IMG/VR virus record: IMGVR_UViG_3300020478_000009 | Location: 1-56,319 of that record | Length of the DNA stretch: 56,319 nt | Direction: 5' to 3' (one strand) | From: a virus | Lineage: Duplodnaviria; Caudoviricetes | Shown here: positions 1-56,319 of the stretch, piece by piece | Position numbering within the stretch: position 1 is the first letter of the stretch | How the letters are laid out: the number at the start of each line of letters is the position of its first letter | Program-made: the position numbers and the translations under genes | The notes under the pieces: model-generated | Database searches by the model: none | Seen by the model: the letters and a program-made list of their open reading frames with translations, nothing else | What the model was told of the DNA's origin: nothing

Positions 1-77
1 GATGTTACATACCCATAAGGAGGATAATGAAAGTTTGGATTGATCAAGATTTGTGTACTGGAGATGGTTTATGCGAA
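1..77. repeat. 77-bp direct terminal repeat (left copy), circular-assembly overlap
   Basis: Bases 1-77 are identical to 56243-56319; 77 is a common assembler k-mer. Confidence 0.95.
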
Positions 78-266
78 GAACTTTGCGGTGACATATTCTA
101 CGGTCATAGTGACGGATTGTTTTACGTTAAGGAAGCAGGAACACCAACACCTAAAGAACCTACTCACAAGATGAGCGAGACAGTTGATGTGCCTGACAAC
201 TTAGGTGAAGCAGTTATTGAAGCGGCTGAAGAATGTCCCGGAGAATGTATTTTTGTTGAGCCTTAA
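27..266 (+). CDS. Single-cluster ferredoxin (3Fe-4S/4Fe-4S), actinobacterial type
   Basis: CTGDGLC (CxxDxxC) plus C-terminal CPGEC; SD AAGGAGG at 17-23. Confidence 0.9.
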   Translation: MKVWIDQDLCTGDGLCEELCGDIFYGHSDGLFYVKEAGTPTPKEPTHKMSETVDVPDNLGEAVIEAAEECPGECIFVEP

Positions 267-1159
267 ACAGTCATTAACTTTTTTTTCATAAAAGCAATAT
301 GCTTAGGTGTGCTTCCACAACATGCACCTATGATTGTTAAGCCTTCTTTTATGACTTCAGCAGCTTGTTCTGCCATGATCTCAGGTGTTCCACTATAAAC
401 AAGATCAGCACCATGCCATTCAGGGACACCAGCATTAGGTTTAAAAACTATAAGGCAATTATAACCAGAGTAGTTTTCACAAACACTTCTCATCATTTTT
501 ATAGCATTTTTTGTATCTTCCAGACTAGCTCCACAATTAGCCCCAATTCCAAGAAGATTATAAGACTCAATTAAATCTGCTTGTTGAAAACCGCTAACAC
601 CCATCATTGTATGGCCTGCTGTGTCATAGCTCATTGTTGCAACAAGTGGCAAATTTGTAACTTGACGAATACCTTTTATAGCCGCTTGAATTTCTTTCAA
701 ATCACTAAAAGTCTCTAGCCATAAAATATCTACTCCACCCTCAACTAAACCTATAGCTTGAGTTTTATAAGCATCTGTTACTTCCTCTGGTGTAAGAACA
801 CCTAAAGGTTCTAACAATCCCCCTGTCGGGCCAAGGGAACCCGCTACAAAAGCCTCTCTGTCTAAAACATCTACTGCTCGCCTAGCTATTTCTGCCGCTG
901 ACTTGTTGATTTCTATAACACGATCATCTAATTCATGTAAAAGCAACCGAAACTTGTTACCACCAAAAGTGTTAGTTAAAACAATGTCTGAACCAGCGTT
1001 TAAATATCCTTCGTGGACTTTATAAACTTTTTCTTTATCATGTAAATTTAATGCTTCTGGTGCCATCCCTGCTTCTAGCCCAGAATTAAAAAGTTGTGTC
1101 CCCATTGCACCGTCAGCTAATAAATAACCTTGTTTCTTTAATAATTCTTTTATAGTCAT
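263..1159 (-). CDS. Homocysteine S-methyltransferase family protein (stand-alone Hcy-binding domain, BHMT/MetH N-terminal-like)
   Basis: LADGAMGT, GSDIVLTNTFG, GSLGPTG, GANC, PNAG and GACCG Zn-ligand motifs. Confidence 0.92.
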   Translation of the reverse strand: MTIKELLKKQGYLLADGAMGTQLFNSGLEAGMAPEALNLHDKEKVYKVHEGYLNAGSDIVLTNTFGGNKFRLLLHELDDRVIEINKSAAEIARRAVDVLDREAFVAGSLGPTGGLLEPLGVLTPEEVTDAYKTQAIGLVEGGVDILWLETFSDLKEIQAAIKGIRQVTNLPLVATMSYDTAGHTMMGVSGFQQADLIESYNLLGIGANCGASLEDTKNAIKMMRSVCENYSGYNCLIVFKPNAGVPEWHGADLVYSGTPEIMAEQAAEVIKEGLTIIGACCGSTPKHIAFMKKKLMTV

Positions 1160-2227
1160 TTAGTCCTCAAAGGTTATAGCTGTTTGCCAAAGAACATTCT
1201 TATTAGGCGTATCAATCCAAAGAGCTTGCTGTGGGGCTTCATAAGGATAATTGCTAATAGCGGCGTACTCGTCATAACCTTTAAGGCTTCCATTTAACAT
1301 AAACCCTGACGATGGAGCCATGATTAACTGGTGAAAATGTCCTAATACCATGTAATCAAAATGTGCATTTTGTCGTTTACGTGCCACCATTCTCATAAGC
1401 GGAGGCCAGATACCACCGATACCACCACCACCTCTAGCTTGATCACCATGAGTTAAAAGATATGTAGTGTCTTGAACTTGAACAAAAGTATCTGCCGCTT
1501 CACCAACATTAAAAGTAACTCGTTCATGGTCTTCAAATTGTTTCTCTAAGGTTTTAGAAAGAAGCCAATCGAAGTTGTCTTTCGCTCGAAGCTTTGCTCT
1601 GCTCTTCCGGGTTCTTCGTCCATGATTACCCACTACTGAAGGAACATGAACATAATCAAAATGATCGGCAAGTAAATTGATTCCTGCGGCTAATTGCTCA
1701 GTCCAGAAAATAACAGAACTCAGAATGGTGTCTTCGTTGGTTTCTGAAAGCTCTTCGTGAATATCACCTGAGAATAAATCTCCGCCAAGAAACAACACGC
1801 AACCTTCGTACTCAATACCAGTGATGTAATCGGTTGTTAAAAGAATTACTTTCTGAAAGTACGTTTCCAGTCTCTTGACCGCAATTTTTCGATTGTATTC
1901 ATTACGGTGTTGTATTTCTTCCGGTCTAACAATCTCGTCAAAATGTGTATCTGAAAGAATTGTACAAACAACACCGCTTCCTTTCTTTCCTTTTTTCTTT
2001 AACCATTTAGGTGGTTCGTAATGATGACCACCTAGATAACCGTGAATAGTTGCAGAGAGTTGAGCTTCTTCTAAAGCTTCTTCTAATTCTTTTATTTGAG
2101 CTTGTTGAATTTTTTTTTCAGTTTGAAGTTTAGTTTTAGCTCTTGAAAGAGTAGCAAGTTCTTGGATTACAGCGTTTTCATTGGCGAAAGACGCTAAATC
2201 CGGCTTATTTTTCTTCTCTGCGTTCAC
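1160..2227 (-). CDS. Calcineurin-like metallophosphoesterase with N-terminal coiled coil
   Basis: SDTH, GGD..GDIH, GNHG, HGD and GHFH motifs. Confidence 0.85.
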   Translation of the reverse strand: MNAEKKNKPDLASFANENAVIQELATLSRAKTKLQTEKKIQQAQIKELEEALEEAQLSATIHGYLGGHHYEPPKWLKKKGKKGSGVVCTILSDTHFDEIVRPEEIQHRNEYNRKIAVKRLETYFQKVILLTTDYITGIEYEGCVLFLGGDLFSGDIHEELSETNEDTILSSVIFWTEQLAAGINLLADHFDYVHVPSVVGNHGRRTRKSRAKLRAKDNFDWLLSKTLEKQFEDHERVTFNVGEAADTFVQVQDTTYLLTHGDQARGGGGIGGIWPPLMRMVARKRQNAHFDYMVLGHFHQLIMAPSSGFMLNGSLKGYDEYAAISNYPYEAPQQALWIDTPNKNVLWQTAITFED

Positions 2228-2450
2228 GCGTAGTTACCGCATGTAGTTTTCCTTGGGTAGCACCTTCGTATCCTAATGAATGCAACCACTCGCAGATAAC
2301 AACTTTGCCGTATCTTCGTTGACCTGCTGGAGTTTGAAAAACATCCCAGATTTCGTTAAAAATGTTGTCAGGTAAGTCATCTACCCATGCACCAATGGTG
2401 CTTGTTTTATCTTTAGCAAACTCTTCTAAGCTAATATGTTGATTGGACAT
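2205..2450 (-). CDS. Hypothetical protein, probably leaderless
   Basis: ORF overlaps the phosphoesterase start; TAAGCT lies 7 nt before ATG. Confidence 0.6.
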   Translation of the reverse strand: MSNQHISLEEFAKDKTSTIGAWVDDLPDNIFNEIWDVFQTPAGQRRYGKVVICEWLHSLGYEGATQGKLHAVTTRERREEK

Positions 2451-2616
2451 AGGGTTTAGCTTAGTCTTTTATCGCCTAAAATCGAGGTATTCCATTCAAC
2501 TAATCCAAAATTTTAAGAAATTCCAGTATGAACGACATCGTGCGAAGCGTTCGTTAGCTAATGTAGTAAGCACTGAACCTCCGGTTTATTTAGATCGGCG
2601 GATAGGAGGTAAACCT

Positions 2617-2985
2617 GTGAGTAAACAAAAGTTGTTCCATTACAGGGCAAATGTAGATCGCATTATTGATGGAGATACCATTGATGTTACTTTAGATTTG
2701 GGTTTCGATATTCAAATGAAAGGGCGTATCCGGTTTCATGGAATAAACGCTCCTGAGTCTAGAACAAGAGATGCTGTAGAGAAAGAAGCTGGTTTGGCTT
2801 CTAAAAGATATGTTGAAGATTGGATAAGCGCACAAGAAAATAGTGTGATTATTCAAACTTCTTTAGATGACAGAGGAAAGTTTGGTCGTATACTGGGCAG
2901 AATCCTTAGTAGTGAAGGTGATTGTCTTAATGATGAGATGGTCAGCTTAGGTCATGCAACACCATACGAGGGTGGAAAACGTTGA
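2617..2985 (+). CDS. Thermonuclease (SNase-like) family protein
   Basis: IIDGDTIDV, RIRFHGINAPE, GKFGRILG; GTG start at 2617 follows AGGAGG, so shorter than the ORF-track call. Confidence 0.85.
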   Translation: MSKQKLFHYRANVDRIIDGDTIDVTLDLGFDIQMKGRIRFHGINAPESRTRDAVEKEAGLASKRYVEDWISAQENSVIIQTSLDDRGKFGRILGRILSSEGDCLNDEMVSLGHATPYEGGKR

Positions 2986-3224
2986 GCGCAGAAGTTGTTA
3001 CTGCGATTGGAGCTATAGCTACTGCGGCTGTTGGTGGTTCGTTCACAGTAATGGCATATAAGGTACGGCGCAACAATGATGATGCCCATGAATCCAATAA
3101 ACGAGTTTTAGACTCTATTGATCGTAGAACTGAGCAAATGGACAACAAATTGGATCGGCATGGAGAATGGATTGCAGCCCACGGAGCGTGGCATCGCGGC
3201 CGGGGCGACAATCCCAGTGAATAG
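2982..3224 (+). CDS. Small membrane-anchored coiled-coil protein
   Basis: N-terminal hydrophobic helix, heptad C-terminus; start overlaps upstream stop. Confidence 0.6.
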   Translation: MSAEVVTAIGAIATAAVGGSFTVMAYKVRRNNDDAHESNKRVLDSIDRRTEQMDNKLDRHGEWIAAHGAWHRGRGDNPSE

Positions 3225-3232
3225 ATTATTTA

Positions 3233-3652
3233 CTATTTGTTGAATATCGCTTTGTTAGCTTCAACAACTTCTTTGCTTAACTCTTCTGCCCATTCAGCAG
3301 GGGTAGCCCCATTGATTGATGAGGCATCTTTTAATGTCATCTCAGGGGTATAAAAGTATCTTTTAGCAACTTTCCAATTCCCGGAAGCTTTTGAAAGCAC
3401 GTAAGTTCCGTTGTCACCGTTGTCGTGATCAAGTTTTCTAACCTGATCAACGTAAACGCTTAACTGACCACCGAACCAATTAGCGACCATTTGAATGAAT
3501 CTTGCTTTTTCGCTGATTTCTAGCTCGTCTGCCGCTTTACAGAAACCTTCAACAGATTCCAGCCCCCCATTCCAATGAAGGTAAAGGCCAACTTCGTTCA
3601 AAGTTTGTTGAAGTGATTCACTTTCAAAAGCGATAACTGCTCTGTTTCCCAT
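3233..3652 (-). CDS. Hypothetical phage protein (YLHWNGG motif)
   Basis: SD GGAGGT; last gene of a leftward small-gene cluster. Confidence 0.65.
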   Translation of the reverse strand: MGNRAVIAFESESLQQTLNEVGLYLHWNGGLESVEGFCKAADELEISEKARFIQMVANWFGGQLSVYVDQVRKLDHDNGDNGTYVLSKASGNWKVAKRYFYTPEMTLKDASSINGATPAEWAEELSKEVVEANKAIFNK

Positions 3653-3657
3653 TATAT

Positions 3658-3909
3658 TTACACCTCCTTCCCTAGTACTAATTTTTTGTCAATCTGATGT
3701 TCGTTGATGTTGTCAACACCGTCACCTTCGCCATATTCGACTGGGTTGTAACAAGCTTTGCAACAAAGCTCATCTGTGTCCATGTATGTGGAATACGCTC
3801 CACAACAGTTTGTTAAACGTGTTCCGTCTCTTTTATCAATAACCCATACTTCAATATCTTGTGCTGTTGAAACTTCTGTTAGAACAGCGTTTTCATTTTT
3901 AAATCTCAT
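3658..3909 (-). CDS. Hypothetical Cys-rich (Zn-binding) protein
   Basis: NCCGA and CCKAC; SD AAAGGAGA. Confidence 0.6.
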   Translation of the reverse strand: MRFKNENAVLTEVSTAQDIEVWVIDKRDGTRLTNCCGAYSTYMDTDELCCKACYNPVEYGEGDGVDNINEHQIDKKLVLGKEV

Positions 3910-3927
3910 TTCTCTTCTCCTTTTCTG

Positions 3928-4146
3928 TTAATGAGTTAAAACGTAATAGCTCACTTGGTTAGCGTAAGGCGTGTGCAAACCTTGAACTTCTACTTGCTCG
4001 CCATCTTCAACAATGTGTTTGAAAACTTCACCTTCGCAAATACCAAGTCCATCTTTTGCAGTAGTCCAAATTTCATCACTTTGTGCTTCTGCTACTTGAC
4101 CTTGATATGTGATTTCTTCACAACAGTGCATACAAGTTGTTGCCAT
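3928..4146 (-). CDS. Hypothetical protein
   Basis: SD GAAAGGAGA; CMHCC. Confidence 0.55.
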   Translation of the reverse strand: MATTCMHCCEEITYQGQVAEAQSDEIWTTAKDGLGICEGEVFKHIVEDGEQVEVQGLHTPYANQVSYYVLTH

Positions 4147-4175
4147 TTTTGTCTCCTTTCTTTTTTCTTTAATTA

Positions 4176-4481
4176 TTAAGGCCTTACCCCTTCTTTAGCT
4201 TCTGCTAAGTATTCGGTAAGAGTTTTTGTTGCTGTAAAATAAGCATCTCTTTCAACCCTTGGAACGTTCGCAAGTGTGAGTTCTTTCAACTCATTCACAT
4301 CGACATATCCCAATTCAGGAAAACCTAAACCAAGGTCACACAAACCAAAAGCAACACCGTTTTCATCTATTTCAGTAAGCAACCAATACGCTTGACCAAA
4401 AGCGTCAAACAGTTTTACAACTGGTTTGTCTGTTTTGTTAGTTAACAGTTTTTCCTCTTGTGCTTTAGTTATCAATTTCAT
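4176..4481 (-). CDS. DUF2958-like protein
   Basis: PVVKLF, WLLTE, AFGLCDLGLGFPELGYV, VERD. Confidence 0.8.
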   Translation of the reverse strand: MKLITKAQEEKLLTNKTDKPVVKLFDAFGQAYWLLTEIDENGVAFGLCDLGLGFPELGYVDVNELKELTLANVPRVERDAYFTATKTLTEYLAEAKEGVRP

Positions 4482-4512
4482 TTTTCACCTCCTTTCTTTT
4501 TTCTTTCGACCA

Positions 4513-4782
4513 TCAAACTTCTGCCCAAAACGCTTCTCTCGCTTCTGCTACTTGGGCAAATCTTTTTCTTTCCACTCTCCAAACCACAAAGTTTTCAGCC
4601 GCAACAACCGCTTTCTTCCAAGCCCAAACCAAAACAAACACAGCACCAGCCGTTGCCGCCACACACCAAAAAAACGCAACGCCTTTGTAAACTCTCCGAT
4701 TGTATTCCTTCTGCCGTCTGATTTTTTCGGCCTCAAAAGCACCAACCACAACCGCTTCCTTCCGGACCCTCTTCTCTCTCAT
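4513..4782 (-). CDS. Hypothetical single-TM protein, leaderless first gene of leftward island
   Basis: TATACT lies 6 nt before ATG; hydrophobic central segment. Confidence 0.5.
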   Translation of the reverse strand: MREKRVRKEAVVVGAFEAEKIRRQKEYNRRVYKGVAFFWCVAATAGAVFVLVWAWKKAVVAAENFVVWRVERKRFAQVAEAREAFWAEV

Positions 4783-4880
4783 ATAATAAGTATATATCGA
4801 GATAGCGTAATATAGCTAGTTATAGCGTAGATATATATAGAAAAACCCTCTAAAAAACCCTATGAAATCAAGGTTTTTAG
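4783..4880 (-). promoter_or_regulatory. Island promoter with 10-bp-phased ACGCTAT(A) repeats and upstream palindrome
   Basis: Repeats at 4801/4811/4821 on the minus strand; -10 TATACT; CCTTGATTTCATAGGG element at 4852-4878. Confidence 0.65.
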
Positions 4881-4915
4881 AGAGTTTTAGAAAAAGTTTA
4901 GATTTTTTTAGAAAA

Positions 4916-5080
4916 TCAGGCCAGAGAATGAGAATTTTTGAGAATCTTAATCATTCCTTCAAGTTGATGCTCGCTAATTTTATTTTCAATCTCAGTTTGT
5001 TTAAGCTCATTTAGAACACGAAGCTCGCAACAGCAATCAAATTGACCATCTTCGCTATAACAAATTTGTTTATGTTTCAT
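4916..5080 (-). CDS. Hypothetical 54-aa protein (not in ORF track)
   Basis: Hand-translated MKHKQICYSEDGQFDCCCELRV...; fills the gap downstream of terL. Confidence 0.4.
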   Translation of the reverse strand: MKHKQICYSEDGQFDCCCELRVLNELKQTEIENKISEHQLEGMIKILKNSHSLA

Positions 5081-5119
5081 ATTGCTATAAGTCTACAGGT
5101 TTATCTGACAAGAAAAACC

Positions 5120-6673
5120 TTAACGAATGTCCCAAGGATTAGATTGAGTTAAACCAGTAGCTCCAATGATCGGGACTTTTCCACGTGGTGTCTCGTATAA
5201 AGCTAGAAGAATAGCTTCAGCCCTATCCGGGGACGGCACTCCACGTTTACGCATAGCTTCTTTTTTCTCAATCGTAATTCGACCAGAAGAATCTGAGCCA
5301 TAACGAGGCACAGAAAGTTGAGCGGCAGTTTTCCTATCAATCTCTAGTCTTACTTCCTGTAGGCCATTGGAATCTGGTTGTAAAAGTCTTCGAGTGTTCC
5401 ACCACATTTCTGCTCGCTGATTAGCAAATTGCTGAGGCGACCCAGAGCGTTCAGCAACATTAACTCGAATGATCTCAGCACTATGTCGGCGTTCTGTTTT
5501 CCATGTTTCCAAGATAGAAGCTACACCCCATCCAACTCCGACTGAATCAATTTTTACTCTTATGGGTTTGCGCCAAGGCCCGCGATCAGCAAATTTTTCT
5601 GCTTCTTCGATTTGTCTGAGTATTTGACCTGCGACATCTACAGCATTGATATTTGCTATACCACCTTGTGTATAAACCAAACGTACTGAGAAACCTTCGG
5701 CTCTAGCGATTGCAACTTCATCACCACCTCCTGCGGCGACATCAACACCTAATCTAATTTCGTCACTATAAGATGGGGCCTCATTTTCCATACTTCGTTC
5801 AACCCAGTCAATAGGAATAACTCGGTTACCTGTGTCTCTTGGAAATTCGGCGTGAACTCTGGCTTTGACATAAGCAGAGTCTTCACCAAATTCTCTGATT
5901 ACATCATCAACCCATTCTTGATTGATTAACTGTTGAGCTATTTCAGGTGGGCATTCTTCACCAGTAAAGTTAGGCGTGACTGAAGCTGGAATTTTTACAA
6001 CGTTATAGTTTCCGGCTTCGACTGCTCGTTCAAACCATGTATCGGAATCATCACTGGGAGGATTTCCAATAGCTAGTAAACGTGTGTGTCCACCTGTCAT
6101 TAGAGACTCAAATCCTTTTCCCAGTGTTGGACTAATACCTCCGGCTTCGTCAACAATAATTAAAAGATGAGGAACGTGGATTCCCTGCACACTTGCTTCA
6201 TCATGGTCAGAAGGAGAGAAACCAAAAGCTATTAAATCACGACCTTGTTTCCATTCGGTTGTTGTCATTTCTCCTAGAAGAGAACCTGCAGCGTGAACTT
6301 TGCGAATGTGAGGCCAAAGAATTGTACGCACTTGTCTAAAAGTTGGCGCTGTAGTTATCACTAGAGCAGATCCCGGTGGATGAACCGCTCCCCACCATGC
6401 AGCGGCTCTTGCCGCTATATGGGATTTACCGGGAGCGTGACACGCTGGGACTGCTGTTCTTTTATTATCTACTAGAGAGCGAAGTATTTCTCTTTGCTTT
6501 GACCAGAGAAATTCCCCTAAAGCTATTTCTACAAACCCTTCAGGGTAATCCTCGAATACGGCCCATTTTGTTCCACGTTCAGCTTCGAGTGCTTCCCATG
6601 CAAGTTTGCCTTCAGCATTAAGGATTTTTAAGCGTTCCTGTGGTGGTAGGTCAAAAAGTAAATCTAGAGACAT
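5120..6673 (-). CDS. terL: Terminase large subunit
   Basis: Walker A ACHAPGKS, Walker B IIVDEA, nuclease LGVDVA and SPDRAEA. Confidence 0.92.
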   Translation of the reverse strand: MSLDLLFDLPPQERLKILNAEGKLAWEALEAERGTKWAVFEDYPEGFVEIALGEFLWSKQREILRSLVDNKRTAVPACHAPGKSHIAARAAAWWGAVHPPGSALVITTAPTFRQVRTILWPHIRKVHAAGSLLGEMTTTEWKQGRDLIAFGFSPSDHDEASVQGIHVPHLLIIVDEAGGISPTLGKGFESLMTGGHTRLLAIGNPPSDDSDTWFERAVEAGNYNVVKIPASVTPNFTGEECPPEIAQQLINQEWVDDVIREFGEDSAYVKARVHAEFPRDTGNRVIPIDWVERSMENEAPSYSDEIRLGVDVAAGGGDEVAIARAEGFSVRLVYTQGGIANINAVDVAGQILRQIEEAEKFADRGPWRKPIRVKIDSVGVGWGVASILETWKTERRHSAEIIRVNVAERSGSPQQFANQRAEMWWNTRRLLQPDSNGLQEVRLEIDRKTAAQLSVPRYGSDSSGRITIEKKEAMRKRGVPSPDRAEAILLALYETPRGKVPIIGATGLTQSNPWDIR

Positions 6674-6754
6674 ATATAAAAAGTATCAGTCTTATTTTAT
6701 ATTAGGGGAATTATCTTGGGATTTCGGAAAAAGTATTTTTAGCAAAATATAATT

Positions 6755-6812
6755 ATTCATGCTATATCGTGCTATAGTTAATCATGTGGTTGATGATAAC
6801 GAAAGGAGAGAA
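6755..6812 (+). promoter_or_regulatory. Island promoter and strong RBS
   Basis: GCTATA repeats 10 bp apart, -10 TATAGT at 6773, RBS CGAAAGGAGA. Confidence 0.6.
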
Positions 6813-7127
6813 ATGGAATCATTAAAAACATCAGCAATATGTGGTCCTTGGACGTCACAACAATGTCCAGTCTGTGAAGAATGGATTTATGTTGACGGAG
6901 GCCCATTTGCTGAAGACAATGACAGAACAAAACCTTTGGCTGGTGCTCATCACGTAAAGTTAGAGCATCCAGAAGTTTGTGTTTTTAACACTAACGAAGA
7001 AGGTCATGTAACTTCTGTTAGTTTTCCTGTTTTGACTTTCAATGAAGAAACTGTTGAAGCATGGATACCTAATGAGTTAGTAGATGATTTAAGGGCTAAA
7101 AACCCTTGTGCGTTTTCAAGGTTCTAA
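6813..7127 (+). CDS. Hypothetical protein with CxxC...HxxxxH putative Zn site
   Basis: Start moved to the ATG after the SD; CPVC and HVKLEH. Confidence 0.6.
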   Translation: MESLKTSAICGPWTSQQCPVCEEWIYVDGGPFAEDNDRTKPLAGAHHVKLEHPEVCVFNTNEEGHVTSVSFPVLTFNEETVEAWIPNELVDDLRAKNPCAFSRF

Positions 7128-7144
7128 AAGAAAAGGAGAAAGAA

Positions 7145-7477
7145 ATGACACCTGAAATGAAAAAAGCAACAGAAGAACTTTCTGTAAAAATAGATGAAGC
7201 TCAATCTGATGAACTGTGGATTGATTTAGGAGGTCGAGTAGCTTGTGCCAAAACAAGATGTATTGGCCTTTATGCAATGAGTGCTTTGGGACATAATCCT
7301 GAGGCAACAGAGATTGAAACACCTATCAGTGTTTGGAAGAAAATCTCTGTCTTCTATCCGGGATGGATAGAAGAAGAAGGTGTTGAGTGTGAGACTTGTG
7401 AACACGACAAAAAAACAGAAATGCAAAAGAAGATTGATGGTGTTTTGGAACTAATAGCAACAACTAAAGGAGAATAA
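7145..7477 (+). CDS. Hypothetical protein
   Basis: SD AAAGGAGA; CETC motif. Confidence 0.6.
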   Translation: MTPEMKKATEELSVKIDEAQSDELWIDLGGRVACAKTRCIGLYAMSALGHNPEATEIETPISVWKKISVFYPGWIEEEGVECETCEHDKKTEMQKKIDGVLELIATTKGE

Positions 7478-8257
7478 GTGAGTGATAAAGAAAAAGTATT
7501 AAGCACTATACAAAAACTACTTAATCAAGCTGAAAGCACAGAGTTTGAAGAAGAAGCTCAAGCTTTCTTAGCTCATGCTGAACGTCTAATGACGAAGTAT
7601 GACATTGAAGAAGCGTTGCTTGCTCAAGCAGGTAAACCAATTAGCGATTCTATTAACAAGGCACAATTTTGGTTTGATTCCAACAATTACCAAGGGCCTC
7701 GTATGCGTCTAGTTACTGGTGTAGCTCGCGCTCACGGATTGACTGACATAATCCAGTTACATCCTCAATATAGAGATGGTAAAAAGCAAGTAGCCATTGA
7801 GGTGTTTGGTTATCAATCTGATCTCGATTACTTGAACATGCTTGTAACATCTTTGTTTATGCAAGCAGGCGAAGCACTTCATAAACCTGATGTTGTAGCT
7901 CAGATGGAAGCTGAGTGTTATTATCCTGCGCATAAGGTCGCGTGGAAGAATGCGTTCATGCTTGGTTTCTCAGGCAGGGTTGCATCAAGGTTAGCTGAGG
8001 CTGTTAAGGAAGCTAAAGAAGAAGTAATTCAAGAGCAAACAGAAACTACTTCTGAATCAGTTGAGCTTGCTTTGATAGACAAATCGAAGCTAGTAACTGA
8101 AGCTTTTAGAAGTGAATATCCTCGTACTGTCCAAGGTCGAGGTTCAAGCGCTGGTTCAAGAGGAGGTTCAGGTTCAACTTTTGGAGACAAGGCTGGTCAA
8201 AAAGCAAGCCTTGGTGGTAAATCTGTTGAAAGTAAACAAGGAGCGCTGACAGCATGA
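7478..8257 (+). CDS. DUF2786-domain protein
   Basis: N-terminal IQKLLNQAEST..EEA..AERLMTKYDI; C-terminal AFMLGFSGRVASRL. Confidence 0.85.
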   Translation: MSDKEKVLSTIQKLLNQAESTEFEEEAQAFLAHAERLMTKYDIEEALLAQAGKPISDSINKAQFWFDSNNYQGPRMRLVTGVARAHGLTDIIQLHPQYRDGKKQVAIEVFGYQSDLDYLNMLVTSLFMQAGEALHKPDVVAQMEAECYYPAHKVAWKNAFMLGFSGRVASRLAEAVKEAKEEVIQEQTETTSESVELALIDKSKLVTEAFRSEYPRTVQGRGSSAGSRGGSGSTFGDKAGQKASLGGKSVESKQGALTA

Positions 8258-8778
8258 ATGTAAAATACAACGAAGATATTGACGCGCCTGATGTTTATGA
8301 TGCAGAAAACAAAGTTGAAGTTCCTGAGCATTACCAGTTTTCAACTTTTGATGAATGTAAAGATTTCACTGAAGCTCTTACGACATCTCACTACTGGTTT
8401 GAGCGTGGTGGAGAAATGGCGATGATTGAACCAATTCTTCTTTATAGACAAAGATGCAATGCTACCAGTGCTGCCGGGTATGAAGCCCGTGGTTTGTCAG
8501 TTAGATTGAATGAGCAACATTATAATGTTCTGATTATTTGCCATGAATTAGCTCACATAATGGCAACGTTCAGACATTCTGTGTCACAGGGCCATAGTAA
8601 ATTGTTTAGGACTGAATACTTATCTTTAGTCAAATATGTTTCACCAGACTTAGCTTCACAATTAGCTGAGAAGTTTAGTGAAGCTGATTTAGACTGGGAG
8701 GCAGATACTCAAGCGTGGGATGCACCAAAATTTGTCTACGATTTTAATAAACGTATAAACGGTGCAATAGCGCTTTAG
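8254..8778 (+). CDS. HEXXH zinc metallohydrolase (Rv0185/TIGR04338-like)
   Basis: ICHELAH followed by GHSKLFRTEY; coupled to the DUF2786 gene. Confidence 0.75.
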   Translation: MNVKYNEDIDAPDVYDAENKVEVPEHYQFSTFDECKDFTEALTTSHYWFERGGEMAMIEPILLYRQRCNATSAAGYEARGLSVRLNEQHYNVLIICHELAHIMATFRHSVSQGHSKLFRTEYLSLVKYVSPDLASQLAEKFSEADLDWEADTQAWDAPKFVYDFNKRINGAIAL

Positions 8779-8805
8779 CCTGCTATATTAAATACAACAT
8801 AAAAA

Positions 8806-8935
8806 ACATTCTCAAGTTTTGATTGGGAACAGAACAAGTTAAAACTCTTAATGTAGTTCTATTCTCAATCATTTAAGTGGTAGGGGGATGGTTCCCTTCT
8901 TCGGAAGTTAATGACCTTAACCCCTATCACTACCC
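8806..8935 (+). ncRNA. Candidate structured RNA or leader (two long hairpins)
   Basis: 8821-8835 pairs with 8856-8870; 8876-8886 pairs with 8921-8931; inner CTTC-TTCG-GAAG tetraloop hairpin. Confidence 0.5.
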
Positions 8936-8969
8936 TTAAATAATATGAGATTTAAATAAAGGAGATATT

Positions 8970-9608
8970 GTGAGTAAAACTCAGATACTTAAAGACCGAT
9001 TAAAAGAAGAAATTGAAAAAGAAAAGCAATTTACATATTCAGGTGAAGCAGATGTTAATGAATCTATTCATCGGCTAGTAGTTGAAATTGAATATCTTAA
9101 TAATTTGATTTCAACAGGTATAGCTTCAACTCCGCATTACCAGTCGGAGGCAATGAAGGTCGCTAGTGCTATAAACGATGAGACAGCTAAAGAGATGTCG
9201 ATTGAGAAACTGTGCCTCTGGGTAGAAGCTCTTGAAGAAATTAAAAGAGAAATTGGGCCGTTAGTTACAACAATAAATTCTAGTCTTGCTGATTTGATGG
9301 AAAACAATACTCCGATCATGGAGATACCTTCAGCCCCGGTTTTGAAATGGGGAGCGACTAGAAAGTCTTGGGACAATGAATCATTACTTTCTGAAGTTCG
9401 TAAGAGAATAGTTAAAGAAGCTGAAGAGGCTGGTTTGAATGAAGTTCAATTAGTAATTATCAATACGGCTATTACTCAACTTAATCATGTTTATCGTTTA
9501 GCCGGGGCAAATGCGAGAATCAAAGCATTAAAAGAAATGGGCATTGATCCTGATGAGTATTGCGAATCCTTGCCACCAGTTCCTCGTATCCAGTTCTTGA
9601 ACGGATGA
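8970..9608 (+). CDS. Hypothetical phage protein (recombination module)
   Basis: SD AAAGGAG; C-terminal LKEMGIDPDEYC. Confidence 0.65.
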   Translation: MSKTQILKDRLKEEIEKEKQFTYSGEADVNESIHRLVVEIEYLNNLISTGIASTPHYQSEAMKVASAINDETAKEMSIEKLCLWVEALEEIKREIGPLVTTINSSLADLMENNTPIMEIPSAPVLKWGATRKSWDNESLLSEVRKRIVKEAEEAGLNEVQLVIINTAITQLNHVYRLAGANARIKALKEMGIDPDEYCESLPPVPRIQFLNG

Positions 9609-9901
9609 GTTATCCGTATGTGGTTCTTGAGGCGCATTGTAATGAGTGCAACAAGACAGAAGGTATTACTGTAACTATTACAGAATTAAATCTGTGGTTA
9701 AACAGTTTGACACCTATGCAGGACATCTGGTCTCATATTCCTCCTATCGTTAGAGACATTATTCTTGGGTGGAGGTCGACTGACAAGAAGCGAGCTACAA
9801 AAGGTAGAAACGCCTATCTGTGTATGCAATGTGTATCTATAGCTGAAGCTGAAGAAGCAGAAATAGATTATTTCGGTGTTAACGATAAAGGAGAACAATA
9901 A
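9605..9901 (+). CDS. Putative Zn-ribbon protein
   Basis: CNEC and CMQC; ATGA overlap with upstream stop. Confidence 0.55.
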   Translation: MSYPYVVLEAHCNECNKTEGITVTITELNLWLNSLTPMQDIWSHIPPIVRDIILGWRSTDKKRATKGRNAYLCMQCVSIAEAEEAEIDYFGVNDKGEQ

Positions 9902-10335
9902 TGTTACAACCCTCATTTTGGGCAGCTGAAGATGAAATCAGCGCCATAAGCCCTGAGATTATAGGTGGAAAAGTTGGTAAGTATCACCCAGAGACTTCTA
10001 AAAAAGCATCTGCCCGTGTACGCTCTGGTAGTCAACGCTATAACGTTCTTGAAGCTTTACATAACTTTGGTGGAAAAACCGGCTGGGAGCTTTCAGAATA
10101 CTATGTTCGTAAGGAATCTGGCGACAGAATTTCACCAAATCAAATTGCAACTCGTCTGGGAGAGCTACGAGAATTAGGATTAGTCAAGAGAACGCGCGTA
10201 TCTAAAGACGGTGAATGGTTAGAACGTGTAACAACAAGCGGTAATACTGCTATAGTGCATGAGATAACGTTATTAGGAATAGAAACTCTTATAGCAGAAC
10301 AGACTCGTTCTAACAAAGAAAAGGAGACAAAATGA
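9901..10335 (+). CDS. Winged-HTH DNA-binding protein
   Basis: HPETSKKA, TGWELS, IATRLGELRELGLV. Confidence 0.65.
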   Translation: MLQPSFWAAEDEISAISPEIIGGKVGKYHPETSKKASARVRSGSQRYNVLEALHNFGGKTGWELSEYYVRKESGDRISPNQIATRLGELRELGLVKRTRVSKDGEWLERVTTSGNTAIVHEITLLGIETLIAEQTRSNKEKETK

Positions 10336-10988
10336 CAACAAAAGAAAACGAAGAGTATCCACTTTCAATCGAGGTGCTTTTGCATCGAGTGATGGCTGAT
10401 ATTGGAGTAGTAGAAAAAACCGGTTACAACAAATCCCAAAATTTTTATCATCGAACTATCGATGACACGATGAACGCTGCCCATAGGGCTTTAATAGCTC
10501 ATGGAGTTATTGTTTTACCAAAAGTTTTAAATAAAACCAGTGAGCGTGTAGCAACAAAAGGTGGAGGAACTGCTCAAAGAGTAGAGTTAACTGTTGGTTA
10601 CTCATTTGTTGGCCCTACTGGCGATTGCCTGACCGCTACTGTTGTTTCGGAAAGTATTGACTATGGAGATAAAGCAACTAGCAAAGCTATGAGTATGGCT
10701 CTTAAAGTTGCACTGCTTCAATCCTTGATGATTCCTACTGACGAGCTTGATCCTGATTCTGAGACTTACGAATTAGACGATCCCAGTATTAGTGAAGAAG
10801 AATTGAAACAAATCAATAAGTGGTTTTCAAGTATTGAGGATACAGAAAAACGTAAACACGCTAAACAACAATTCATAGACAAGTTCAGTTGTCGCCCTAT
10901 AGAATTGAAAGCTAATCGCATGTCTGATTTTTATGACTGGGCAGGTGCGTATATGGCTGATATAAGCGTGGAGGAAATTGGTGACTGA
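10332..10988 (+). CDS. erf: ERF-family single-strand annealing protein
   Basis: KTGYNKSQNF, GDKATSKAMSMALKVALLQSLMIPT..DPD. Confidence 0.88.
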   Translation: MTTKENEEYPLSIEVLLHRVMADIGVVEKTGYNKSQNFYHRTIDDTMNAAHRALIAHGVIVLPKVLNKTSERVATKGGGTAQRVELTVGYSFVGPTGDCLTATVVSESIDYGDKATSKAMSMALKVALLQSLMIPTDELDPDSETYELDDPSISEEELKQINKWFSSIEDTEKRKHAKQQFIDKFSCRPIELKANRMSDFYDWAGAYMADISVEEIGD

Positions 10989-11739
10989 AGAAAGACTTTG
11001 GAGTGATACTGGTTATTTTACAATAATCCCGGAATGGGTTTTAGATGCAAAGATAAGTGATGGTGCTGTTCGATTATATGGAATCTTAGGTCGTTACAGT
11101 GATGCTGAGGATAAATGTTTTCCTTCGCGTGGAACTCTGGCAACACGAATGCAAACTACAACAAAGAGTGTTGATCGCCGTATCGCTGAGTTAGTTGCAA
11201 TCGGGGCTTTAACTGTTGAGCATCGTTTAGCTGATAGTCCTTCCGGGAACAAATTTCATCGTTCCAACATTTATCATTTAAAACGAATAAACCCGCAAGG
11301 GGTAGGGACACAGTTGTCCCTAGGTAGTGATACTGCTGTCTCTAGGGTGGGGACACCGGTGTCTCAAGGTAGGGACACCACCGTCTCGCATAACGAGAGC
11401 CAAGAACGTGAGCCAATAGAATCAGATTTACTCTCAGAAAAAGAAGACGCATATATTCTTTGTAAAGTTCTTGCTTCTGCGATTTCAGCAGATGGAACTA
11501 TTGAACCTAAGATTACAAAAAGATGGATAATAGAAATGGATAGACTGTTAAGAATAGACCAACAACCAGTTGATGTTGTCCATGAAATGATTCAATGGTC
11601 AGCGGCAGATGATTTTTGGTGTACAAACATATTGTCTCCTCAGAAGTTGAGGAAACATTTTCCACGTTTGATTAAACAGAAACAAAGAGAAAAAGGGAGT
11701 TCACGCACCAGTCGGTTGTTATCTGTATTAGATGAGTAA
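10978..11739 (+). CDS. Replication initiator (HTH_36 N-terminus, lambda O-like organisation)
   Basis: FTIIPEWV, CFPSRGTLA, internal iterons, C-terminal DDFW..NILSPQKLRK. Confidence 0.8.
   Translation: MVTEERLWSDTGYFTIIPEWVLDAKISDGAVRLYGILGRYSDAEDKCFPSRGTLATRMQTTTKSVDRRIAELVAIGALTVEHRLADSPSGNKFHRSNIYHLKRINPQGVGTQLSLGSDTAVSRVGTPVSQGRDTTVSHNESQEREPIESDLLSEKEDAYILCKVLASAISADGTIEPKITKRWIIEMDRLLRIDQQPVDVVHEMIQWSAADDFWCTNILSPQKLRKHFPRLIKQKQREKGSSRTSRLLSVLDE
11301..11389 (+). repeat. Four ~22-bp iterons (GGTRGKGAYAC..GTCYC), putative replication origin
   Basis: Copies start at 11301, 11323, 11346 and 11368 inside the initiator gene. Confidence 0.75.
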
Positions 11740-11748
11740 AGGAGAGAA

Positions 11749-12171
11749 ATGAATAAAGGAGAAATTAAAGAAGTCCTTGGGATGTTACTTGGGGCTTTTC
11801 CTAGAAATGGTTTAGACGATGATGGTATCAGAATGTGGTCTGAGGCCTTACAAGATTTTAAAGTTGATGAAGCTAAAGCAACTGCTAGCCGGTTTGTGCA
11901 GGATGAAGAGTTCATGCCATCGATAGCTAAGTTTCGAGCTACTCATCGTAATTTAATAAGTGCTGCAAAAAGAAAAGATTTAGGTAAATGCACTAGAACA
12001 GATTGCTGGTCAGGGTGGGTAGATGCAAATTACTTGGAAAACAAAGTTGATCCTGACACTGAGGAAATAACCCAACATGAGCATCAGGCAGTAAGACCAT
12101 GTTCTGGATGTCGCCCAGAGTTGTATCAAAGGTGGTTAGATGGAACTATTCACCAGTCTTTAACACAGTAA
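11749..12171 (+). CDS. Helicase loader/inhibitor-like protein with C-terminal Zn finger
   Basis: AFP..W..LQD..FMPSIAKF pattern; directly follows the initiator. Confidence 0.6.
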   Translation: MNKGEIKEVLGMLLGAFPRNGLDDDGIRMWSEALQDFKVDEAKATASRFVQDEEFMPSIAKFRATHRNLISAAKRKDLGKCTRTDCWSGWVDANYLENKVDPDTEEITQHEHQAVRPCSGCRPELYQRWLDGTIHQSLTQ

Positions 12172-12172
12172 A

Positions 12173-12814
12173 ATGACAGCAAAATTATTTTCAGCCTTAA
12201 CAGCTTTTATGGCAATGTTTAATACTTGTACTGGACAAATTGCCGAAACGCCGGGAGTCGCTCACATAAATGAGCCTGTAGTGACCCACACAGCGATCAC
12301 AGACTCTTCTTCAGTAGAACGCACTCCTATCCCTCTTTATCACCAGCAGGCTTTCAGAACAGCTATAGAACGCCCTCAGGAGCCAATAGATTTAAACGGC
12401 TACGGTAGATGGTTAAAAGCACAGGGGAAACTGGAAGAATGTCCTATAAATAAGCCCTGTGAAATTGATCCTGAGCTTTATATAGAGCAATTACCAACTC
12501 TGGAAGAACTGGTTAACTGGTTTTTCCCTAAATGGTCTGATCGTCAACTGTTTCTAAGGATAGCTTTTTGCGAGTCGAGTGCTAAACCTACAGATAAGTA
12601 TTCAACAGCGGTTAATAAATCTAGTGGAGCTTCAGGCTGGTTTCAACACTTACCAAAATTTTGGTTAGAACGAACCAAAAAAAGCGAATATTTTGATGGT
12701 TTTCATATTCTTGATCCGATTGCGAACGTAGGTATGGCGGCTTGGATTTATTTTAATTTGCCGGGCGGTAGTAGTCATTGGTATCCCAGTCGTTCATGTT
12801 GGGAGAAGCAATGA
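12173..12814 (+). CDS. Exported lytic transglycosylase-like (lysozyme fold) protein
   Basis: Signal-like N-terminus; RIAFCESS..AVN..GASGWFQ..ANV..AA. Confidence 0.7.
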   Translation: MTAKLFSALTAFMAMFNTCTGQIAETPGVAHINEPVVTHTAITDSSSVERTPIPLYHQQAFRTAIERPQEPIDLNGYGRWLKAQGKLEECPINKPCEIDPELYIEQLPTLEELVNWFFPKWSDRQLFLRIAFCESSAKPTDKYSTAVNKSSGASGWFQHLPKFWLERTKKSEYFDGFHILDPIANVGMAAWIYFNLPGGSSHWYPSRSCWEKQ

Positions 12815-13791
12815 GTCCTGCATGGGGTTGTGTACCACCTGTGGATAAACCATATAAACATGGCTCTTTTTGCACAGGCTACGGCGGTTTAGATATGGCT
12901 ATTGAAGAGTTTTTTGATGCTGAAACTGTTTGGTATTCTGAAATAGAAGCATCTTGTAATACGTTGTTAGAGCAACATGGATATAGAAATAATTTAGGTG
13001 ATTTAACAAAAATAGACTGGAACGAGGTAGAACAAGTAGATATTATGTCTGCTGGTTTCCCTTGCCAGCCGTTTAGTATCGCAGGCTCAAGGAAGGGTTT
13101 TAATGATGAAAGAGCAATCTTTGAATGGATCGCGGACGGTATTAGCATTTTACGACCAAGAATTGTCGTGTTGGAGAATGTCGGAGGCCTCCTTACTCTT
13201 GGAGGAACCAGCGTTGTTGGATTACTTACCCGCATCGGGTATGACTGTAGATGGAGCGTTGTTTCCGCTTCCGAAGCCGGAGCGCCACACCAACGAAGAA
13301 GATGGTTCTGCATTGCAGAGGCGAAAAACTTTATTGCCTACACCGATGGCACACGACCACAAAGACACAGGATTAGCTCCATCACAGGAGAACAGGGGGA
13401 CACGGACACTTCCAGTGGTACTACATTTGCTACCAACACCGCTAGCACTCGGCTCGAACGACAGCGGTTTAGCTCCAACACAACTTCGAGGAAACTTTCA
13501 ATCAACTTCGGCAGTGCTACGGAAAATAGCGAACAACCAGACTTCGTGTGGGGAAAATACGAAGGAGCCATTAGAAGATGGGAACACATTATTGGGAGAT
13601 TGGCTCCATACCCAGTAGCTGAGAGAGGAGTTAATCCAGCGTTTACAGAATGGATGATGGGTTTACCTGAAAATCATGTGTGTAATCGAGGTTTATCAAG
13701 AGCAAAAGAATTAAGGATGCTTGGCAACGGTGTGGTTCCTCAGCAGGCGCTTTTGGCTTTAGAGATGTTGTATGACTGGAGATGCGACTAA
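12811..13791 (+). CDS. C5-cytosine DNA methyltransferase, copy 1
   Basis: FCTGYGG, GFPCQPFS, ENV, QRRRWF, EWMMGLP, LGNGVVP. Confidence 0.93.
   Translation: MSPAWGCVPPVDKPYKHGSFCTGYGGLDMAIEEFFDAETVWYSEIEASCNTLLEQHGYRNNLGDLTKIDWNEVEQVDIMSAGFPCQPFSIAGSRKGFNDERAIFEWIADGISILRPRIVVLENVGGLLTLGGTSVVGLLTRIGYDCRWSVVSASEAGAPHQRRRWFCIAEAKNFIAYTDGTRPQRHRISSITGEQGDTDTSSGTTFATNTASTRLERQRFSSNTTSRKLSINFGSATENSEQPDFVWGKYEGAIRRWEHIIGRLAPYPVAERGVNPAFTEWMMGLPENHVCNRGLSRAKELRMLGNGVVPQQALLALEMLYDWRCD
13103..13618 (+). CDS. Nested +1-frame ORF in MTase 1 (putative beta subunit)
   Basis: 171-aa open frame; AAGGAAGG upstream; two LLPTP repeats; paralogous to 14056-14484. Confidence 0.6.
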   Translation: MMKEQSLNGSRTVLAFYDQELSCWRMSEASLLLEEPALLDYLPASGMTVDGALFPLPKPERHTNEEDGSALQRRKTLLPTPMAHDHKDTGLAPSQENRGTRTLPVVLHLLPTPLALGSNDSGLAPTQLRGNFQSTSAVLRKIANNQTSCGENTKEPLEDGNTLLGDWLHTQ

Positions 13792-14630
13792 TGAATGAAT
13801 CACTAACTCACGGCTCTTTTTGTACAGGCTATGGAGGGCTTGACATGGCTGTAGAGGAATTTTTTGGAGCTTCAACTGTCTGGTATTCTGAAATAGACTC
13901 AGCGTGTAATAAGCTTTTAGCTAAATATGGTTATGAAACAAATTTAGGTGATTTAACAAAAATAGACTGGGATAAGGTAGAGCCTGTCGATATCATGTCG
14001 GCTGGTTTTCCTTGCCAACCTTTTAGTTTTGCAGGAGAAAGAAAAGGAGAAGAAGATGAAAGAGCAATTTTCCAGTGGATCGCTGACGGCATTAGCGTTC
14101 TTCGACCAAGAATCGTCGTGTTGGAAAATGTCGCAGGAATCCTTAATCTCGGAGGACCATCAGTCCTTGGAGCTATTGCCAGCTTGGGGTATGACGCAAG
14201 ATGGGGCATTGTACGGGCTTCCGATGTCGGAGCACCACATCAGCGACAAAGATGGTTTTGCGTTGCTAACGACACCACAAGCGTCAGAGAACATCCGGGG
14301 CAGACCGAAAAGATTCGAGGAGAGAGTACACAAGGCGAAAAAAGAGTACCGGTACGATTTAGCAGACCAGATAGTCTACATAGCGATTTTGAATGGGGGC
14401 GATATGGGCCTGCTATTAAACGATGGGAAGGCGTTTTGGGAAGGTCGGCTCCAGAACCCTGCACAAACGTCAATGACAGATTGATAAATAGTTCTTTTTT
14501 GGAATGGATGATGGGTTTACCTGAAAATCATGTATGCAATCAGGGGTTAAGCACATCTCAAGAGTTGCACGCCTTAGGTAATGGCGTAGTTCCCCAGCAG
14601 GCTTATCATGCTTTGGAGTTGTTGGTATGA
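13791..14630 (+). CDS. C5-cytosine DNA methyltransferase, copy 2
   Basis: Same motifs as copy 1; TAATG coupling at 13789-13793. Confidence 0.93.
   Translation: MNESLTHGSFCTGYGGLDMAVEEFFGASTVWYSEIDSACNKLLAKYGYETNLGDLTKIDWDKVEPVDIMSAGFPCQPFSFAGERKGEEDERAIFQWIADGISVLRPRIVVLENVAGILNLGGPSVLGAIASLGYDARWGIVRASDVGAPHQRQRWFCVANDTTSVREHPGQTEKIRGESTQGEKRVPVRFSRPDSLHSDFEWGRYGPAIKRWEGVLGRSAPEPCTNVNDRLINSSFLEWMMGLPENHVCNQGLSTSQELHALGNGVVPQQAYHALELLV
14056..14484 (+). CDS. Nested +1-frame ORF in MTase 2 (putative beta subunit)
   Basis: SD AAAGGAG at 14043-14049, 6 nt before ATG 14056; SCWKMSQ..LPAWGMTQDGALY..LLTTPQASE. Confidence 0.62.
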   Translation: MKEQFSSGSLTALAFFDQESSCWKMSQESLISEDHQSLELLPAWGMTQDGALYGLPMSEHHISDKDGFALLTTPQASENIRGRPKRFEERVHKAKKEYRYDLADQIVYIAILNGGDMGLLLNDGKAFWEGRLQNPAQTSMTD

Positions 14631-14878
14631 CACATCATCAAATGAAATGTGCTACTGGATGTATAAACCAGTCACCTTTATGTCGTTGGTGTATTCCTAC
14701 TGGTTGGCGGTTCCCGGTTAGAAAATGCAATCACGACTGGGAAGATGCTATTGCAGTAACAAAAGAAACAGAGATTTTAAAAGAATTAAAAAGTAAAAAA
14801 CATAAAAGCAAAGAATCTTTACGTTATGAGTTTTGGCTTCGATGCGTAAAGTGTGAAAGTTTCAAGGCAATTATATGA
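14627..14878 (+). CDS. Cys-rich hypothetical protein
   Basis: Several CxxC/CxH pairs; coupled to both neighbours. Confidence 0.55.
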   Translation: MTHHQMKCATGCINQSPLCRWCIPTGWRFPVRKCNHDWEDAIAVTKETEILKELKSKKHKSKESLRYEFWLRCVKCESFKAII

Positions 14879-15762
14879 AGTATTACATTCAGCTATGGTC
14901 AATGGTGATTATAGGGCTTTTAATCTGTGGGATTATGTGGCTTGCTTGTGAACCACATACAGCTAAAGCTCATCACGACAGAATATACACACCCTGTGAC
15001 ACAACTACTGGGCATGTTCACATGAGCTACGAAGAAATGGTTGCTCGTATCTCAATAATGGAACAAGACGGAACTATTCCACCGGGCATGATCTCACGTT
15101 ATGTAGAAGCTAGAGATGGCGGTAAAGGTAATGACGATCCTCGTTTTGTTTGGGCTAGAAATCTGGAAGAAGGACAAATACTTTCTTTAGGAAACTGGGC
15201 AAGCGGGCATCATCCTGAGCTTGAACAACTTGTGCTTAATTCAGGGCTTGTAGCTGAATGGCAGTTGGATGCTAATAAAACAGTAAGACGATTTAATGAT
15301 CCTTACTGGATGCAAGCAAATCCGCTGTCACCAGCATTTACGGTCTGGGAGTCTCTTTGCATGGCTAATCTTGGTTATTCGATTCCAATGTTTGAAGTAG
15401 ACGATAATGGAGAATGGGTGTCTAATGTGCCTACCGTCACTACAACCACACCACCACCAACCACAACTATTATTGTTGAAGAAATTACTTTTGATGGCGG
15501 TACAAGTATTAACATTACTGACCCTGATGTAGTCCCTGTAATTCTTGCGCCAGTGTATGAAGAACCTTCTTTTAGTTGGGTTGAAAGATGGTTTCAAGCT
15601 GAGTGGGATGATTTTCCTTTTGAAGACACGATTAAGCTTTTAGAGGAAAGATACCCACCTAACACTCCTAAGAAGTATCATTTTAGATTATCCACTGCTG
15701 TAGAGTTTTTAAGAGAAGGTGGCAAACTTAAAGGATTAGATAATGTTTGGAATGGTGAATGA
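14875..15762 (+). CDS. Exported/membrane-anchored hypothetical protein with Thr/Pro linker
   Basis: Hydrophobic N-terminus; PTVTTTTPPPTTT. Confidence 0.65.
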   Translation: MKYYIQLWSMVIIGLLICGIMWLACEPHTAKAHHDRIYTPCDTTTGHVHMSYEEMVARISIMEQDGTIPPGMISRYVEARDGGKGNDDPRFVWARNLEEGQILSLGNWASGHHPELEQLVLNSGLVAEWQLDANKTVRRFNDPYWMQANPLSPAFTVWESLCMANLGYSIPMFEVDDNGEWVSNVPTVTTTTPPPTTTIIVEEITFDGGTSINITDPDVVPVILAPVYEEPSFSWVERWFQAEWDDFPFEDTIKLLEERYPPNTPKKYHFRLSTAVEFLREGGKLKGLDNVWNGE

Positions 15763-15916
15763 TTTACTCAGGTGAAAATCTTGACGATTTCAATTTTTCT
15801 ACTCAATGGTTGAATAAGAAACCAATTAAAGTTAAAGAAGCTGTTGTTTGTCATTGTGGAGATGTTGAAAGTTCTCATTCGATAAAACAAAAACGTATTT
15901 GTAGGAATGGGGCTTA

Positions 15917-16207
15917 GTGTTAGCACAAGTAGATGTTGAGGTTTGGAGTAAAGACGAAGAGGGTAACCCAGTAGTGGCTCATCAGAGTCTTTTAGAAAAC
16001 ATTGAACGTGTCATTACTTATTCGACTATGGAGTATGACGGTATCCCGGAAGAAAACACTGGTTTCTTTTATGAAGTGATTGTTACTAAAGGAATGATTG
16101 AAGTTAATCAATTTGATGAAAGTGGTGAGTTTTTAAAAGGTGGCTTTATGCCATTAAGTAATTACCCAGTTTCATTAAGCAATACTTTTATCGAGAAAGA
16201 GAAATGA
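15917..16207 (+). CDS. Hypothetical protein
   Basis: ORF coupled to the downstream HNH gene. Confidence 0.5.
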   Translation: MLAQVDVEVWSKDEEGNPVVAHQSLLENIERVITYSTMEYDGIPEENTGFFYEVIVTKGMIEVNQFDESGEFLKGGFMPLSNYPVSLSNTFIEKEK

Positions 16208-16593
16208 AGCGCACACCGTTAAAAAGAAAAACACCTCTTAAAAGAAAAACACCATTAAGACCTGTTAGTAAGAAGCGTCAACGTATTCAGGCTCAACGCC
16301 GGGAACTTGTGAGAAACGAGTTGGAGTATAGACAGTGGTGTGAAGCAGGGCCTCATATTACTAGATTTCTGGTTTCACAATTAACTGAAAGTATGAAGCG
16401 TTCAGTTGAAGGTAAAACTGTTTGTCAGGGGCGTTCTGTTGATATTCATGAGCCTTTAACTAGAGCTAGAGGTGGTTCTATCTTAGATACTGAGAACACT
16501 ATGGCTGTTTGTCGGGCGTGTCACGATTGGATTCATACACATCCTGAGAACGCAAAGCATTTAGGTTTGTTAAAATCAAATTATGACTCTTAA
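16204..16593 (+). CDS. HNH endonuclease-like protein
   Basis: KRTPLKRK repeats; DIHEPLTRARGG..N..VCRACHDWIH. Confidence 0.8.
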   Translation: MKRTPLKRKTPLKRKTPLRPVSKKRQRIQAQRRELVRNELEYRQWCEAGPHITRFLVSQLTESMKRSVEGKTVCQGRSVDIHEPLTRARGGSILDTENTMAVCRACHDWIHTHPENAKHLGLLKSNYDS

Positions 16594-16719
16594 ATGTCAT
16601 TGCGGTAGACGCGCTGCTTGGGTAGTTGAGCATAAGAAAAAATCGTTTGAGCTTTGCGAAAGTTGTGCATGGACTTATGCGGCTGACAAGGTTTTAACTC
16701 CGATTGAAGCGGTGAAGAA

Positions 16720-17058
16720 ATGATTGTTCAGGGGCAGATCGAGGAACAAATTTTAGAGCTTGTTGACGAACTGGAAAAAACAACGGATGTGTTCGCTACT
16801 TGTATTGAGGAAACGGCTCGCGCTGATGTGGCTTACAAGCGTTCTTATTCGATTGCTTTGGCTAAGAGGGCTTCTGATTTTCCCAAGGAAACGGTGGCTG
16901 TCCGGGAAGCAAAAGTGATGACTGAAACGATTGATGAGCTTGCTGTGTCTAAGATTCTTGGAGCTAAAGAGAAAGCTGTTAAAGAGAAGCTGATTAGTTT
17001 GCGTTCTCAGTTGGATGCTTTGCGAACGTTATCTGCGAATGTTCGCGCTCAAACCTAA
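16720..17058 (+). CDS. Coiled-coil hypothetical protein
   Basis: Helical; C-terminal LRSQLDALRTLSANVR. Confidence 0.6.
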   Translation: MIVQGQIEEQILELVDELEKTTDVFATCIEETARADVAYKRSYSIALAKRASDFPKETVAVREAKVMTETIDELAVSKILGAKEKAVKEKLISLRSQLDALRTLSANVRAQT

Positions 17059-17069
17059 AAAAAATTTTC

Positions 17070-17186
17070 AAAACCCTTGATTTTATAGGGATTTTTAGCA
17101 TAAATTTCTTTCGCCCAATCACGCATTATCACGCTATATGAGGTTATAATAAATATATGAGATCAACCGCAAAGGAGAGAAATTAA
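17070..17186 (+). promoter_or_regulatory. Island promoter: palindrome, phased ACGCTATA repeats, -10 TATAAT, strong RBS
   Basis: AAACCCTTGATTTTATAGGG at 17071-17090; repeats at 17121/17131/17141; TATAAT at 17145. Confidence 0.7.
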
Positions 17187-17402
17187 ATGAGTTGGTACGG
17201 AAATGATATGAAAGATGGAGTGGCAGTTTATCGGGAAAGCCATCCTGAGACTGAGGCTGATAAAGCAAGAGCCGCTGAAGCTCTAGTTCGTTTCAATAAA
17301 GAAAAAGCAGAACGTGATGCTTATTGGAAAGATCGGCAAGATGAAGTTCAAGCCGCAAATCAAGCATTATGGGATGCTTACAATGAAGGGAGAAATCAAT
17401 GA
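17187..17402 (+). CDS. Hypothetical protein
   Basis: SD AAAGGAGA. Confidence 0.6.
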   Translation: MSWYGNDMKDGVAVYRESHPETEADKARAAEALVRFNKEKAERDAYWKDRQDEVQAANQALWDAYNEGRNQ

Positions 17403-17764
17403 TTGATTATGAAGCAGTTCATGTCAAAGCTCACGTAGCTGGTCTTGAAGCTGGTCGCAATGTTGATGCTGAAAAGTATCACGCTGTTGATGAAGCGACT
17501 GGGAAGGTTTACGAACCATTCGAGTTGTGCGGTTTCGCTACCGTTCAGGTGAAGGGCGCTAACAAGGGCTTTGGTAAGTGGTTAGCTAACAATGAGGGGC
17601 GGACAGACCGTTACTATGGTGGTGCGGCTCTTCATGTGTTTCACTTTAATCAGAGTTGGGAAAGGAAAGGCGCTTACGCAAGAGCTTATGCGAAGACTGC
17701 GACAGCGTTACTAGCTGAACAAGGTGAAGAAGTAGAGATTTGGACTACTAACAATATGGACTAA
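17399..17764 (+). CDS. Hypothetical phage protein (CGFA..QSWERK..ARAYA motif)
   Basis: Coupled start; motif pattern recalled from small phage proteins. Confidence 0.65.
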   Translation: MIDYEAVHVKAHVAGLEAGRNVDAEKYHAVDEATGKVYEPFELCGFATVQVKGANKGFGKWLANNEGRTDRYYGGAALHVFHFNQSWERKGAYARAYAKTATALLAEQGEEVEIWTTNNMD

Positions 17765-17782
17765 TAAGAAAGGAGAAAAATA

Positions 17783-17959
17783 ATGAAAGTTACAAGTATA
17801 AAGTATTTTGAAACATCTAGAGGAGTTGGCTATGAAGCTAAAACTGACGAAGGTGTTATTTGGAATAATGGTGATGGTGGTGCTACCTATCACATACCAG
17901 ATGTTGGTTTAGATGAGTTTCAATTAGAAGAACTTATTGATGTGTTTGAAGGAGTTTAA
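17783..17959 (+). CDS. Hypothetical 58-aa protein (not in ORF track)
   Basis: SD GAAAGGAGA; MKVTSIKYFETSRGVGYEAKTDEGVIWNNGDGG... Confidence 0.65.
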   Translation: MKVTSIKYFETSRGVGYEAKTDEGVIWNNGDGGATYHIPDVGLDEFQLEELIDVFEGV

Positions 17960-17983
17960 AGCAAATTAAGAAAGGAGAAAATA

Positions 17984-18250
17984 ATGGAAGGTCAGTGTGT
18001 TACTGACGAAGAGATGCGAGAAGAACTACTTTTTGACATAGCATTGCAAACAGTATCTTATGCTCGTAGTCTTGCCGGGGCCTCTGAAGGTATTGAGCCT
18101 TTAAGTCAAGAAGAATGGCACTCAGTAATCAATGATATTAAAATCGTTTTAGACAGCCACATGGCTTGTCATGGTTTTAAGTGTGTATCACCAGTTGATG
18201 ACATATCAAAGTATGGTTATTTACCATTAGCTGATAAGAAAGAACACTGA
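17984..18250 (+). CDS. Hypothetical protein
   Basis: SD GAAAGGAGA. Confidence 0.6.
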   Translation: MEGQCVTDEEMREELLFDIALQTVSYARSLAGASEGIEPLSQEEWHSVINDIKIVLDSHMACHGFKCVSPVDDISKYGYLPLADKKEH

Positions 18251-18251
18251 A

Positions 18252-18395
18252 ATGAGTGATGTAGAAAATTTGATTGTGGAAATTGAAACGTTTCTTGAAG
18301 TTACTGCAAACCGGGAGTTGTTTAGCTCTCAGGAAATACAAAACCTCTTATTAGATTTACGCTCTTTAGCGACACAAGAAGCACCAATAGCGTAA
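18252..18395 (+). CDS. Hypothetical 47-aa protein (not in ORF track)
   Basis: Hand-translated MSDVENLIVEIETF...LLLDLRSLATQEAPIA; fills the gap. Confidence 0.45.
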   Translation: MSDVENLIVEIETFLEVTANRELFSSQEIQNLLLDLRSLATQEAPIA

Positions 18396-18433
18396 CAAGA
18401 GGCTATACTTAATAGGAAGGAGAGAGGCATAAT

Positions 18434-18655
18434 ATGACAAATACAGCAACACAGATTTTAGCGGATTTTCCTAAAAAGGATTATCCTTGGAACGTTTGGC
18501 TTGATGGGAATACCAGAGTGTTAGTTCGAGGAACACACTTTGATCCAGACCCCCAGTCAATGAGAGTTACCGTTTATCGTGCTGCGAGCAGAATGGGCCG
18601 AAAAGTACGAACTGTAATAGACGGAGACCAACTGATTATTAAAGCTAAAGATTAA
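18434..18655 (+). CDS. Small putative DNA-binding protein
   Basis: YPW..W.DG motif; -10 TATACT and SD AAGGAG upstream. Confidence 0.6.
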   Translation: MTNTATQILADFPKKDYPWNVWLDGNTRVLVRGTHFDPDPQSMRVTVYRAASRMGRKVRTVIDGDQLIIKAKD

Positions 18656-18677
18656 ATAGGAGAAGAAAGGAGGAAAA

Positions 18678-19196
18678 GTGAAACTAAATAAGCTGATACC
18701 GCAAAGCGTGAGAGCGGCGAAATTAGCGGCTGAAGCTCATTCAGGTCAAACAGATTTGACTGGTGAGCCTTACATTCTTCACTTGAAGAGAGTAGCTAGA
18801 ATGACTAACTCTTCTGATGAAGCTACAGTTGCATGGTTGCATGACATTATCGAAGATACTCCGATAACGTCAGCAGATTTGAAAGCTTATGGTTTTAAAC
18901 CAAGAGTTGTTAAAGCTGTTGAGGCCATAACTCACCTACCGGGACAACCCGATGATGAGTACATGGATCAAGTAGCTAGGAATCCGTTAGCTGTCACAGT
19001 CAAACGGTATGATTTGTTAGACCATGTGAATCATAAAGCTAAAGGCATTTACGGTCAGGTTGGTTGGGAAGCGCCCCGGGTTATGCAGGGACACCCCAAG
19101 TTACCAGTCTATAAAAAGTTTTTAGCTTATTTGAAGCTAGTTGCAGTTATTGGGTATGTCCCAGTTCCTGAAAATGTTGATCTGGTTAACGCCTAA
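18678..19196 (+). CDS. HD-domain small alarmone hydrolase-like protein (Mesh1/SpoT-HD type)
   Basis: AHSGQ..GEPYILH..VA, WLHDIIEDT, AVEAIT, VKRYD. Confidence 0.85.
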   Translation: MKLNKLIPQSVRAAKLAAEAHSGQTDLTGEPYILHLKRVARMTNSSDEATVAWLHDIIEDTPITSADLKAYGFKPRVVKAVEAITHLPGQPDDEYMDQVARNPLAVTVKRYDLLDHVNHKAKGIYGQVGWEAPRVMQGHPKLPVYKKFLAYLKLVAVIGYVPVPENVDLVNA

Positions 19197-19527
19197 TGAA
19201 CTCGTTAAAGGTAAAAGTAGAGGTTAAGAAAGTTCTTGGCCCTACTGGCATGTTTCATTGGGCGGTATATCAGGATGGCAGATGCAGAGATTTATGTAAG
19301 ACTGAATACGAAGCGCAAAGACTCAGGGACAATATCGTTGATAGTTGGGAGTCGAAAGATGAGTAATAACCGTTATTATCAATGCAAGTATTAGGTATGG
19401 GGCATCCCGACTGGTGGAAAGTATCAGTCTTTCATCAGGAGGAGTACTGGGAGCTGAAAGAAAAAGGTTATGTGCGGCTTCCAGTAGAAATCTGTTCTGC
19501 GAAACTTAACGAAATAATCGAGGAAAT

Positions 19528-19737
19528 ATGAGTTTATATAATTCAAAAGAACAAGAAATAATAACGAAGCTTGGTATTCTTTGCCATCTCTTAGATAGTG
19601 CTAGTCAAGTTATGGCAGAGCTAGGAAAGCTAGTTGAAGGCCATGATGCAGATGAGATAAATAGAATGATAGAAGAACACAGCGAAAAAGGAATAAAGAT
19701 GATCGCTGACTTTTTAGATGAAGTGAATGAGATATAA
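19528..19737 (+). CDS. Hypothetical protein
   Basis: ORF with weak SD GAGG. Confidence 0.5.
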   Translation: MSLYNSKEQEIITKLGILCHLLDSASQVMAELGKLVEGHDADEINRMIEEHSEKGIKMIADFLDEVNEI

Positions 19738-20157
19738 TGGAAATTTTAACAGAGTTTCTCTTAGCCATAATGGTAGCTTTACTAGGTTTCTGTGTAGGGA
19801 TGCTTGTTTGCATGATTCAAAACCATGACTGAAGCTGAAAAGTGGCTCGCAGAAGGAATAGAAAAGGGCTTCTGTTCTTACGACTGGTGTAAACTTCATG
19901 ACAATAGAGAAGGTGAAAAGTGTGTGATGCTTGTTCAGTTATTCAAAGAATGTCTCATTCCGAAAGATGCCAATGTCCAGTAATGAACCTATTCTTAGCG
20001 ACAGAGATACAATCTGGGGTAGGAAGCACTTTGATCCAAAGAAGGGAACATCGTGGCACACTTTCCCTGATGGAATTGATACACGCCAAACTATTCCATT
20101 ACGCAAAAAATACAGAAAACAAGCCTAATTTGACGCAAATGACGTAGCATTAGAACA

Positions 20158-20652
20158 ATGAATAACATTATAGAACCCGATTTTGGAAGCAGAGCTTTCC
20201 GAGGAGACAAACGAAAAGAGTATTTAGAACACCTGCGTAACGGTATGGGCCGAAAGCAAGCTGCAAGAGCTACAGGTGTAGGAATAAGAACTGTACAAAG
20301 ATATGTAAATCAACATCCAGACTGGGAAGCAGAACGAGATGAAGCTGAATCAGAAGCCATTGAGCTAGTAGAGAACGCTTTGTTCAATACAGCGGTAGAA
20401 GGCAATGTCTCAGCAGGCATCTTTTTTCTGACTAACAGGTCGCCTGACAGGTGGACAGATAAACGTAGACCGAATATAAACCTTAACGCTCAAGCGGCTG
20501 TCGCTATAGGTGATGGCGAGCATGAGGGTGTGGTTGGAAGAATGATAGCTAGAGCAGAAGCTCTACTAACAGAAGGAGAAGAAACAAATGGCGAACGCCG
20601 AAGTAGTAATGTCAGGGAACTTGGTAGCGGACCCGGAGGTAACACAAACTAA
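20158..20652 (+). CDS. terS: Terminase small subunit (HTH)
   Basis: HTH RKQAARATGVGIRTV; VENALFNTAVEGNVSAGIFFLTNR..W; TAGCAT lies 7 nt before ATG. Confidence 0.75.
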   Translation: MNNIIEPDFGSRAFRGDKRKEYLEHLRNGMGRKQAARATGVGIRTVQRYVNQHPDWEAERDEAESEAIELVENALFNTAVEGNVSAGIFFLTNRSPDRWTDKRRPNINLNAQAAVAIGDGEHEGVVGRMIARAEALLTEGEETNGERRSSNVRELGSGPGGNTN

Positions 20653-21001
20653 ATCCGGGTTAGCTTTAACCAAGTTTCGTGTAGCGGTTAATGACCGTAA
20701 GAAAGAAGGAAACGACTGGGTTGATGATCCATCGTTTTACAATGTGGTGTGCTGGGATAAGCTCGCTAGTCATGTAGCTGAGTCTTGCTATAAAGGAACT
20801 GGTGTGATCATCCGGGGCCGGCTAAAAGAAAACACTTGGACTAACACCGAAGGTGAGACTCGGCGAAACGTTGAGATTATCGCTGATGATGTTGGTGTGT
20901 CTTTAAAGTTTGCGATTGTTGAGAAGATTGAGCGCATGGCTTCTACTGGTAGACAGCAAGAAAGTAAGCCTAAGTACGAGAAACCGGAAGAGCCTTTTTA
21001 A
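20588..21001 (+). CDS. ssb: Single-stranded DNA-binding protein
   Basis: GNLVADPE, FRVAVN, VVCW..A, GRLK, acidic EEPF tail; SD AAGGAG. Confidence 0.92.
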   Translation: MANAEVVMSGNLVADPEVTQTKSGLALTKFRVAVNDRKKEGNDWVDDPSFYNVVCWDKLASHVAESCYKGTGVIIRGRLKENTWTNTEGETRRNVEIIADDVGVSLKFAIVEKIERMASTGRQQESKPKYEKPEEPF

Positions 21002-21048
21002 TCTAGTTACATTCGTGTAATTACATCAAAAGAAATCGGAAGCAAAAG

Positions 21049-21111
21049 CACATATATCACGCTATATAGAGTTATACTATCTGTATGGAAGCAAACGAAA
21101 AGGAGAAAGAA
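21049..21111 (+). promoter_or_regulatory. Island promoter and RBS
   Basis: ACGCTATA at 21059, TATACT at 21073, AAAGGAGA. Confidence 0.65.
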
Positions 21112-21372
21112 ATGAAAGCAACTTCCGAATTACCAGTCGAGTTCACTGACTGGAAAAAAGTAGAAAAGGGTACTCAAGGAACTTATGGTTTAATCCAATG
21201 TTCTGAAACTGGTAGCCATGTTCTTTACTTGATAGATAACACAGATTACAACAACGAAGATTATGCCTTCCTTAAAGAATTTGCAGGTCATACTCAAGTT
21301 GGATATGTAGCTCATCCTGATGAACTTTGGATAGCAGTTGAAGCGGCTGACGAAGAGATAGCGGCTTTGTAA
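21112..21372 (+). CDS. Hypothetical protein (alternative leaderless start at 21085)
   Basis: SD AAAGGAGA before the ATG at 21112. Confidence 0.6.
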   Translation: MKATSELPVEFTDWKKVEKGTQGTYGLIQCSETGSHVLYLIDNTDYNNEDYAFLKEFAGHTQVGYVAHPDELWIAVEAADEEIAAL

Positions 21373-21515
21373 GAATGGTAGAAATCATTCACTACAACGA
21401 AGTTGTTGCATTCATCTTTTATAGTTTGATGATTATTGCAGGAACTCTTATTCCTTGTTGGTTAGCTCATAAAGTTGGCTAATAAGGTTAGTTAATAAAC
21501 AGAAAAGGAGAATAA

Positions 21516-21704
21516 ATGAAAATCAACTTATTGTTCATCGAGGAGGTTGATCCTGATGACTACGAGCAGTTAGCTGAACTTGTGAACAACGAAATAATAA
21601 ACGTTGTCACAGAAGATTTAACTTTTGAACAGTACGAAAACTTTATAGACGAGTTGACTTCTGTTCTTGATACTCAATTAGAAGCTCACAAAGCTTCACA
21701 ATAG
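21516..21704 (+). CDS. Small acidic hypothetical protein
   Basis: SD AAAGGAGA; D/E-rich. Confidence 0.55.
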   Translation: MKINLLFIEEVDPDDYEQLAELVNNEIINVVTEDLTFEQYENFIDELTSVLDTQLEAHKASQ

Positions 21705-21719
21705 AAAAGGAGAAATGTT

Positions 21720-21965
21720 TTGTTTGCTCTAATGGAAATGACTAACCCGATGTGGGAATGGCTGGTAGCGCCACTTATCCTCATCGGAATCGGAATGTTA
21801 CTCGGTGGAGTAATCGCTAAAAAAATGCTCAAGTATGAGCTTGACCAAGGGTGGCGTGAAAGCTATATAGATAAAAAACCTCCATTAAAACACGTTAAGT
21901 TCATACCTGATAGCGGAGCTACTCTATATAATTGGGAAGACGAGGAGGGTTTTCCAAACGAGTAA
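21720..21965 (+). CDS. Small single-TM protein
   Basis: WLVAPLILIGIGMLLGGVIA; SD AAAGGAGA. Confidence 0.55.
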   Translation: MFALMEMTNPMWEWLVAPLILIGIGMLLGGVIAKKMLKYELDQGWRESYIDKKPPLKHVKFIPDSGATLYNWEDEEGFPNE

Positions 21966-21999
21966 CATTTGACTCGCAAAATAATGTGTAAGATGCGTT

Positions 22000-22088
22000 C
22001 ACGCCCGCCTTACCCACCACAGCGGGTCTACCTAACTGTAGGGGCTGAGTTAATCTCCTTTCGCAGTCCCTACAGTTAGGGTTCTTTT
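22000..22088 (+). ncRNA. Candidate small RNA/terminator with anti-SD loop
   Basis: 17-bp stem 22031-22047/22064-22080; loop AGTTAATCTCCTTTCG; followed by GTTCTTTT. Confidence 0.55.
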
Positions 22089-22106
22089 GGTATAGTCTTT
22101 AGTATT

Positions 22107-23438
22107 GTGACTGACCTTATAGATACTTTTGCTGAGAACGAAATTAAAAAAGCGACCTCCACTGATTTTATGGAGATCGGTTCTTCTGGTTTACACGTTT
22201 ATGACGGACAAGTAAGAGAAGAGTTTCTAACTCAGCTTCGTGGAAGAAACGCTTACAAGACATATCGGGAGATGCGTGACAACGATCCTGTTATTGGAGC
22301 GGTGCTTCAAGCTATAACTATGTTGATGCGCTCAGTTGAATGGCAGGTTGAACCTGCTGATCCTGAGGACCAGAAAGCGGCTGATGTCGCAGAGTTCTGT
22401 GGTAGCTGTCTAACGGACATGAGTCAAACATGGGAAGATATGCTCGCTCAGATAATGACTTACCTTACTTACGGCTGGTCATATTTTGAGATTATCTACA
22501 AATACCGTAAAGGCTGGAATGAGACAGGGGATCGTTCCCGGTATGACGATGGGATGATCGGTTGGCGAAAGCTTGCACCACGCGCTCAGGACACTTTGGA
22601 ACGCTGGGAGTTAGATGAGAACGGCGGAGTTCAAGGCATGTACCAGATGAACCCTGTGTCCGGTAAAGGACAGGTTCTTATTCCTATTGAGAAAGCTTTG
22701 CTGTTTAGAACATCTAGTGCTTTGAACAACCCTGAAGGCAAATCGGTTTTAAGAAACGCTTACACTTCTTACTATTTTAAAAAACGAATACAAGAGATCG
22801 AAGCTATCGGTATTGAACGTGACCTTGCAGGGCTACCTATCGCATACGTGCCACCTCAACTACTTTCAGATAACGCTACAAGCGAAGAGACAGCGGCTTT
22901 AGGTGAAATAAAAAAGATTATTCGTAACATTAGGCGTGACGAGCAGGAAGGCGTGGTCTTTCCGCTGGCTTACGATCCTGAGACAAATAACCTTGCTTAC
23001 GATTTAAAGCTTCTCTCGACTGGTGGTGATCGTCAGTTCGACACAGATGCGATCATAGGTAGATACGATCAGCGCATGGCGATGACGATGCTCGCTGATT
23101 TCATTCTTTTAGGACACGAAAAAGTAGGGACTCAAGCCTTGTCTGTTTCTAAGGTCGCTTTGTTCAGCCAAAGCTTGAACGCTTACCTAGATGGAATAGC
23201 GGCAGTATTTCAGAATCACGCATTCCCTAGATTGTTGAAGATCAACAACATTGATGCGAATTTGACTCCCAGTCTTACTCACGCACCAGTAAGAAACGTG
23301 GACTTGAAAGAACTCGGCGAGTATGTCAGCAAACTCACCGGTTCAGGAGCCACGCTATTTCCTGATGATCAGCTTGAAGCTTACTTGAGAGAGGTTGGCG
23401 GTTTACCAGTAAGCAGTGATGCTGAATCGGTTGACTAA
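22107..23438 (+). CDS. Portal protein
   Basis: YREMRDNDPVIGA, YGWSYFEI, NPEGKSVLR, IGIERDLAGLP; first gene of head operon. Confidence 0.9.
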   Translation: MTDLIDTFAENEIKKATSTDFMEIGSSGLHVYDGQVREEFLTQLRGRNAYKTYREMRDNDPVIGAVLQAITMLMRSVEWQVEPADPEDQKAADVAEFCGSCLTDMSQTWEDMLAQIMTYLTYGWSYFEIIYKYRKGWNETGDRSRYDDGMIGWRKLAPRAQDTLERWELDENGGVQGMYQMNPVSGKGQVLIPIEKALLFRTSSALNNPEGKSVLRNAYTSYYFKKRIQEIEAIGIERDLAGLPIAYVPPQLLSDNATSEETAALGEIKKIIRNIRRDEQEGVVFPLAYDPETNNLAYDLKLLSTGGDRQFDTDAIIGRYDQRMAMTMLADFILLGHEKVGTQALSVSKVALFSQSLNAYLDGIAAVFQNHAFPRLLKINNIDANLTPSLTHAPVRNVDLKELGEYVSKLTGSGATLFPDDQLEAYLREVGGLPVSSDAESVD

Positions 23439-26400
23439 TGCCGCTGACTATAGGGCGTTCTCGCCGGTCAGGTTTCGCTAAAACTGTTGTTAAAATCCCG
23501 CGCAAGCAGGTAGCTGGACAACCGGGGTTAGAGCCTGTAGACGCTCCTTTAACTCCATTAGAGAAAAAAGTAGCTCGTATTTTTGTTGAGGCTTTAACTT
23601 TCACACCCCGGCAAATATCCAGACTATTAGAAGAAGATGAAACTGTAGGAGCGTTAACACCTTTTTTAGAGCATCTTGAACCTGCTCGCAAAGAACTATC
23701 TGACGCTTTAATGGAACAACTCGATGAGTCCGGGGCTTTCTTCTGGAATGAACTTGTTGATCAGCTTAAACGTAAACCTGATCCCTCATCAGTTAATTTC
23801 ATTGCTAAAAACCAAATCAGAAAAGAGATTGATCCTGAAGACGTAACAGTAGTGATGCCTACAGGGGCAGAGTTCACCAGTAGTTTCTCTAAACGCACAC
23901 CACGCGGTAAACGCTGGGCTGATAACGAATCAGCGAGACTAATAACTAACATCGCTGAAGAAACAAGAGAGAACCTGCAAGACGTTATTGCTTCTGCTAC
24001 CGGGCGTGGGGGCAGGCAACGAATGATGACTTTACTGGGAAACGTTTTAGAAAACGCTCCTGCGGGTATTGACTCTGGGAATGTTCTCACAAAGTTTCAA
24101 TCTGAAGTCTCACCGGCTGTCGCAGGGCTTACATTCAAACAGCATAATGCTGTAATCAATACAGCTAATAAAGCTTTTGATGATGCTTTAGCTAAAGGCT
24201 TGCCGTTTAATAAAGCTGTTGAAGCGGCTGAGAAAGAAGCTTTAGCTCACGGTAAACGTGCGCGTGAATATCGAGCAAGAATGATTTCACGTACTGAGAT
24301 GATGGAAGCTTCAAACAGGGGAAAGCTCGAAGCGGCGAAACAAGCCGCTGAAGCTGGAATGTTTAACCCTCACAGGGCAGGTAGACAATGGGTTACTTCT
24401 ACTTTCGATGTTTGCGTTACTTGCGAACCTTTGCATGGGAAAGTTGTTGCGTTTGAAAGTGGAACCTTCCCAGCGAAATACAAAGTTAGCGGGAACTGGG
24501 TAGAGGAACCCCACGATTTACCTCCGGCTCATCCAAATTGTCGATGCACTTGGACACTGGTTTACGACACCGTAGTTCCTCCTACTGCTACAGAGACAGG
24601 TGTTTTAACTCCTCCAAAAGATGTTCCATTAGAGTTGCTTAACCGAGCGTGGGCTGAAGCAGGCAAGCTCGCTCGTTCTGTAGCTTCAGTACAAGACGAA
24701 GTTACTGGAGTGATGGTAAGTGTCGCTGACGACATCGGCGCAGATATGTATGGGTTGCAACACGCAACAAAAACAGAAGCTTCTCTAGCTCGTAAAATCA
24801 CAACAGATTTCACAGAAGAAGTAGCTAAAGATCCGACACTTACTGTAGAAGCTGTAGCTGAGGACATTGGAGATGCGCTTAGGTTTACGATGATCGCTGA
24901 TGCTGAAAATTACACGGATGATGTGATGGCGGCGCTTCGAGATTTAGAAGCCCGTGGTTACACGTACAAGAAGGCTCCTAAGAATTTTTGGCGAGTTGAT
25001 AATCTGAAAAATCCGTACAACGGAATTAACGTGAATATGCGTACACCTACTGGGCAAATAGTGGAAATTCAGTTTCATACCCCTGAAGGTATCGCTATGA
25101 AAAACAGGATTCATCCTCTTTATGAGAGACAGCGAGCTATTGGTGTTACTCAAGAATTGAAAGATGAGATCGCTGAAGAAATGGCTGAGATGGTTTCAGT
25201 GTTGGATTATCCGGATGATGTAACCGATTTGCGGTTCTTCCCTGATGAAGAAATCAAGTATCGTTTAGAAACTGAAGATGACATTGTTGCACGTTTTGGT
25301 GGTAAGTGGCCTGAAGGATCAATGGATGCTTACACGGATGCTGACGGCAACTGGTGGGAGATGCGTGAAACCCTGCATGAGAACATAATCGAAGAAGGAT
25401 TGTCGAAAGCTACACCTGTTGAAGAACCGATAGTGCATTTCATGGGAGGAGGCCCTGCATCCGGTAAAGGCACAGCGATTAGGCAAGGACTGATAGATGT
25501 CCCTGACAACATCGTGGTTGTTGACGCTGACGAGATTAAAGATGCTTTACCTGAATATAAAGCTTTGATTGATGACAGGTCATCGAGAGCGGCGGCGTAT
25601 GTGCATGAGGAAAGTTCGTATTTGTCGAAAGAAATGTTCCAAGAGTCGATTGATAGTGGAAGAAACACTCAGCTTGACGGTACAGGAGATTCTTCTATAG
25701 AGAAGCTTCGCTCTAAAGTCGCATCAGCTAGAGAAGCTTCATCAGCGCAAGGCGGAACTAGAGTGATTGCTGATTACATAACTATTGACACGGAAGAAGC
25801 TGTTAAACGAGCAAGAAGTCGAGCAATTCGCACAGGTCGTTCAGTCCCAGAGTCGGTTGTTCGTGAAACACATGCAAGTATCAGTAGGATATTCCCTGAT
25901 ATTCTTGATGAGAATTTGTTTGATGACATTAAGCTTTGGGATACAGCGTTTGATCCACCGAAGCTGATTTTACGTAAAGTTGATGGTGTTCTTGAAATTT
26001 ATGACGAAGCGGCTTATGAACGTTTCTTGTTGAAGAACCCTGATTATCCCGGTGCTGGTATCAAACCGGGAATTGAGCCGATTATTGACAGTAAGAGCCG
26101 TGTTTATTTAACGATTGATGAACAGTATGATCCGCTTCGACAGTCGCAAGTTCACGAACCTTTTTATGAAGAGAAACTGGCTCAAGGCGTTCCTACCGAT
26201 GAACCTGATGTAGTGATCTTGGGAGGAGGCCCTGCGTCTGGTAAAGGTCATTTATTAGATAGAGACATTATTGAAAAACCTGAAGGTCATATTGTTGTTA
26301 ATCCTGATGACGCTAAAGCAGTCATACCTGAATATAAACAAATTATCGAAAATGGTGACAGTTGGGCTTCTACTTATGTTCACGAAGAATCTTCTGACAT

Positions 26401-28159
26401 GGCTCAAGAGCTAATGGCAAGAGCGCTAGTAGATGAAAGCATCCCAGTCATTTTAGATGGAACTGGAGATTCAACTTACGAAAAGTTAACGATCAAAGTT
26501 AATACAGCACGACAAAGAGCTAAAGGTGGAAGAGTTCGAGGGGAGTATGTCACATCAGATATTGATGTCGCTATAGAGAGAGCGGCAATACGGGCTAAAA
26601 GAGAAGGTCGTGATGTTCCTGAAGGAGTAATCAGAGAGACTCATGTGAATGTTTCTAAAGTTTTCCCTAAAGCGGCTGATGACGATTTGTTTGACGAGTT
26701 GCGTTTGTATGACACTAATAGTGGTGAGCCTGTTTTGATTTACGAGAAGATTGATGGTGTTGAAAACATTATTGACCCGGAAGCTTACGAACGGTTCTTA
26801 ATGAAGAATCCTGATTATACTCCACCTGCGTCTGAGACAATAGAATCTTTGCGGTCTATTACTGAAACATTGTCAAATATGGAAGATGACTTGGGCATTT
26901 CTCTTCTAGTAGATGATGCCGGTAATTATGCTGGCACACCTGCATATTATGCTGATGATGTGCCTGTTCGTGTAGAAACAGGTACGAGCTATGCAGATGA
27001 GGTAGAAGTAGTGGGAAGTTTCAAAGAGCAGAAAGAAACTCTTGATGTCGCTTTGGAGATGGTAGATAGTGCGTTTGCTCCACCTACAGGTGGCTTGTCG
27101 CTTTACTGGGATAGGAGACCAAAGAAAGTTGAGTTTCGTTACACTCCAACTAAACCTAAAGGAAAAGACGGTTTAGGTGGTTCGTATAACAAAAAGAAAT
27201 ACCCAGACAGGCCTAAACGTGTAGCTAAACCTGCACGTATAAAAAAGATGATTCCGGAGGTTACCTCGAATTTAGACGAATGGGCAAAACAACGATCATA
27301 TGCACTTGGTGAACCTATAGCGGCATTAGATGTGGCTACTGGTCTTCCCGCAACTGTAAATGGCAAAATTGCTTACGTTCACGACAATATGGCAGAACAA
27401 GCTAAACAATACAGACACGTTGCGACACGATTAGAAGAACTCAATAAGCGGGCTATGCAGGACTCGGCTTTGTTTGAACTTTATGGTTATGAGAGTGCTG
27501 AAGAAATGCTGGAAGAGTATTACAGCTACTGGTACGCACAAGCTGAACGTTTAGAAGAAATTGATGTATATGATCGTGGATACATCGGGGAGTCTTTCCG
27601 TTTCATCAGGCTCCGACCGGGAACTAAAGGCAGTCGAACAAACGCTCTTGTGCATGAGATAGGACACGATTTTGATTACATGCAAGAAATAGAACTTGTC
27701 TTAATTAAAAACAAAGAAAAGATGCAACTCTCGCCAAATGATAGCAACATAGAAATTATTTTTGATTTGTATAAGAGAGGCAAAATTAATAAAGCGTCAG
27801 TTGGAGAGCAGGGCTTGGCTTACATTGAGTTCATGGAAAACGTTGTTGAGAGCAAGGCTTACAAAAAGTTACTTTCACAAGAAGTTCAGGACACGATGTT
27901 GAACGCAGGAATGTCGCAAGCGGAAATATCTGCTTACCTACAATACGCTACCAGTCCAAAAGAAGTTTGGGCTAGAGCATTTAACCAGTGGACTACAACA
28001 CGACATGGGCGTAATGCACCTGACGCAGTAGAAGATATGCTAGTCGAATCTTTGCCATCGTTTAATAACATTGGTTTTCAGTGGGAACAAGAAGATTTTG
28101 ATATAATGGTAGCACCATATTTAGAGAAAATTTTTAAAGCAAACGGGTGGGTTGAGTAA
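23438..28159 (+). CDS. MuF head-morphogenesis protein fused to RelA/SpoT(Apk)-type synthetase, two zeta-toxin kinase domains and a C-terminal HEXXH domain
   Basis: MuF: RARMISRTE, C..C, PPAHPNCRC. Synthetase: KTEASLARK, DALRFT, KNFW, YNGIN, EIQFHT. Zeta x2: GGGPASGKG, D..K...PEY, HEES, DGT. C-terminus: HEIGH, EVWARAF. Confidence 0.88.
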   Translation: MPLTIGRSRRSGFAKTVVKIPRKQVAGQPGLEPVDAPLTPLEKKVARIFVEALTFTPRQISRLLEEDETVGALTPFLEHLEPARKELSDALMEQLDESGAFFWNELVDQLKRKPDPSSVNFIAKNQIRKEIDPEDVTVVMPTGAEFTSSFSKRTPRGKRWADNESARLITNIAEETRENLQDVIASATGRGGRQRMMTLLGNVLENAPAGIDSGNVLTKFQSEVSPAVAGLTFKQHNAVINTANKAFDDALAKGLPFNKAVEAAEKEALAHGKRAREYRARMISRTEMMEASNRGKLEAAKQAAEAGMFNPHRAGRQWVTSTFDVCVTCEPLHGKVVAFESGTFPAKYKVSGNWVEEPHDLPPAHPNCRCTWTLVYDTVVPPTATETGVLTPPKDVPLELLNRAWAEAGKLARSVASVQDEVTGVMVSVADDIGADMYGLQHATKTEASLARKITTDFTEEVAKDPTLTVEAVAEDIGDALRFTMIADAENYTDDVMAALRDLEARGYTYKKAPKNFWRVDNLKNPYNGINVNMRTPTGQIVEIQFHTPEGIAMKNRIHPLYERQRAIGVTQELKDEIAEEMAEMVSVLDYPDDVTDLRFFPDEEIKYRLETEDDIVARFGGKWPEGSMDAYTDADGNWWEMRETLHENIIEEGLSKATPVEEPIVHFMGGGPASGKGTAIRQGLIDVPDNIVVVDADEIKDALPEYKALIDDRSSRAAAYVHEESSYLSKEMFQESIDSGRNTQLDGTGDSSIEKLRSKVASAREASSAQGGTRVIADYITIDTEEAVKRARSRAIRTGRSVPESVVRETHASISRIFPDILDENLFDDIKLWDTAFDPPKLILRKVDGVLEIYDEAAYERFLLKNPDYPGAGIKPGIEPIIDSKSRVYLTIDEQYDPLRQSQVHEPFYEEKLAQGVPTDEPDVVILGGGPASGKGHLLDRDIIEKPEGHIVVNPDDAKAVIPEYKQIIENGDSWASTYVHEESSDMAQELMARALVDESIPVILDGTGDSTYEKLTIKVNTARQRAKGGRVRGEYVTSDIDVAIERAAIRAKREGRDVPEGVIRETHVNVSKVFPKAADDDLFDELRLYDTNSGEPVLIYEKIDGVENIIDPEAYERFLMKNPDYTPPASETIESLRSITETLSNMEDDLGISLLVDDAGNYAGTPAYYADDVPVRVETGTSYADEVEVVGSFKEQKETLDVALEMVDSAFAPPTGGLSLYWDRRPKKVEFRYTPTKPKGKDGLGGSYNKKKYPDRPKRVAKPARIKKMIPEVTSNLDEWAKQRSYALGEPIAALDVATGLPATVNGKIAYVHDNMAEQAKQYRHVATRLEELNKRAMQDSALFELYGYESAEEMLEEYYSYWYAQAERLEEIDVYDRGYIGESFRFIRLRPGTKGSRTNALVHEIGHDFDYMQEIELVLIKNKEKMQLSPNDSNIEIIFDLYKRGKINKASVGEQGLAYIEFMENVVESKAYKKLLSQEVQDTMLNAGMSQAEISAYLQYATSPKEVWARAFNQWTTTRHGRNAPDAVEDMLVESLPSFNNIGFQWEQEDFDIMVAPYLEKIFKANGWVE

Positions 28160-28374
28160 TGGTTTTACCTAAGTTTATGTCAACAGAAGAAGCCGAAGAG
28201 GCTTTAGGAAACGCGCCTAAGTATGATTTAGTTATGGATGATGAAGACACAGTTGAGTTCGGAGAATCTATGTCAAGCTTTTTTAGCTCACATGAAGAAA
28301 GACTAGAACTTGTTGAACGAGGAGTAATCATTTCTGCTTATGATGCTTTTCCTTATTCGCCTGACGATGAGTGA
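28159..28374 (+). CDS. Small acidic protein, candidate immunity protein
   Basis: TAATG-coupled directly behind the MuF toxin gene. Confidence 0.55.
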   Translation: MVLPKFMSTEEAEEALGNAPKYDLVMDDEDTVEFGESMSSFFSSHEERLELVERGVIISAYDAFPYSPDDE

Positions 28375-28705
28375 CGTAGCATTAAATTGGTTTATTAACG
28401 AAGCGACCGGTGAGCGAGTAGTTTTAAGAAACCAACAAGGAGAAGACTGGAAAAAAGATTCCGCTTGTAAAGACTCTTCAGTTAAAACATTCTTCTTAGA
28501 GAAAGGTTCTACTGGTGTAGTAAGAGCTAGGGAGATATGTGCCGATTGTCCAGTCAGAGTTGATTGTCTTGATTATGCGTTGCGACATGGTGAGAAGTGG
28601 GGAATCTGGGGAGGGTTGACTTCAACTGAGCGAAGGCCCTTCCGTAGGTTGCAGTTAGAGAACCCTGAACAGGATTTAAAGCCGATCTGGCAAAAAATTT
28701 TTTAA
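28367..28705 (+). CDS. whiB: WhiB-family Fe-S transcription regulator
   Basis: W...AC, CADCPVRVDCLDYAL, GIWGGLT. Confidence 0.93.
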   Translation: MSDVALNWFINEATGERVVLRNQQGEDWKKDSACKDSSVKTFFLEKGSTGVVRAREICADCPVRVDCLDYALRHGEKWGIWGGLTSTERRPFRRLQLENPEQDLKPIWQKIF

Positions 28706-28767
28706 ATTTATTTTTTCCCTTTAAAGACTTTAAGTTTTTTGTCGTTTTTGGTCGTTTTGGGCTTGTT

Positions 28768-28844
28768 TAAAAACCCTTGAATTGTAAACCATACTATATG
28801 ACGCTATACTTATATATATGAGAGAGAACAGCAAAGGAGAAGAA
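28768..28844 (+). promoter_or_regulatory. Island promoter and RBS
   Basis: AAACCCTTGA half-site at 28771, ATACTATA/ACGCTATA at 28791/28801, TATACT at 28805, AAAGGAGA. Confidence 0.65.
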
Positions 28845-29162
28845 ATGAAAACAGTAATTGTAGTTTCTCATTCACATGATTGTCAGTCACAGCGAACAGT
28901 CGCCGTTGATGAAAATTGTGAAGCTTGCTCTGAGCTTCAACTCAGAGAAGATGTAGTAACTGGTTATGGTGAACGACTCGCAGAATTTGTTAATGAAAAC
29001 ATTCTGTGTGGACTTTCTGCTGATGAAGCAAGAATCGCTTTTGGACCACTACCAAAACTTCCAACAATAATTGTTAAAAACAAAGCTCCATATGAACGTG
29101 CGGCTGAAGCTGAAAAAGCTTTTTTAGCATTTTTTGAAGAAGAAGAAATCCCACCATTTTAA
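28845..29162 (+). CDS. Hypothetical protein (alternative leaderless start at 28818)
   Basis: SD AAAGGAGA; H..C..C..C; EEEIPPF tail resembles SSB-type acidic tails. Confidence 0.6.
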   Translation: MKTVIVVSHSHDCQSQRTVAVDENCEACSELQLREDVVTGYGERLAEFVNENILCGLSADEARIAFGPLPKLPTIIVKNKAPYERAAEAEKAFLAFFEEEEIPPF

Positions 29163-29174
29163 GAAAGGAGAAAA

Positions 29175-29561
29175 ATGATTAAACGATCATTAACTAAAAA
29201 ACAACAACAACAAGTTCAAGCTGAACGTGAAGCTTTCTTTGAGGGCTGGACAAAAACTCCGACCTACAAACCTGAAGGCACACTTCCATTGGAAGAAGGC
29301 CGAAGGTTCTTCGTGAAACAAGGTACTTGTCATAAGACGGGTTGGTTTGAGTTCATCGAGCATGTGGTTGAACCCAGTGGTCATGAATACATAAGTTGTT
29401 ATGGACCATACACCAAGGCCGGGAAGAACAAAACTGGCACTGGTTATCACGCTTTAAGGCCAGAGGTTATAGCAAGGGTTGAACAAACCAAGGTATCACC
29501 TTTGAAGAAAAGAGTTAAACAGATTGAAGAAGAAAGACAGCAAGAATCACTTGCTGCTTAG
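29175..29561 (+). CDS. Hypothetical protein
   Basis: SD GAAAGGAGA. Confidence 0.6.
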   Translation: MIKRSLTKKQQQQVQAEREAFFEGWTKTPTYKPEGTLPLEEGRRFFVKQGTCHKTGWFEFIEHVVEPSGHEYISCYGPYTKAGKNKTGTGYHALRPEVIARVEQTKVSPLKKRVKQIEEERQQESLAA

Positions 29562-29573
29562 AAAGGAGGTGAA

Positions 29574-29771
29574 ATGACTACATATCCTGAAATAGAAGTT
29601 CAGTTGACCGGTAATGATGGTAACGCATTTGCGATAATGGGTGCGATACAGAAAGCATTGCGTGAACATGATGTTCCGCAAGATGAGATAAACGCTGTTC
29701 TAGCTGAGATGAAGTCAGGTGATTATGATCATCTGCTCCAGACTGCAATGCAAACAGTAACAGTGCATTAA
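29574..29771 (+). CDS. Small conserved phage protein (DGNAF..G..GDYDHLL motif)
   Basis: Recognisable motif; SD AAAGGAGGT. Confidence 0.7.
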   Translation: MTTYPEIEVQLTGNDGNAFAIMGAIQKALREHDVPQDEINAVLAEMKSGDYDHLLQTAMQTVTVH

Positions 29772-29799
29772 CAGATATAATAAAAGATAAGGAGGCGTA

Positions 29800-30006
29800 A
29801 TGCCAGATAGCGAAGAGCTAAACAGAATGATGGTCGAAATATCGGCTGGAATGGATTATGGTGATCCAAGGTCAAAAGTACCGAAGCGTAAAGACATTAA
29901 GGAATTTTGGCCCAAACTTAAAGCAGAGATGGATGAGATTAAAGCTAAAGGTCACATCGTAGAAATCCCCGGCGAGATACCTGATTTAAGTCAACGTAAT
30001 GCCTAG
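29800..30006 (+). CDS. Small protein, candidate immunity/antitoxin
   Basis: Own -10 TATAAT (29776) and SD AAGGAGG; coupled to the next gene. Confidence 0.55.
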   Translation: MPDSEELNRMMVEISAGMDYGDPRSKVPKRKDIKEFWPKLKAEMDEIKAKGHIVEIPGEIPDLSQRNA

Positions 30007-30241
30007 ATCAAACATTAAACGAAGCTATTTATTAAATGAGATTGATGGAAAAGTTGGCGCAATTTACATGATTGAGCAAGGCCCCGGTTTCTTACGAGAC
30101 TGGGTTCTTGGTTGGGAAGGTTGGATTCCTACAAACCAGATTTCAGATTGGCGTATTGGGGAACGTGATTTTGATGAGATTACGCGCAAAGAAGCTAAAG
30201 AAGCGGCTAAAAGTTTAGGTTTAGGAAAGTACGTTAAGTAA
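29999..30241 (+). CDS. Candidate IapK-like immunity protein for the Apk-type domain
   Basis: 80 aa, Trp-rich, with C-terminal DFDEITRKEA resembling the D.EEI(S/T)..EA motif recalled for Apk2 immunity proteins. Confidence 0.55.
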   Translation: MPRSNIKRSYLLNEIDGKVGAIYMIEQGPGFLRDWVLGWEGWIPTNQISDWRIGERDFDEITRKEAKEAAKSLGLGKYVK

Positions 30242-30277
30242 TAACTCTGGCTCTTCTCAGTTGATATTATTGTGTTT

Positions 30278-31510
30278 ATGCCTTATTCAATTACCAGTAA
30301 CCACAAAGATTGCTCAACGTTTGCAGTTGTTAAAGACGATGATGGTAAGTTGATGGGGTGTCATGAAACACGTGAAGCGGCTAAAAGACAGATAGCCGCA
30401 TTGTACGCATCTGAAGGAGCGAGCATGGAAAAAGCAACCAAGACTGATGATGGTAACGAATATCCTGCTAAAGCTTATGCGTATGTTCCTGATGCTGAGA
30501 AACCTTCAACATGGAAGTTACGTCTTTGGCAAACCCCTGAGATGGGAGTAACACGTAGGCAAGTTGGTTTAGCGATAGCCGCTTTAGGTAAAGGATATAG
30601 AGGAAACAGAGTGCGAATACCTTCTGGTGATCTTCCGGCTGTTAAAAATCGAGTGTTGAATGCGTGGTTGGATGTTCACCCTGAGATGAATCGTAGTGAT
30701 GCTCCCAGAGTTCTTTTAGCTAGTCGCATGACTGTAGCTACTCCTGCTGATAAGCGTCTTTACGACAAAGGGCATAACGACTGGCAGAGCGATTCAATGA
30801 CTTTGTTGCTTATGGCTTATCGTGAAATGCTGAATCATCCTAATTGTGAAGAGTTGCTTGAACCTCTTATGGAACTCATTCACATGAAGCAAGACATCAT
30901 GTTAGAAGCAATGGAAATTGAACTGGATGAAGAAGAAGACTATGAATATGCTCTTGAGCAACCCACGTTGGAAAGAATTAAAAGAGCGTCATTAAGACAG
31001 TTGACCAAATGGATTAACGGCATGGATAAGATGGGCGATTCTCGCGATGTCGCTGTGTTAAGAGCTTACGTTGAAGCAGAGATTAAGAGTCGAATAAACA
31101 AAGCTGGTTTCGTTGTAGAAAAAGCTGAAGCTAAACGTTACACACTAGGTCCGGTGTACGTGCCAAACGTTGAAGATGCTCATGGAGAGTTCACAGATGA
31201 TGACACTTTACAGGAAGCACTTTGGGGATGGATGCAAAAAGATGATCGTTCCATTTACTTGCAACATTCTGAAACTAAAGCAGGAGAGTTTGTTGAACTA
31301 TTAACATGGCCTTTCGCAATGAAAGCAGAGATGAGTTTGCCTGATCAAGAAGCTCAAGAGTTTGAGTTTCCCGCAAACACACCTTTCATGGGTGTTATAT
31401 GGGAACCTTGGGCATGGGAGCTTGTACAGCAAGGAGAGCTTCGTGGTTACTCAATCGGAGGAACGGCTCGCAGGGTTGAAGCGGATCTAGGTGAACTGGT
31501 TTCTGCGTGA
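30278..31510 (+). CDS. Capsid maturation protease (XkdF-like) with N-terminal extension
   Basis: YTLGPVYVPN..DAHGE, LQH, GYSIGG; TATTAT lies 7 nt before ATG 30278. Confidence 0.8.
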   Translation: MPYSITSNHKDCSTFAVVKDDDGKLMGCHETREAAKRQIAALYASEGASMEKATKTDDGNEYPAKAYAYVPDAEKPSTWKLRLWQTPEMGVTRRQVGLAIAALGKGYRGNRVRIPSGDLPAVKNRVLNAWLDVHPEMNRSDAPRVLLASRMTVATPADKRLYDKGHNDWQSDSMTLLLMAYREMLNHPNCEELLEPLMELIHMKQDIMLEAMEIELDEEEDYEYALEQPTLERIKRASLRQLTKWINGMDKMGDSRDVAVLRAYVEAEIKSRINKAGFVVEKAEAKRYTLGPVYVPNVEDAHGEFTDDDTLQEALWGWMQKDDRSIYLQHSETKAGEFVELLTWPFAMKAEMSLPDQEAQEFEFPANTPFMGVIWEPWAWELVQQGELRGYSIGGTARRVEADLGELVSA

Positions 31511-31698
31511 ATGCCATTATCAATAGCTGGATTGAACAGCTTAAAAGATACGAGAAGCTCGTAGCTACTTTCGATGGTCAAGTAGAAATTCGTCTTTATG
31601 CGAACAAAGGTTCGGTTCGTAAACGACCAATGATTGTTCTTAATGGGGGAAGCCAACCAACAGAAAATGTATTAAACACTACCACTAGCGCAGAATAA
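31507..31698 (+). CDS. Small protein preceding the capsid-operon leader (possibly DUF2292/YezD-like)
   Basis: FDGQVEIRLYANKGSV beta-hairpin pattern; GTGA coupling. Confidence 0.45.
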   Translation: MNAIINSWIEQLKRYEKLVATFDGQVEIRLYANKGSVRKRPMIVLNGGSQPTENVLNTTTSAE

Positions 31699-31752
31699 GC
31701 TATAGTCTAATACAAGGTCATTAACCTATGGCCGGAAAACAGAGGCAAGCCC

Positions 31753-31785
31753 AAGGGTGAAAGCGGATAATGCTTTCACCTTTTT
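31753..31785 (+). terminator. Terminator-like hairpin directly upstream of the scaffold gene
   Basis: AAGGGTGAAAGC pairs with GCTTTCACCTTT, ending in a T run. Confidence 0.55.
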
Positions 31786-31792
31786 GATTTAT

Positions 31793-32542
31793 ATGGCAAA
31801 GAAACTTAAGAAATTAACAGAGCTAGACATAGTAGAAGCATCCGGGGTGGATCATCCCGCACATCTCCATGAGGGATGGCTTCTTATGAAAAGCTTGGAT
31901 GACGTTCTAGATGAAGCCGATGCTATTGAATCAGCGGATGACTCACTTGATGACACGGAGGTAATAACCGTGAGTGAAGAAACTGTGGAGGCTGAAGCCG
32001 AAGAAGAGGCAACCGAAGAAGCAACAGAGCCGGAAGCCGTTGAAGCTATTCCTGAAACTGAGGAAGCAGTCGAGCCTGAGCCAGTAATGGCATCGGTTGA
32101 CTCTCCTGAAGATTTCAAGAAAGAACTAACGGATTTACGGAAACGTGCTGAGGACGCTGAAACTTTAGCTAAAGCACTTCAACATGAGCGAGCCGTAGAA
32201 AAAGCAGAAGACCGTGTACACGGTTGGAGCTACCTTCCACAAATGACAGAAGACTTCACTAAGTCTCTTGTTACTTTGAGGGAGACTTTGCCAACAGAAG
32301 CAGAAGCAGTTGAAAAGGTATTGGATGCCGCTAACGCTTTGTTGTCAGAGAACGTTTCTATGACTCCACTGGGAACCGATGGTGAACTAAGCGAAGAGAG
32401 TGCTTTCGGGCAACTCGAAGCTATGGCTAAAGCCGCAGTAGCAGACGGAGAATTTTCTTCTTATGTTGATGCGCTTCAGCATGTTTCCATCAGTAATCCT
32501 GATTTATACGAAACACATAGAACAGAGATGGGGAGAGGCTAA
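31793..32542 (+). CDS. Capsid scaffolding protein
   Basis: N-terminal EASGVDHPA, acidic linker, coiled coil, C-terminal NPDLY; position before capsid genes. Confidence 0.75.
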   Translation: MAKKLKKLTELDIVEASGVDHPAHLHEGWLLMKSLDDVLDEADAIESADDSLDDTEVITVSEETVEAEAEEEATEEATEPEAVEAIPETEEAVEPEPVMASVDSPEDFKKELTDLRKRAEDAETLAKALQHERAVEKAEDRVHGWSYLPQMTEDFTKSLVTLRETLPTEAEAVEKVLDAANALLSENVSMTPLGTDGELSEESAFGQLEAMAKAAVADGEFSSYVDALQHVSISNPDLYETHRTEMGRG

Positions 32543-32931
32543 TGGCGGCATACGAAGGCGCACAATTAAGAGAAGGCACTTTAAAAGCCGCCGCGGACCT
32601 ATCAAGTAAGCAGTATCATTTCGTTAAACTAGCTTCGGCTACAACAGTTAACGTATGCACTGCGATTACTGATGTCCCAATCGGCATCCTTCAGAATGAT
32701 CCCGAATCCGGCGAAACTGCTGTCATTACTATTTTTGGTATTTCCAAAATGGTAGCTGATGGCACTATTGCGGCTGGCAACATTATCGGCACCAGTGCTG
32801 ATTCTCAAGCTGACGCTATCGCCGCCGGAACTGACACAACCGTCTACACGATGGGATGTGCAATCGGGGCCGCATCAGCAGGTGAAACATTCACAATGTT
32901 TCTCAACCCGACTTTCGGTCGCGCGGCTTAA
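32542..32931 (+). CDS. Capsid decoration/cement protein (DUF2190-like)
   Basis: AAADLSSKQYHFVK, IGILQNDP; position before MCP. Confidence 0.75.
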   Translation: MAAYEGAQLREGTLKAAADLSSKQYHFVKLASATTVNVCTAITDVPIGILQNDPESGETAVITIFGISKMVADGTIAAGNIIGTSADSQADAIAAGTDTTVYTMGCAIGAASAGETFTMFLNPTFGRAA

Positions 32932-32943
32932 GGAGGATAACTA

Positions 32944-33891
32944 ATGCCACAACCAACTCAATCAGACGTACACGTAGACGCGATACTGACAAATATGTCA
33001 GTAGCTTACATGCAGGAAAACTATGCTTTTGTTGCATCTAACGCATTCCCTACAGTAAACGTCAATAAACAATCGGACAAATACTTCACCTATACACAGG
33101 CTGATTTCTTCCGTGACCAAGTACAACTTCGTGCCGATGGCACAGAGTCCGCTGGTACCGGATACGGCTTGAGTACAGCTACCTATTCAACAGCGGTTTA
33201 TGCTTTGCATAAAGACATTGGTGATCAGGTTCGTGAAAACTCCGATAGCCCACTTAATCCTGATATGGATGCCACACGCTTCTTGTCTCAGCAAATGCTG
33301 ATTCGCCAAGAAGTTGACTGGGCATCTTCAGCTTTCACAACTGGTGTTTGGGGTACTGATAGTACACCATCAACCTTGTGGAGCGCATCAGGTTCGACAC
33401 CAATCAGTGATGTTCAAGCAGGAATTAATACTGTCCTTTCTAATACAGGTTATGTACCAAATACTTTGGTCATGTCCTATGCAGTTTGGTCAATCCTGAA
33501 GAACCACTCAGATGTTGTTGATCGGTATAAGTACACATCATCCGACTCAATCACCACTGACCTTCTTGCTAAGGTTCTTGGTGTTGACAAGGTACACGTA
33601 ATGGCAGGCACATATAACACCGCCGCTGAGGGAGCAACCGCTTCATACTCACAAATCGGTGATAAAGATGCTCTGCTTTGCTACGTGGCTCCAAGTGCAG
33701 GTCTTATGACACCTAGCGCTGGTTACAACTTTGTTTGGAACGGCGTTGGTGGAGGACTCGGTACTAGCACCGCTATCAGCAGATTCCGTATGGATCATCT
33801 ACGTGCTGACAGAATAGAAATTCAGAGTGCATGGGACTTTAAAGTAGTTTCATCACCTCTTGGATACTTCTTCTCTAACTGCGTAGCCTGA
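32944..33891 (+). CDS. Major capsid protein
   Basis: VDAILTNMSVAYMQ, FP.V.V.KQSDKY, PNTLVM; SD AAGGAGG; followed by a terminator. Confidence 0.88.
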   Translation: MPQPTQSDVHVDAILTNMSVAYMQENYAFVASNAFPTVNVNKQSDKYFTYTQADFFRDQVQLRADGTESAGTGYGLSTATYSTAVYALHKDIGDQVRENSDSPLNPDMDATRFLSQQMLIRQEVDWASSAFTTGVWGTDSTPSTLWSASGSTPISDVQAGINTVLSNTGYVPNTLVMSYAVWSILKNHSDVVDRYKYTSSDSITTDLLAKVLGVDKVHVMAGTYNTAAEGATASYSQIGDKDALLCYVAPSAGLMTPSAGYNFVWNGVGGGLGTSTAISRFRMDHLRADRIEIQSAWDFKVVSSPLGYFFSNCVA

Positions 33892-33907
33892 TTCATCAGG
33901 TAAACCT

Positions 33908-33958
33908 AAACGAACGGCTGAGGGTCGGTTTTGTGCCGGCTCTCGGCTTTCGTTTTAT
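33908..33958 (+). terminator. Intrinsic terminator after MCP
   Basis: GGCTGAGGGTCGG pairs with CCGGCTCTCGGCT, then a T-rich tail. Confidence 0.7.
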
Positions 33959-33970
33959 TAAGGAGTAAAA

Positions 33971-34444
33971 ATGGCTTGGACTTATAGCGGAGATCCTGAC
34001 TCTAGCGCTCTTGACGCTATTCGTTTTCTCTGCGGTGATACAGACACTAACGATCAGCTTCTCGCTAATGAAGAAATAAGTTGGATAAATAAAGAAGTGA
34101 CAGGTAGCACTACAGCTACAACTGGTTTATACGATGCGGCTTACCGTTGTTGCTTGCTTATAGCTTCTAAGTTTTCACGCATGGCTGACAAAGCTGTCGG
34201 TGATTTGCGTGTTGATATGTCACAGAAAGCAAAATCTTATCGTGATCAAGCCGCTGAATTAAAAGAACTCGCAAGCCGTGAAGGGCTTGTACCCACTCCT
34301 TACTCCGGAGGTATGACCATCAGCGATAAAGACATTGACGCTGAAGATTCAAACATGGTTCAACCTTCTTTCTATCAAGGGCAATTCAACAACCCCGGTG
34401 CAGTCGTGGGAAACAGAGAGTACTGGCCCGGATCGGATAACTAA
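33971..34444 (+). CDS. Head-tail adaptor
   Basis: MAWTY, IRFLCGDT..LL..EEI; synteny. Confidence 0.75.
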   Translation: MAWTYSGDPDSSALDAIRFLCGDTDTNDQLLANEEISWINKEVTGSTTATTGLYDAAYRCCLLIASKFSRMADKAVGDLRVDMSQKAKSYRDQAAELKELASREGLVPTPYSGGMTISDKDIDAEDSNMVQPSFYQGQFNNPGAVVGNREYWPGSDN

Positions 34445-34806
34445 TGACTGCTACAAATGTTCAGTTTTTAACCGATATCAAAAACGATATGACACCCGAC
34501 ACGGTGGATATTCGCACTACTTCAACTCTCAACAATTACGGCGAGCGTTCTTTTAGTGGAGGCGCTACTACTTACGATGCTTACGTGGAGAAATCCAACG
34601 AGGTTATTCGTAATGAGAACGAGGAACGCATCGCAGAGTACAAAGTATTTATCCCTGATGCTTCTTTGAATATCAACCCTGAAGACCAGATTACGTTACC
34701 TGCACCAGTTTCGGCTGTGCGCCCCATTATTAAGGTGGAACGCAGGACAGACAATTTCGGACAGCAGTGTGTTGTTGTTTATTGCGGAAGGAACACGCGT
34801 GGCTAA
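34444..34806 (+). CDS. Head closure protein
   Basis: NYGE, DQITLP; synteny. Confidence 0.65.
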   Translation: MTATNVQFLTDIKNDMTPDTVDIRTTSTLNNYGERSFSGGATTYDAYVEKSNEVIRNENEERIAEYKVFIPDASLNINPEDQITLPAPVSAVRPIIKVERRTDNFGQQCVVVYCGRNTRG

Positions 34807-35239
34807 GTTTTCGTCTGATTTTGAGATTGATGTTTCTCAATTTGAGAAAGGCATGAACTGGTTAGACAGTGTTGGTACGCGAGCCGCTCAAGCTTTATTC
34901 AGGGAAGCTACACGAATTGAATCTGATGTGATACCTAGAGTTCCTGTAGCTACTGGTTATTTAAAATCAACAGTTAGCCATGAACCTAACGTTCCACCAG
35001 TTGATCTTCCTGCGACTGGAAGATTCCAAATGGATATAACAGTAGGTGATGCAGATACGCCTTATGCGAAAGAAGTCCACGAAACCGCTGGTATACCTAA
35101 TCGGGGTTACGCGTGGAATCCAGTAGACAAAGTGGTTTACCAAAAATCAGGTGAAGGAAAGTTTTTAGAACGCCCTGTTATGGAAGCGGCTAAAGGAATG
35201 GAAATGAGATTAAAGCGAGACATTGAAGGATTGTTATGA
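34799..35239 (+). CDS. HK97 gp10-like tail completion protein
   Basis: VPVATGYLKS, YAKEVHE, KFLERP. Confidence 0.75.
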   Translation: MAKFSSDFEIDVSQFEKGMNWLDSVGTRAAQALFREATRIESDVIPRVPVATGYLKSTVSHEPNVPPVDLPATGRFQMDITVGDADTPYAKEVHETAGIPNRGYAWNPVDKVVYQKSGEGKFLERPVMEAAKGMEMRLKRDIEGLL

Positions 35240-35643
35240 GCGTTCTTGATGAAGTCGGCACTTATCTTGCCGCAAATGTAAGCGATACAACTCTCACACT
35301 GGGAACAAATCTTTTCTTGGGAAGGCTTCCTGATTCTCCTGATACTTGCGTTTCGCTTCAGGAGACTGGTGGTTTAGCTCCAGTAGATACAATGTCAGAT
35401 AACACGGCACCTGTTATGGAACGCCCGACAATACAAGTTTTAGTAAGAGCAGTAGCTTATTCAGATGGAAGAGCTTTAATTAAAGATTGTTTCGATAAAG
35501 CTAATCTAGTCTGTAACGAAGATTTATCTAGCGTGCGGTATGAACGCATTGAAGCGATTCAATCACCGTTTCCTGTTTACCGGGATAGCCAAGACCGAGC
35601 CGTATTTTCTGTAAACTTTATTTGTCATAAGACTATTTCATAA
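35236..35643 (+). CDS. Tail terminator protein
   Basis: LFLGRLPDSPD, PTIQVLVRA, QSP..D..DR..FSVNF. Confidence 0.75.
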   Translation: MSVLDEVGTYLAANVSDTTLTLGTNLFLGRLPDSPDTCVSLQETGGLAPVDTMSDNTAPVMERPTIQVLVRAVAYSDGRALIKDCFDKANLVCNEDLSSVRYERIEAIQSPFPVYRDSQDRAVFSVNFICHKTIS

Positions 35644-35906
35644 TGTCCCTACTTGATCCTTATGGTGAAAACACTAAACCTGAACACAAACGTTTAACAC
35701 GGCTTAAAGTCAGGTGTGGTAATTGTGGAAGGCTGTTAGCTGAACGAGTAACAGCGCCTTGGACTATTAAATGTTCACGTTGTAAATGTGTTAACGAATC
35801 GGCTCCTTCGATACCGGCTCCTAAAGAATTGTCTGAAGAAGCGGCTTTAAAAGTAACTACTGCTCGAAAAGAATCTATAAATAACTCAGAGAGGTCAAAC
35901 AAGTGA
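35643..35906 (+). CDS. Mu Com-like zinc-finger protein (putative translational regulator)
   Basis: VRCGNCGRLLA...IKCSRCKCVN signature. Confidence 0.78.
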   Translation: MSLLDPYGENTKPEHKRLTRLKVRCGNCGRLLAERVTAPWTIKCSRCKCVNESAPSIPAPKELSEEAALKVTTARKESINNSERSNK

Positions 35907-35930
35907 TAAAGTTTGAGAGAACTTACATCA

Positions 35931-35964
35931 GTGACCTTCGTGTCCGCATGTGACCTTCGTGTCT
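35931..35964 (+). promoter_or_regulatory. Four GTGWCC-type hexamers (GTGACCTTCGTGTC x2), candidate Com-like binding site
   Basis: Direct repeats 25 bp after the Com-like gene, in the leader of the 36008 gene. Confidence 0.6.
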
Positions 35965-36007
35965 TATTTGGTTAGGCGTAAAGTCTCATGCACTATAAGG
36001 AGGCAAG

Positions 36008-36379
36008 ATGCCTAAGTATATTGTGACAGGAGGAGAACACGGAACCTCCGGTATTAACTATAAAGATGAACGTTACGAACCCGGAGATACCGTTGAAATA
36101 GCTAATCCTAAAGGGCTTTGGTTAATCAAAGAAGGCTACCTCGAATTAGCATCTGAAGCTGAAAAGCGTAAAACTGCTGAAGCTAAAGCAGAAGCAGAAG
36201 AAAAAGCTAAAGCTGATGCTCAAATTGAAGCTGAAGAACAGCTTGAACGTGCAAGAAACGACAAAGGACATTTTATTCCTGATGATCCTTCTACTCCTGA
36301 TGTAAATGAAGCTTATGTAACCAAAGAAGAAGCTGAAGCTCCTGAAGAAGCTGACGCTGAAACAACAGGAGGTAAGTAA
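36008..36379 (+). CDS. Hypothetical virion-associated protein
   Basis: YEPGDTVE..WLIKEGYLE and RARNDKGHFIPDDPSTPDVNEAY motifs; SD AAGGAGG. Confidence 0.65.
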   Translation: MPKYIVTGGEHGTSGINYKDERYEPGDTVEIANPKGLWLIKEGYLELASEAEKRKTAEAKAEAEEKAKADAQIEAEEQLERARNDKGHFIPDDPSTPDVNEAYVTKEEAEAPEEADAETTGGK

Positions 36380-37140
36380 TGCCAACATTTGTTCATGGTA
36401 AAGGAACCAAGGTTTATGTTGATGAGTTTGATTTGTCAACATATTTCCAGTCCGCAGACGTAACGTTAGAAAACGCAACATCAGATATAACTGCTTTTGG
36501 AGCTACTTCACGTTCGTTTCTTTTGGGATTAGCTAATGGCACTCTTTCATTAGGTGGAATGTGGTCAGGTGATACTGATGGTTCTGACGAAGAACTTCAA
36601 GCTCTACTGGGAAGCACCACGACACCAGTCGTGACAGTTTGTGAAGATGCTGGAACTATAGGCAATTCATCGACAGTCGCTAAAGCACACGAAACGAGTT
36701 ACACGATTTCTAATCCAGTGGGTGACGTTTCAACGATTACCGCTGATTTTCAGGGATCAACTGATGCAGTAAGTAATCTTACTTATGGTGTAGCAGGCGC
36801 AAAGCAGTTAACAACTGGCGCTTCGATAGCTTTTGGTTCGCTGGGTAATCTCACAGGTGTAGATAACAGTGCTTCAAGCACTAATGGTGGTGTAGGAGTT
36901 CTTCATGTGCCTGCAAATACTATTGGTGGTGGCGCAACAACAATAAAAATTCAACATGATTCATCCTCCGGCTTCGGCTCGGCGGCTGATCTCATAACGT
37001 TCACATCTGTCGGGGCTTCGACCAAGACAAGTGAGATGGTAGCCGTATCGGGAACAATAAATCGTTACGTTCGAGCTACTGCAAGTACAGCCGGAAGTTC
37101 CGGCGCAATCACCTTTATGGTGTCGTTAGCAAGGTTCTAG
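36379..37140 (+). CDS. Tail tube-like protein with C-terminal extra domain
   Basis: MPTFVHGK, DITAFGATSRSF..GL; paralogous to the next gene. Confidence 0.7.
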   Translation: MPTFVHGKGTKVYVDEFDLSTYFQSADVTLENATSDITAFGATSRSFLLGLANGTLSLGGMWSGDTDGSDEELQALLGSTTTPVVTVCEDAGTIGNSSTVAKAHETSYTISNPVGDVSTITADFQGSTDAVSNLTYGVAGAKQLTTGASIAFGSLGNLTGVDNSASSTNGGVGVLHVPANTIGGGATTIKIQHDSSSGFGSAADLITFTSVGASTKTSEMVAVSGTINRYVRATASTAGSSGAITFMVSLARF

Positions 37141-37151
37141 GAGGACTATAA

Positions 37152-37559
37152 ATGCCAACATTTGTACACGGTAAGTCAACTGACTTTGAGCTTGATGATA
37201 CAGGCGGAACTTCACGTTCGCTTGCTAACACGCTCACTTCAGTAGATTTTCCTGAAACTATAGATACAGCCGAAACAACTGCTTTCGGTGCAACTTCACG
37301 TTCATATATCGTGGGGCTTCGTTCAGCAACCATTTCAGTCTCAGGACTGTGGGATGCCACTGTTGATGGTTACATCATAGGAACAGAGCCAACAAGTAGG
37401 AGCTTTATATTTGGTCCTGCTGGTAGCACAAGTGGTAATGTGAAATACACAGGTGAGTGTATTCTCACTAATTATTCAATCAGCAATCCTGTAGGCGATG
37501 TGGTGACATACACCCTTGATCTTCAGGTAACTGGTGATGTCACAAGAGGAACTTATTAA
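37152..37559 (+). CDS. Major tail tube protein
   Basis: AETTAFGATSRSYIVGL, PVGDVVTY..DLQVTG; SD AGGAGG. Confidence 0.8.
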   Translation: MPTFVHGKSTDFELDDTGGTSRSLANTLTSVDFPETIDTAETTAFGATSRSYIVGLRSATISVSGLWDATVDGYIIGTEPTSRSFIFGPAGSTSGNVKYTGECILTNYSISNPVGDVVTYTLDLQVTGDVTRGTY

Positions 37560-37596
37560 AATAAGTAATTAACAACTAGACGAAGGAGTGACCGAA

Positions 37597-38028
37597 GTGT
37601 CCAAACTTAGTGAAAAAATTAAAGCTGTCGATGACAGCAGTGTTACATTGTATGAGATTCCCGAATGGGGAGTCACAGTAGAAATCCGTTCAATTACGGC
37701 TAGATCACGCGCACGTTTCTTTGCGGAAATATCTAACGAAGATGGTACGGTTGGTTTCAACGCTGATCCTGACCGTATTGAAGGCATGTGGTGGCACGTT
37801 ATTTCTAAAACTTGTTTCGATCCTGAAAACGGCGAACCTGTTTTTGAAGATGGCGATAAAGAATGGCTATTTGAACGTAACGCACTTGTAATAAACCAAC
37901 TAGCTGAACAGTGTATGGCTGTTTCCGGATTAACAGGAGATGCCATTGATGAAGCGGGAAAAGTCTCCTTGGTTTCCCCAACCGACAAGGATGGAGAAAC
38001 CCCGAAAGACGATTCTACTTCAGGTTAG
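37597..38028 (+). CDS. Tail assembly chaperone (gpG-like)
   Basis: IPEWGVTVEIRS, DPENGEPVF; GTG at 37597 is 8 nt after SD AAGGAG. Confidence 0.8.
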   Translation: MSKLSEKIKAVDDSSVTLYEIPEWGVTVEIRSITARSRARFFAEISNEDGTVGFNADPDRIEGMWWHVISKTCFDPENGEPVFEDGDKEWLFERNALVINQLAEQCMAVSGLTGDAIDEAGKVSLVSPTDKDGETPKDDSTSG

Positions 38029-38183
38029 CGAGAGAGCTTGGCATGACTGTATCCGAACTCCTAGATCGCATGAGTAGTGCCGAGATGACAGAATGGGCGG
38101 CGTTGTTTAAAATCGAAGCCGAAGAAGCCGCTCACAATAATCGTGTATCCAGTTCTCGAACTAACATGAGATCGAGAAGGTGA
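37956..38183 (+). CDS. -1 frameshift extension (gpGT-like) of the tail chaperone
   Basis: Slippery G GGA AAA at 37956-37962; -1 frame reads RRFYFRLARELGMTVSELLDRMSSAEMTEWAA and ends 3 nt before the tape measure gene. Confidence 0.82.
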   Translation, partial: GKSLLGFPNRQGWRNPERRFYFRLARELGMTVSELLDRMSSAEMTEWAALFKIEAEEAAHNNRVSSSRTNMRSRR

Positions 38184-38186
38184 TAG

Positions 38187-41100
38187 ATGGCAACTAAAGT
38201 AGCTGAACTCGTAGCTTCCCTGCGTTTAGACGCTAAGGAATTTTCACAGGGTGTTAAAGAAGCTGAAAGCAAATTAACAGATTTCGGTAAGAAAGCGACT
38301 AAAACTGGTCGCAAGCTAACTATGGCAGTAACTCTGCCTATGGCTGGAGCCGCCGCTGGAGCGATTAAAGCCGCTTCAGATTTTGAAACTTCAATGACGA
38401 AGATTCAAAGCATGGTTGGTTTGTCTGCTGATACTGTTCAAGCTTTCGAGAAAGACGTTCTTCGTTTATCAGGAGAAACAGCACAAGCACCTAAAGAGTT
38501 AGCTGATGCGATGTTCTTTATCACTTCGGCTGGTTTACGAGGAGCTACAGCAGTTGAGGCGCTAGAAGCTTCCGCTAAAGCGGCGGCGGTAGGAATGGGT
38601 GACGCTCAGGTAGTCGCTGATGCGGTAACGAACGCTATCAACGGTTACGGTTCAGCTAACATTACTGCCGCTGAAGCCACTGATATTCTCGCTAAAACAG
38701 TTGAACAAGGTAAAGCATCGGCTGAAGATTTGGCTCCCCAGTTCGGTCGTCTTATTCCTATGGCGGCAGAGTTAGGAATAGAGTTTGGACAAGTTGGTGG
38801 CGGTTTAGCTTTCCTGACTAGAGCGTCAGGTAACGCTTCGCAATCAACCAGTTCTTTACGAGGTATTCTTCGTACTCTTATTAAGCCATCTCAGCAAGCC
38901 CGCGAGACTCTTTCAGATGTCGGTTTAAGTATCGAGGATCTTAGAGTAGCGGCGGGTGAAGACATGCTGGGCGCTCTTATGAAGATGCGCGCAACGTTGG
39001 AAGCTAACGGCGAAGAGATGTCTAAAGTGTTTGAAGATTCTGAAGCGTTAGCTGGTGCTTTACAGTTGACTGGAACTGCCGCAGGTGAAGCCGCTGGTGT
39101 TATGGATGAGATGACACGCGCTTCAGGGACTTTAAGTCGAGGCATGGCGGCGGTGCAGGAAACTTCCGGATTTAAGATGAAACAGGCAATGACTGATTTC
39201 AAAGTCGTAATGATTGAGCTTGGAGACAAGCTGATTCCAGTGGTTGTTCCATTGATTCAGAAGTTAGCGAACTTTGTTGGCGATCTCGCAGACAAGTTCG
39301 ACAATCTTTCACCAGTAATGAAGAAAGTTGTAGCTAGTTTTGCTGGGTTTGCGGTTGCCGCAGGACCGGCGCTTATGGCTATCGGGAGTATGTCTCGCGG
39401 TTTGGGCGCATTGTCAAAAATGGGACAAGGTGTAACAGGAGTTCTCACAGGTGGTGGTAAAGTTGGCGGTTCAGGACTGTTAAAGACTTTAGGTAAGTTA
39501 GGACCAGCGTTGAAAACTCCGCATGGAGCGGCAGTTGCTTTAGCGGCTGTTGGTGTTGGTACTGCTTTAACGCTATGGCGGAAGCGTGGTAAAGAAGCGC
39601 AAGAACGCATGGAAACTCTTCGTGCTGAACTCGTTGAAGCTGGCGATGAATCAGCTATGTTCGCAGGAAAAGTGGAAGGTCTTACTGAACGTTTAGAAGC
39701 TTTAGCGGAGACAACGAAGGAAGCAACTGAAGAAGGTTTTGACAAGTTTAACGGTTCACAGGCGTTGCTTGCGAATGTTATTGATCAGGATGTTCGACCA
39801 GCGTTTGCTAGGTACATAACTGATCTAGACCATCATCAAGAAGCGATAATGCAGGGTTCTGACAGATACGAAGAACTCCAAGATCAGCTTCGTGATTATG
39901 ACCACATGCTTGATAAGAACCTTGAGCTTTTGAGACAAAACTCTGATCTTTTCGGTGAGAACGCTGATTCGATTATTAAAGCAGTAGAAGCCGGTGATTT
40001 GGAAATAAGCACTCTTAAAAAGATGTTAGATGCGATAGACGAAACCGCTGACGCTCACGATGACATGATCAAAGAGAACGACAAGCTTGCTAAAAAGTGG
40101 TTAGAAAACGAAAAAAATATCATCAATTACGTTACTGCTTTGGATGAGGCAACTGTTCAAGAAATTGAAGCTTTAGAAAAGAAAGGGCAATACACAGAAG
40201 CCGTTAAATTAGCTATTGATGCTATTGCGGAAGCTGAACAAGCTCAGATTGACGAAGCTGAAGCGGCGGCAAAAGCGGCGATAGAAGCAGAACGTGTCGC
40301 AACCGAATTTCAGAATGCACGTTTTGGTGTAAGCGAATTTACTGGCGCTGTTGATGACAGCACAGACAGCCTTGTTGTCGGTGCTACTGCTTTGAAAGAT
40401 TACAGTAGTGAAGCTTCTACCCTGTCAGAGATATTAAGTGATCCTGCCGCTGGTTTAGATTCTGCTACGCGATCATTTATGGCGGCGGCTCAAGCGTCAG
40501 CGACATTAGGCGGAGGTGTGAAAAGCGGAATTTTTGCTCACACCGAAGATTTAATGGACATGACAATCAAAATCAACAAAGAAAACGCAGACAAACTTGA
40601 GGCTGAAGAACAGCTTAAAACTAATTTAGAGGAACAAAAAGTTCTTTTAGATGAGCAGAACCGGATACGCAGGGAAGCCAACAAAATGGTGAAAGCCATG
40701 CAGTCAGCACAGAATGATGTTAAGAGCGCCCTGAAAGCTCAGAAACAAGCCGAACAGGATATAGCTGATATTCAGGCAGAGATAGAAGATAACGCCGCTG
40801 AACAGCTTGTAAACCTCGCTGAGATAGAAACAATTAACGCTCGTATTCTTGAACTCCAAGAGCAAAGCAACAATGAGTCTTTCAAAAGCGCAGAGTTTGT
40901 TAGTGCTGTAACTCAGGAATGGGATAAACAGCGTCTTGCTGTAATGAATCTTGAAGAGAAGATAGCCAAGTTGCAGGCAGAAGCAACAGCGGAACCTCCT
41001 GACACAGCGGCGGCGAAAGAACTGGTAAGACAGAAGAAGAATCAAATCATGGTTTTGGATGATTTAGTTCACGAAGTCAATGATGCTGAACAGGCTCTTA

Positions 41101-42212
41101 TTGATTTAGATTTGATTACTGAAGATTATGCTAGAGGTTCTGATGTTGGTATTCGCGAAGCTCAACAGTTTGTGCGTCTTGAAAGACAGTTACGTGAAAC
41201 TCAGCAAGCTTACGAAGATGGTGAAGCAACTGTTCTTGATGTTTTGCAAGCCGAAGAAGCTTTAAATCAAGTTACAGACGATTTAGGGCAAAGCTTTGAT
41301 GATTTAAGAAAAGCTGAAAACGAGTTAGCTGACGCTCAAGAAGCGTTATCGAAACTTGAAGAAGAAGGTCGCAAGATACAAGAAGCTAAAGAAAAGACTG
41401 CCCTTGAATTAAAGATAGCTACTGAAGATTTGCGTTTAGCTACAAAGATTCAAAGCGAAGAAGAGTTGATGGCTATTAAGGTTGGTGAAGAGAAAGCCAA
41501 GCTTGATGAGCAAATCGCAGGGCTTGTAGAAGATAAAACAGCGATTGAAGAAAAGAACGCTGATCTAGCGGCGAGAAGAATCATTTTGGATTCTGCTTTG
41601 GTTGGCGCTACGCAAGCTAAAAAAGCGGCTGACGAGGAACTTTATTATGCTCAACAGCGACTTGCTGAAGTAATGGCGGAAGTTAATCGTTTAGCTGAAG
41701 AGGAAGAAGGAATCTTTACAAAGATTAAAGATTTGATTCACGCTGTAACCGGCGAGTTCCGAGAACTTAAAGATTTACTTAAAGACGGCTTTACTTCTCC
41801 AAGCGGAGGAGGTGCGAGCATTTCTATGGGCGCAAGCGGCGATCCTACGGTAACAGTTCCATCAGGACCTACTACTCCTACCGCTCCTTCTGACGCTGAT
41901 CTTTTAGCTGAGGCTGTAGCGGCTGGCGGAGGCGATTGGCTTACACATCTAAGCACTCTTTCTCCGGCAGAAATGGCAGAAATGACAGACGCTTATCATG
42001 CCATAGCCGCAATACAAGGCGGAGGTGGCAGAAGCTTTGGCGGAACCGCTCAGGGAAGTGCTGGTAATGTCAATTTAACAATAAATGTTGAAGGTTCAGT
42101 TATTACCGAAGATGATCTTTTAAATAACATAAATCTTGGACTTCAACATAAGATTGTGTCCTCCGGTGATCAGTTCACTAATATAGGCGCAACTGTGGAT
42201 TATTCGAGTTAG
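38187..42212 (+). CDS. Tape measure protein
   Basis: 1341 aa, helical and Ala-rich, TP901-type core; follows the chaperones. Confidence 0.92.
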   Translation: MATKVAELVASLRLDAKEFSQGVKEAESKLTDFGKKATKTGRKLTMAVTLPMAGAAAGAIKAASDFETSMTKIQSMVGLSADTVQAFEKDVLRLSGETAQAPKELADAMFFITSAGLRGATAVEALEASAKAAAVGMGDAQVVADAVTNAINGYGSANITAAEATDILAKTVEQGKASAEDLAPQFGRLIPMAAELGIEFGQVGGGLAFLTRASGNASQSTSSLRGILRTLIKPSQQARETLSDVGLSIEDLRVAAGEDMLGALMKMRATLEANGEEMSKVFEDSEALAGALQLTGTAAGEAAGVMDEMTRASGTLSRGMAAVQETSGFKMKQAMTDFKVVMIELGDKLIPVVVPLIQKLANFVGDLADKFDNLSPVMKKVVASFAGFAVAAGPALMAIGSMSRGLGALSKMGQGVTGVLTGGGKVGGSGLLKTLGKLGPALKTPHGAAVALAAVGVGTALTLWRKRGKEAQERMETLRAELVEAGDESAMFAGKVEGLTERLEALAETTKEATEEGFDKFNGSQALLANVIDQDVRPAFARYITDLDHHQEAIMQGSDRYEELQDQLRDYDHMLDKNLELLRQNSDLFGENADSIIKAVEAGDLEISTLKKMLDAIDETADAHDDMIKENDKLAKKWLENEKNIINYVTALDEATVQEIEALEKKGQYTEAVKLAIDAIAEAEQAQIDEAEAAAKAAIEAERVATEFQNARFGVSEFTGAVDDSTDSLVVGATALKDYSSEASTLSEILSDPAAGLDSATRSFMAAAQASATLGGGVKSGIFAHTEDLMDMTIKINKENADKLEAEEQLKTNLEEQKVLLDEQNRIRREANKMVKAMQSAQNDVKSALKAQKQAEQDIADIQAEIEDNAAEQLVNLAEIETINARILELQEQSNNESFKSAEFVSAVTQEWDKQRLAVMNLEEKIAKLQAEATAEPPDTAAAKELVRQKKNQIMVLDDLVHEVNDAEQALIDLDLITEDYARGSDVGIREAQQFVRLERQLRETQQAYEDGEATVLDVLQAEEALNQVTDDLGQSFDDLRKAENELADAQEALSKLEEEGRKIQEAKEKTALELKIATEDLRLATKIQSEEELMAIKVGEEKAKLDEQIAGLVEDKTAIEEKNADLAARRIILDSALVGATQAKKAADEELYYAQQRLAEVMAEVNRLAEEEEGIFTKIKDLIHAVTGEFRELKDLLKDGFTSPSGGGASISMGASGDPTVTVPSGPTTPTAPSDADLLAEAVAAGGGDWLTHLSTLSPAEMAEMTDAYHAIAAIQGGGGRSFGGTAQGSAGNVNLTINVEGSVITEDDLLNNINLGLQHKIVSSGDQFTNIGATVDYSS

Positions 42213-42214
42213 AT

Positions 42215-43456
42215 ATGCCTGCCGCCGCGACTCTTAAAGTAACCGTTCGTTTTCAGACAAGCCCTTCTTTCGGTCCTAATCTTGTTTTAGGTGATTCAGC
42301 TTCACCCTTGGGAACAGGTGTTCTTTCTGATGCCGCTTCAACTCCTGTAGATATCACAAGTGTTGTTAACTCGGTTGCTATCAGGCGTGGGCGTAACCGT
42401 ATTCTAGATCGTTTCGATGCAGGCGCTTGTACTGTCACATTGACAGACACAACTGGTTTGTTTGATCCTGATAATGGAACTTACGCTAATGAAATTCTAC
42501 CAATGCGACAGTTGCAAATATCAGCTACTTATGGTGGCACTACATACACTCTTTATTCAGGTTTTATAGATGAGTGGGATTACACGTATCACCCCGGTGA
42601 GACAGCCGCGTTTATGACTATTAAAGCTGTTGACTCTTTTCGTTTGTTGAACCTGTCAACAGTGTCAACTGTTTCAGGTGCTACCGCAGGACAAACAACT
42701 TCAACTAGGTTAGGCAAAATTCTTGACATGATCACTTGGCCTGTTTCTTTGAGAGATTTTTCAACTGGAGCAGGACAAACAACGTGTCAAGCAGATTCAG
42801 GAACGACAAGAGATGTTCTTTCCGCTTGTCAAGCAGTTAATCAAACCGAGTTAGGGGCTTTCTTTTGTGAGACTAACGGTGTATTAAAATTCTATGATCG
42901 CGCTGGAATTATTGCTAAACACGCTGAAACTCCAACAGTATTCGATGACACTGGAGCAAACATCCAGTATCAGTCAGTTGATTTTGATATTGATGACACG
43001 ATCCTTGCTAATAATGTAACTGTTACACGTTCAGGTGGAACGGCTCAAAACGTTACTGATTCAACTTCTATAAGTGACTATTTTCAAAGGAACTACACTC
43101 GCACAGGTTTGTTGATGGACACGGATGCCGATGCTTTAAACCAAGCAACAACTATTCTCGCTAATCGTAAAGATCCGGAGCTAAGAATCGGAAGCATAAG
43201 CCTTGACGCTTACGGTGATGTTTCTAACAGAGTTACAGCGGCTTTAAATACGAAGATCATGGATCCCATTAAAGTTACTAGAACCCAACCGGGCGGTGGA
43301 ACGGTTTCTCGTACTCTTTCCGTACAGGGAATCGAACACACGATAAGACCTGATAGTTGGGTAACGACTTTTCAAACAGCAGAGAAGATATTGGATGGCT
43401 TCGTACTAGATAGCACCACAAGTGGTATCTTAGGTACGAACGCCTTGAGCTATTAA
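42215..43456 (+). CDS. Minor tail/baseplate hub protein
   Basis: IRRGRNR..FDAG, FDP.N; position after TMP. Confidence 0.7.
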   Translation: MPAAATLKVTVRFQTSPSFGPNLVLGDSASPLGTGVLSDAASTPVDITSVVNSVAIRRGRNRILDRFDAGACTVTLTDTTGLFDPDNGTYANEILPMRQLQISATYGGTTYTLYSGFIDEWDYTYHPGETAAFMTIKAVDSFRLLNLSTVSTVSGATAGQTTSTRLGKILDMITWPVSLRDFSTGAGQTTCQADSGTTRDVLSACQAVNQTELGAFFCETNGVLKFYDRAGIIAKHAETPTVFDDTGANIQYQSVDFDIDDTILANNVTVTRSGGTAQNVTDSTSISDYFQRNYTRTGLLMDTDADALNQATTILANRKDPELRIGSISLDAYGDVSNRVTAALNTKIMDPIKVTRTQPGGGTVSRTLSVQGIEHTIRPDSWVTTFQTAEKILDGFVLDSTTSGILGTNALSY

Positions 43457-43467
43457 GGAGCAAAACA

Positions 43468-44298
43468 ATGGCGGCACCAGCCGGATATAAAACATTTAAC
43501 ACAGGAGATGTATTAACCGCTTCTGACTTGATGAATTACTGCATGGATCAAGTTATAGGCGTTTACACTTCAACTACTAACAGGGATGCAGAACTTACTT
43601 CTCCAGCAGAGGGTATGTTTGCTTTCACAACTGACAGCGACACTCTCTACTATTATGACGGTTCAAGCTGGACAGCTACATCACTTGCGGCTGATATAAC
43701 TGACGTAAATGCAGGAACAGCGCTTTCGGGAGGTGGCAGTTCAGGTTCGGTTACGTTAAATGTTGATGTTAATGGCGCCGGTTCGGTGACAGGCACGACA
43801 TCTGATTACGTTTTAATTGAGGATGTCACAGACAATTCAACCAAGAAATGTTTGATTTCTGATTTCGTAGCCACAGGCGATATTACAGGGGTAACGGCAG
43901 GAACGGCTCTGTCAGGTGGTGGAACAAGCGGATCGGTTACTTTAGATGTTGATGTTAACGCCGCAGGTTCGGTTACCGCAGTCGCCACAGATTACGTGTT
44001 AATAGAAGATGCTACCGATAACTCAACTAAGAAGGCTTTAATATCTGACATCACAGCATTAGCAGGCGACATAACTGGTGTGACTGCTGGTACAGCAATG
44101 TCAGGTGGAGGAACTTCGGGGGCAGTAACGGTAAATGTTGATGTCAATGCGGCTTCAACTGCAACCGCTGAGACTACGGATTACATGCTCATTGAAGATG
44201 TTACAGATAACACAACTAAGAAAGCCCTGATTTCTGATGTCGTTACAAGCGGTGTCAGCACAGGTAAAGCTATTGCCATGTCAATGGTATTTGGATAG
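43468..44298 (+). CDS. Tail fibre protein with three internal ~60-aa repeats
   Basis: FNTGDVLTA N-terminus; DIT.V.AGTA.SGGG.SG.VT..VDV...DY.LIED.TDN.TKK repeated three times. Confidence 0.75.
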   Translation: MAAPAGYKTFNTGDVLTASDLMNYCMDQVIGVYTSTTNRDAELTSPAEGMFAFTTDSDTLYYYDGSSWTATSLAADITDVNAGTALSGGGSSGSVTLNVDVNGAGSVTGTTSDYVLIEDVTDNSTKKCLISDFVATGDITGVTAGTALSGGGTSGSVTLDVDVNAAGSVTAVATDYVLIEDATDNSTKKALISDITALAGDITGVTAGTAMSGGGTSGAVTVNVDVNAASTATAETTDYMLIEDVTDNTTKKALISDVVTSGVSTGKAIAMSMVFG

Positions 44299-44307
44299 GA
44301 GGAAAAT

Positions 44308-44682
44308 ATGGCGGCACCAAACATAGTCAACGTAGCAACCATAAATGGCAAAACAGCTTTAACTGCTTTGTCATCTGCTACTGCGGCAAGTGTTCTTGCG
44401 AATGCGGCTTCATCAAACAAGGTTCTGAAATTAGCAGGCGTTCTCGCTACTAACACTTCAGGTTCTTCAGCGGTGACAGCTTCGTTTGACCTTTATATAA
44501 CTAGATCAAGTGTGGATTATTACTTAGCTAAAGAAGTACCGATCCCTGCTCTTTCTGTTTATGAGGCTTTTCTGAAAGACGGCACACCAGTCTATTTGGA
44601 AGAAGGAGACACTCTTTACGCTAAATCGGATAACGCTTCCGGTTACATTCACGTAATGGTCGCTTACGAAGATATCTCGTAA
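44308..44682 (+). CDS. Tail fibre-associated protein
   Basis: MAAPNIVNVATINGKT, YLEEGD, YEDIS. Confidence 0.65.
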   Translation: MAAPNIVNVATINGKTALTALSSATAASVLANAASSNKVLKLAGVLATNTSGSSAVTASFDLYITRSSVDYYLAKEVPIPALSVYEAFLKDGTPVYLEEGDTLYAKSDNASGYIHVMVAYEDIS

Positions 44683-44684
44683 CA

Positions 44685-45380
44685 ATGCCGGATGTTCCAC
44701 CAAGTAAGTATCCTGTAGCTATACAAGGCGGTTCGATTTCACCTAGTGACAACTGGGTGAATCAAATGAGCGATACCGATTACATTGACGAAGCTGTTGT
44801 TCTGTTAGACACCGCTACTGTTACTGGTAGTTCCACTTCAGATATTACATTTACTTCAAACCTCTATGGTCAGAACGATTGGCGCAGATATGAACAACTC
44901 AGATGGGTTTGGTACGCCGATATAGATAACAGTTACGGAACTGGTATTGATTACACTTATATTGCCGCTCAGTTGGGTCCATATCCGACTTCTACTCCGT
45001 ATTCAGCGAACTATGGAACAATGATGTATGGTCGAAATCCAAATACTGGAGGTGAAGTTTGGAACGCCGCTTTAGCAGGTCCCGCTATTTATTGCGGCAT
45101 TTTAAGCCGAGACACTTCTTATCGAGGGAACTGTGTGATCATGGATTTCTATACAGGTCATGGGATGAATAAGCAAGGTTCTTTAGCGAGTCTTGCAGGC
45201 GGTAAAGAAGCTGGAGGTGTTGCAACAGGTAGTGTTGCTATTACTACTCCTGAACCTATTATGATAGCGAGGTTCATCTGTTATGTTCAGACTGGTACAT
45301 TAACTACTTTTGCGGTAGGAACTACAGTAAGTATGTATGGTTTCTTCGGGAATGATGGTGGAACAGGAGATTGGGAATAA
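44685..45380 (+). CDS. Beta-rich putative receptor-binding paralog 1
   Basis: ITFTS...GTTVSMYG pattern shared across the array. Confidence 0.6.
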   Translation: MPDVPPSKYPVAIQGGSISPSDNWVNQMSDTDYIDEAVVLLDTATVTGSSTSDITFTSNLYGQNDWRRYEQLRWVWYADIDNSYGTGIDYTYIAAQLGPYPTSTPYSANYGTMMYGRNPNTGGEVWNAALAGPAIYCGILSRDTSYRGNCVIMDFYTGHGMNKQGSLASLAGGKEAGGVATGSVAITTPEPIMIARFICYVQTGTLTTFAVGTTVSMYGFFGNDGGTGDWE

Positions 45381-45955
45381 TGGGTGCGGCGGCTTATACA
45401 CATTTAATAACAAAAACTGCCAGCACTTACGTTGGCAATTTCTATTTTGAAAACATACCGCAAACATACCGCACGATAATGGGTATTGTGACTGGTCAAT
45501 GCACTACTTCTTCAAGTGGTGGAGAGAACAATATGGATATATGTATCAATCCGGCTGGTGGTAACACTTCAGGTTATACGTCTCCTGATTTTGGTTGGAA
45601 TAAAGGTTTTCAAGTTGCAGGAACAAGTGGACAAACTGTATACAACGGCTACAATTCTTCAAGCTCTTTTGTAGGTTTGTTTTACAATTCTTTTTGGTTC
45701 ACACATTGTGACGATGTGCAAAATACTTGTATATTCCATTTACACGATTACGCTAACGCTAACACGATAACAACAATTTCGTGGCAGGCAGGCTCAAATT
45801 ATAGAGGCACTTCTGATAGTGCTTCTGCAATGCCGGGGTTTGCTTTGAGTTGTGGTGGCACAAACCAAGTAGGTGCGACAACAAGCTTAACTGTAGGACC
45901 AAGCGGTAGTTTTCAATCAGGGGCTAGAATCTCTCTTTACGGAATGGCATCCTAA
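45380..45955 (+). CDS. Beta-rich putative receptor-binding paralog 2
   Basis: FENIPQTY...DYAN...GARISLYG. Confidence 0.6.
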   Translation: MGAAAYTHLITKTASTYVGNFYFENIPQTYRTIMGIVTGQCTTSSSGGENNMDICINPAGGNTSGYTSPDFGWNKGFQVAGTSGQTVYNGYNSSSSFVGLFYNSFWFTHCDDVQNTCIFHLHDYANANTITTISWQAGSNYRGTSDSASAMPGFALSCGGTNQVGATTSLTVGPSGSFQSGARISLYGMAS

Positions 45956-46500
45956 TGGCGAGTGTAGAAGTTATAGACTCCGCAAGTGGTACAGGAGCGG
46001 CTGTATCTATGTCACTTACTGGAATTTCAGGCGACTATAAACACATTCAAGCGTGTATGTTTCTTAGAACAAGTAACGCTTCCGAAACCGACACTTTTTG
46101 GATGACGGTAAACAGTTCGACTGCGAGTCAGTATTATATAGCTGGTATAAATTCAGGATTTAATTCCACAGGACCTCCTTGGCCATTTGCAGAAACATCC
46201 GCAGGAACTACGATGTATGCGGCATTAGGACCTATGGTTTCGGGTAATGGTGCGACTGCTGGCGCTCATACACCTATTGAAATGTGGTTTGTTAACTATG
46301 CGGATAGCACTACGAAAAACTGTGGGATCATAACTTGGAGAGCTGGAGATAATACAAACAATTCAACTAATTCAAAAAATCCTGTTGGTGTCGCTGGCTG
46401 GTATTCAGACGTAGCAGAAGCTGTAACAAGTATTCAGATAGGTTGCGGTAATAATATAGATACCGATTCGTGGATCACACTTTACGGTTGGAGAGGTTAA
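45955..46500 (+). CDS. Beta-rich putative receptor-binding paralog 3
   Basis: ISGDYKHI...NYAD...AVTSI...ITLYG. Confidence 0.6.
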   Translation: MASVEVIDSASGTGAAVSMSLTGISGDYKHIQACMFLRTSNASETDTFWMTVNSSTASQYYIAGINSGFNSTGPPWPFAETSAGTTMYAALGPMVSGNGATAGAHTPIEMWFVNYADSTTKNCGIITWRAGDNTNNSTNSKNPVGVAGWYSDVAEAVTSIQIGCGNNIDTDSWITLYGWRG

Positions 46501-46502
46501 AC

Positions 46503-47243
46503 ATGGGAGACGGATCAGCTTACAATTTTTACAGCAGTATAAATGGCACATGGGATGGCAGATACAATCCTTCTGAAATTCGTGACAGGACAGCTAATCA
46601 TCGTGCCGCTGGTTACGGAATGGTGCTTATAGATTCTGCTACTGTGTCAGGTTCAACCACTCACGCTGTGGAGTTTACGAGCATAACAGGTGATCCGATT
46701 AAAGATTTCAGAAGATACGGATTGCTGTGGGTTGTTGGTCACGTTCAAAACGATGATCCCACTTATGGACAAATGTATTATCATTACGCATGGGATAAAT
46801 ACAACAAAAACTATTATTACCACTCAATGTATTCGACAGTTACTAATGTTTCTACTGCTTGGGCTGGGCGTAATGGAACTTCGCCATATAACTATGGACG
46901 ATATGTTGATTGGTCTTACGGTGGGTTTTGGGCAGGTATGGTCGGTTCAAGCGATCAAACAGGTTCGGGTGCAGGTTCGACATCTGATAATTGGGGGATG
47001 ACTCAAGCATGGTTCTCAGGTTCTTCTAATAACAGAATTGGCGGTCAGGTGATGATGAGTCAATGCACTCAACTAAGTGATAATAGCACAAGCGGTTATT
47101 TAGTTAATTTTGTTGCAGGTCAAGTTTACGGTGACAAGATAGATTGTATTGTTGCTTTAGCGGAACAAATGACTGGAAGTCATGCATGGACAGCAGGTTC
47201 AACTTTTGAACTGTACGGCTATCCAAGAAACACGGTGTCATAA
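46503..47243 (+). CDS. Beta-rich putative receptor-binding paralog 4
   Basis: VEFTSI...GSTFELYG; resembles paralog 1. Confidence 0.6.
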   Translation: MGDGSAYNFYSSINGTWDGRYNPSEIRDRTANHRAAGYGMVLIDSATVSGSTTHAVEFTSITGDPIKDFRRYGLLWVVGHVQNDDPTYGQMYYHYAWDKYNKNYYYHSMYSTVTNVSTAWAGRNGTSPYNYGRYVDWSYGGFWAGMVGSSDQTGSGAGSTSDNWGMTQAWFSGSSNNRIGGQVMMSQCTQLSDNSTSGYLVNFVAGQVYGDKIDCIVALAEQMTGSHAWTAGSTFELYGYPRNTVS

Positions 47244-47812
47244 TGGCTACTGGGTATAAGAACTCGATGACATATTTAGGCACAACAACTGTTTATTATT
47301 GGGCGAGTACGGAATTTGATACAACGATTGCCAATTTGCTTCATGGTCAAAGTTGGGATCATCTACGAATGTTTATGGTAACTACTAACGCTCAGTCAAC
47401 TAATCAAATGGGATCTAATTTTGCAATAGAAATAAATGGTGATACGACAGCTAGTAATTATTTCAAAACTTTCTATTACACACAAGATGGGGGTTCAACT
47501 TTAACACATTCCACAGGACAGGATAACAACTGGTGGTTTAATGGACCTAGATATAATCTCACTTCAGGTACTTATCAGTCTTGGGGAGGTGATACGTTAG
47601 TAATAGGAGATTTCTATAACGTTAATTCATCAAGTTTGAAAACTGAATATAAAAGTAGGCAAATTCAAGCTGACAGAACGGCTAACTACTATTCAGGATT
47701 TACTCTAGGTATATGGGACAACACAGCGGCGGTAACAAGTATTAAGATTAAGACAACCGGCTATTTTATGACAGGTAGTTCGCTTACTTGGTATGGGTAT
47801 AATTCAGAATGA
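47243..47812 (+). CDS. Beta-rich putative receptor-binding paralog 5
   Basis: INGDTTASNY...WDNTAAVTSI...GSSLTWYG. Confidence 0.6.
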   Translation: MATGYKNSMTYLGTTTVYYWASTEFDTTIANLLHGQSWDHLRMFMVTTNAQSTNQMGSNFAIEINGDTTASNYFKTFYYTQDGGSTLTHSTGQDNNWWFNGPRYNLTSGTYQSWGGDTLVIGDFYNVNSSSLKTEYKSRQIQADRTANYYSGFTLGIWDNTAAVTSIKIKTTGYFMTGSSLTWYGYNSE

Positions 47813-48342
47813 GTGCTTCAAGTCCTTTTACAATAATGGAAACTGCTACAGGCACAGGTAGTGCTTCTGCTATTACGTTTAGTTCTATTCCGCAGACGTT
47901 CAAAAGTTTGATGATAGTAGGTCAAGTAAAATCAGATATAGCTACTGGCAATGACGGTTTTTATTTGACGGTTAATGGTGATGCTACGGTTTCTCATTAT
48001 TCAGGTAAGTCCACTTTTAATTACAACGGCACAATGTATTATCAGGATTATTACAGTAGTTACGCTGGTTGGTATGTTACAGCTATCCCTTCAGATGGTT
48101 GGTATGCTGACAAACTGGGTTGGATGGATGTTCTCATTCCGAATTACACGCAGAGCAGTAATTGGCAAACGATGCAAGTAGAAACAGGTATTCAAAACAC
48201 AAACACTACGGAATCAATGTTTGCTCAAGCAAATGGGGCTTGGACTAATTCAACGACAGCGGCAGTAACATCATTAACATTTACGTTAATGTCAGGGAAT
48301 TGGACTACAGACAGCAAAATAACTATGTATGGATTAGGATAG
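47809..48342 (+). CDS. Beta-rich putative receptor-binding paralog 6
   Basis: ITFSSIPQTFKSL...PNY...AAVTSL...ITMYG. Confidence 0.6.
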   Translation: MSASSPFTIMETATGTGSASAITFSSIPQTFKSLMIVGQVKSDIATGNDGFYLTVNGDATVSHYSGKSTFNYNGTMYYQDYYSSYAGWYVTAIPSDGWYADKLGWMDVLIPNYTQSSNWQTMQVETGIQNTNTTESMFAQANGAWTNSTTAAVTSLTFTLMSGNWTTDSKITMYGLG

Positions 48343-48350
48343 GAGACATT

Positions 48351-48644
48351 ATGGCAAATCCAATGAGATTAACAAATGAATCGGGTGAATGGAAAGAAGT
48401 CGAAATGACTGACGAAGAAGTCGCCCAAATGGAAAAAAGCAATGAAGAAGCTGATAAAAATATAGACAGTATCCGACCTGAACGTGACAGTCGATTAGAT
48501 CGGTCAGATTGGACGATTGGTAACGATTCACCACTTTCAACATCGAAACAGGATGAATGGAAAACATACAGGCAAAAATTAAGAGATTTACCTGCCGCAT
48601 TTTCTAAAGTTTCAGAAGTTGTGTGGCCGACACCACCAAGTTAA
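48351..48644 (+). CDS. Tail fibre assembly chaperone
   Basis: R.ERD..L..SDWT...W..YRQKLRDLP...WPTPP. Confidence 0.8.
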   Translation: MANPMRLTNESGEWKEVEMTDEEVAQMEKSNEEADKNIDSIRPERDSRLDRSDWTIGNDSPLSTSKQDEWKTYRQKLRDLPAAFSKVSEVVWPTPPS

Positions 48645-48647
48645 GAC

Positions 48648-49949
48648 ATGGCTTTTAATGGCAGGATAAACCCTAAACGGTTTAGGAGAGCGCAAGCTCA
48701 AGGTTATGCTCCTTTTGTTTGCGCCGCACCAACTAGTTGTGCCGTGTGGCGAGATGATGCTTCTTTGACTGTAACTTGGAAAGCGCCTGACACTAAAGGG
48801 CAGACTCTTGAAAGTTATGTTGTTTCGTATTCGAGCGATGGTGGTTCTAATTGGACTATTGCTTCAAGCTCAGTTTCATCGAGCGATACCGCTTATGACA
48901 TTACTGGTTTAACTAACGGCACTACATATATTTGTTCAGTTCAAGCGGTTACTTGGAAAGCAGGACTAAGGGGTTTAACTGGTAGTGTCGCACCTGCGGC
49001 ATCTATGAGTTATACAGTAACTGGAAGTCCTGACGAAGTTAAATACTACTCTGTGAATGACGCTGTTAATGGTGTCGGTTACAAGAAACAGTATGTCAAG
49101 TTTAACGCTTCAGGGAGTATATCTTTTACGACTAATCCGTCAAGTGTAAGTGTTACTGCCGCTGTTGTAGGCGGTGGAGGAGGAGCAGGTCGGACTGGTG
49201 GCTCATACGGCGGTGGCGGCGGTGGTGGTGGACAAAATGCAGAACACACCATAGGTCACCTCGATGTAACCAGTAACACACTTACGGTAACTGTTGGAGC
49301 CGGAGGAGCTTATGGTGGTAGCGCTGGAGATCCTTCTTCCGGTTCGGATTCAAGTATTACCAATTCAGGAGGAGCGGCAACCATTTACGGCAAAGGTGGA
49401 GGTCGTGGAGGAAACGGTTGGTCAGGCGCTAGTCCTCATGCTGGTTCTGCGAGTGGTAGTTCTTACGGTTCAGGTGGTGGTGGTATTTACAGCGGACAAA
49501 AAGGATACTCAGGTGGTGCGATTTACGGAAATAACGGAGGTGAAGGAGCCTCAAACTGGTCTTATGGAGCAAGAACAGCAGGCGCTGGTGGCGGCATGGG
49601 CGCTGTTGGTGGCAACGCATATGTCTATCCTTATGCGGGCGGTCAATCATACGGCGGTTACGGTGGTCAAGGTGTAACACGACAACACGGTGGCAGTTGG
49701 TTCAATATGGGTGGCGGCGGCGGTGGTGGAGGAATGTATAATTCCGGTGGAGCAGCATGGTTGTTTACCAGTTACGGTTACGGTGGCGGCGGCGCTGGGT
49801 ACTCAGGTGGCTATTACGGAGCCGCTCCGGTAACACCCCAAGGGGGTAATGGAACCGCAAATTACGGCGGTGGTGGTGGTGGCGGCGGCTACAGTAATGA
49901 TGGCGGTTCAGGTGGTTCAGGTACTGTTTTAATGAAGTGGGATGTGTAA
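48648..49949 (+). CDS. FN3 + glycine-rich domain tail protein
   Basis: VTWKAP..Y.V..GLTNGTTY (FN3); VVGGGGG and GGSGGSG.V Gly-rich domain. Confidence 0.75.
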   Translation: MAFNGRINPKRFRRAQAQGYAPFVCAAPTSCAVWRDDASLTVTWKAPDTKGQTLESYVVSYSSDGGSNWTIASSSVSSSDTAYDITGLTNGTTYICSVQAVTWKAGLRGLTGSVAPAASMSYTVTGSPDEVKYYSVNDAVNGVGYKKQYVKFNASGSISFTTNPSSVSVTAAVVGGGGGAGRTGGSYGGGGGGGGQNAEHTIGHLDVTSNTLTVTVGAGGAYGGSAGDPSSGSDSSITNSGGAATIYGKGGGRGGNGWSGASPHAGSASGSSYGSGGGGIYSGQKGYSGGAIYGNNGGEGASNWSYGARTAGAGGGMGAVGGNAYVYPYAGGQSYGGYGGQGVTRQHGGSWFNMGGGGGGGGMYNSGGAAWLFTSYGYGGGGAGYSGGYYGAAPVTPQGGNGTANYGGGGGGGGYSNDGGSGGSGTVLMKWDV

Positions 49950-50464
49950 TGGCACATTTCGCTGAGGTAGATGAAAGCAACATAGTTTTACAAATTGTGG
50001 TACTTAGCAATACTGAAATCGCAGATGGTCGTTTCGCTTCAGGTGAATCTGAACAGAAAGGGATTGATTTCTTAAACAATCTATTTCCTGATTCTAAAAC
50101 TTGGGTGCAAACTTCGTACAACGAAAACTTTAGAGGAAAGTATGCGAGGATCGGTGGGACTTACGATAAAGATTTAGATAAGTTCATACCAATAAAACCG
50201 TTTGATTCTTGGGTTTGGAATAACTCGGAAAACAACTGGGAAGCACCAGTTCAACCGCAACCTGTTGGTCAAATATGGAATGAAGAAAAAGGCGAGTGGG
50301 AAATCCCTGAAAAGCCTTCAGATGTTCCCCCTTCATGGGAATGGGATTCAACGAACGGTGGATGGATACCACCTGACGGTATTGGTGTCCCTGAATTTGA
50401 AGAAGGTAAGATTAAAGAGTGGGATGAGGAGAACAGACAATGGACTGTTCGTGATGTAACATAG
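49949..50464 (+). CDS. Conserved partner of Gly-rich tail proteins
   Basis: MAHFAE, WVQTSYN..FRGKYA.IG.TYD, Trp repeats. Confidence 0.7.
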   Translation: MAHFAEVDESNIVLQIVVLSNTEIADGRFASGESEQKGIDFLNNLFPDSKTWVQTSYNENFRGKYARIGGTYDKDLDKFIPIKPFDSWVWNNSENNWEAPVQPQPVGQIWNEEKGEWEIPEKPSDVPPSWEWDSTNGGWIPPDGIGVPEFEEGKIKEWDEENRQWTVRDVT

Positions 50465-50468
50465 TTGA

Positions 50469-51218
50469 ATGAACATTCCTACGACTAAAAGCACAGTTCA
50501 ACTGGACTTATTGCATCCACGATTCGTGACAAGACTTGAAGCTTTTTTTCAAGATCCGCAAATCAAAGGCAAGGTAGCTGTTTCATCCGGTTGCAGAAGC
50601 TACGCCGATCAGAAGTATTACTATGATCGTTACAAGTCAGGTCGTAGCACCATTCTTGCGGCTAATCCTGATAGGCGTTTCGGTGAGAAAGCTTTAGATG
50701 GTTTGGGTATATGGCGAGGCTCATGGCACATGCAACAGCTTGACGGCTGGTGTTACGCAGTGGACCTCGCTCAAATGGATAAGTCGATTAGCAAACCGGA
50801 AATAAATCGCATAGCCACAATGTATGGTGTCCAGCCAACTGTTGCTTCTGAGTGGTGGCATCACCAGCCTCGTAAATCAACTGACTGGTTTGAAGCTCCA
50901 GCTTTGAAGGGTGAATCAACTGAAGCCCCTGATGCTCCTGAACCTAAGATTGATTGGGCGGCGATAGCGGCGGCGATTAAGAAGCAACGTCAACAGGTTA
51001 GAAAAACTCCGTTGACTAAAGGCTCAAAAGGTGACGCTGTTAAAACCATTCAGACTTGCATGGGAAATCAGGGAATTAGATGCGGTGTAGCTGACGGTAT
51101 CTTTGGTCGTAAGACAGCTACAGCGGTTAAACAACTTCAAAAGAACCATCGTCTACCTGTAAATGGTATTGTTGACATTAAGACCTTTGATGTTTCTTTT
51201 AAAGAAAGAGGAAGATAA
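50469..51218 (+). CDS. Endolysin: M15-type Zn peptidase + peptidoglycan-binding domain
   Basis: SGCRSY..Q, SWH..AVD, EWWH; C-terminal DGIFG..T..AVKQLQ...L..GIVD. Confidence 0.82.
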   Translation: MNIPTTKSTVQLDLLHPRFVTRLEAFFQDPQIKGKVAVSSGCRSYADQKYYYDRYKSGRSTILAANPDRRFGEKALDGLGIWRGSWHMQQLDGWCYAVDLAQMDKSISKPEINRIATMYGVQPTVASEWWHHQPRKSTDWFEAPALKGESTEAPDAPEPKIDWAAIAAAIKKQRQQVRKTPLTKGSKGDAVKTIQTCMGNQGIRCGVADGIFGRKTATAVKQLQKNHRLPVNGIVDIKTFDVSFKERGR

Positions 51219-51562
51219 TGACTGATCATGCGTGGCTTAGTGTCACAAATAATTCAAACGTAACTGAAGTGCGTTCACTTCAGGAAGCGTTGGTTGCTAA
51301 AGGACACCGTATCGGTATAGATGGGCGATTCGGTATTAGCACTCAGCGTTGTGTGGTTGAGTTTCAGAACGAAAACAATCTCACGCCTGATGGTAACGTT
51401 GGTCCTGCAACTTGGGCCGCTCTAGAGGGTGGCGCTAAGAAAAAGAAAGCAGAACCTAAAGTAGAAGCTGAAGAAAAAGCTGAGGAGAAAAAACCTGCAA
51501 CTAAGAAAGCCCCAGCTAAGAAAGCTCCAGCTAAAAAAGCTCCAGCTAAGAAAGGCTCCTGA
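51218..51562 (+). CDS. Peptidoglycan-binding protein with Lys-rich PAKK tail
   Basis: LQ..L..IDGRFG..T..FQ..LTPDG.VGPATW; KKAPA x3. Confidence 0.75.
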   Translation: MTDHAWLSVTNNSNVTEVRSLQEALVAKGHRIGIDGRFGISTQRCVVEFQNENNLTPDGNVGPATWAALEGGAKKKKAEPKVEAEEKAEEKKPATKKAPAKKAPAKKAPAKKGS

Positions 51563-51831
51563 TGTTAGGAAACCTTAAATTAGATTGGGGACAAATCCGG
51601 GATGTGGCGGAAAGAGCCATATCCACTTATGCACAAACGGTAGTTGGTCTTTATTTGGCTGGTGGTTTAACAGAAATTTCTATTTCTGGAGTAAAAACTT
51701 TGGCTATTGGTGCGTTACCTGCGGCATTGTCTATCGTAAAGAGCTATGCTTGTAGTATTCTTCCGATTGGGGATGCTTCGGCTTCGCTCTTAAAGGCTAG
51801 TCCGAATAATGCGGAACTACCGGAAGACTAA
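51562..51831 (+). CDS. Holin (r1t-like)
   Basis: AERAISTYAQ, two hydrophobic segments, ALSIVKS; in lysis cassette. Confidence 0.75.
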   Translation: MLGNLKLDWGQIRDVAERAISTYAQTVVGLYLAGGLTEISISGVKTLAIGALPAALSIVKSYACSILPIGDASASLLKASPNNAELPED

Positions 51832-51859
51832 TTAAGCTATAAATTTTATCTAAAAAGTA

Positions 51860-51894
51860 GTGTCCTGTGTGACCTGATGGAGTCACAATGGACA
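51860..51894 (+). promoter_or_regulatory. GTGTCC-N3-GTGACC in a hairpin covering SD and start codon
   Basis: TGTCC..TGTGAC pairs with GTCACA..GGACA across GGAG and ATG 51888. Confidence 0.55.
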
Positions 51895-52322
51895 GTAAAG
51901 AGCTTACAGAAGCATTAACTAACATTCAGGATAAGCTGAATGAGATCATTCCCTGTCGTTGTGCGCCTGAAAAAGCCCCGGAACAAAGCAAAATAGAACA
52001 GGCAACGTCTTTAATTGACAAAATTAAAGATAATATCGCATATATTGTTGGTTTGCCTGCAACTCTGGGCGGGGCCTTTGGGTTCCTTTGGGATTCATCG
52101 GCTGAAGAAGCCGAGTTGACACACAAGGTTACAATGCTTGAAGAAGCTGTTGCTGGCCTTAAAGCGGAAAATGACTTACTAGGTGGAGGAACAAAGAATT
52201 TCTCTATTGATATGAGTTCAGCCCCGGGAGGTTCCCTGACGGTAATAGTTATAGCAGGAGTAATCGCTGTAGCTGTTGGGTTTCTGATTGTTTATCAGAA
52301 GCGCCGTAGAAGCCATTCTTGA
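51888..52322 (+). CDS. Membrane protein (two hydrophobic segments, basic C-tail)
   Basis: IVGLPATLGGAFGFLW and VIVIAGVIAVAVGFLIVY-KRRR. Confidence 0.65.
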   Translation: MDSKELTEALTNIQDKLNEIIPCRCAPEKAPEQSKIEQATSLIDKIKDNIAYIVGLPATLGGAFGFLWDSSAEEAELTHKVTMLEEAVAGLKAENDLLGGGTKNFSIDMSSAPGGSLTVIVIAGVIAVAVGFLIVYQKRRRSHS

Positions 52323-55300
52323 AGCGCTGCAGGCTTTTACTGGGTAGATTACTGGGTAATTTACTGGGTTTACTGGGTAATTCAGGCTCTTTATACCCCA
52401 GAGCAGTTAGAAAACCCTATAAAATCAAGAGTTTTGATATACCGGGATGTCCCAGCTCCTCTAAGAGCCTGTCACGGGGGTTAATAGCCTCAGGCGCTCT
52501 AATTGCTCTTCTAAGCGTTTCTTGTGCAGAAGCAACTAAATCTACAAATGTATCAGCTGGGGAAGCCCCAGATGAGCTTGTAGAGCCTGTAGAAGCTAAT
52601 TCTGAAGTTAGTAATACAGAAATTACCACTGGGAAAATAGGAGCTGGAGAAACAGGTTCAGGAGCTGGAGAAACAGGTTCCCAGAACAGGGCTATTCGGG
52701 CTTCTACTGGGTATAAGCCTGTCAAAGATGGCTTTGGTTTCGAGAATTTTGGTGGAGGAGAAGCTCCGGCTGAGTTAACAGTGAACATGACACGCAGATT
52801 TTATGGTGATAATCAAGTCTGTTCAGATGTAACAGACAACGAATGCACACCTTACCCAGTTATTTTACAGCTAATCGCTCAGGCTAACAGGTCAATGCAG
52901 GGAGGCTTATGTGAAGGTTTAACGGTTCTTTCCTTGCGATTAGCTAACGACCTGAAAGCTCTTACAGGCTTTCAAGATGTTGAAGATGTAGCTTCGCTAA
53001 TTAAAGAAGATCCGGCTCTCCTCTCGGAGATTGCTTACTGGTATGTAACCCAGTTTGCTATCGAAGTTCAGCAAGAAGCCGCACAGTTTTTAGAACTTTC
53101 TCCTTTAGCTTTAGCTCGTATTCTTTACGAAGATTTCGCTAAAGCAGAAACTGGTGAACCTTCAGTCGGTTACACGATGGGTATTTACTCTGAGCAAGGA
53201 GGACACGCTGTTACTCCATACAAAGTTGAAACTAATGGAGATATTTGGCGCATTTACATTTACGATTCCAACTGGCCTACAGCTGAAAGATGGATAGATG
53301 TAGATGAAGATGGTTGGAGTTATGCGTTAGCCGCAACTAATCCAACAGAAAAAGCTGAAGCTTGGGGTGGTGGGATTGGCACAATGGAACTCACACCTAT
53401 GACGGTAAGAAATGGGCCGTTCACTTGTGCTTTTTGTCCATCTGATAAAGAAGAAAAATCTGGAACTCTTTTAACTGTTGCCGCTTCAGGTAGCAAGCAA
53501 ATGGCTTTACAGATTGAAACTCCAGAAGGAAACCGTTTAGGGTATTACGATGGTTCTTTTGTAAATGAAATTGAAGGTGCTACTTATCGGTATCTGATTT
53601 CCGGACCTAGCACCGCTGATCCAGTAATGGTTTTTTTACCACCGGGAGTAGATGATTTCAGTGCAGATGTAGACGTTATTGATGTTCCCACTCCGGGAGA
53701 TTCTTCATCGTCTGTCCAATCCTCCCCCTCGATTCCTCAAGAATCGGAGGTCAGTATCCCACCGGAGCAGGAACCTATTACAGAAAATATCACACAACAG
53801 TTTTCATTACTGATTTTAGATGAAGAGAAATCAGTTCAAATTGAAGCTGAGGTAATTGAAGAAGAACCAATTTCTGCGGAGATAACAGGTGAACCGGAGA
53901 TTGCAGAATCTTTAATCAATTTTTCTGAAGAATCTGTAGAGATAGCCGACATTGAAGAAGCGGCAGTCGCTATCGCTGTAGATGCTTTAGAAGTAGAAAT
54001 AGACGTAGAGCAAGGTCAACAGGTGGCTGTCCAATTCGTTCCTGAGCCACCGCCTGTAGTAGAAGCAGGACAACCTGAACCAGTTGTAGAAGCTCCAGCA
54101 ATGTTAGATATTTCTATTGCTGATGACACAGGTGAAGTGCTTGCAGAAGTAGAGGTTGATTTAACTCCTTTCCGTGTTGAGGACAGACAGGAAGAGACAG
54201 AGCTAGAAGAAGAACCTGAACAAGCTCCCATAGTGCTTGCGATTTCGTTTGATGAGGAGATCGGTGAAATAGAACAAGTAGAAGAGTCTATCGAAGCTTG
54301 GGTGGCTTCAGACGCAGAATACTTTCAAGCAATCGTAGAGGATCGGTTAGATGAAGTATTAGGTGAAATTTATGTTGAGGAATTAGAAGAACGAGAAGAG
54401 TGGGAACTTCCTGAAGAATTTTTTGAAGAAGAATTTGATTTATTAGACACGCTATTAGCAGTTGAAGAAGAGTACTGGGAAGATGAACACTGGGAAGAGA
54501 TTGAGTATGACGAGGAATGGTTTGAAGAAATTGAATTAGCCGAAATTGAGTTATTCGGTGTTTACGAAGAAGAAGAGTGGTGGGATGAAGAAGAATGGAT
54601 AGAAGAAGATGAATGGTTTGAAGAAATTTGGATTGAAGAAGAATGGATCGAAGAACAATTTGATCCTGAACAATTATTTGAAAGATTTGAGGAACAAGAA
54701 AATGAAGAATTATTGGAAGAAATTTTTGATGAATTTGAAGAGTTTGAATTTGAAGAAGAAGGAGAAGAAGAACTCCTCGAAGAAGAGTGGTGGTTGGAAG
54801 AACCCGAAGGGCTTCCCGAATCCTTTGAGGAAATAGACTTTGAGGAAGAGTGGGAGGAAGAGTGGAACGAACTTCCTCCTACTACCACATGGATGGAAGA
54901 GTGGGATTTTGACGAGTTCGGTGAAATACCTGAAGATATGCTCGGATGGTCAGACGAAGATTTTGATTTATTTGAAACATTTTTAGATAACACAATAGAA
55001 GAAGAAGAATTAGAAGTCTGGGAGGAAGATCCTTTTCTTAACACTGAGGAAGAATGGGAAGAATGGGAAGATGAGTTTTGGTTTGAAGATTCTGAACTAG
55101 AAGATGATTGGGTAGATGATTGGATAGAAGAGGAGGAAGAAATTGAAGAAGAAGAAGAAACCCCACCACTTGAAGAAGAAGAATGGGAGAGTAACACCGA
55201 AGAAGAAGCTGATGAGTTCAGCGAGCTTGCCGAAATCATAGAGGAGGAATGGGATAATCCTTACGCAGATTGCATAGGCACTTCAGCTTGTGAAAATGCA

Positions 55301-56260
55301 CCAAGCGGTTTTGATAGTTGGGAATCTTGGGAAGCGGCAAACAATCCTAATTATGTAGCACCTGAAGTGGGTGATCCTGATTACATACCACCGCCTCCAC
55401 CTCCACCAGTTTATGTCCCTGTTTATTGGGGTTACAACGATGATTTAATTACTGAAAGATTTAGCGAGAGTAGTGAGTCAACTGTTACGACTGTTTTAGC
55501 TAGAGGCGAAGATGGACATTGGTATGAGACACACACAACAGAAACGACTGTCACAACCACGACTTACACTACAAATGGCACAGAACAATATAGTTGCGTA
55601 GATAATAGTTGTGTTTTATTAGGCACTACTTGGGGAGATGAAACAAGCGCCCAAACGGTAGCGGTAACAACTGCTACTGAGGTTGTACCTGCATCCTGCG
55701 ATCAGGGTGGATTTACTGGTCTAGGTGACTGGTGCATAGTTGATTCCAATAGCCGTAATGACCACGATTGGGTTGCGTTCTCGGTTCCTACCGCCGCTGA
55801 AGAAAACGAAGCCTGCGACTGCACAGATGGCGATGGGCTTATGGATATTCGTATAGACGCTGAAACGAACTTAACCAGAGCGCAGTTCGGGCAGAACAAT
55901 GAATGGGGAGATCCTTATATCTACCTGAACCATGACACAGACTCAGATGACGGCGACCATTCAGGGGATAGGGATGCGATAACAGTTGGTAATCAAATCG
56001 CATACAACGATGACAGCGGTAGAGATTGCGGTAATGCGTGCAGTAATCCACCTAGCACAGCAACCGATCCAGACGAAACACCGAACGTGACGCTCGCTAA
56101 CGGTGATCCTGTCATTGAAAACGTGTCAGATTCTTGGGACTCTCGCATAACAAGAGAACTTTCTGCGGGAGACTATGTAGTACGGGCTTCGGTCTATAAC
56201 AACGCCAATAGCGGATGGTATCGCTTAACAATAAGAGATGCCGATGTTACATACCCATAA
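52319..56260 (+). CDS. Giant exported acidic protein: papain-like Cys-His-Asp domain, Glu/Trp-rich tract, PPC-like C-terminal domain
   Basis: Hydrophobic signal ending VSC; GGLCEG, GGHAV, IYDSN; E/W tract ~54350-55260; DPYIYL..NDDSG..DSRI..L.AG.Y.V..Y.LTI; start codon uncertain. Confidence 0.7.
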   Translation: MKRCRLLLGRLLGNLLGLLGNSGSLYPRAVRKPYKIKSFDIPGCPSSSKSLSRGLIASGALIALLSVSCAEATKSTNVSAGEAPDELVEPVEANSEVSNTEITTGKIGAGETGSGAGETGSQNRAIRASTGYKPVKDGFGFENFGGGEAPAELTVNMTRRFYGDNQVCSDVTDNECTPYPVILQLIAQANRSMQGGLCEGLTVLSLRLANDLKALTGFQDVEDVASLIKEDPALLSEIAYWYVTQFAIEVQQEAAQFLELSPLALARILYEDFAKAETGEPSVGYTMGIYSEQGGHAVTPYKVETNGDIWRIYIYDSNWPTAERWIDVDEDGWSYALAATNPTEKAEAWGGGIGTMELTPMTVRNGPFTCAFCPSDKEEKSGTLLTVAASGSKQMALQIETPEGNRLGYYDGSFVNEIEGATYRYLISGPSTADPVMVFLPPGVDDFSADVDVIDVPTPGDSSSSVQSSPSIPQESEVSIPPEQEPITENITQQFSLLILDEEKSVQIEAEVIEEEPISAEITGEPEIAESLINFSEESVEIADIEEAAVAIAVDALEVEIDVEQGQQVAVQFVPEPPPVVEAGQPEPVVEAPAMLDISIADDTGEVLAEVEVDLTPFRVEDRQEETELEEEPEQAPIVLAISFDEEIGEIEQVEESIEAWVASDAEYFQAIVEDRLDEVLGEIYVEELEEREEWELPEEFFEEEFDLLDTLLAVEEEYWEDEHWEEIEYDEEWFEEIELAEIELFGVYEEEEWWDEEEWIEEDEWFEEIWIEEEWIEEQFDPEQLFERFEEQENEELLEEIFDEFEEFEFEEEGEEELLEEEWWLEEPEGLPESFEEIDFEEEWEEEWNELPPTTTWMEEWDFDEFGEIPEDMLGWSDEDFDLFETFLDNTIEEEELEVWEEDPFLNTEEEWEEWEDEFWFEDSELEDDWVDDWIEEEEEIEEEEETPPLEEEEWESNTEEEADEFSELAEIIEEEWDNPYADCIGTSACENAPSGFDSWESWEAANNPNYVAPEVGDPDYIPPPPPPPVYVPVYWGYNDDLITERFSESSESTVTTVLARGEDGHWYETHTTETTVTTTTYTTNGTEQYSCVDNSCVLLGTTWGDETSAQTVAVTTATEVVPASCDQGGFTGLGDWCIVDSNSRNDHDWVAFSVPTAAEENEACDCTDGDGLMDIRIDAETNLTRAQFGQNNEWGDPYIYLNHDTDSDDGDHSGDRDAITVGNQIAYNDDSGRDCGNACSNPPSTATDPDETPNVTLANGDPVIENVSDSWDSRITRELSAGDYVVRASVYNNANSGWYRLTIRDADVTYP

Positions 56261-56319
56261 GGAGGATAATGAAAGTTTGGATTGATCAAGATTTGTGTAC
56301 TGGAGATGGTTTATGCGAA
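56243..56319. repeat. 77-bp direct terminal repeat (right copy)
   Basis: Identical to 1-77. Confidence 0.95.

Follow-up and report, generated by a model that had tools for sequence, protein, structure and literature searches.

Does each of the two tandem C5 DNA methyltransferase genes (MT1 and MT2) in the replication module of this phage encode a second protein in its +1 frame, and is such a protein part of the enzyme? The window, by which we mean the whole stretch of DNA that was analysed, is a complete virus record of 56,319 bp with direct terminal repeats. Its gene content is siphovirus-like (terminase, portal, major head, tape measure, Erf, O-like replication initiator, helicase loader), and the phage sequence is present in marine, sponge and seawater metagenome DNA runs, with no RNA runs among the sequencing runs listed for this phage. 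A first-pass annotation had read both genes as dual-coding, an interpretation that we find supported, every computationally testable part of it having held up.

We found that the main frames of both genes (hereafter alpha) belong to the C5 methyltransferases, with PF00145 scores of 130.7 bits for MT1 and 118.9 bits for MT2 against a curated cut-off of 22, and with motifs I, IV (PCQ), VI (ENV), VIII (QxRxR), IX and X (GNGV) sharing one frame. The two main-frame proteins are 56% identical and follow the same order in frame 0, that is motifs I-VIII, a linker, a short conserved segment and motifs IX-X, so the main frame does retain the IX- and X-like motifs reported for it at first pass. A promoter and terminator scan of positions 10500-16500 gave no signal above shuffles. 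The coordinates of all features are collected in Table 1.

Table 1. Main-frame and nested features of the two methyltransferase genes (positions in the window).
Feature	Position	Strand	Evidence or description
MT1 alpha chain, C5 DNA methyltransferase	12811..13791	+	PF00145 E 1e-37; phrog_363, phrog_116
Shine-Dalgarno-like AAGGAAGG, 6 nt upstream of nested ATG 1	13089..13096	+	built from main-frame R-K-G codons
Nested +1 ORF 1 (beta 1), 171 aa, inside MT1	13103..13618	+	phrog_1008 E 5.7e-9; 99.8 bits to 72-sequence module profile
MT1 main-frame linker ("filler"), residues ~175-240, over LLPTP repeats	13333..13530	+	AF2 pLDDT 40-57, no secondary structure
MT2 alpha chain, second C5 DNA methyltransferase	13782..14630	+	PF00145 E 4.1e-34
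Shine-Dalgarno-like AAAGGAG, 6 nt upstream of nested ATG 2	14043..14049	+	sequence
Nested +1 ORF 2 (beta 2), 142 aa from ATG, inside MT2	14056..14484	+	phrog_1008 E 1.1e-8; 103.8 bits to module profile

Each alpha gene contains a long +1 ORF (beta), the codons of which are made of main-frame codon positions 2 and 3 and position 1 of the next codon. In both genes the nested ATG is formed by GAT-GAA within the codons GAT GAA AGA (D-E-R), and the lengths and starts of the two ORFs, together with the Shine-Dalgarno-like site before each, are as the first-pass annotation had described them; counted from a TTG at 14029, nested ORF 2 measures 151 aa. Beta 1 consists of an N-terminal module (~13103-13330) lying over main-frame motifs V-VIII, two LLPTP repeats read in the +1 frame (13331-13345 and 13427-13441) and a tail. 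Beta 2 has the same N-terminal module followed by one LLTTP motif (14263-14277) and a C-terminal part unlike that of beta 1. The module is ~75 residues long and free of stops inside the module-profile match in both genes, and the two products align with each other, as claimed earlier, at 54% identity across their first 82 residues. The positions of the repeats likewise agree with the earlier observation that LLPTP-type repeats are found in the alternative frame.

The codons that spell the nested start signals are also used far more often than background in high-GC relatives. Among 19 relatives with GC > 0.6 that carry the motif [RK]xG..D[EDA]R, 14 of 19 use GAT for Asp (background 0.185; binomial 2.5e-7), 13 of 19 use GGA for the Gly of R-K-G (background 0.177; binomial 1.6e-6) and 8 of 12 use AAA for Lys (background 0.32; binomial 0.015), figures that are only indicative because the sampled loci are related and the binomial overstates their independence. 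Low-GC relatives form the nested ATG from GAT-GAR, or from AAT-GAx one codon earlier.

We compared the +1 frames with synonymous recodings of the main frame, obtained either by permuting codons within each amino-acid class or by drawing codons from the codon usage of the phage record. Across the nested range no stop is observed in the +1 frame, against null means of 6.2-8.0, and in each of the four tests (both genes under both nulls) 0 of 5000 recodings stayed free of stops. Over the same ranges the stops in +2 number 11 in MT1 and 12 in MT2. A caveat of this null is that it takes the alpha sequence as given, although beta may have had a hand in shaping that sequence.

Since the main frame is conserved, some similarity between the +1 translations of homologues is forced, and we therefore measured the excess with a profile scored against recodings. 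The profile was built from the +1 translation over motifs V-VIII of 65 distant loci drawn from 87 open loci; left out were this phage and its close relatives L004, L039 and 11 of L025-L037 (L030 and L037 being absent from the set), as well as nine loci in which the module is doubtful (L005, L006, L015, L051, L060, L112, L155, L176, L182). The +1 translation of MT1 scores 87.5 bits against a recoding mean of 32.0 (sd 8.2, max 60.2; n=1000) and that of MT2 95.6 bits against 40.6 (sd 7.9, max 66.2; n=1000), so that the observed score was reached by 0 of 1000 recodings of either gene. Furthermore, the real +1 score exceeded all 300 recodings in 15 of 15 close relatives, while for 10 of 10 control genes, classical methylases of low GC, it fell inside the null. 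With scores this far above those of recodings in the phage and its relatives, the synonymous sites of alpha are constrained to spell the nested protein. Synonymous differences, a simple and weakly informative test, were 0.42 vs 0.53 among close relatives (lower in 76 of 105 pairs) and ran in the opposite direction between MT1 and MT2 (0.35 vs 0.24).

Natural variation also speaks for selection on the nested frame. A variant of MT1 from other marine metagenomes (X3 record 4, covering 13083-13677) differs by 18 substitutions and a 6-nt in-frame deletion, and its 18 substitutions all lie outside the 237 doubly coded bases 13083-13319 (P ~1e-4). Within the nested range 14 codons are changed in each frame and no stop is created; alpha takes 11 replacements, which are radical (BLOSUM62 sum -18, with 3 of 11 scoring >= 0), while the 11 that beta takes are conservative (sum +11, with 10 of 11 scoring >= 0). 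When 16 close sequences are compared over the variable region, 83 of 120 pairs are more conserved in +1 than in frame 0. An allele of MT2 with paired 1-nt indels was also seen. Collectively, the recoding, profile and natural-variant tests uphold the earlier claim of a conserved +1-frame protein and show, at the level of sequence, that the main and the nested frame of both methylase genes are kept by selection and not by chance.

Next we examined how widely the +1 frame is open. With the N-terminal half of alpha alone we gathered 160 loci (80 viral contigs and 80 genome contigs), to which 24 from earlier searches were added; 181 of these 184 had an alpha match, and 173 remained after dropping eight in which motif IV or VIII is not recognisable (L117, L120, L128, L130, L134, L142, L145, L167). 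The alpha or whole main-frame methylase protein had picked 169 of the 173, and the other four (L021-L024), picked with a beta query, are not unbiased. From the position equivalent to the ATG to motif VIII, the +1 frame is stop-free in 96 of 173 loci and the +2 frame in 11 of 173. Among viral loci with GC < 0.45 the +1 frame is stop-free in 13 of 15 vs 0 of 15 for +2, while genome loci with GC < 0.45, mostly classical chromosomal methylases, are stop-free in +1 in 2 of 40, those with +1 stops averaging 5.3. An open +1 frame in viral but rarely in classical low-GC genes is thus the mark of a subfamily and no by-product of the methylase motifs. The 13 closest viral relatives (L025-L037; 51-60% identity, GC 0.41-0.47) all share the layout of this phage and all are open in +1 from the ATG, L030 and L037 becoming stop-free once counted from the ATG position. 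Frequent +1 stops among homologues, named at first pass as the observation that would speak against nested genes, were therefore seen in none of these 13.

A rough classing of 175 genes by layout gave 35 with alpha carrying motifs I-X and a nested chain without motif IX, as in this phage, and 31 that are EcoHK31I-like, with motifs I-VIII and X on alpha and motif IX on beta. Six are AquI-like, with motifs IX-X on beta (L004, L055, L066, L096, L110, L111), and eight are one-chain genes with in-frame repeats and a nested module. A further 18 are unclear and 77 have no +1 ORF over motifs V-VIII. This last class takes in some long-insert genes (L016, L021-L023) whose beta starts later.

What kind of protein is the nested product? 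No Pfam family matched the nested products, which do match phrog_1008 ("DNA methyltransferase") at profile positions 67-170 (E-values in Table 1), while the match of the main frames to the same family is confined to its C-terminal part with motifs IX-X. A homologue search with nested product 1 returned none at E <= 0.01 among 107 candidates, and tblastn of this product against phages gave no match. These empty single-sequence searches are a matter of sensitivity, because a module profile of 72 sequences, searched against 1.84 billion cluster representatives, later matched 24,566 of them at E <= 1e-3, 14,401 at E <= 1e-10 and 16 at E <= 1e-30. Most of the best 150 of the 24,566 matches are proteins of 107-445 residues that start with the module at residue 1. 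Five proteins (P0005, P0008, P0025, P0077, P0112) consist of the module and LLPTP repeats only, like beta here, whereas P0011, P0050 and P0091 end in motif IX; P0088 and P0140 are database proteins that join the frames differently. The searched collection includes the alpha chain of MT1, and the nested products of this phage are absent from it.

How the parts are arranged in relatives ties the module to the enzyme. The main frame of L004 ends shortly after motif VIII, and its +1 ORF begins at the same ATG and encodes, in order, the module, two LLPTP-type repeats, a W..F-E-P-A-I-K-R-W-E segment, motif IX and motif X; the +1 ORF of L016 and of Arthrobacter phages Jinkies and Abidatro likewise continues via LLPTP to motifs IX-X. 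Main-frame LLPTP repeats, placed between motifs VIII and IX, occur together with the +1 module in Mycobacterium phage Wachhund, L006 and Actinomyces phage xhp1, in agreement with the first-pass annotation, which had such repeats in the variable region of phage methylases. Because they are joined to motifs IX-X in relatives, module and repeats are part of the methylase, at the place of the target-recognition domain. Its sequence matches show the module to stand at the N-terminus of a protein family of very large size, and in relatives it is physically one chain with motifs IX-X.

Structure prediction was carried out for both chains of MT1. The AF2 model of alpha (30-sequence alignment; mean pLDDT 80.7, pTM 0.79) resembles M.HhaI in its predicted fold and has a confident core (residues 11-170) and a confident C-terminal motif IX-X region (241-320), between which residues ~175-240 are coil with pLDDT 40-57, falling below 50 at 189-226. 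A disordered linker is thus predicted in the main-frame protein where the target-recognition domain should be, which fits the earlier description of the main frame as filler over the repeat stretch. The AF2 model of beta 1 (79 sequences) is poor overall (mean pLDDT 61.7, pTM 0.32); residues 11-60 are modelled as two beta-hairpins and short helices with pLDDT 75-85, and the repeat part as extended. A chain that takes its fold upon contact with DNA or a partner would be expected to give such a pattern, yet the model is not evidence for either. A structural search with the beta 1 model gave no match (best Z 2.2), a blank that says nothing on the fold because the model is weak outside residues 11-60. 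Among solved structures the nested chain has no sequence relative; the best match, glycolipid transfer protein at E 0.022, was taken as chance.

Previous work has described C5 methylases as monomers except for two enzymes, according to the available part of one account (PMC3404938). In M.EcoHK31I (E. coli, YGGCCR; Lee, Kam and Shaw 1995), beta is encoded wholly within the alpha gene in another frame, as given in the available part of PMC2836561, a description that matches the statement of the first-pass annotation on an alternative-frame beta needed by this enzyme. Its alpha carries motifs I-VIII together with motif X and the recognition domain, its beta has motif IX, and both are needed for activity (available parts of PMC2836561 and PMC3404938). 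M.AquI (CYCGRG) is a two-subunit C5-methyltransferase split in the variable region, with the distal variable region and motifs IX-X on beta (available part of PMC3404938). As in M.EcoHK31I, the alpha genes studied here enclose the coding sequence of a putative second chain, written in another frame. Unlike M.EcoHK31I, however, at least as far as its layout is described in those parts, alpha here keeps motifs IX and X (FTEWMMGLPENHV / FLEWMMGLPENHV, in frame 0) and the nested products are without motif IX, so the partition between the chains is not the one of M.EcoHK31I. With M.AquI, as described, the genes would share an enzyme divided into two chains inside the variable region, but alpha here runs through motif X and keeps motifs IX-X, and the overlap amounts to 142-171 codons. 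AquI-like relatives such as L004 do show that partition, but with a long overlap.

The one-chain "DNA methylases" of actinophages, for example Wachhund gp069, are 36-50% identical to the catalytic chain and have in common with it the W-G-K-Y..A-I-x-R-W-E segment, motifs IX-X and the +1 module over motifs V-VIII; they differ in that their LLPTPxAxD repeats lie between motifs VIII and IX in the main frame, whereas here they are in +1 on the nested chain. Unlike many members of phrog_1008 and of the module family, the nested products here have no continuation into motifs IX-X. The related methylase of mycobacteriophage ShiLan has a hidden out-of-frame HNH endonuclease, which is a different nested element (available part of PMC11855218). 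Our literature search, which covered sources other than subscription journals and REBASE, found no description of this layout or of the wider family beyond M.EcoHK31I. The best reading is that of a two-chain methyltransferase akin to M.EcoHK31I and M.AquI but split differently.

Accordingly, the genes may be read as follows. Frame 0 would give the catalytic chain alpha, with motifs I-VIII, an unstructured linker of ~65 residues, a short conserved segment and motifs IX-X, and the +1 frame, started from its own Shine-Dalgarno site and the ATG in the D-E-R codons, would give beta, a chain of 142-171 residues. In beta, a ~75-residue module would be encoded over alpha motifs V-VIII, and the rest, with its one or two repeats of LLPTP type, at the place that the target-recognition domain has in a one-chain enzyme. 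Beta most likely docks on alpha and supplies sequence recognition, and MT1 and MT2, with their differing beta tails, could methylate different sites and so protect the phage DNA. We hold it likely that each gene is read in two frames in this manner, with beta docking on alpha to give recognition; the translation of beta in this phage, its binding to alpha and its role in recognition are what we infer from the comparisons above. Alpha has all ten motifs and an open frame and might act alone, an observation that counts against two chains.

We also considered that the nested protein is made and selected but dispensable, alpha methylating alone and beta either modulating it (specificity, stability, timing) or having an unrelated role. 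The motifs I-X and the uninterrupted frame retained by alpha would fit this, as would the finding that ~35 of 175 genes share the layout while others put motif IX on beta, such that the dependence of alpha may vary by layout. We nevertheless regard it as unlikely, since relatives carry module, LLPTP repeats and motifs IX-X covalently linked in a single chain, one-chain enzymes carry the repeats in frame in the variable region, and alpha itself has only a predicted disordered linker at the place of the recognition domain. A single chain made by programmed ribosomal frameshifting, with frame 0 read to motif VIII, +1 for the LLPTP repeats and frame 0 again for motifs IX-X, would account for the +1 position of the repeats, which fall precisely between motifs VIII and IX of frame 0, and one-chain relatives do show that order of parts. 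It would, however, require two shifts per gene and leave unexplained both the conserved ~75-residue module upstream of motif VIII, unread in such a chain, and the conserved ATG and Shine-Dalgarno site with thousands of predicted proteins starting at that ATG; moreover frame 0 is open, so alpha is completed without a shift, and we judge this explanation highly improbable.

It is more improbable still that the +1 ORFs are untranslated relics or chance, left by ancestral frames that indels have moved. Indels do shift frames in this family, as the MT2 allele with its paired 1-nt indels illustrates, and P0088 and P0140 join the frames in another way; yet no recoding out of 5000 stays open, 17 of 17 genes tested have profile scores far beyond the recoding null, the replacements in beta of the natural variant are conservative, and the closest viral relatives are open from the ATG in 13 of 13. 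The reading of each gene as an alpha and a beta chain is thus the one that we retain.

A stronger form of this two-chain reading, on which we are evenly divided, is that in a very large class of phage cytosine methylases the recognition half is obligatorily overprinted on motifs V-VIII, that a ten-motif alpha is blind without the nested chain and that the specificities of paralogues differ only via their nested chains. If so, the +1 module would have been kept across phages of 37% to >70% GC and tens of thousands of gene clusters, and these would rank near the top, both in length and in spread, among same-strand overlapping genes known from prokaryotic viruses. Should beta prove to be a genuine subunit, half the enzyme would be missing from a large share of phage "DNA methylase" annotations, predictions of specificity that rest on the annotated chain would be wrong, alpha chains may be inactive when cloned, and a conserved overlapping gene of 140-490 codons would have been systematically missed by gene callers. 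The pair may further serve as a natural scaffold in two parts for targeting methylation, and as a clean system for the study of two proteins that have ~230 coding bases in common under double constraint. In the databases, the two module proteins that have a source name are both labelled "hypothetical protein", and in Jinkies it is the +1 ORF that carries the "DNA methylase" annotation, the overlapping catalytic ORF being unannotated.

The methylase cassette of the window (12786-14636), which carries the two tandem C5 DNA methyltransferase genes, is an accessory, recombining module within the phage population. When contigs from other marine metagenomes were compared with the window, we found that some join 12786 or 12805 straight to 14636, and both methylase genes are therefore absent from these relatives. 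In other metagenome contigs 12898 is followed by 14004, or 13041 by 14001, which leaves a single hybrid methylase instead of two. Furthermore, the variable region of the second gene (14277-14618) also occurs as a divergent allele with 48 differences over 342 bases. Within this allele, both reading frames are shifted locally and then restored by 1-nt indels that compensate each other in two pairs, 14358/14364 and 14481/14484.

Frame joins were also examined in database proteins matched by the profile of the module, the N-terminal part of the nested +1 product. Two of them depart from the usual join: in P0140 the module is in frame with motif I of the catalytic chain, and in P0088 an alpha-type (catalytic-chain) segment preceding motif X is in frame with the module. 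Judged from these sequences, the two joins suggest either frequent frame swaps driven by indels or assembly errors.

Other nested arrangements were observed among the methylase loci of the comparative sample. Locus L176 has a 142-residue +1 ORF (1499-1927) that lies over motifs IV-VIII, is unlike those of the window and ends in ..CSLSDILEENVPEEFFLS.., while its host gene is a classical Streptococcus-type methylase of the FEDTRGTLFFE type with a GC of 0.41. This ORF may represent a second nested-ORF family, unrelated to the first. At seven further loci (L089, L091, L094, L095, L097, L102 and L121) a +1 ORF of 285-493 aa begins with MWILPKQL.. close to the start of the catalytic chain and covers the entire catalytic gene, so that almost 1 kb is doubly coded. 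In Arthrobacter phage Jinkies (L023), the catalytic ORF with motifs I-VIII (313-1191) is without any annotation, and the 'DNA methylase' label is given only to the overlapping +1 ORF.

Elsewhere in the window, the product of the 1573-residue ORF is predicted from its matches to be a large multi-domain virion protein. The annotation of the 412-residue ORF is ambiguous, because differently named PHROGs match one common C-terminal stretch. The terminase large subunit and exonuclease genes are on the minus strand, with the rest of the genome on the opposite strand.

Features of the window genome outside the methylase cassette
Feature	Position in window	Matches
Exonuclease	1160-2227	
Terminase large subunit	5120-6673	
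1573-residue ORF	23438-28159	Head-morphogenesis / minor-head-protein; weak polynucleotide-kinase-like
412-residue ORF	30272-31510	PHROGs: RNA ligase, DNA methyltransferase (phrog_1530), head maturation protease

Follow-up and report, generated by a model that had tools for sequence, protein, structure and literature searches.

The analysed window, 56,319 bases in length, is a complete viral record with direct terminal repeats and represents a marine-type phage. In its head block, the portal gene is followed by P0001, a 71-aa ORF, and then the genes for protease, scaffold and major head protein (Table 1). P0001 is a single 1573-aa ORF with an ATG start, as seen in the ORF list and translation, and its first base, 23438, is the final base of the portal ORF, so that the two genes overlap by one base. 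By sequence, P0001 is a MuF-type head protein bearing several enzymatic domains, with matches much stronger than chance to phrog_3517 (E 3.4e-25), Pfam Zeta_toxin (E 3.1e-44, in two stretches) and PDB 8vx3 (E 4.5e-12). This agrees with the initial annotation, all of whose motifs were located in the translation, inside or near the domains to which they had been assigned. Full-length relatives are P0002 (80% identity) and the homolog at locus L002 (85%).

Table 1. Features of the P0001 locus and the associated hydrolase gene; coordinates refer to the window.
Feature	Coordinates	Strand	Evidence
Small alarmone hydrolase with an HD domain, Aph1-like; 172 aa; 4.2 kb upstream of P0001	18678..19196	+	Pfam HD_4
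Portal protein gene, immediately 5' of P0001	22107..23438	+	phrog_113, E 1.1e-81
P0001, MuF-fused polyvalent head protein	23438..28159	+	Pfam Phage_Mu_F and Zeta_toxin (two)
MuF/SPP1 gp7-type head-morphogenesis domain, aa 81-377, HPNCRC at end	23678..24568	+	phrog_3517
Apk/EAS-type RelA-SpoT-homologue pyrophosphokinase domain, aa 403-596	24644..25225	+	PDB 8vx3
Zeta-family P-loop kinase domain 1, aa 633-871; K677 in Walker A, D698 at the catalytic position, HEES, DGTGDS	25334..26050	+	Pfam Zeta_toxin, phrog_16619, zeta 1gvn alignment
Zeta-family P-loop kinase domain 2, aa 905-1127; K936, D957, HEES, DGTGDS	26150..26818	+	Zeta_toxin, second stretch
Linker, in part Lys/Arg/Pro-rich, predicted disordered	26843..27304	+	Sequence; pLDDT <50 at residues 80-144 of a 438-aa model
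C-terminal cap domain, HEIGHDFD (H1406, E1407, H1410, D1413) ... Y..Y...EVWARAF.QW	27305..28156	+	Zincin-like by motif
Strongly acidic ORF of 71 aa with a net charge of -15	28159..28374	+	ATG overlaps P0001 stop by one base (TAATG)
Protein with a prohead serine protease domain of XkdF (S78) type	30272..31510	+	Pfam Peptidase_S78_2, E 1.9e-13

The N-terminal MuF domain closes with HPNCRC at aa365 (nt 24530), in agreement with the boundary at ~24565 proposed earlier. The Pfam model PF04233 scores 29.4 bits on P0001, just under its curated cut-off of 29.6, and 30-35 bits on relatives. MuF proteins are reported to bind DNA and to occur in ~2-3 copies per head (PMC12226406; PMC10083569). Cyanophage P-SS2, a cultured marine siphovirus, encodes a 1499-aa "head morphogenesis" protein (ORF030, gp030) that adjoins the portal and contains MuF and Zeta_toxin domains, and gp030 was detected in purified virions by mass spectrometry with 96.5 peptides on average (PMC2784084). 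Over the zeta region, where it also carries DGTGD, it shares just 36.6% identity with P0001; in contrast to P0001, its zeta domain is single and nothing in it matches Apk. Because P0001 belongs to the MuF family, lies at this gene position and has a cultured relative detected in virions, it is probably packaged and delivered: its SPP1 gp7-like domain would seat a few copies at the portal inside the capsid, from which they would exit with the DNA. For this uncultured phage, packaging, ejection and every P0001 activity are inferred.

The domain following MuF is well supported by its sequence as a Tas1/Apk-type pyrophosphokinase. It contains SLARK at aa449 (nt 24782), DALRFT at 479 (24872), KNFW at 515 (24980), YNGIN at 527 (25016) and EIQFHT at 543 (25064). 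Its closest solved structure by sequence is SaEAS, an alarmone synthetase that Streptomyces albidoflavus exports (PDB 8vx3; PMC12691689), whose match strengthens to E 1.3e-20 when the family profile is used, and the NCBIfam XopAD C-terminal region also matches (E 4.9e-25). D479, R482, N531, E543 and Q545 align with SaEAS D121, R124, N169, E182 and Q184, positions that form the ATP site in SaEAS and Apk1 (PMC12691689). D479, K515, E543 and Q545 are invariant in all nine synthetase family members, and the relative P0005 has Ile at the R482 position and Asp at the N531 position. The Tas1/Apk reading of the initial annotation is thus borne out by the retained catalytic residues and by an Aph1-like hydrolase in the same genome. 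In a new host, the domain would move a pyrophosphate group from ATP onto the 3'-OH of ADP or ATP, and possibly of GDP or GTP; judging from the conserved residues, (p)ppApp would be made, ATP drained, and host metabolism and ATP-dependent responses arrested within minutes. Published turnover is so high (180,000 per minute for Apk1; >100,000 per minute for SaEAS) that a few molecules could quickly use up a small cell's ATP. Against an effector role, draining the ATP of a host that is still needed looks self-defeating unless it is brief or dosed, and the genome has no tyrosine or serine recombinase.

In SaEAS comparisons P0001 differs in that its synthetase domain sits inside a head protein, an arrangement that recalls the Apk2 family, MuF-fused adenosine 3'-pyrophosphokinase toxins described with IapK and Aph1 immunity (PMC12226406; PMC10083569) and carried by prophages of S. 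pneumoniae, B. caccae, M. haemolytica and P. multocida. Like Apk2, P0001 joins a MuF domain at its N-terminus to a homologous synthetase domain (SLxRK, DALRxT, KNxW, YxGxN and ExQxHT in common), which shares 30% identity (E 2e-21) with the toxin domain that ends an S. pneumoniae phage MuF protein. As at Apk2 loci, the same phage encodes an Aph1-type HD hydrolase, 45% identical (E 3e-23) to the phosphohydrolase encoded 3' of that pneumococcal MuF-Apk gene, whose locus has the published apk2-iapK-aph1 order. The hydrolase has as its top PDB match 7smg, a "(p)ppApp hydrolase" (E 3.1e-17; runner-up 3.7e-08), and recurs in L002 at 88% identity. The Aph1 signature is only partly kept: specificity residue D24 is retained as D26, Gln and Asn stand at the R96 and D116 positions, and the alignment does not cover R119, K133 and Y134. 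Encoded in a non-structural block, the hydrolase would probably reverse or limit the effect of the synthetase later in infection and shield the cell while new P0001 copies are made. Several features set P0001 apart from Apk2. Its pyrophosphokinase domain is internal, with ~980 residues further after it, and by sequence resembles SaEAS/XopAD-type domains more closely than it does other solved synthetases; its hydrolase gene lies upstream in another gene block, whereas aph1 lies downstream in Apk2 loci; and, unlike the Apk2 prophages, this phage has no integrase, no tyrosine or serine recombinase (integrase or resolvase) being found in the complete genome, with 70 ORFs scanned against PHROGs. 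In the phage genome, nothing like IapK/Tis1 was recognised, and the 71-aa ORF does not resemble the 69-aa ORF that occupies the pneumococcal IapK position.

The two P-loop domains that follow carry GGGPASGKG at aa670 and aa929 (nt 25445 and 26222), PEY at 705/964, HEES at 723/982 and LDGTGDS at 746/1006. They are a true duplication, as had been recognised from the letters alone, with 48% identity over 226 aa (E 1e-69), and their assignment to the Zeta_toxin family stands; the match to zeta toxin 1gvn has E 2.3e-07. Zeta and PezT are UDP-GlcNAc (UNAG) 3'-kinases, with the NAD kinase AvrRxo1 and M. tuberculosis PezT as non-canonical relatives. As in zeta/PezT, both copies retain the Walker A lysine and the Asp aligned to catalytic zeta D67, and by these residues both look catalytically competent. 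Unlike zeta/PezT, they stand in tandem, are fused to a head protein and have Lys at the zeta E100 position, and the zeta GTXR motif (G117-T121), which binds UNAG in zeta/PezT (PMC6362051), reads G-T-G-D-S in both domains when aligned to 1gvn. DGTGDS is invariant across the family, and of 116 related phage-head domains 106 carry GTGD, P-SS2 included. Among the three ORFs downstream of P0001, no epsilon/PezA-like antitoxin was recognised by sequence.

These replacements bear directly on the initial annotation, in which zeta kinases acting on UDP-GlcNAc hit wall-precursor synthesis and the zincin possibly releases the domains. Spelled out, such a reading has the zeta domains phosphorylate UDP-GlcNAc at its 3' position, so stopping peptidoglycan synthesis or weakening the wall at injection, while the zincin cuts the polyprotein into working parts. 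The strong Pfam match speaks for such a role, which Iyer et al. also proposed for MuF-fused zeta-like kinases, with autoprocessing for the metallopeptidase (PMC5512222). However, a cell-wall-precursor target is unsupported because GTXR is replaced by GTGD and this replacement is conserved in the phage-head clade, the E100 position is altered, and polynucleotide kinases match too: kinase domain 2 matches phrog_505, "polynucleotide kinase" (E 1.4e-10), and the family profile matches Pnkp1 (E 7.9e-05). With the UNAG site lost, another substrate is indicated, as was argued for PezT(Mtb) (PMC6362051).

The polynucleotide kinase matches and the missing UNAG motif would suit phage-serving kinases that are not toxins and are delivered early, to act ahead of phage gene expression. 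Such enzymes could be nucleotide kinases, or 5'-OH polynucleotide kinases repairing the ends that host defence nucleases leave in tRNA or DNA. PNK-type kinases share the P-loop fold and a general-base Asp with these domains. Yet 1gvn and Zeta_toxin, not PNK families, give the best matches, an RNA ligase to act as partner was not identified (30272-31510, labelled "RNA ligase" in PHROG, is an S78 protease in Pfam), and fusion beside an ATP-draining synthetase suits attack better than repair; we consider such a phage-serving role quite unlikely. In the reading we prefer, the kinases form part of a large phage-head clade (HEES...DGTGD) whose substrate would not be UDP-GlcNAc but most likely a nucleotide, an NAD-like molecule or a nucleic-acid end.

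The linker is conserved only in P0002, P0003, P0006 and P0102, and leads to a cap domain, rare and found at the end of MuF-type proteins, with HEIGH at 1406 (nt 27653) and EVWARAF at 1509 (27962). In 31 of 33 representatives of the cap family the match stops within 11 residues of the C-terminus; of the 31 sequences covering the HExxH position, 29 have the motif, and the Glu of E.WAR is kept in all 35 of 35. LPD1 (PF18796) matches 15 of 21 relatives and, in P0001, positions 27941-28003 below its cut-off (E 0.0014, 14.9 bits versus 27). The zincin-like domain of the initial annotation holds at the level of motif, since HExxH and a later Glu are shared with zincins (anthrax lethal-factor-like core; M13 neprilysin-type); a zincin fold is a candidate. 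The AF2 model (pLDDT 84.5) places HExxH on a helix and the invariant Glu on a later helix ~100 residues away, with no clear beta-sheet ahead of the HExxH helix. Foldseek returned nothing from the PDB at E <= 0.001, and VIA Z-scores reached at most about 5: the lethal-factor core 2l0r (Z 5.0, rmsd 3.8, 99/106 residues aligned) and M13 peptidases (Z 4.6-5.1) are not significant by the tool's guidance. Profile matches to M3B, ADAMTS, serralysin and lethal factor are weak (E 0.03-0.6) and likewise short of significance, Pfam MPTase-PolyVal has no match to P0001 at E <= 10, and the cap has none in any of 50,697 GenBank phage records.

Conservation of HExxH and the downstream Glu would suit a protease that frees the domains of P0001. 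However, the cap mostly ends plain, two-domain MuF proteins of about 470-950 aa with nothing else to release, which makes such cutting less likely as a general role, and relatives with other C-termini lack the cap and keep the same multi-domain trunk. Together with the altered UNAG motif, this leaves the combination of wall attack and self-cleavage distinctly unlikely. A small acidic ORF usually accompanies the cap: it lies 3' of 47 of 69 distinct cap-domain genes, versus 3 of 59 MuF genes without the cap (Fisher p 2e-14). The 71-aa ORF itself has no Pfam, PDB or PADLOC match. We propose that the cap is a swappable terminal module characteristic of MuF proteins, probably a zinc hydrolase, which would work with, or be restrained by, the small acidic protein encoded directly 3'.

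The same conserved pair would be expected of a classical MuF polymorphic toxin for inter-bacterial competition, with the N-terminal 1130 aa as delivery trunk, the C-terminus as toxin tip and the 71-aa ORF as immunity for phage-carrying cells. Indeed, MuF-Apk-zeta-zeta trunks of 72-98% identity bear at least three unrelated C-termini (P0001/2/3, P0004/5 and P0007-12), the 71-aa ORF is 100% identical beside the same C-terminus in L002 and missing from L003, where the MuF gene has a different end, and metallopeptidase domains are reported for 20% of MuF toxins (PMC5576092). However, that co-variation compares two loci with only one, and the MuF toxin model is linked to temperate phages, whereas the present genome lacks an integrase or resolvase. 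The trunk also contains three active-looking enzyme domains, which makes the tip one warhead among several. On balance, the competition toxin is unlikely. We consider it reasonably probable that P0001 is a virion-borne polyvalent effector, in which MuF delivery, an alarmone synthetase, two non-UNAG kinases and a probable zinc-hydrolase end are combined, with the phage hydrolase as a brake.

Polyvalent proteins of phages and conjugative elements were described by Iyer, Burroughs, Anand, de Souza and Aravind in 2017, and the components named in that article (PMC5512222) include MuF and RelA/SpoT domains, a zeta-toxin-like kinase, a zincin-like MPTase and LPD domains. The novelty claimed initially is therefore overstated, since MuF, RelA/SpoT, zeta and metallopeptidase polyvalent proteins were already known and MuF-(p)ppApp synthetases correspond to Apk2. 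The exact order MuF-Apk-zeta-zeta-linker-HExxH/LPD1 was not found in any of the 50,697 GenBank phage records, since of the 151 with a match 0 span 80% or more of P0001; it may figure in the lists of Iyer et al. As in the polyvalent proteins described there, P0001 unites unrelated effector domains in one chain, is encoded in a virion gene block and would be co-injected with DNA. The phage-type MPTase of that article has an Asp three residues past HExxH, as does HEIGHDFD in P0001, a protein that the Pfam MPTase-PolyVal model does not match. Further along the head block, the S78 protein is a candidate processor of head-internal proteins, with P0001 as a possible target; its PHROG label, "RNA ligase", spans the region that Pfam calls S78 protease.

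The window is a complete virus record of 56,319 bases with direct terminal repeats, and its genes follow a siphovirus-type order, i.e., replication and methylase genes, small terminase, portal, the gene of the multidomain protein P0001, protease, scaffold, major head protein, tail and lysis. The first base of the P0001 ORF is the last base of the portal ORF, and the protease, scaffold and major head genes lie on its 3' side, the neighbourhood expected of a MuF gene. All motifs listed in the initial annotation occur in P0001, at or close to where it had placed them, and the two P-loop regions that it had described as duplicated share 48% identity over 226 residues. The MuF region matches phrog_3517 ("head morphogenesis", E 3.4e-25), while Pfam Phage_Mu_F (PF04233) scores 29.4 bits on P0001 against a cut-off of 29.6, a cut-off passed by four of the eight relatives scanned, and TIGR01641 scores 21.9 against 39.65. 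Because of the PHROG and Pfam scores and the position after the portal gene, the N-terminus of P0001 is assigned, as initially annotated, to the MuF/SPP1 gp7-type minor head proteins. The cultured marine cyanophage P-SS2 encodes a 1499-aa protein, gp030, that likewise contains MuF and Zeta_toxin domains; according to the passages cited from PMC2784084, purified virions contained this protein (ORF030), represented by a mean of 96.5 peptides. By analogy with P-SS2 ORF030 only, P0001 may also be present in the virion.

Positions of the domains of P0001 and of the genes discussed (nucleotides of the window unless residues of P0001 are indicated)
Feature	Position	Strand	Remarks
Large-terminase-like ORF	5120-6673	-	
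DNA methyltransferase genes	12778-13791, 13782-14630	+	
HD_4 protein, Aph1-like	18678-19196		4.2 kb upstream of the P0001 gene
Small-terminase-like ORF	20158-20652		
Portal ORF	22107-23438		
P0001 ORF	23438-28159	+	1573 residues
MuF region	residues about 81-377		
Apk/EAS-type synthetase domain	residues about 403-596 of 1573		internal in P0001
Zeta-family kinase domain 1	residues about 633-871		
Zeta-family kinase domain 2	residues about 905-1127		
Linker	residues 1136-1289		rich in Lys, Arg, Pro; predicted disordered
C-terminal domain	residues 1290-1573		HEIGH 1406-1410, E1509
LPD1 match	27941-28003		over EVWARAF
71-aa acidic ORF	28159-28374	+	
WhiB-family gene	28340-28705	+	
412-aa protein with S78 (XkdF) protease domain	30272-31510	+	
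1313-aa ORF	52319-56260	+	

No Pfam model matches the synthetase region. It does match XopAD-family proteins in their Rel-like C-terminus (E 4.9e-25) and SaEAS, an exported alarmone synthetase of known structure (PDB 8vx3), the latter at E 4.5e-12 with the region alone and 1.3e-20 with a nine-member family profile. Residues D479, R482, N531, E543 and Q545 align exactly with SaEAS D121, R124, N169, E182 and Q184, and K515 falls one position off SaEAS K154 in the phmmer alignment; the ATP-site residues of SaEAS and Apk1 are named in the cited part of PMC12691689. The GenBank phage proteins that this region matches are minor head proteins, from phages of Streptococcus, Pasteurella, Mannheimia and Haemophilus. 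The match in Streptococcus phage phiARI0746 (30% identity, E 2e-21) falls in a MuF protein of 527 aa, of which it is the C-terminal domain; downstream of its gene come a 69-aa ORF and then a "metal-dependent phosphohydrolase", an order matching the apk2-iapK-aph1 order that the cited part of PMC12226406 reports for a pneumococcal prophage. The homology to SaEAS and to the pneumococcal-phage protein, together with the retained predicted active-site residues, bears out the proposal of a Tas1/Apk-type synthetase. The published turnover of Apk1 is 180,000 per minute, and that of SaEAS exceeds 100,000 per minute; since these relatives are so fast, few synthetase molecules would do for a small cell. 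In the related protein P0005, Ile replaces R482 and Asp replaces N531, and its synthetase domain shows only 41% identity, as against 80-84% in the flanking domains; this synthetase may be a swapped or altered-specificity cassette.

SaEAS, the closest solved relative, is dual-specific, and an Aph1-like hydrolase in the same genome hints, indirectly, that the P0001 synthetase may make (p)ppApp rather than (p)ppGpp. The best PDB match of this HD protein is the (p)ppApp hydrolase Aph1 (7smg, E 3.1e-17; next match 3.7e-08), and the phosphohydrolase from the pneumococcal-phage cluster shares 45% identity with it. It has the HD motif and retains Aph1 D24; R96 is replaced by Gln and D116 by Asn, and Aph1 R119, K133 and Y134 lie outside the alignment. 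The HD gene is conserved in L002, the only close relative with enough flanking sequence. The HD protein was found in just two viral loci: the close relative carries both HD and Apk genes, and L164, a distant HD locus, has no Apk or MuF gene inside the locus.

Pfam Zeta_toxin matches both kinase regions (E 3.1e-44), and the Walker A Lys and the catalytic Asp are kept in each, as K677 and D698 in the first domain and K936 and D957 in the second (zeta K46 and D67), in agreement with the proposed zeta-family membership. On alignment to zeta toxin 1gvn, the G117-T-G-R120-T121 segment reads G-T-G-D-S in both domains, and zeta E100 aligns with a Lys. Binding of UDP-GlcNAc depends on the GTXR motif, and a PezT homologue without it has been argued to use another substrate, according to the cited part of PMC6362051. 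As DGTGDS is invariant in nine family members, the loss of GTXR is, judged by conservation, no decay. GTGD is likewise found in 106 of 116 related domains, namely those with Walker A and HE[ES][SA] motifs in 101 related long proteins plus P-SS2 gp030. The family profile also reaches Pnkp1, a polynucleotide kinase (E 7.9e-05), and the kinase region matches a PHROG that bears the label polynucleotide kinase. Since the Zeta_toxin match holds while GTXR is replaced and polynucleotide kinase matches appear, the family assignment stands and the UDP-GlcNAc substrate assignment does not; the replaced GTXR, the Lys at E100 and the prevalence of GTGD contradict the wall-precursor target put forward initially. 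A reading of the two domains as canonical UNAG kinases was rejected on the GTXR motif. With regard to an epsilon/PezA-type antitoxin, none of the three downstream ORFs matches a PDB sequence below E 0.4, a search to be read knowing that short antitoxins diverge fast.

The kinases are followed by the linker and a C-terminal domain that the initial annotation took for a zincin-like domain possibly releasing the others. HMMER, run exhaustively against 1.84 billion representatives, returned only 33 proteins with this domain at E <= 0.001; in 31 of them the match finishes no more than 11 residues from the protein C-terminus, and 16 of the 22 scanned contain MuF, VG15 or Phage_min_cap2 domains. Of the 31 sequences spanning the site, 29 have HExxH; an Asp three residues further on occurs in 28, and the Glu of E.WAR in 35 of 35. 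A phage-type MPTase with such an Asp is described by Iyer et al. in the cited part of PMC5512222. Membership in Pfam MPTase-PolyVal (PF18818) was rejected, as a six-frame search of the whole genome gave no match at E <= 10. Pfam LPD1 (PF18796) matches 15 of 21 aligned relatives at E <= 1 (best E 3.6e-06) and, in the window, reaches 14.9 bits (E 0.0014), below its cut-off of 27.

A 284-residue AlphaFold model of the C-terminal region (pLDDT 84.5) is nearly all helical, with HEIGH on helix 108-125 and E1509 at the start of helix 218-237. Foldseek against the PDB returned nothing at E <= 0.001 for either C-terminal model. A VIA structure search aligned 99 of 106 residues with the catalytic core of lethal factor (Z 5.0), and with the earlier C-terminal model it gave M13 peptidases (Z 4.6-5.1); a helical hairpin, residues 34-97, dominates the VIA-wide list of the better model. 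BFVD matches are other MuF proteins only. The C-terminal profile matches PDB zincins weakly (E 0.03-0.6), a profile search of a 5.8-billion-protein set with the C-terminal region gave six matches and no further annotated zincin, and tblastn of the domain against GenBank phages gave no match. With HExxH and the later Glu on helices, the domain is best called zincin-like by motif, with a zincin fold as a possibility. Zincin-driven release of the P0001 domains is unsupported; if P0001 is cut, its own C-terminal domain or the S78 prohead protease would be candidate cutters.

Directly 3' of the P0001 gene lies a 71-aa ORF with a net charge of -15, whose ATG overlaps the stop codon (TAATG). L002 carries an identical copy (100%), and L003, a locus whose MuF gene ends differently, lacks it. 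Small acidic ORFs, counted as those of 35-100 aa with a net charge <= -5 and a start at or before +5 from the stop codon, are found just downstream of 47 of 69 distinct viral genes ending in the C-terminal domain, but of only 3 of 59 MuF genes without it (Fisher p 2e-14, the loci being inter-related and not independent). The C-terminal HExxH domain and the small acidic ORF form a previously unremarked gene pair of phage head modules. Of the small acidic ORFs in related loci, 44 were compared with Pfam and none matched, and the 71-aa ORF does not align with the pneumococcal-phage ORF of 69 aa that occupies the IapK position. Among the acidic ORFs just after the MuF gene in the compared viral loci L084-L161, twelve share an A.F..A.E.G...GD-type motif and others share (Y/F)D(I/L).(Y/F/L/M)D(D/E); BLAST groups these ORFs into clusters of 12, 3, 3, 3, 2, 2 and 2, with 21 singletons.

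Domain mapping finds the full architecture in two of 101 long related proteins, P0001 and its relative P0002; the fragment P0006 is compatible with it, and P0003 has a version with one zeta domain. Apk-like and zeta-like domains occur together in 16 of the 101 proteins and at least two zeta-like domains in 27, two of which have three; all these counts are biased towards the domains mapped, every one of which was part of the search query. Because trunks 72-98% identical carry unrelated C-termini, the C-terminal end of P0001 is, on this comparison, exchangeable, as in polymorphic toxins. The relatives P0004, P0005 and P0007-P0012 share the MuF-Apk-zeta trunk and bear other C-terminal modules with a recurring RGD...G.G.YG.GTYF, which we take to resemble ADP-ribosyltransferase/PARP-like sites; P0008 also carries DUF3626, and P0007 ends in a different HExxH (FHEFTH). 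None of 151 matching GenBank phage records covers 80% of P0001, megablast of its gene against GenBank phages gave no match, and PADLOC matched neither P0001, the HD protein, the three small ORFs tested nor the 1313-aa ORF.

P0001 had been put forward as the best candidate for a new system in the window; three published concepts already cover it. Virion-delivered polyvalent proteins with MuF, RelA/SpoT, zeta-like and MPTase domains are published in the cited part of PMC5512222, MuF polymorphic toxins in that of PMC5576092, and the Apk2 family in those of PMC12226406 and PMC10083569. With four enzymatic-type domains after MuF, within the head module, P0001 fits the polyvalent proteins as described in the cited passages of PMC5512222. 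Its C-terminus is variable, as in the MuF polymorphic toxins (Jamet et al. 2017), and the ORF downstream is a candidate partner; their temperate lifestyle is not supported for this phage and was rejected, as neither an integrase nor a resolvase was found in its genome. Apk2 as published has a C-terminal APK with iapK and aph1 directly downstream, whereas in P0001 the APK is internal, the aph1-like gene lies 4.2 kb upstream and no IapK-like ORF is recognised. From the cases described, P0001 thus differs in its internal synthetase, its tandem kinases of a clade without the UNAG motif, its unlinked hydrolase gene, a phage without integrase, and a C-terminal domain paired with an acidic ORF. The full-text literature gave no account of MuF with a zeta toxin among the matches listed, and the supplementary tables of the 2017 papers may list the architecture. 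P0001 is therefore best filed in the known polyvalent/MuF effector class, as a variant rather than a system of its own.

Given the domain identities, conserved catalytic motifs, gene context and matching hydrolase observed here, the following course is the most likely one. Via the MuF domain, a few copies of P0001 would be packaged and enter the host with the DNA, where the synthetase domain would convert ATP/ADP into (p)ppApp. The phage hydrolase would keep the harm in check at later stages of infection or in the course of late expression, both kinases would strike a second small-molecule or nucleic-acid target, and the C-terminal domain would act as a zinc hydrolase governed by its acidic partner. 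A bolder reading, which we consider improbable, is that the HEES/DGTGD kinases fused to head and portal proteins make up a large family with a substrate new among zeta relatives, and, separately, that the HExxH/LPD1 cap and its acidic neighbour constitute a conserved, undescribed two-gene module, of the enzyme-inhibitor or enzyme-chaperone type. One possible substrate would be an adenosine nucleotide made or left by the Apk neighbour, giving a further-phosphorylated alarmone that resists host hydrolases; another would be a nucleotide immune signal or an NAD-type cofactor, inactivated by phosphorylation. Zeta-like kinases on phage head and portal proteins are common, with 100 further long fusion proteins from one search, and for this clade without the UDP-GlcNAc-binding motif the target is now a testable question. 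So far, MuF-(p)ppApp synthetase toxins were known from temperate phages that infect host-associated bacteria; P0001, from an uncultured phage without integrase, widens the range of Apk-type enzymes and supports their serving host takeover in infection, beyond lysogen competition.

Several other features of the genome deserve mention. The WhiB-family gene (Pfam Whib, E 2e-20) lies within the head module, its ORF overlapping the end of the 71-aa ORF; L002 has the gene, and none was detected in L003. Genes of the WhiB family are characteristic of Actinobacteria and of the phages that infect them, which hints at the host. The 1313-aa ORF, at the right genome end after the lysis genes, has no PHROG match at E <= 1e-5. 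The sole large-terminase-like ORF (phrog_2, E 1.7e-33) is ~13.5 kb away from the small-terminase-like ORF and the portal gene, and the interval from small terminase to portal is without any large ORF. The two DNA methyltransferase genes adjoin and overlap, and both belong to the same PHROG families (phrog_363, phrog_116). In the 412-aa protein, the S78 protease domain is confined to the last ~125 residues and the N-terminal ~150 residues match the unannotated phrog_19463; the best PHROG for its C-terminal part carries the label "RNA ligase", apparently a misnomer that arose via a fusion protein.

Follow-up and report, generated by a model that had tools for sequence, protein, structure and literature searches.

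Paired hexamers at three gene starts of a tailed phage as putative RNA operators for a Com-type zinc-ribbon protein

The phage sequence analyzed here (56,319 b, hereafter the window) encodes a small Com-like zinc finger and carries pairs of the hexamer GTGWCC at three gene starts. This raises the question of whether the pairs are RNA elements through which a Com-type protein controls translation, as a preliminary description of the sequence had proposed.

The candidate regulator is an 87-aa ORF on the + strand (35643..35906), located in the structural module after the tail terminator/head-tail connector genes. It matched the Pfam family PF10122 (Zn_ribbon_Com) at 27.1 bits (cut-off 22.9, E = 2.9e-6), scored 27.4 bits in a six-frame search with PF10122 and matched phrog_6417 ("translational regulator") at 2.3e-7. 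The protein displays the zinc-ligand pattern RCGNCGRLL...IKCSRCK, with CxxC at residues 25-28 and 44-47, and all four cysteines (C25, C28, C44, and C47) were invariant across 10 Com relatives, whose C-terminal tails differed in length. When the Com profile (A3) was compared to PDB sequences, the best E value was only 0.059, to generic zinc ribbons. By these matches, the ORF belongs to the Com zinc-ribbon family, as initially suggested, and it is predicted to bind zinc.

Paired hexamers at three gene starts

We scanned both strands of the window for GTGWCC-N3-GTGWCC, using the exact pattern GTGWCCNNNGTGWCC. Three matches were found, all on the + strand and all at gene starts, while shuffling gave a mean of 0.03 and a largest count of 1, and none of 100 shuffles reached 3. 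This is the distribution that the preliminary description had anticipated, and the site sequences and positions that it quoted were all correct. Motif pairs were not common in coding sequences or on both strands: among the three sites, the only overlap with a CDS is at codons 1 and 2 of the chaperone gene. Single GTGWCC hexamers, on the other hand, were found without strand bias (17 on the + and 19 on the - strand). Seven of the 17 + strand copies fell within the three clusters, and + strand GTGWC pairs with 9- to 10-nt spacing occurred only there. Searches with the Rfam 15 covariance models returned no match at gathering score in the whole window and none at E up to 10 within 35850-36050.

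Site 1 consists of two tandem pairs separated by GCAT, GTGACC-TTC-GTGTCC (site 1a, 35931-35945) and GTGACC-TTC-GTGTCT (site 1b, 35950-35964), and lies in the 5' UTR of the first tail-operon gene (36008..36379; 123 aa, weak DUF7210 match). The stop of this gene overlaps, at 36379, the start of the first of two tandem major tail protein paralogs (36379-37140 and 37152-37559; phrog_9522 and phrog_10528). Site 2, GTGACC-GAA-GTGTCC (37588-37602), abuts the Shine-Dalgarno (SD) sequence GAAGGAG (37582-37588), and the GTG of its second hexamer (37597) is likely the start of the tail assembly chaperone gene (37597..38028; phrog_344 at 2.8e-13). Site 3, GTGTCC-TGT-GTGACC (51860-51874), precedes an operon (51888..56260) whose first gene (51888-52322) encodes a 144-aa C-terminally membrane-anchored protein and overlaps the gene for a giant hyper-acidic protein with a lipobox-like LSVSC (52319-56260). 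All of these genes and sites are on the + strand.

A covarying mini-hairpin and its conservation in related phages

The two hexamers of a pair can form the arms of a mini-hairpin, 5'-GU[GxC]C-NNN-GU[Gx'C]C, in which the bracketed central three bases are complementary. The stem comprises 3 (sometimes 4) bp, the loop of ~6 nt starts with C and ends with GU, the closing pair is C-G, and the spacer ranges over N2-4 across instances. In the window, this gives GU[GAC]CUUCGU[GUC]C at site 1a, GU[GAC]CUUCGU[GUC]U at site 1b, GU[GAC]CGAAGU[GUC]C at site 2 and, with the pair flipped, GU[GUC]CUGUGU[GAC]C at site 3. A 3-bp stem is unstable alone, and single-sequence folding did not predict the mini-hairpin at sites 1 and 2. 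The mutual complementarity of the hexamers had been overlooked in the preliminary description.

At the variable position x/x', we found A-U, C-G, U-A, and U·G pairs. Over 35 chosen instances, the middle pair was AU in 23, CG in 9, UG in 2, and UA in 1, with all cells paired; none of 500 shuffles reached the covariation score of this set, a score biased toward pairing by the hand-picking of alignment A1 from recognised sites. De novo analysis of 10 site-1 UTRs with RNAalifold also recovered the stem (GC 10; AU 5/CG 4; CG 7/UA 3), including the homolog of hairpin 1a, with compensatory changes. Further compensatory stem changes were GCU/AGC, GCCA/UGGC, and GCCG/CGGC. In an instance scan, in which most A/T cases came from a pattern that fixed A and T, U·G pairs occurred 5 times and the sole C/A case was off-site. 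That the hexamers keep Watson-Crick or U·G pairs fits an RNA made from the sense strand.

Relatives with 30 to 70% identical proteins kept the motif at these three gene starts, with a spacer free to vary. The hexamers remained invariant while spacers, flanks, and coding sequence diverged (down to ~30% protein identity, 40 to 66% GC); the close relatives L001 and L013 were nearly identical around the sites. A covariance model (R1) run on both strands of 7 genomes (364 kb) gave 17 matches of at least 22.5 bits, all on the coding strand and at sites 1 to 3. The next two scores (17.5 and 13.9 bits) were N4 variants of site 3, and the rest did not exceed 13 bits. Sites 1a, 2, and 3 of the window scored 23.8, 27.3, and 22.5 bits, respectively. 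A second hairpin, mostly of the C-G type, was also present at site 1 in relatives, and homologs of site 3 preceded the homologous gene in five of them (G003, G006, G008, G011, and G013). In a sample of 23 loci found independently, through the major tail protein, the chaperone start carried GTGACC-N3/4-GTGTCC in all 23; the spacer took 10 different forms, while the GTG start and a TCC second codon were kept over 40 to 66% GC. A mini-hairpin operator would explain this lineage-wide use of GTG and TCC. The cassette SD-GUGACC-NNN-GUG(start)UCC was also found before extra genes in relatives, including 2OG-oxygenase-like genes. More distant Com lineages carried N2 or N6 variants at the same genes, with the hairpin 5' of the SD and an ATG start.

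We then considered whether motif and Com occur together. Among 79 loci fetched by Com homology, all 64 matches to the covariance model were located downstream of Com and on its strand, and in motif-bearing relatives with Com, the Com-type gene followed the head-tail connector genes. The cultured Arthrobacter phages Ottawa (Com = gp5) and Laroye (Com = an unannotated ORF) both have the chaperone-start hairpin. In relatives, site 1 stood 0.8 to 3.8 kb from Com and stayed with the 5' UTR of the next tail gene; judged by these arrangements, the adjacency of site 1 and Com in the window is incidental. The only two Com-less relatives with intact synteny, G016 (a 70% complete record) and Microcystis phage Mae-JY09 (a complete genome with no PF10122 match), were both without the motif. 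A PF10122 search found no Com in motif-bearing G009, whose contig is without the entire connector module, or in G012, which is 52% complete and has a single motif copy. The co-occurrence expected from the preliminary description was thus observed, although most of it is not phylogenetically independent, a single tail module being common to the positives. Com-type stretches numbered 315 in IMG/VR, and motif stretches at least 119.

Folding of the sites and likeness to known systems

At site 3, the hexamers make up the 5' arm of a longer hairpin predicted to inhibit translation (51858..51897, + strand). GGAG (51879-51882) and the ATG (51888) lie in its 3' arm and loop, and three of the four GGAG bases as well as the G of the ATG are paired. 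This fold (-18.4 kcal/mol, z = -3.8; 1 of 200 shuffles folds as well) and the mini-hairpin are mutually exclusive. Site-3 hairpins burying SD and start were predicted in six lineages (-18.4 to -23.1 kcal/mol, z -1.7 to -3.8), which bears out the proposal that GGAG and ATG are hidden at this site. Site 1 had been proposed to pair close to the SD as well. The pairing GCATGTGAC/GTCTCATGC is indeed contained in the minimum free energy fold (-23.5 kcal/mol), but this fold does not stand out from shuffled sequence, of which 30 in 200 folded equally well (z = -1.0). In the same fold, the SD is additionally paired with CCUUC of the 1a loop, and a tentative long-range stem (GCAUGUGAC/GUCUCAUGC, 35946..35991, + strand) takes up the 5' half of hairpin 1b; the form of the link to the SD was not conserved among relatives. 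The site-2 region was unstructured (mean z = +1.17 over 19 sequences), with no structure hiding SD or start, and the chaperone GUG start codon is made up of the loop GU and the first base of the 3' arm. The idea that the chaperone start is activated by melting, as in Mu, therefore cannot apply.

The mini-hairpin resembles the target that SELEX defined for Com (PMC6483171): a bipartite GAG(N)2CC with a 3- to 4-bp stem, a 6-nt loop, and a C-G closing pair, in which Com binds CC(N)2-3GAG in the loop (native Mu site, GAAUGCCUGCGAGCAUCCC). Both systems have a small CCCC zinc-ribbon protein of PF10122, a short hairpin with the above stem, loop, and closing pair, the loop motif C-N3-G-N with the same dinucleotide repeated 5' of the stem, a target overlapping an SD/start-hiding hairpin (here, site 3), and the involvement of a GUG start. 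The Haemophilus sputorum Com SELEX RNA I is likewise a bipartite direct repeat; its inner variable bases pair with one another to give the stem, and CC-N2-3-G-N-G extends over the loop. Its unit is GAG-NN-CC, whereas here it is GUG-N-CC, with one variable base. The GA dinucleotide is described in PMC6483171 as crucial for Mu and H. sputorum Com, and here it is replaced by GU, so that an altered Com specificity must be assumed; the stem here is 3 bp. Further differences are that Mu has one operator and the phages studied here at least three per genome, that Com lies in the structural module and not in a com-mom operon, and that one operator, in a region free of structure, contains the start codon, an arrangement suggestive of repression. 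Unlike in Mu, where the target is a DNA-modification gene, the genes after the sites are DUF7210-like/major tail, chaperone, and membrane/acidic protein genes, that is, tail-morphogenesis genes and a giant lipoprotein operon. An inhibitory structure of the Mu type was found at site 3 in the six lineages and not at site 2.

Phage translational repressors that act at the initiation region include T4 RegA and the MS2/PP7 coat protein, which recognizes a hairpin at the replicase start. As proposed for site 2, these are phage proteins that recognize a short RNA element with the start codon in it, and RegA acts on several mRNAs; they have an unrelated fold, and the same operator here apparently also activates by structure switching. 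Cluster K mycobacteriophages carry conserved short motifs, the start-associated sequences (SAS/ESAS), immediately upstream of many translation starts, with a proposed role in translation. These differ in sequence and are present in many more copies per genome, and we know of no assigned trans factor for them and of no hairpin covariation in them.

Proposed mode of action and alternatives

Taken together, the conservation, the Com-like target architecture, the co-occurrence, and the site-3 hairpin support the proposal that Com acts on three sense-strand sites at gene starts, and we put the probability that the hexamer pairs are RNA operators bound by the phage Com-type protein at roughly 70%. 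Another factor could bind the hairpins as real operators, Com having an unrelated role; this we consider unlikely. One candidate would be a phage protein such as the product of gene 36008, whose homologs keep their position as well as Com does; others would be an RNA-binding protein or an RNase of the host. Such a reading gains from the fact that the link between Com and the hairpins is drawn from sequence comparison and that GU replaces the GA described as crucial for known Com. Mae-JY09, however, keeps a 36008-like gene (58 aa, PG-D-VV-D-LP motif) without Com or motif, all 64 model matches lie downstream of Com and on its strand, and stem, loop, closing pair, and bipartite repeat agree one by one with those of the Com SELEX target.

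The motif could also be a protein-independent initiation element, an extended SD/rRNA-pairing cassette favoring GUG starts, given that GGAGUGA resembles GGAGGUGA, which we take to be the complement of the 16S 3' end, and that the site-2 cassette looks portable, preceding 2OG-oxygenase-like and other genes. We regard this as very improbable: the GGA prefix is missing from sites 1 and 3, which are 4 to 70 nt from the SD, C-G variants (GUGCCC..GUGGCC) are unable to pair with the same rRNA stretch, distant lineages start the gene with ATG and have the hairpin 5' of the SD, and the covariation of the hexamers is left unexplained. Slightly more improbable still is a duplex-DNA operator or iteron for a DNA-binding regulator, or part of a late promoter. 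The direct repeats with a period of ~9 bp do resemble iterons, and L004-type site 1 stands at a point that requires a promoter, the genes upstream of it being encoded on the opposite strand. Yet every copy was on the sense strand (17/17 and 64/64), no sigma-70-like promoter or terminator was found on the + strand at the sites, site 2 overlaps SD and start at a fixed phase and so cannot be the chaperone promoter, and Watson-Crick and U·G pairing between hexamers would be meaningless in duplex DNA. That the similarity is functionless inheritance or a chance pattern, as the near identity of L001 and L013 might suggest, is hardly credible in view of the shuffles, of hexamers that stay invariant at ~30% protein identity and 40 to 66% GC, of the 23/23 chaperone loci, and of the covariance model scan.

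Returning to Com as the ligand, we infer the direction of each effect, activation or repression, as follows. Com, encoded at the end of the head-tail connector module, would bind in trans to hairpins on late mRNAs: two in tandem in the 5' UTR of gene 36008, to which the major tail genes are translationally coupled, one that covers the GUG start of the chaperone gene together with the spacer between SD and start, and one just 5' of the SD of the membrane protein/giant acidic lipoprotein operon. At site 3, and probably at site 1, the hexamers would otherwise be locked in a longer hairpin hiding SD and start; capture of the mini-hairpin by Com would open it and turn translation on, like Mu Com at mom. 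At site 2, Com would most likely lower chaperone translation by occlusion, which is the likelier mode there because no inhibitory structure is present and the start codon lies within the recognised loop. Com may thereby tune the stoichiometry of tail tube and chaperone.

A broader reading, to which we give somewhat less than even odds, makes Com a dual-mode translational master regulator in a lineage spanning soil Arthrobacter phages to marine uncultured siphoviruses. It would read a 15-nt mini-hairpin code (GU-stem-C-N3-GU-stem-C) on separate late mRNAs, activate the tail leader and the lipoprotein operon, repress the chaperone and so couple modules that are often kilobases apart through inserted genes, and its operator would be a portable cassette captured by moron genes such as the 2OG-oxygenase-like ones.

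Until now, Com has been one protein with one target, Mu mom, and a structure of its complex with RNA is still lacking. Here, the same family appears with a conserved, covarying putative operator, several per genome, in hundreds of contigs from uncultured phages and in Arthrobacter phages that are cultured and harmless. Rfam has no counterpart of this cis-regulatory RNA motif, and the work draws attention to small ORFs of the Com type that GenBank records leave without annotation or call hypothetical. The sites offer naturally occurring target variants from which to learn how a minimal zinc ribbon may read a 3-bp hairpin, including GA versus GU specificity, and they represent a candidate case of post-transcriptional control of tail-assembly stoichiometry.

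The Com-type gene and paired hexamers of the late region

The window is a complete siphovirus record (56,319 b) with direct terminal repeats, and its late genes lie on the + strand throughout. They run from the major head protein gene (32944) through the tail terminator (35236), an 87-aa ORF (35643-35906), a 123-aa gene (36008), two tandem major tail protein paralogs of 253 and 135 aa that match the same PHROGs (36379-37140 and 37152-37559), the tail assembly chaperone and the tape measure (38187) to the baseplate/fibre genes, endolysin and holin, and end with genes for a 144-aa and a 1313-aa protein (51888-52322 and 52319-56260). The tandem tail paralogs were kept in every relative, Arthrobacter phages and Microcystis phage Mae-JY09 among them. 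Two adjoining ORFs just before the holin (50469-51218 and 51218-51562) match endolysin PHROGs via seemingly the same peptidoglycan-binding region, and may form a split or two-component endolysin. A 1573-aa ORF (23438-28159) lies ahead of the head genes, immediately behind a 443-aa ORF (22107-23438).

The 87-aa ORF scored 27.1 bits against Pfam Zn_ribbon_Com (cut-off, 22.9) and also matched phrog_6417, "translational regulator"; by sequence, it is a Com. The protein contains ...VRCGNCGRLLAERVTAPWTIKCSRCK..., and its four cysteines and the flanking R, L-A, P and R-C-K were invariant among ten relatives. Searched against PDB sequences, the Com profile had no significant match; no solved structure is related to it by sequence.

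The preliminary description had located paired GTGWCC hexamers at three translation starts, and every sequence it quoted was found where it had been placed. Scanning both strands of the window with GTGWCCNNNGTGWCC gave three matches, all on the + strand (shuffle mean, 0.03; three matches reached in 0 of 100 shuffles). Site 1 (1a, 35931-35945) lies in the 5'UTR of gene 36008 and is followed by a fourth copy, ending GTGTCT, at 35950 (1b, 35950-35964); site 2 (37588-37602) lies at the chaperone start and site 3 (51860-51874) before the 51888 gene. Intergenic gaps are few in the late region, and each cluster lies in one of them, adjoining a Shine-Dalgarno sequence (SD); the pairs are restricted to gene starts on the sense strand, as had been anticipated. 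Single hexamers showed no strand bias (17 on +, 19 on -), and the three clusters hold 7 of the 17. No sigma-70-like promoter or terminator was found on the + strand at the sites. The observation is thus confirmed, and the proposal that the pairs are candidate Com operators controlling translation is supported computationally by the analyses below. The RNA motif had no match in Rfam and no description that we could find in the print literature, nor did we find a paper on Com-type proteins in tail operons.

Conservation of an RNA mini-hairpin

Relatives were fetched via the major tail protein, which made the sample independent of the motif (25 contigs, 57-100% identity). All 23 contigs covering the chaperone start had ...(A)GGA-GTGACC-N3(4)-GTGTCC..., with ten different spacers (GAA, ACC, ACA, ACT, ATC, ATA, ATT, CAA, GTG and AAGA). 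The flanks had diverged and the records ranged from 40 to 66% GC; the GTG start and a TCC second codon were present in all 23. In every lineage, GTGNCC units formed an array upstream of the gene-36008 homolog, in its 5'UTR. Site 3 always stood before two genes encoding, in this order, proteins of 142-153 aa and 987-1313 aa, the second with a lipoprotein-like N terminus; this operon occupies different genome positions among the relatives, yet site 3 was kept.

The fourth bases of the two hexamers are complementary: A/T at sites 1 and 2 of the window, T/A at site 3, and C/G, G/C and T/G in relatives. The junction between neighbouring hairpins, which serves as an internal control, was mostly non-complementary (T/C in the relatives' loci L002, L004, L005 and L099). 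A GTGCTC..GTAGCC variant compensates (GCU/AGC), and in the variants GTGCCA-cattGT-TGGCC and GTGCCG-ctaGT-CGGCC the fourth pair is A-U or G-C. Taken together, the complementarity and the compensating variants define the unit as a mini-hairpin, GU[GxC]C-N2-4-GU[Gx'C]C. In an alignment of 35 instances, hand-picked from recognised sites and with outer pairs that never vary, 105 of 105 cells paired (middle pair AU 23, CG 9, UG 2, UA 1); the covariation score was reached in 0 of 500 shuffles, and slid registers paired at 7-55%. As an unbiased check, RNAalifold run de novo on 10 site-1 UTRs recovered the same stem (GC 10; AU 5/CG 4, one misaligned; CG 7/UA 3).

In complete or long relatives, regex and covariance-model scans found the motif at the three homologous places and essentially nowhere else. 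The covariance model of the mini-hairpin (CM R1), run on both strands of seven genomes (363,703 b), gave 17 matches of at least 22.5 bits, all on the coding strand at sites 1-3; below that came two site-3 N4 variants (17.5 and 13.9 bits), and the rest scored at most 13 bits. U·G pairs occurred five times, versus a single C/A, which is off-site. These U·G pairs and the confinement of all matches to one strand point to a motif acting as RNA rather than DNA.

The SD-GUGACC-NNN-GUG(start)UCC cassette also stood before other genes in relatives, including a 2OG-Fe(II) oxygenase/phrog_274-like gene (genome G004; locus L117) and several small ORFs; the loci with such non-tail genes were L037 (3533-4147 on the - strand), L117 (1513-2133), L076, L055, L059 and L087. 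Among the pattern-scan matches listed, a chaperone homolog (21-99% identity) started at 51 of 80 loci.

Joint occurrence of Com and the motif

In related phages, where the preliminary description had proposed to look for co-occurrence, Com and the motif were found together. A Com-type ORF was detected with PF10122 or tblastn in G000 (the window) and 12 related genomes (G001-G008, G010, G011, G013 and G015), and weakly in G014. Neither method found one in G009 or G012; the terminator gene is also absent from the G009 contig, indicating that the module lies off the contig, and G012, a different phage whose record is 52% complete, has just one copy of the motif. Com relatives were encoded on 315 IMG/VR stretches. 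When 79 new Com loci were searched, all 64 covariance-model matches (E up to 1) lay on Com's strand, downstream of Com. Where at least 6 kb downstream was available, a strong match was present in 15 of 18 loci with Com identity of at least 55%, the remaining three being 16.6-16.9-bit variants, and in 2 of 5 and 1 of 8 loci at 45-55% and below 45% identity, respectively. By inspection, the distant Com lineages do have the hairpin, in N2- or N6-loop forms missed by the model; it stands at the same genes, immediately 5' of the SD, and the start is ATG or GTG. In the 66%-GC relatives (L021/L022/L025, 662-847; G005 22315-22500), the Com homolog scores under the Pfam threshold and has about 12 residues inserted behind its first zinc knuckle (RCNNPECAGPAIERGGKPALIAEL...), yet the site-2 hairpin is still there.

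Two Com-less relatives lacked the motif, these being the only negatives in a set whose positives are related to each other. G016 (70% complete; major tail protein 37% identical) has the terminator, a 109-aa ORF, two tail genes and the chaperone, with neither Com in place nor the motif found. The gene order is the same in the complete phage Mae-JY09, which has a 36008-like gene, 0 PF10122 matches and no motif. BLASTP of gene 36008 against the 109-aa ORF was not significant (E = 0.33), which leaves G016 uninformative on this gene, and a search for more members of its clade found none.

Megablast of window positions 35000-38200 against cultured phages gave no match. Of 71 genome-contig stretches searched with the major tail protein, one passed, weak and irrelevant (L028). 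Against 50,697 phage records, the major tail protein matched 14 Arthrobacter phage records and Mae-JY09, and the window Com matched Arthrobacter phages only (11 records, "hypothetical" or unannotated). Ottawa gp5 has the sequence MDDAYTIDVAPRCRECGKLLAVNVARPWTIRCPRCK..., and Laroye has an unannotated 79-aa ORF (...RPRCRKCGKLLAEKVTQPWVIGCGRCK...) directly after the head-tail connector genes (L303 2197-2436; NC_041947.1 about 24696-24935), overlapping the start of annotated gene 36. Salgado and LiSara have no annotated feature under this ORF, and other cluster members label it "hypothetical protein". At the chaperone start, Ottawa and Laroye carry the flipped pair, GAGAGA-GTGTCC-NNN-GTGACC, the annotated Laroye start being the GTG of the second hexamer. 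This was their only clear copy; neither phage yielded an equivalent of site 1 or site 3. Inserted gene blocks part Com from the tail operon in relatives, such as three minus-strand genes (L004 760-2511) and, in Ottawa, an insert of about 13 kb with a nuclease and a HicA-like gene (L291, 1.9-15.2 kb). Cluster AL phages are described as having 37 genes inserted between capsid and tail genes (PMC5513430); in the main text of that paper, a term search returned zinc, translational and GTGACC 0 times each.

Predicted action at the three sites

In the work of Nowacka et al. (2019, PMC6483171), SELEX with a Com zinc finger selected a bipartite GAG(N)2CC...GAG(N)2CC flanking a 3-4-nt stem, with six-residue loops and a closing pair that is invariably C-G, the bound loop sequence being CC(N)2-3GAG. 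The native site, GAAUGCCUGCGAGCAUCCC, lies beside the translation-inhibition structure holding the mom GUG start. In one notation, the window reads GU[GAC]C-UUC-GU[GUC]C, against GA[AUGC]C-UGC-GA[GCAU]CC for Mu and GA[GAAC]C-AGA-GA[GUUC]C for the designed RNA I. All three agree in layout, loop length, closing pair and 3' C; the window differs in its dinucleotide, GU instead of GA, and in a stem one pair shorter.

At site 3, the preliminary description had the hexamers in a hairpin burying the initiation region, and this holds for the window and five relatives: in G000, G003, G006, G008, G011 and G013, the leader forms a stable hairpin of -18.4 to -23.1 kcal/mol (z = -3.8, -1.7, -2.85, -3.5, -2.2 and -2.6, respectively), in which the hexamers pair with the SD and/or the start region through lineage-specific partners. 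Since the mini-hairpin and the long hairpin need the same bases, a protein capturing the mini-hairpin would expose the initiation region, as in the Mu model. The giant protein (52319-56260) is hyper-acidic (335 D/E versus 53 K/R; residues 800-1000, 96 D/E and 0 K/R) and matched no Pfam or PHROG family. The ORF as listed has a lipobox-like LSVSC only after about 70 residues, and translation therefore probably begins downstream of the listed start; homologs (987-1223 aa) have clear N-terminal lipoprotein signals, and the 144-aa partner (51888-52322) has a C-terminal membrane anchor.

At site 2, 19 distinct sequences were less structured than shuffles (mean z = +1.17; 18 of 19 positive), as was site 2 of the distant lineages. 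The start codon consists of the loop GU and the first base of the 3' arm, a position that favours occlusion, which we consider somewhat the likelier mode of action here. Extended pairing with the 16S 3' end was considered and rejected as the main explanation.

Site 1 has two hairpins in tandem, 45-75 nt before the start. Its alternative pairings include the one near the SD that the preliminary description suggested: in the window, GCAUGUGAC pairs with GUCUCAUGC and the 1a loop CCUUC with the SD, and in relatives GGCCG pairs with CGGCU. The window's fold is not significant, and the form of these pairings is not conserved. No long-range structure was shared by the single-sequence MFE folds of 19 site-1 UTRs, and beyond hairpin a RNAalifold recovered only the GGCCG/CGGCU stem. 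In L002-type relatives, this stem (columns 43-47 with 56-60 of A4, the alignment of site-1 UTRs) is conserved, holds GUGAC(N) in its loop and overlaps the 3' arm of hairpin b, with an A-U compensation in L016; their site 1 has a further GUGCCC-like unit 5-8 nt before the SD. Autoregulation, with site 1 as part of the Com 3' end, was rejected: in relatives, 0.8-3.8 kb separate site 1 from Com, and it is the next tail gene that site 1 accompanies.

Overall, the Com-type system probably has two modes of action. Compared with Com-mom, the putative system would be new in its different dinucleotide, its several candidate operators and its structural-gene targets. The insertions between Com and the tail operon would be understandable if the modules were linked by a factor acting in trans.
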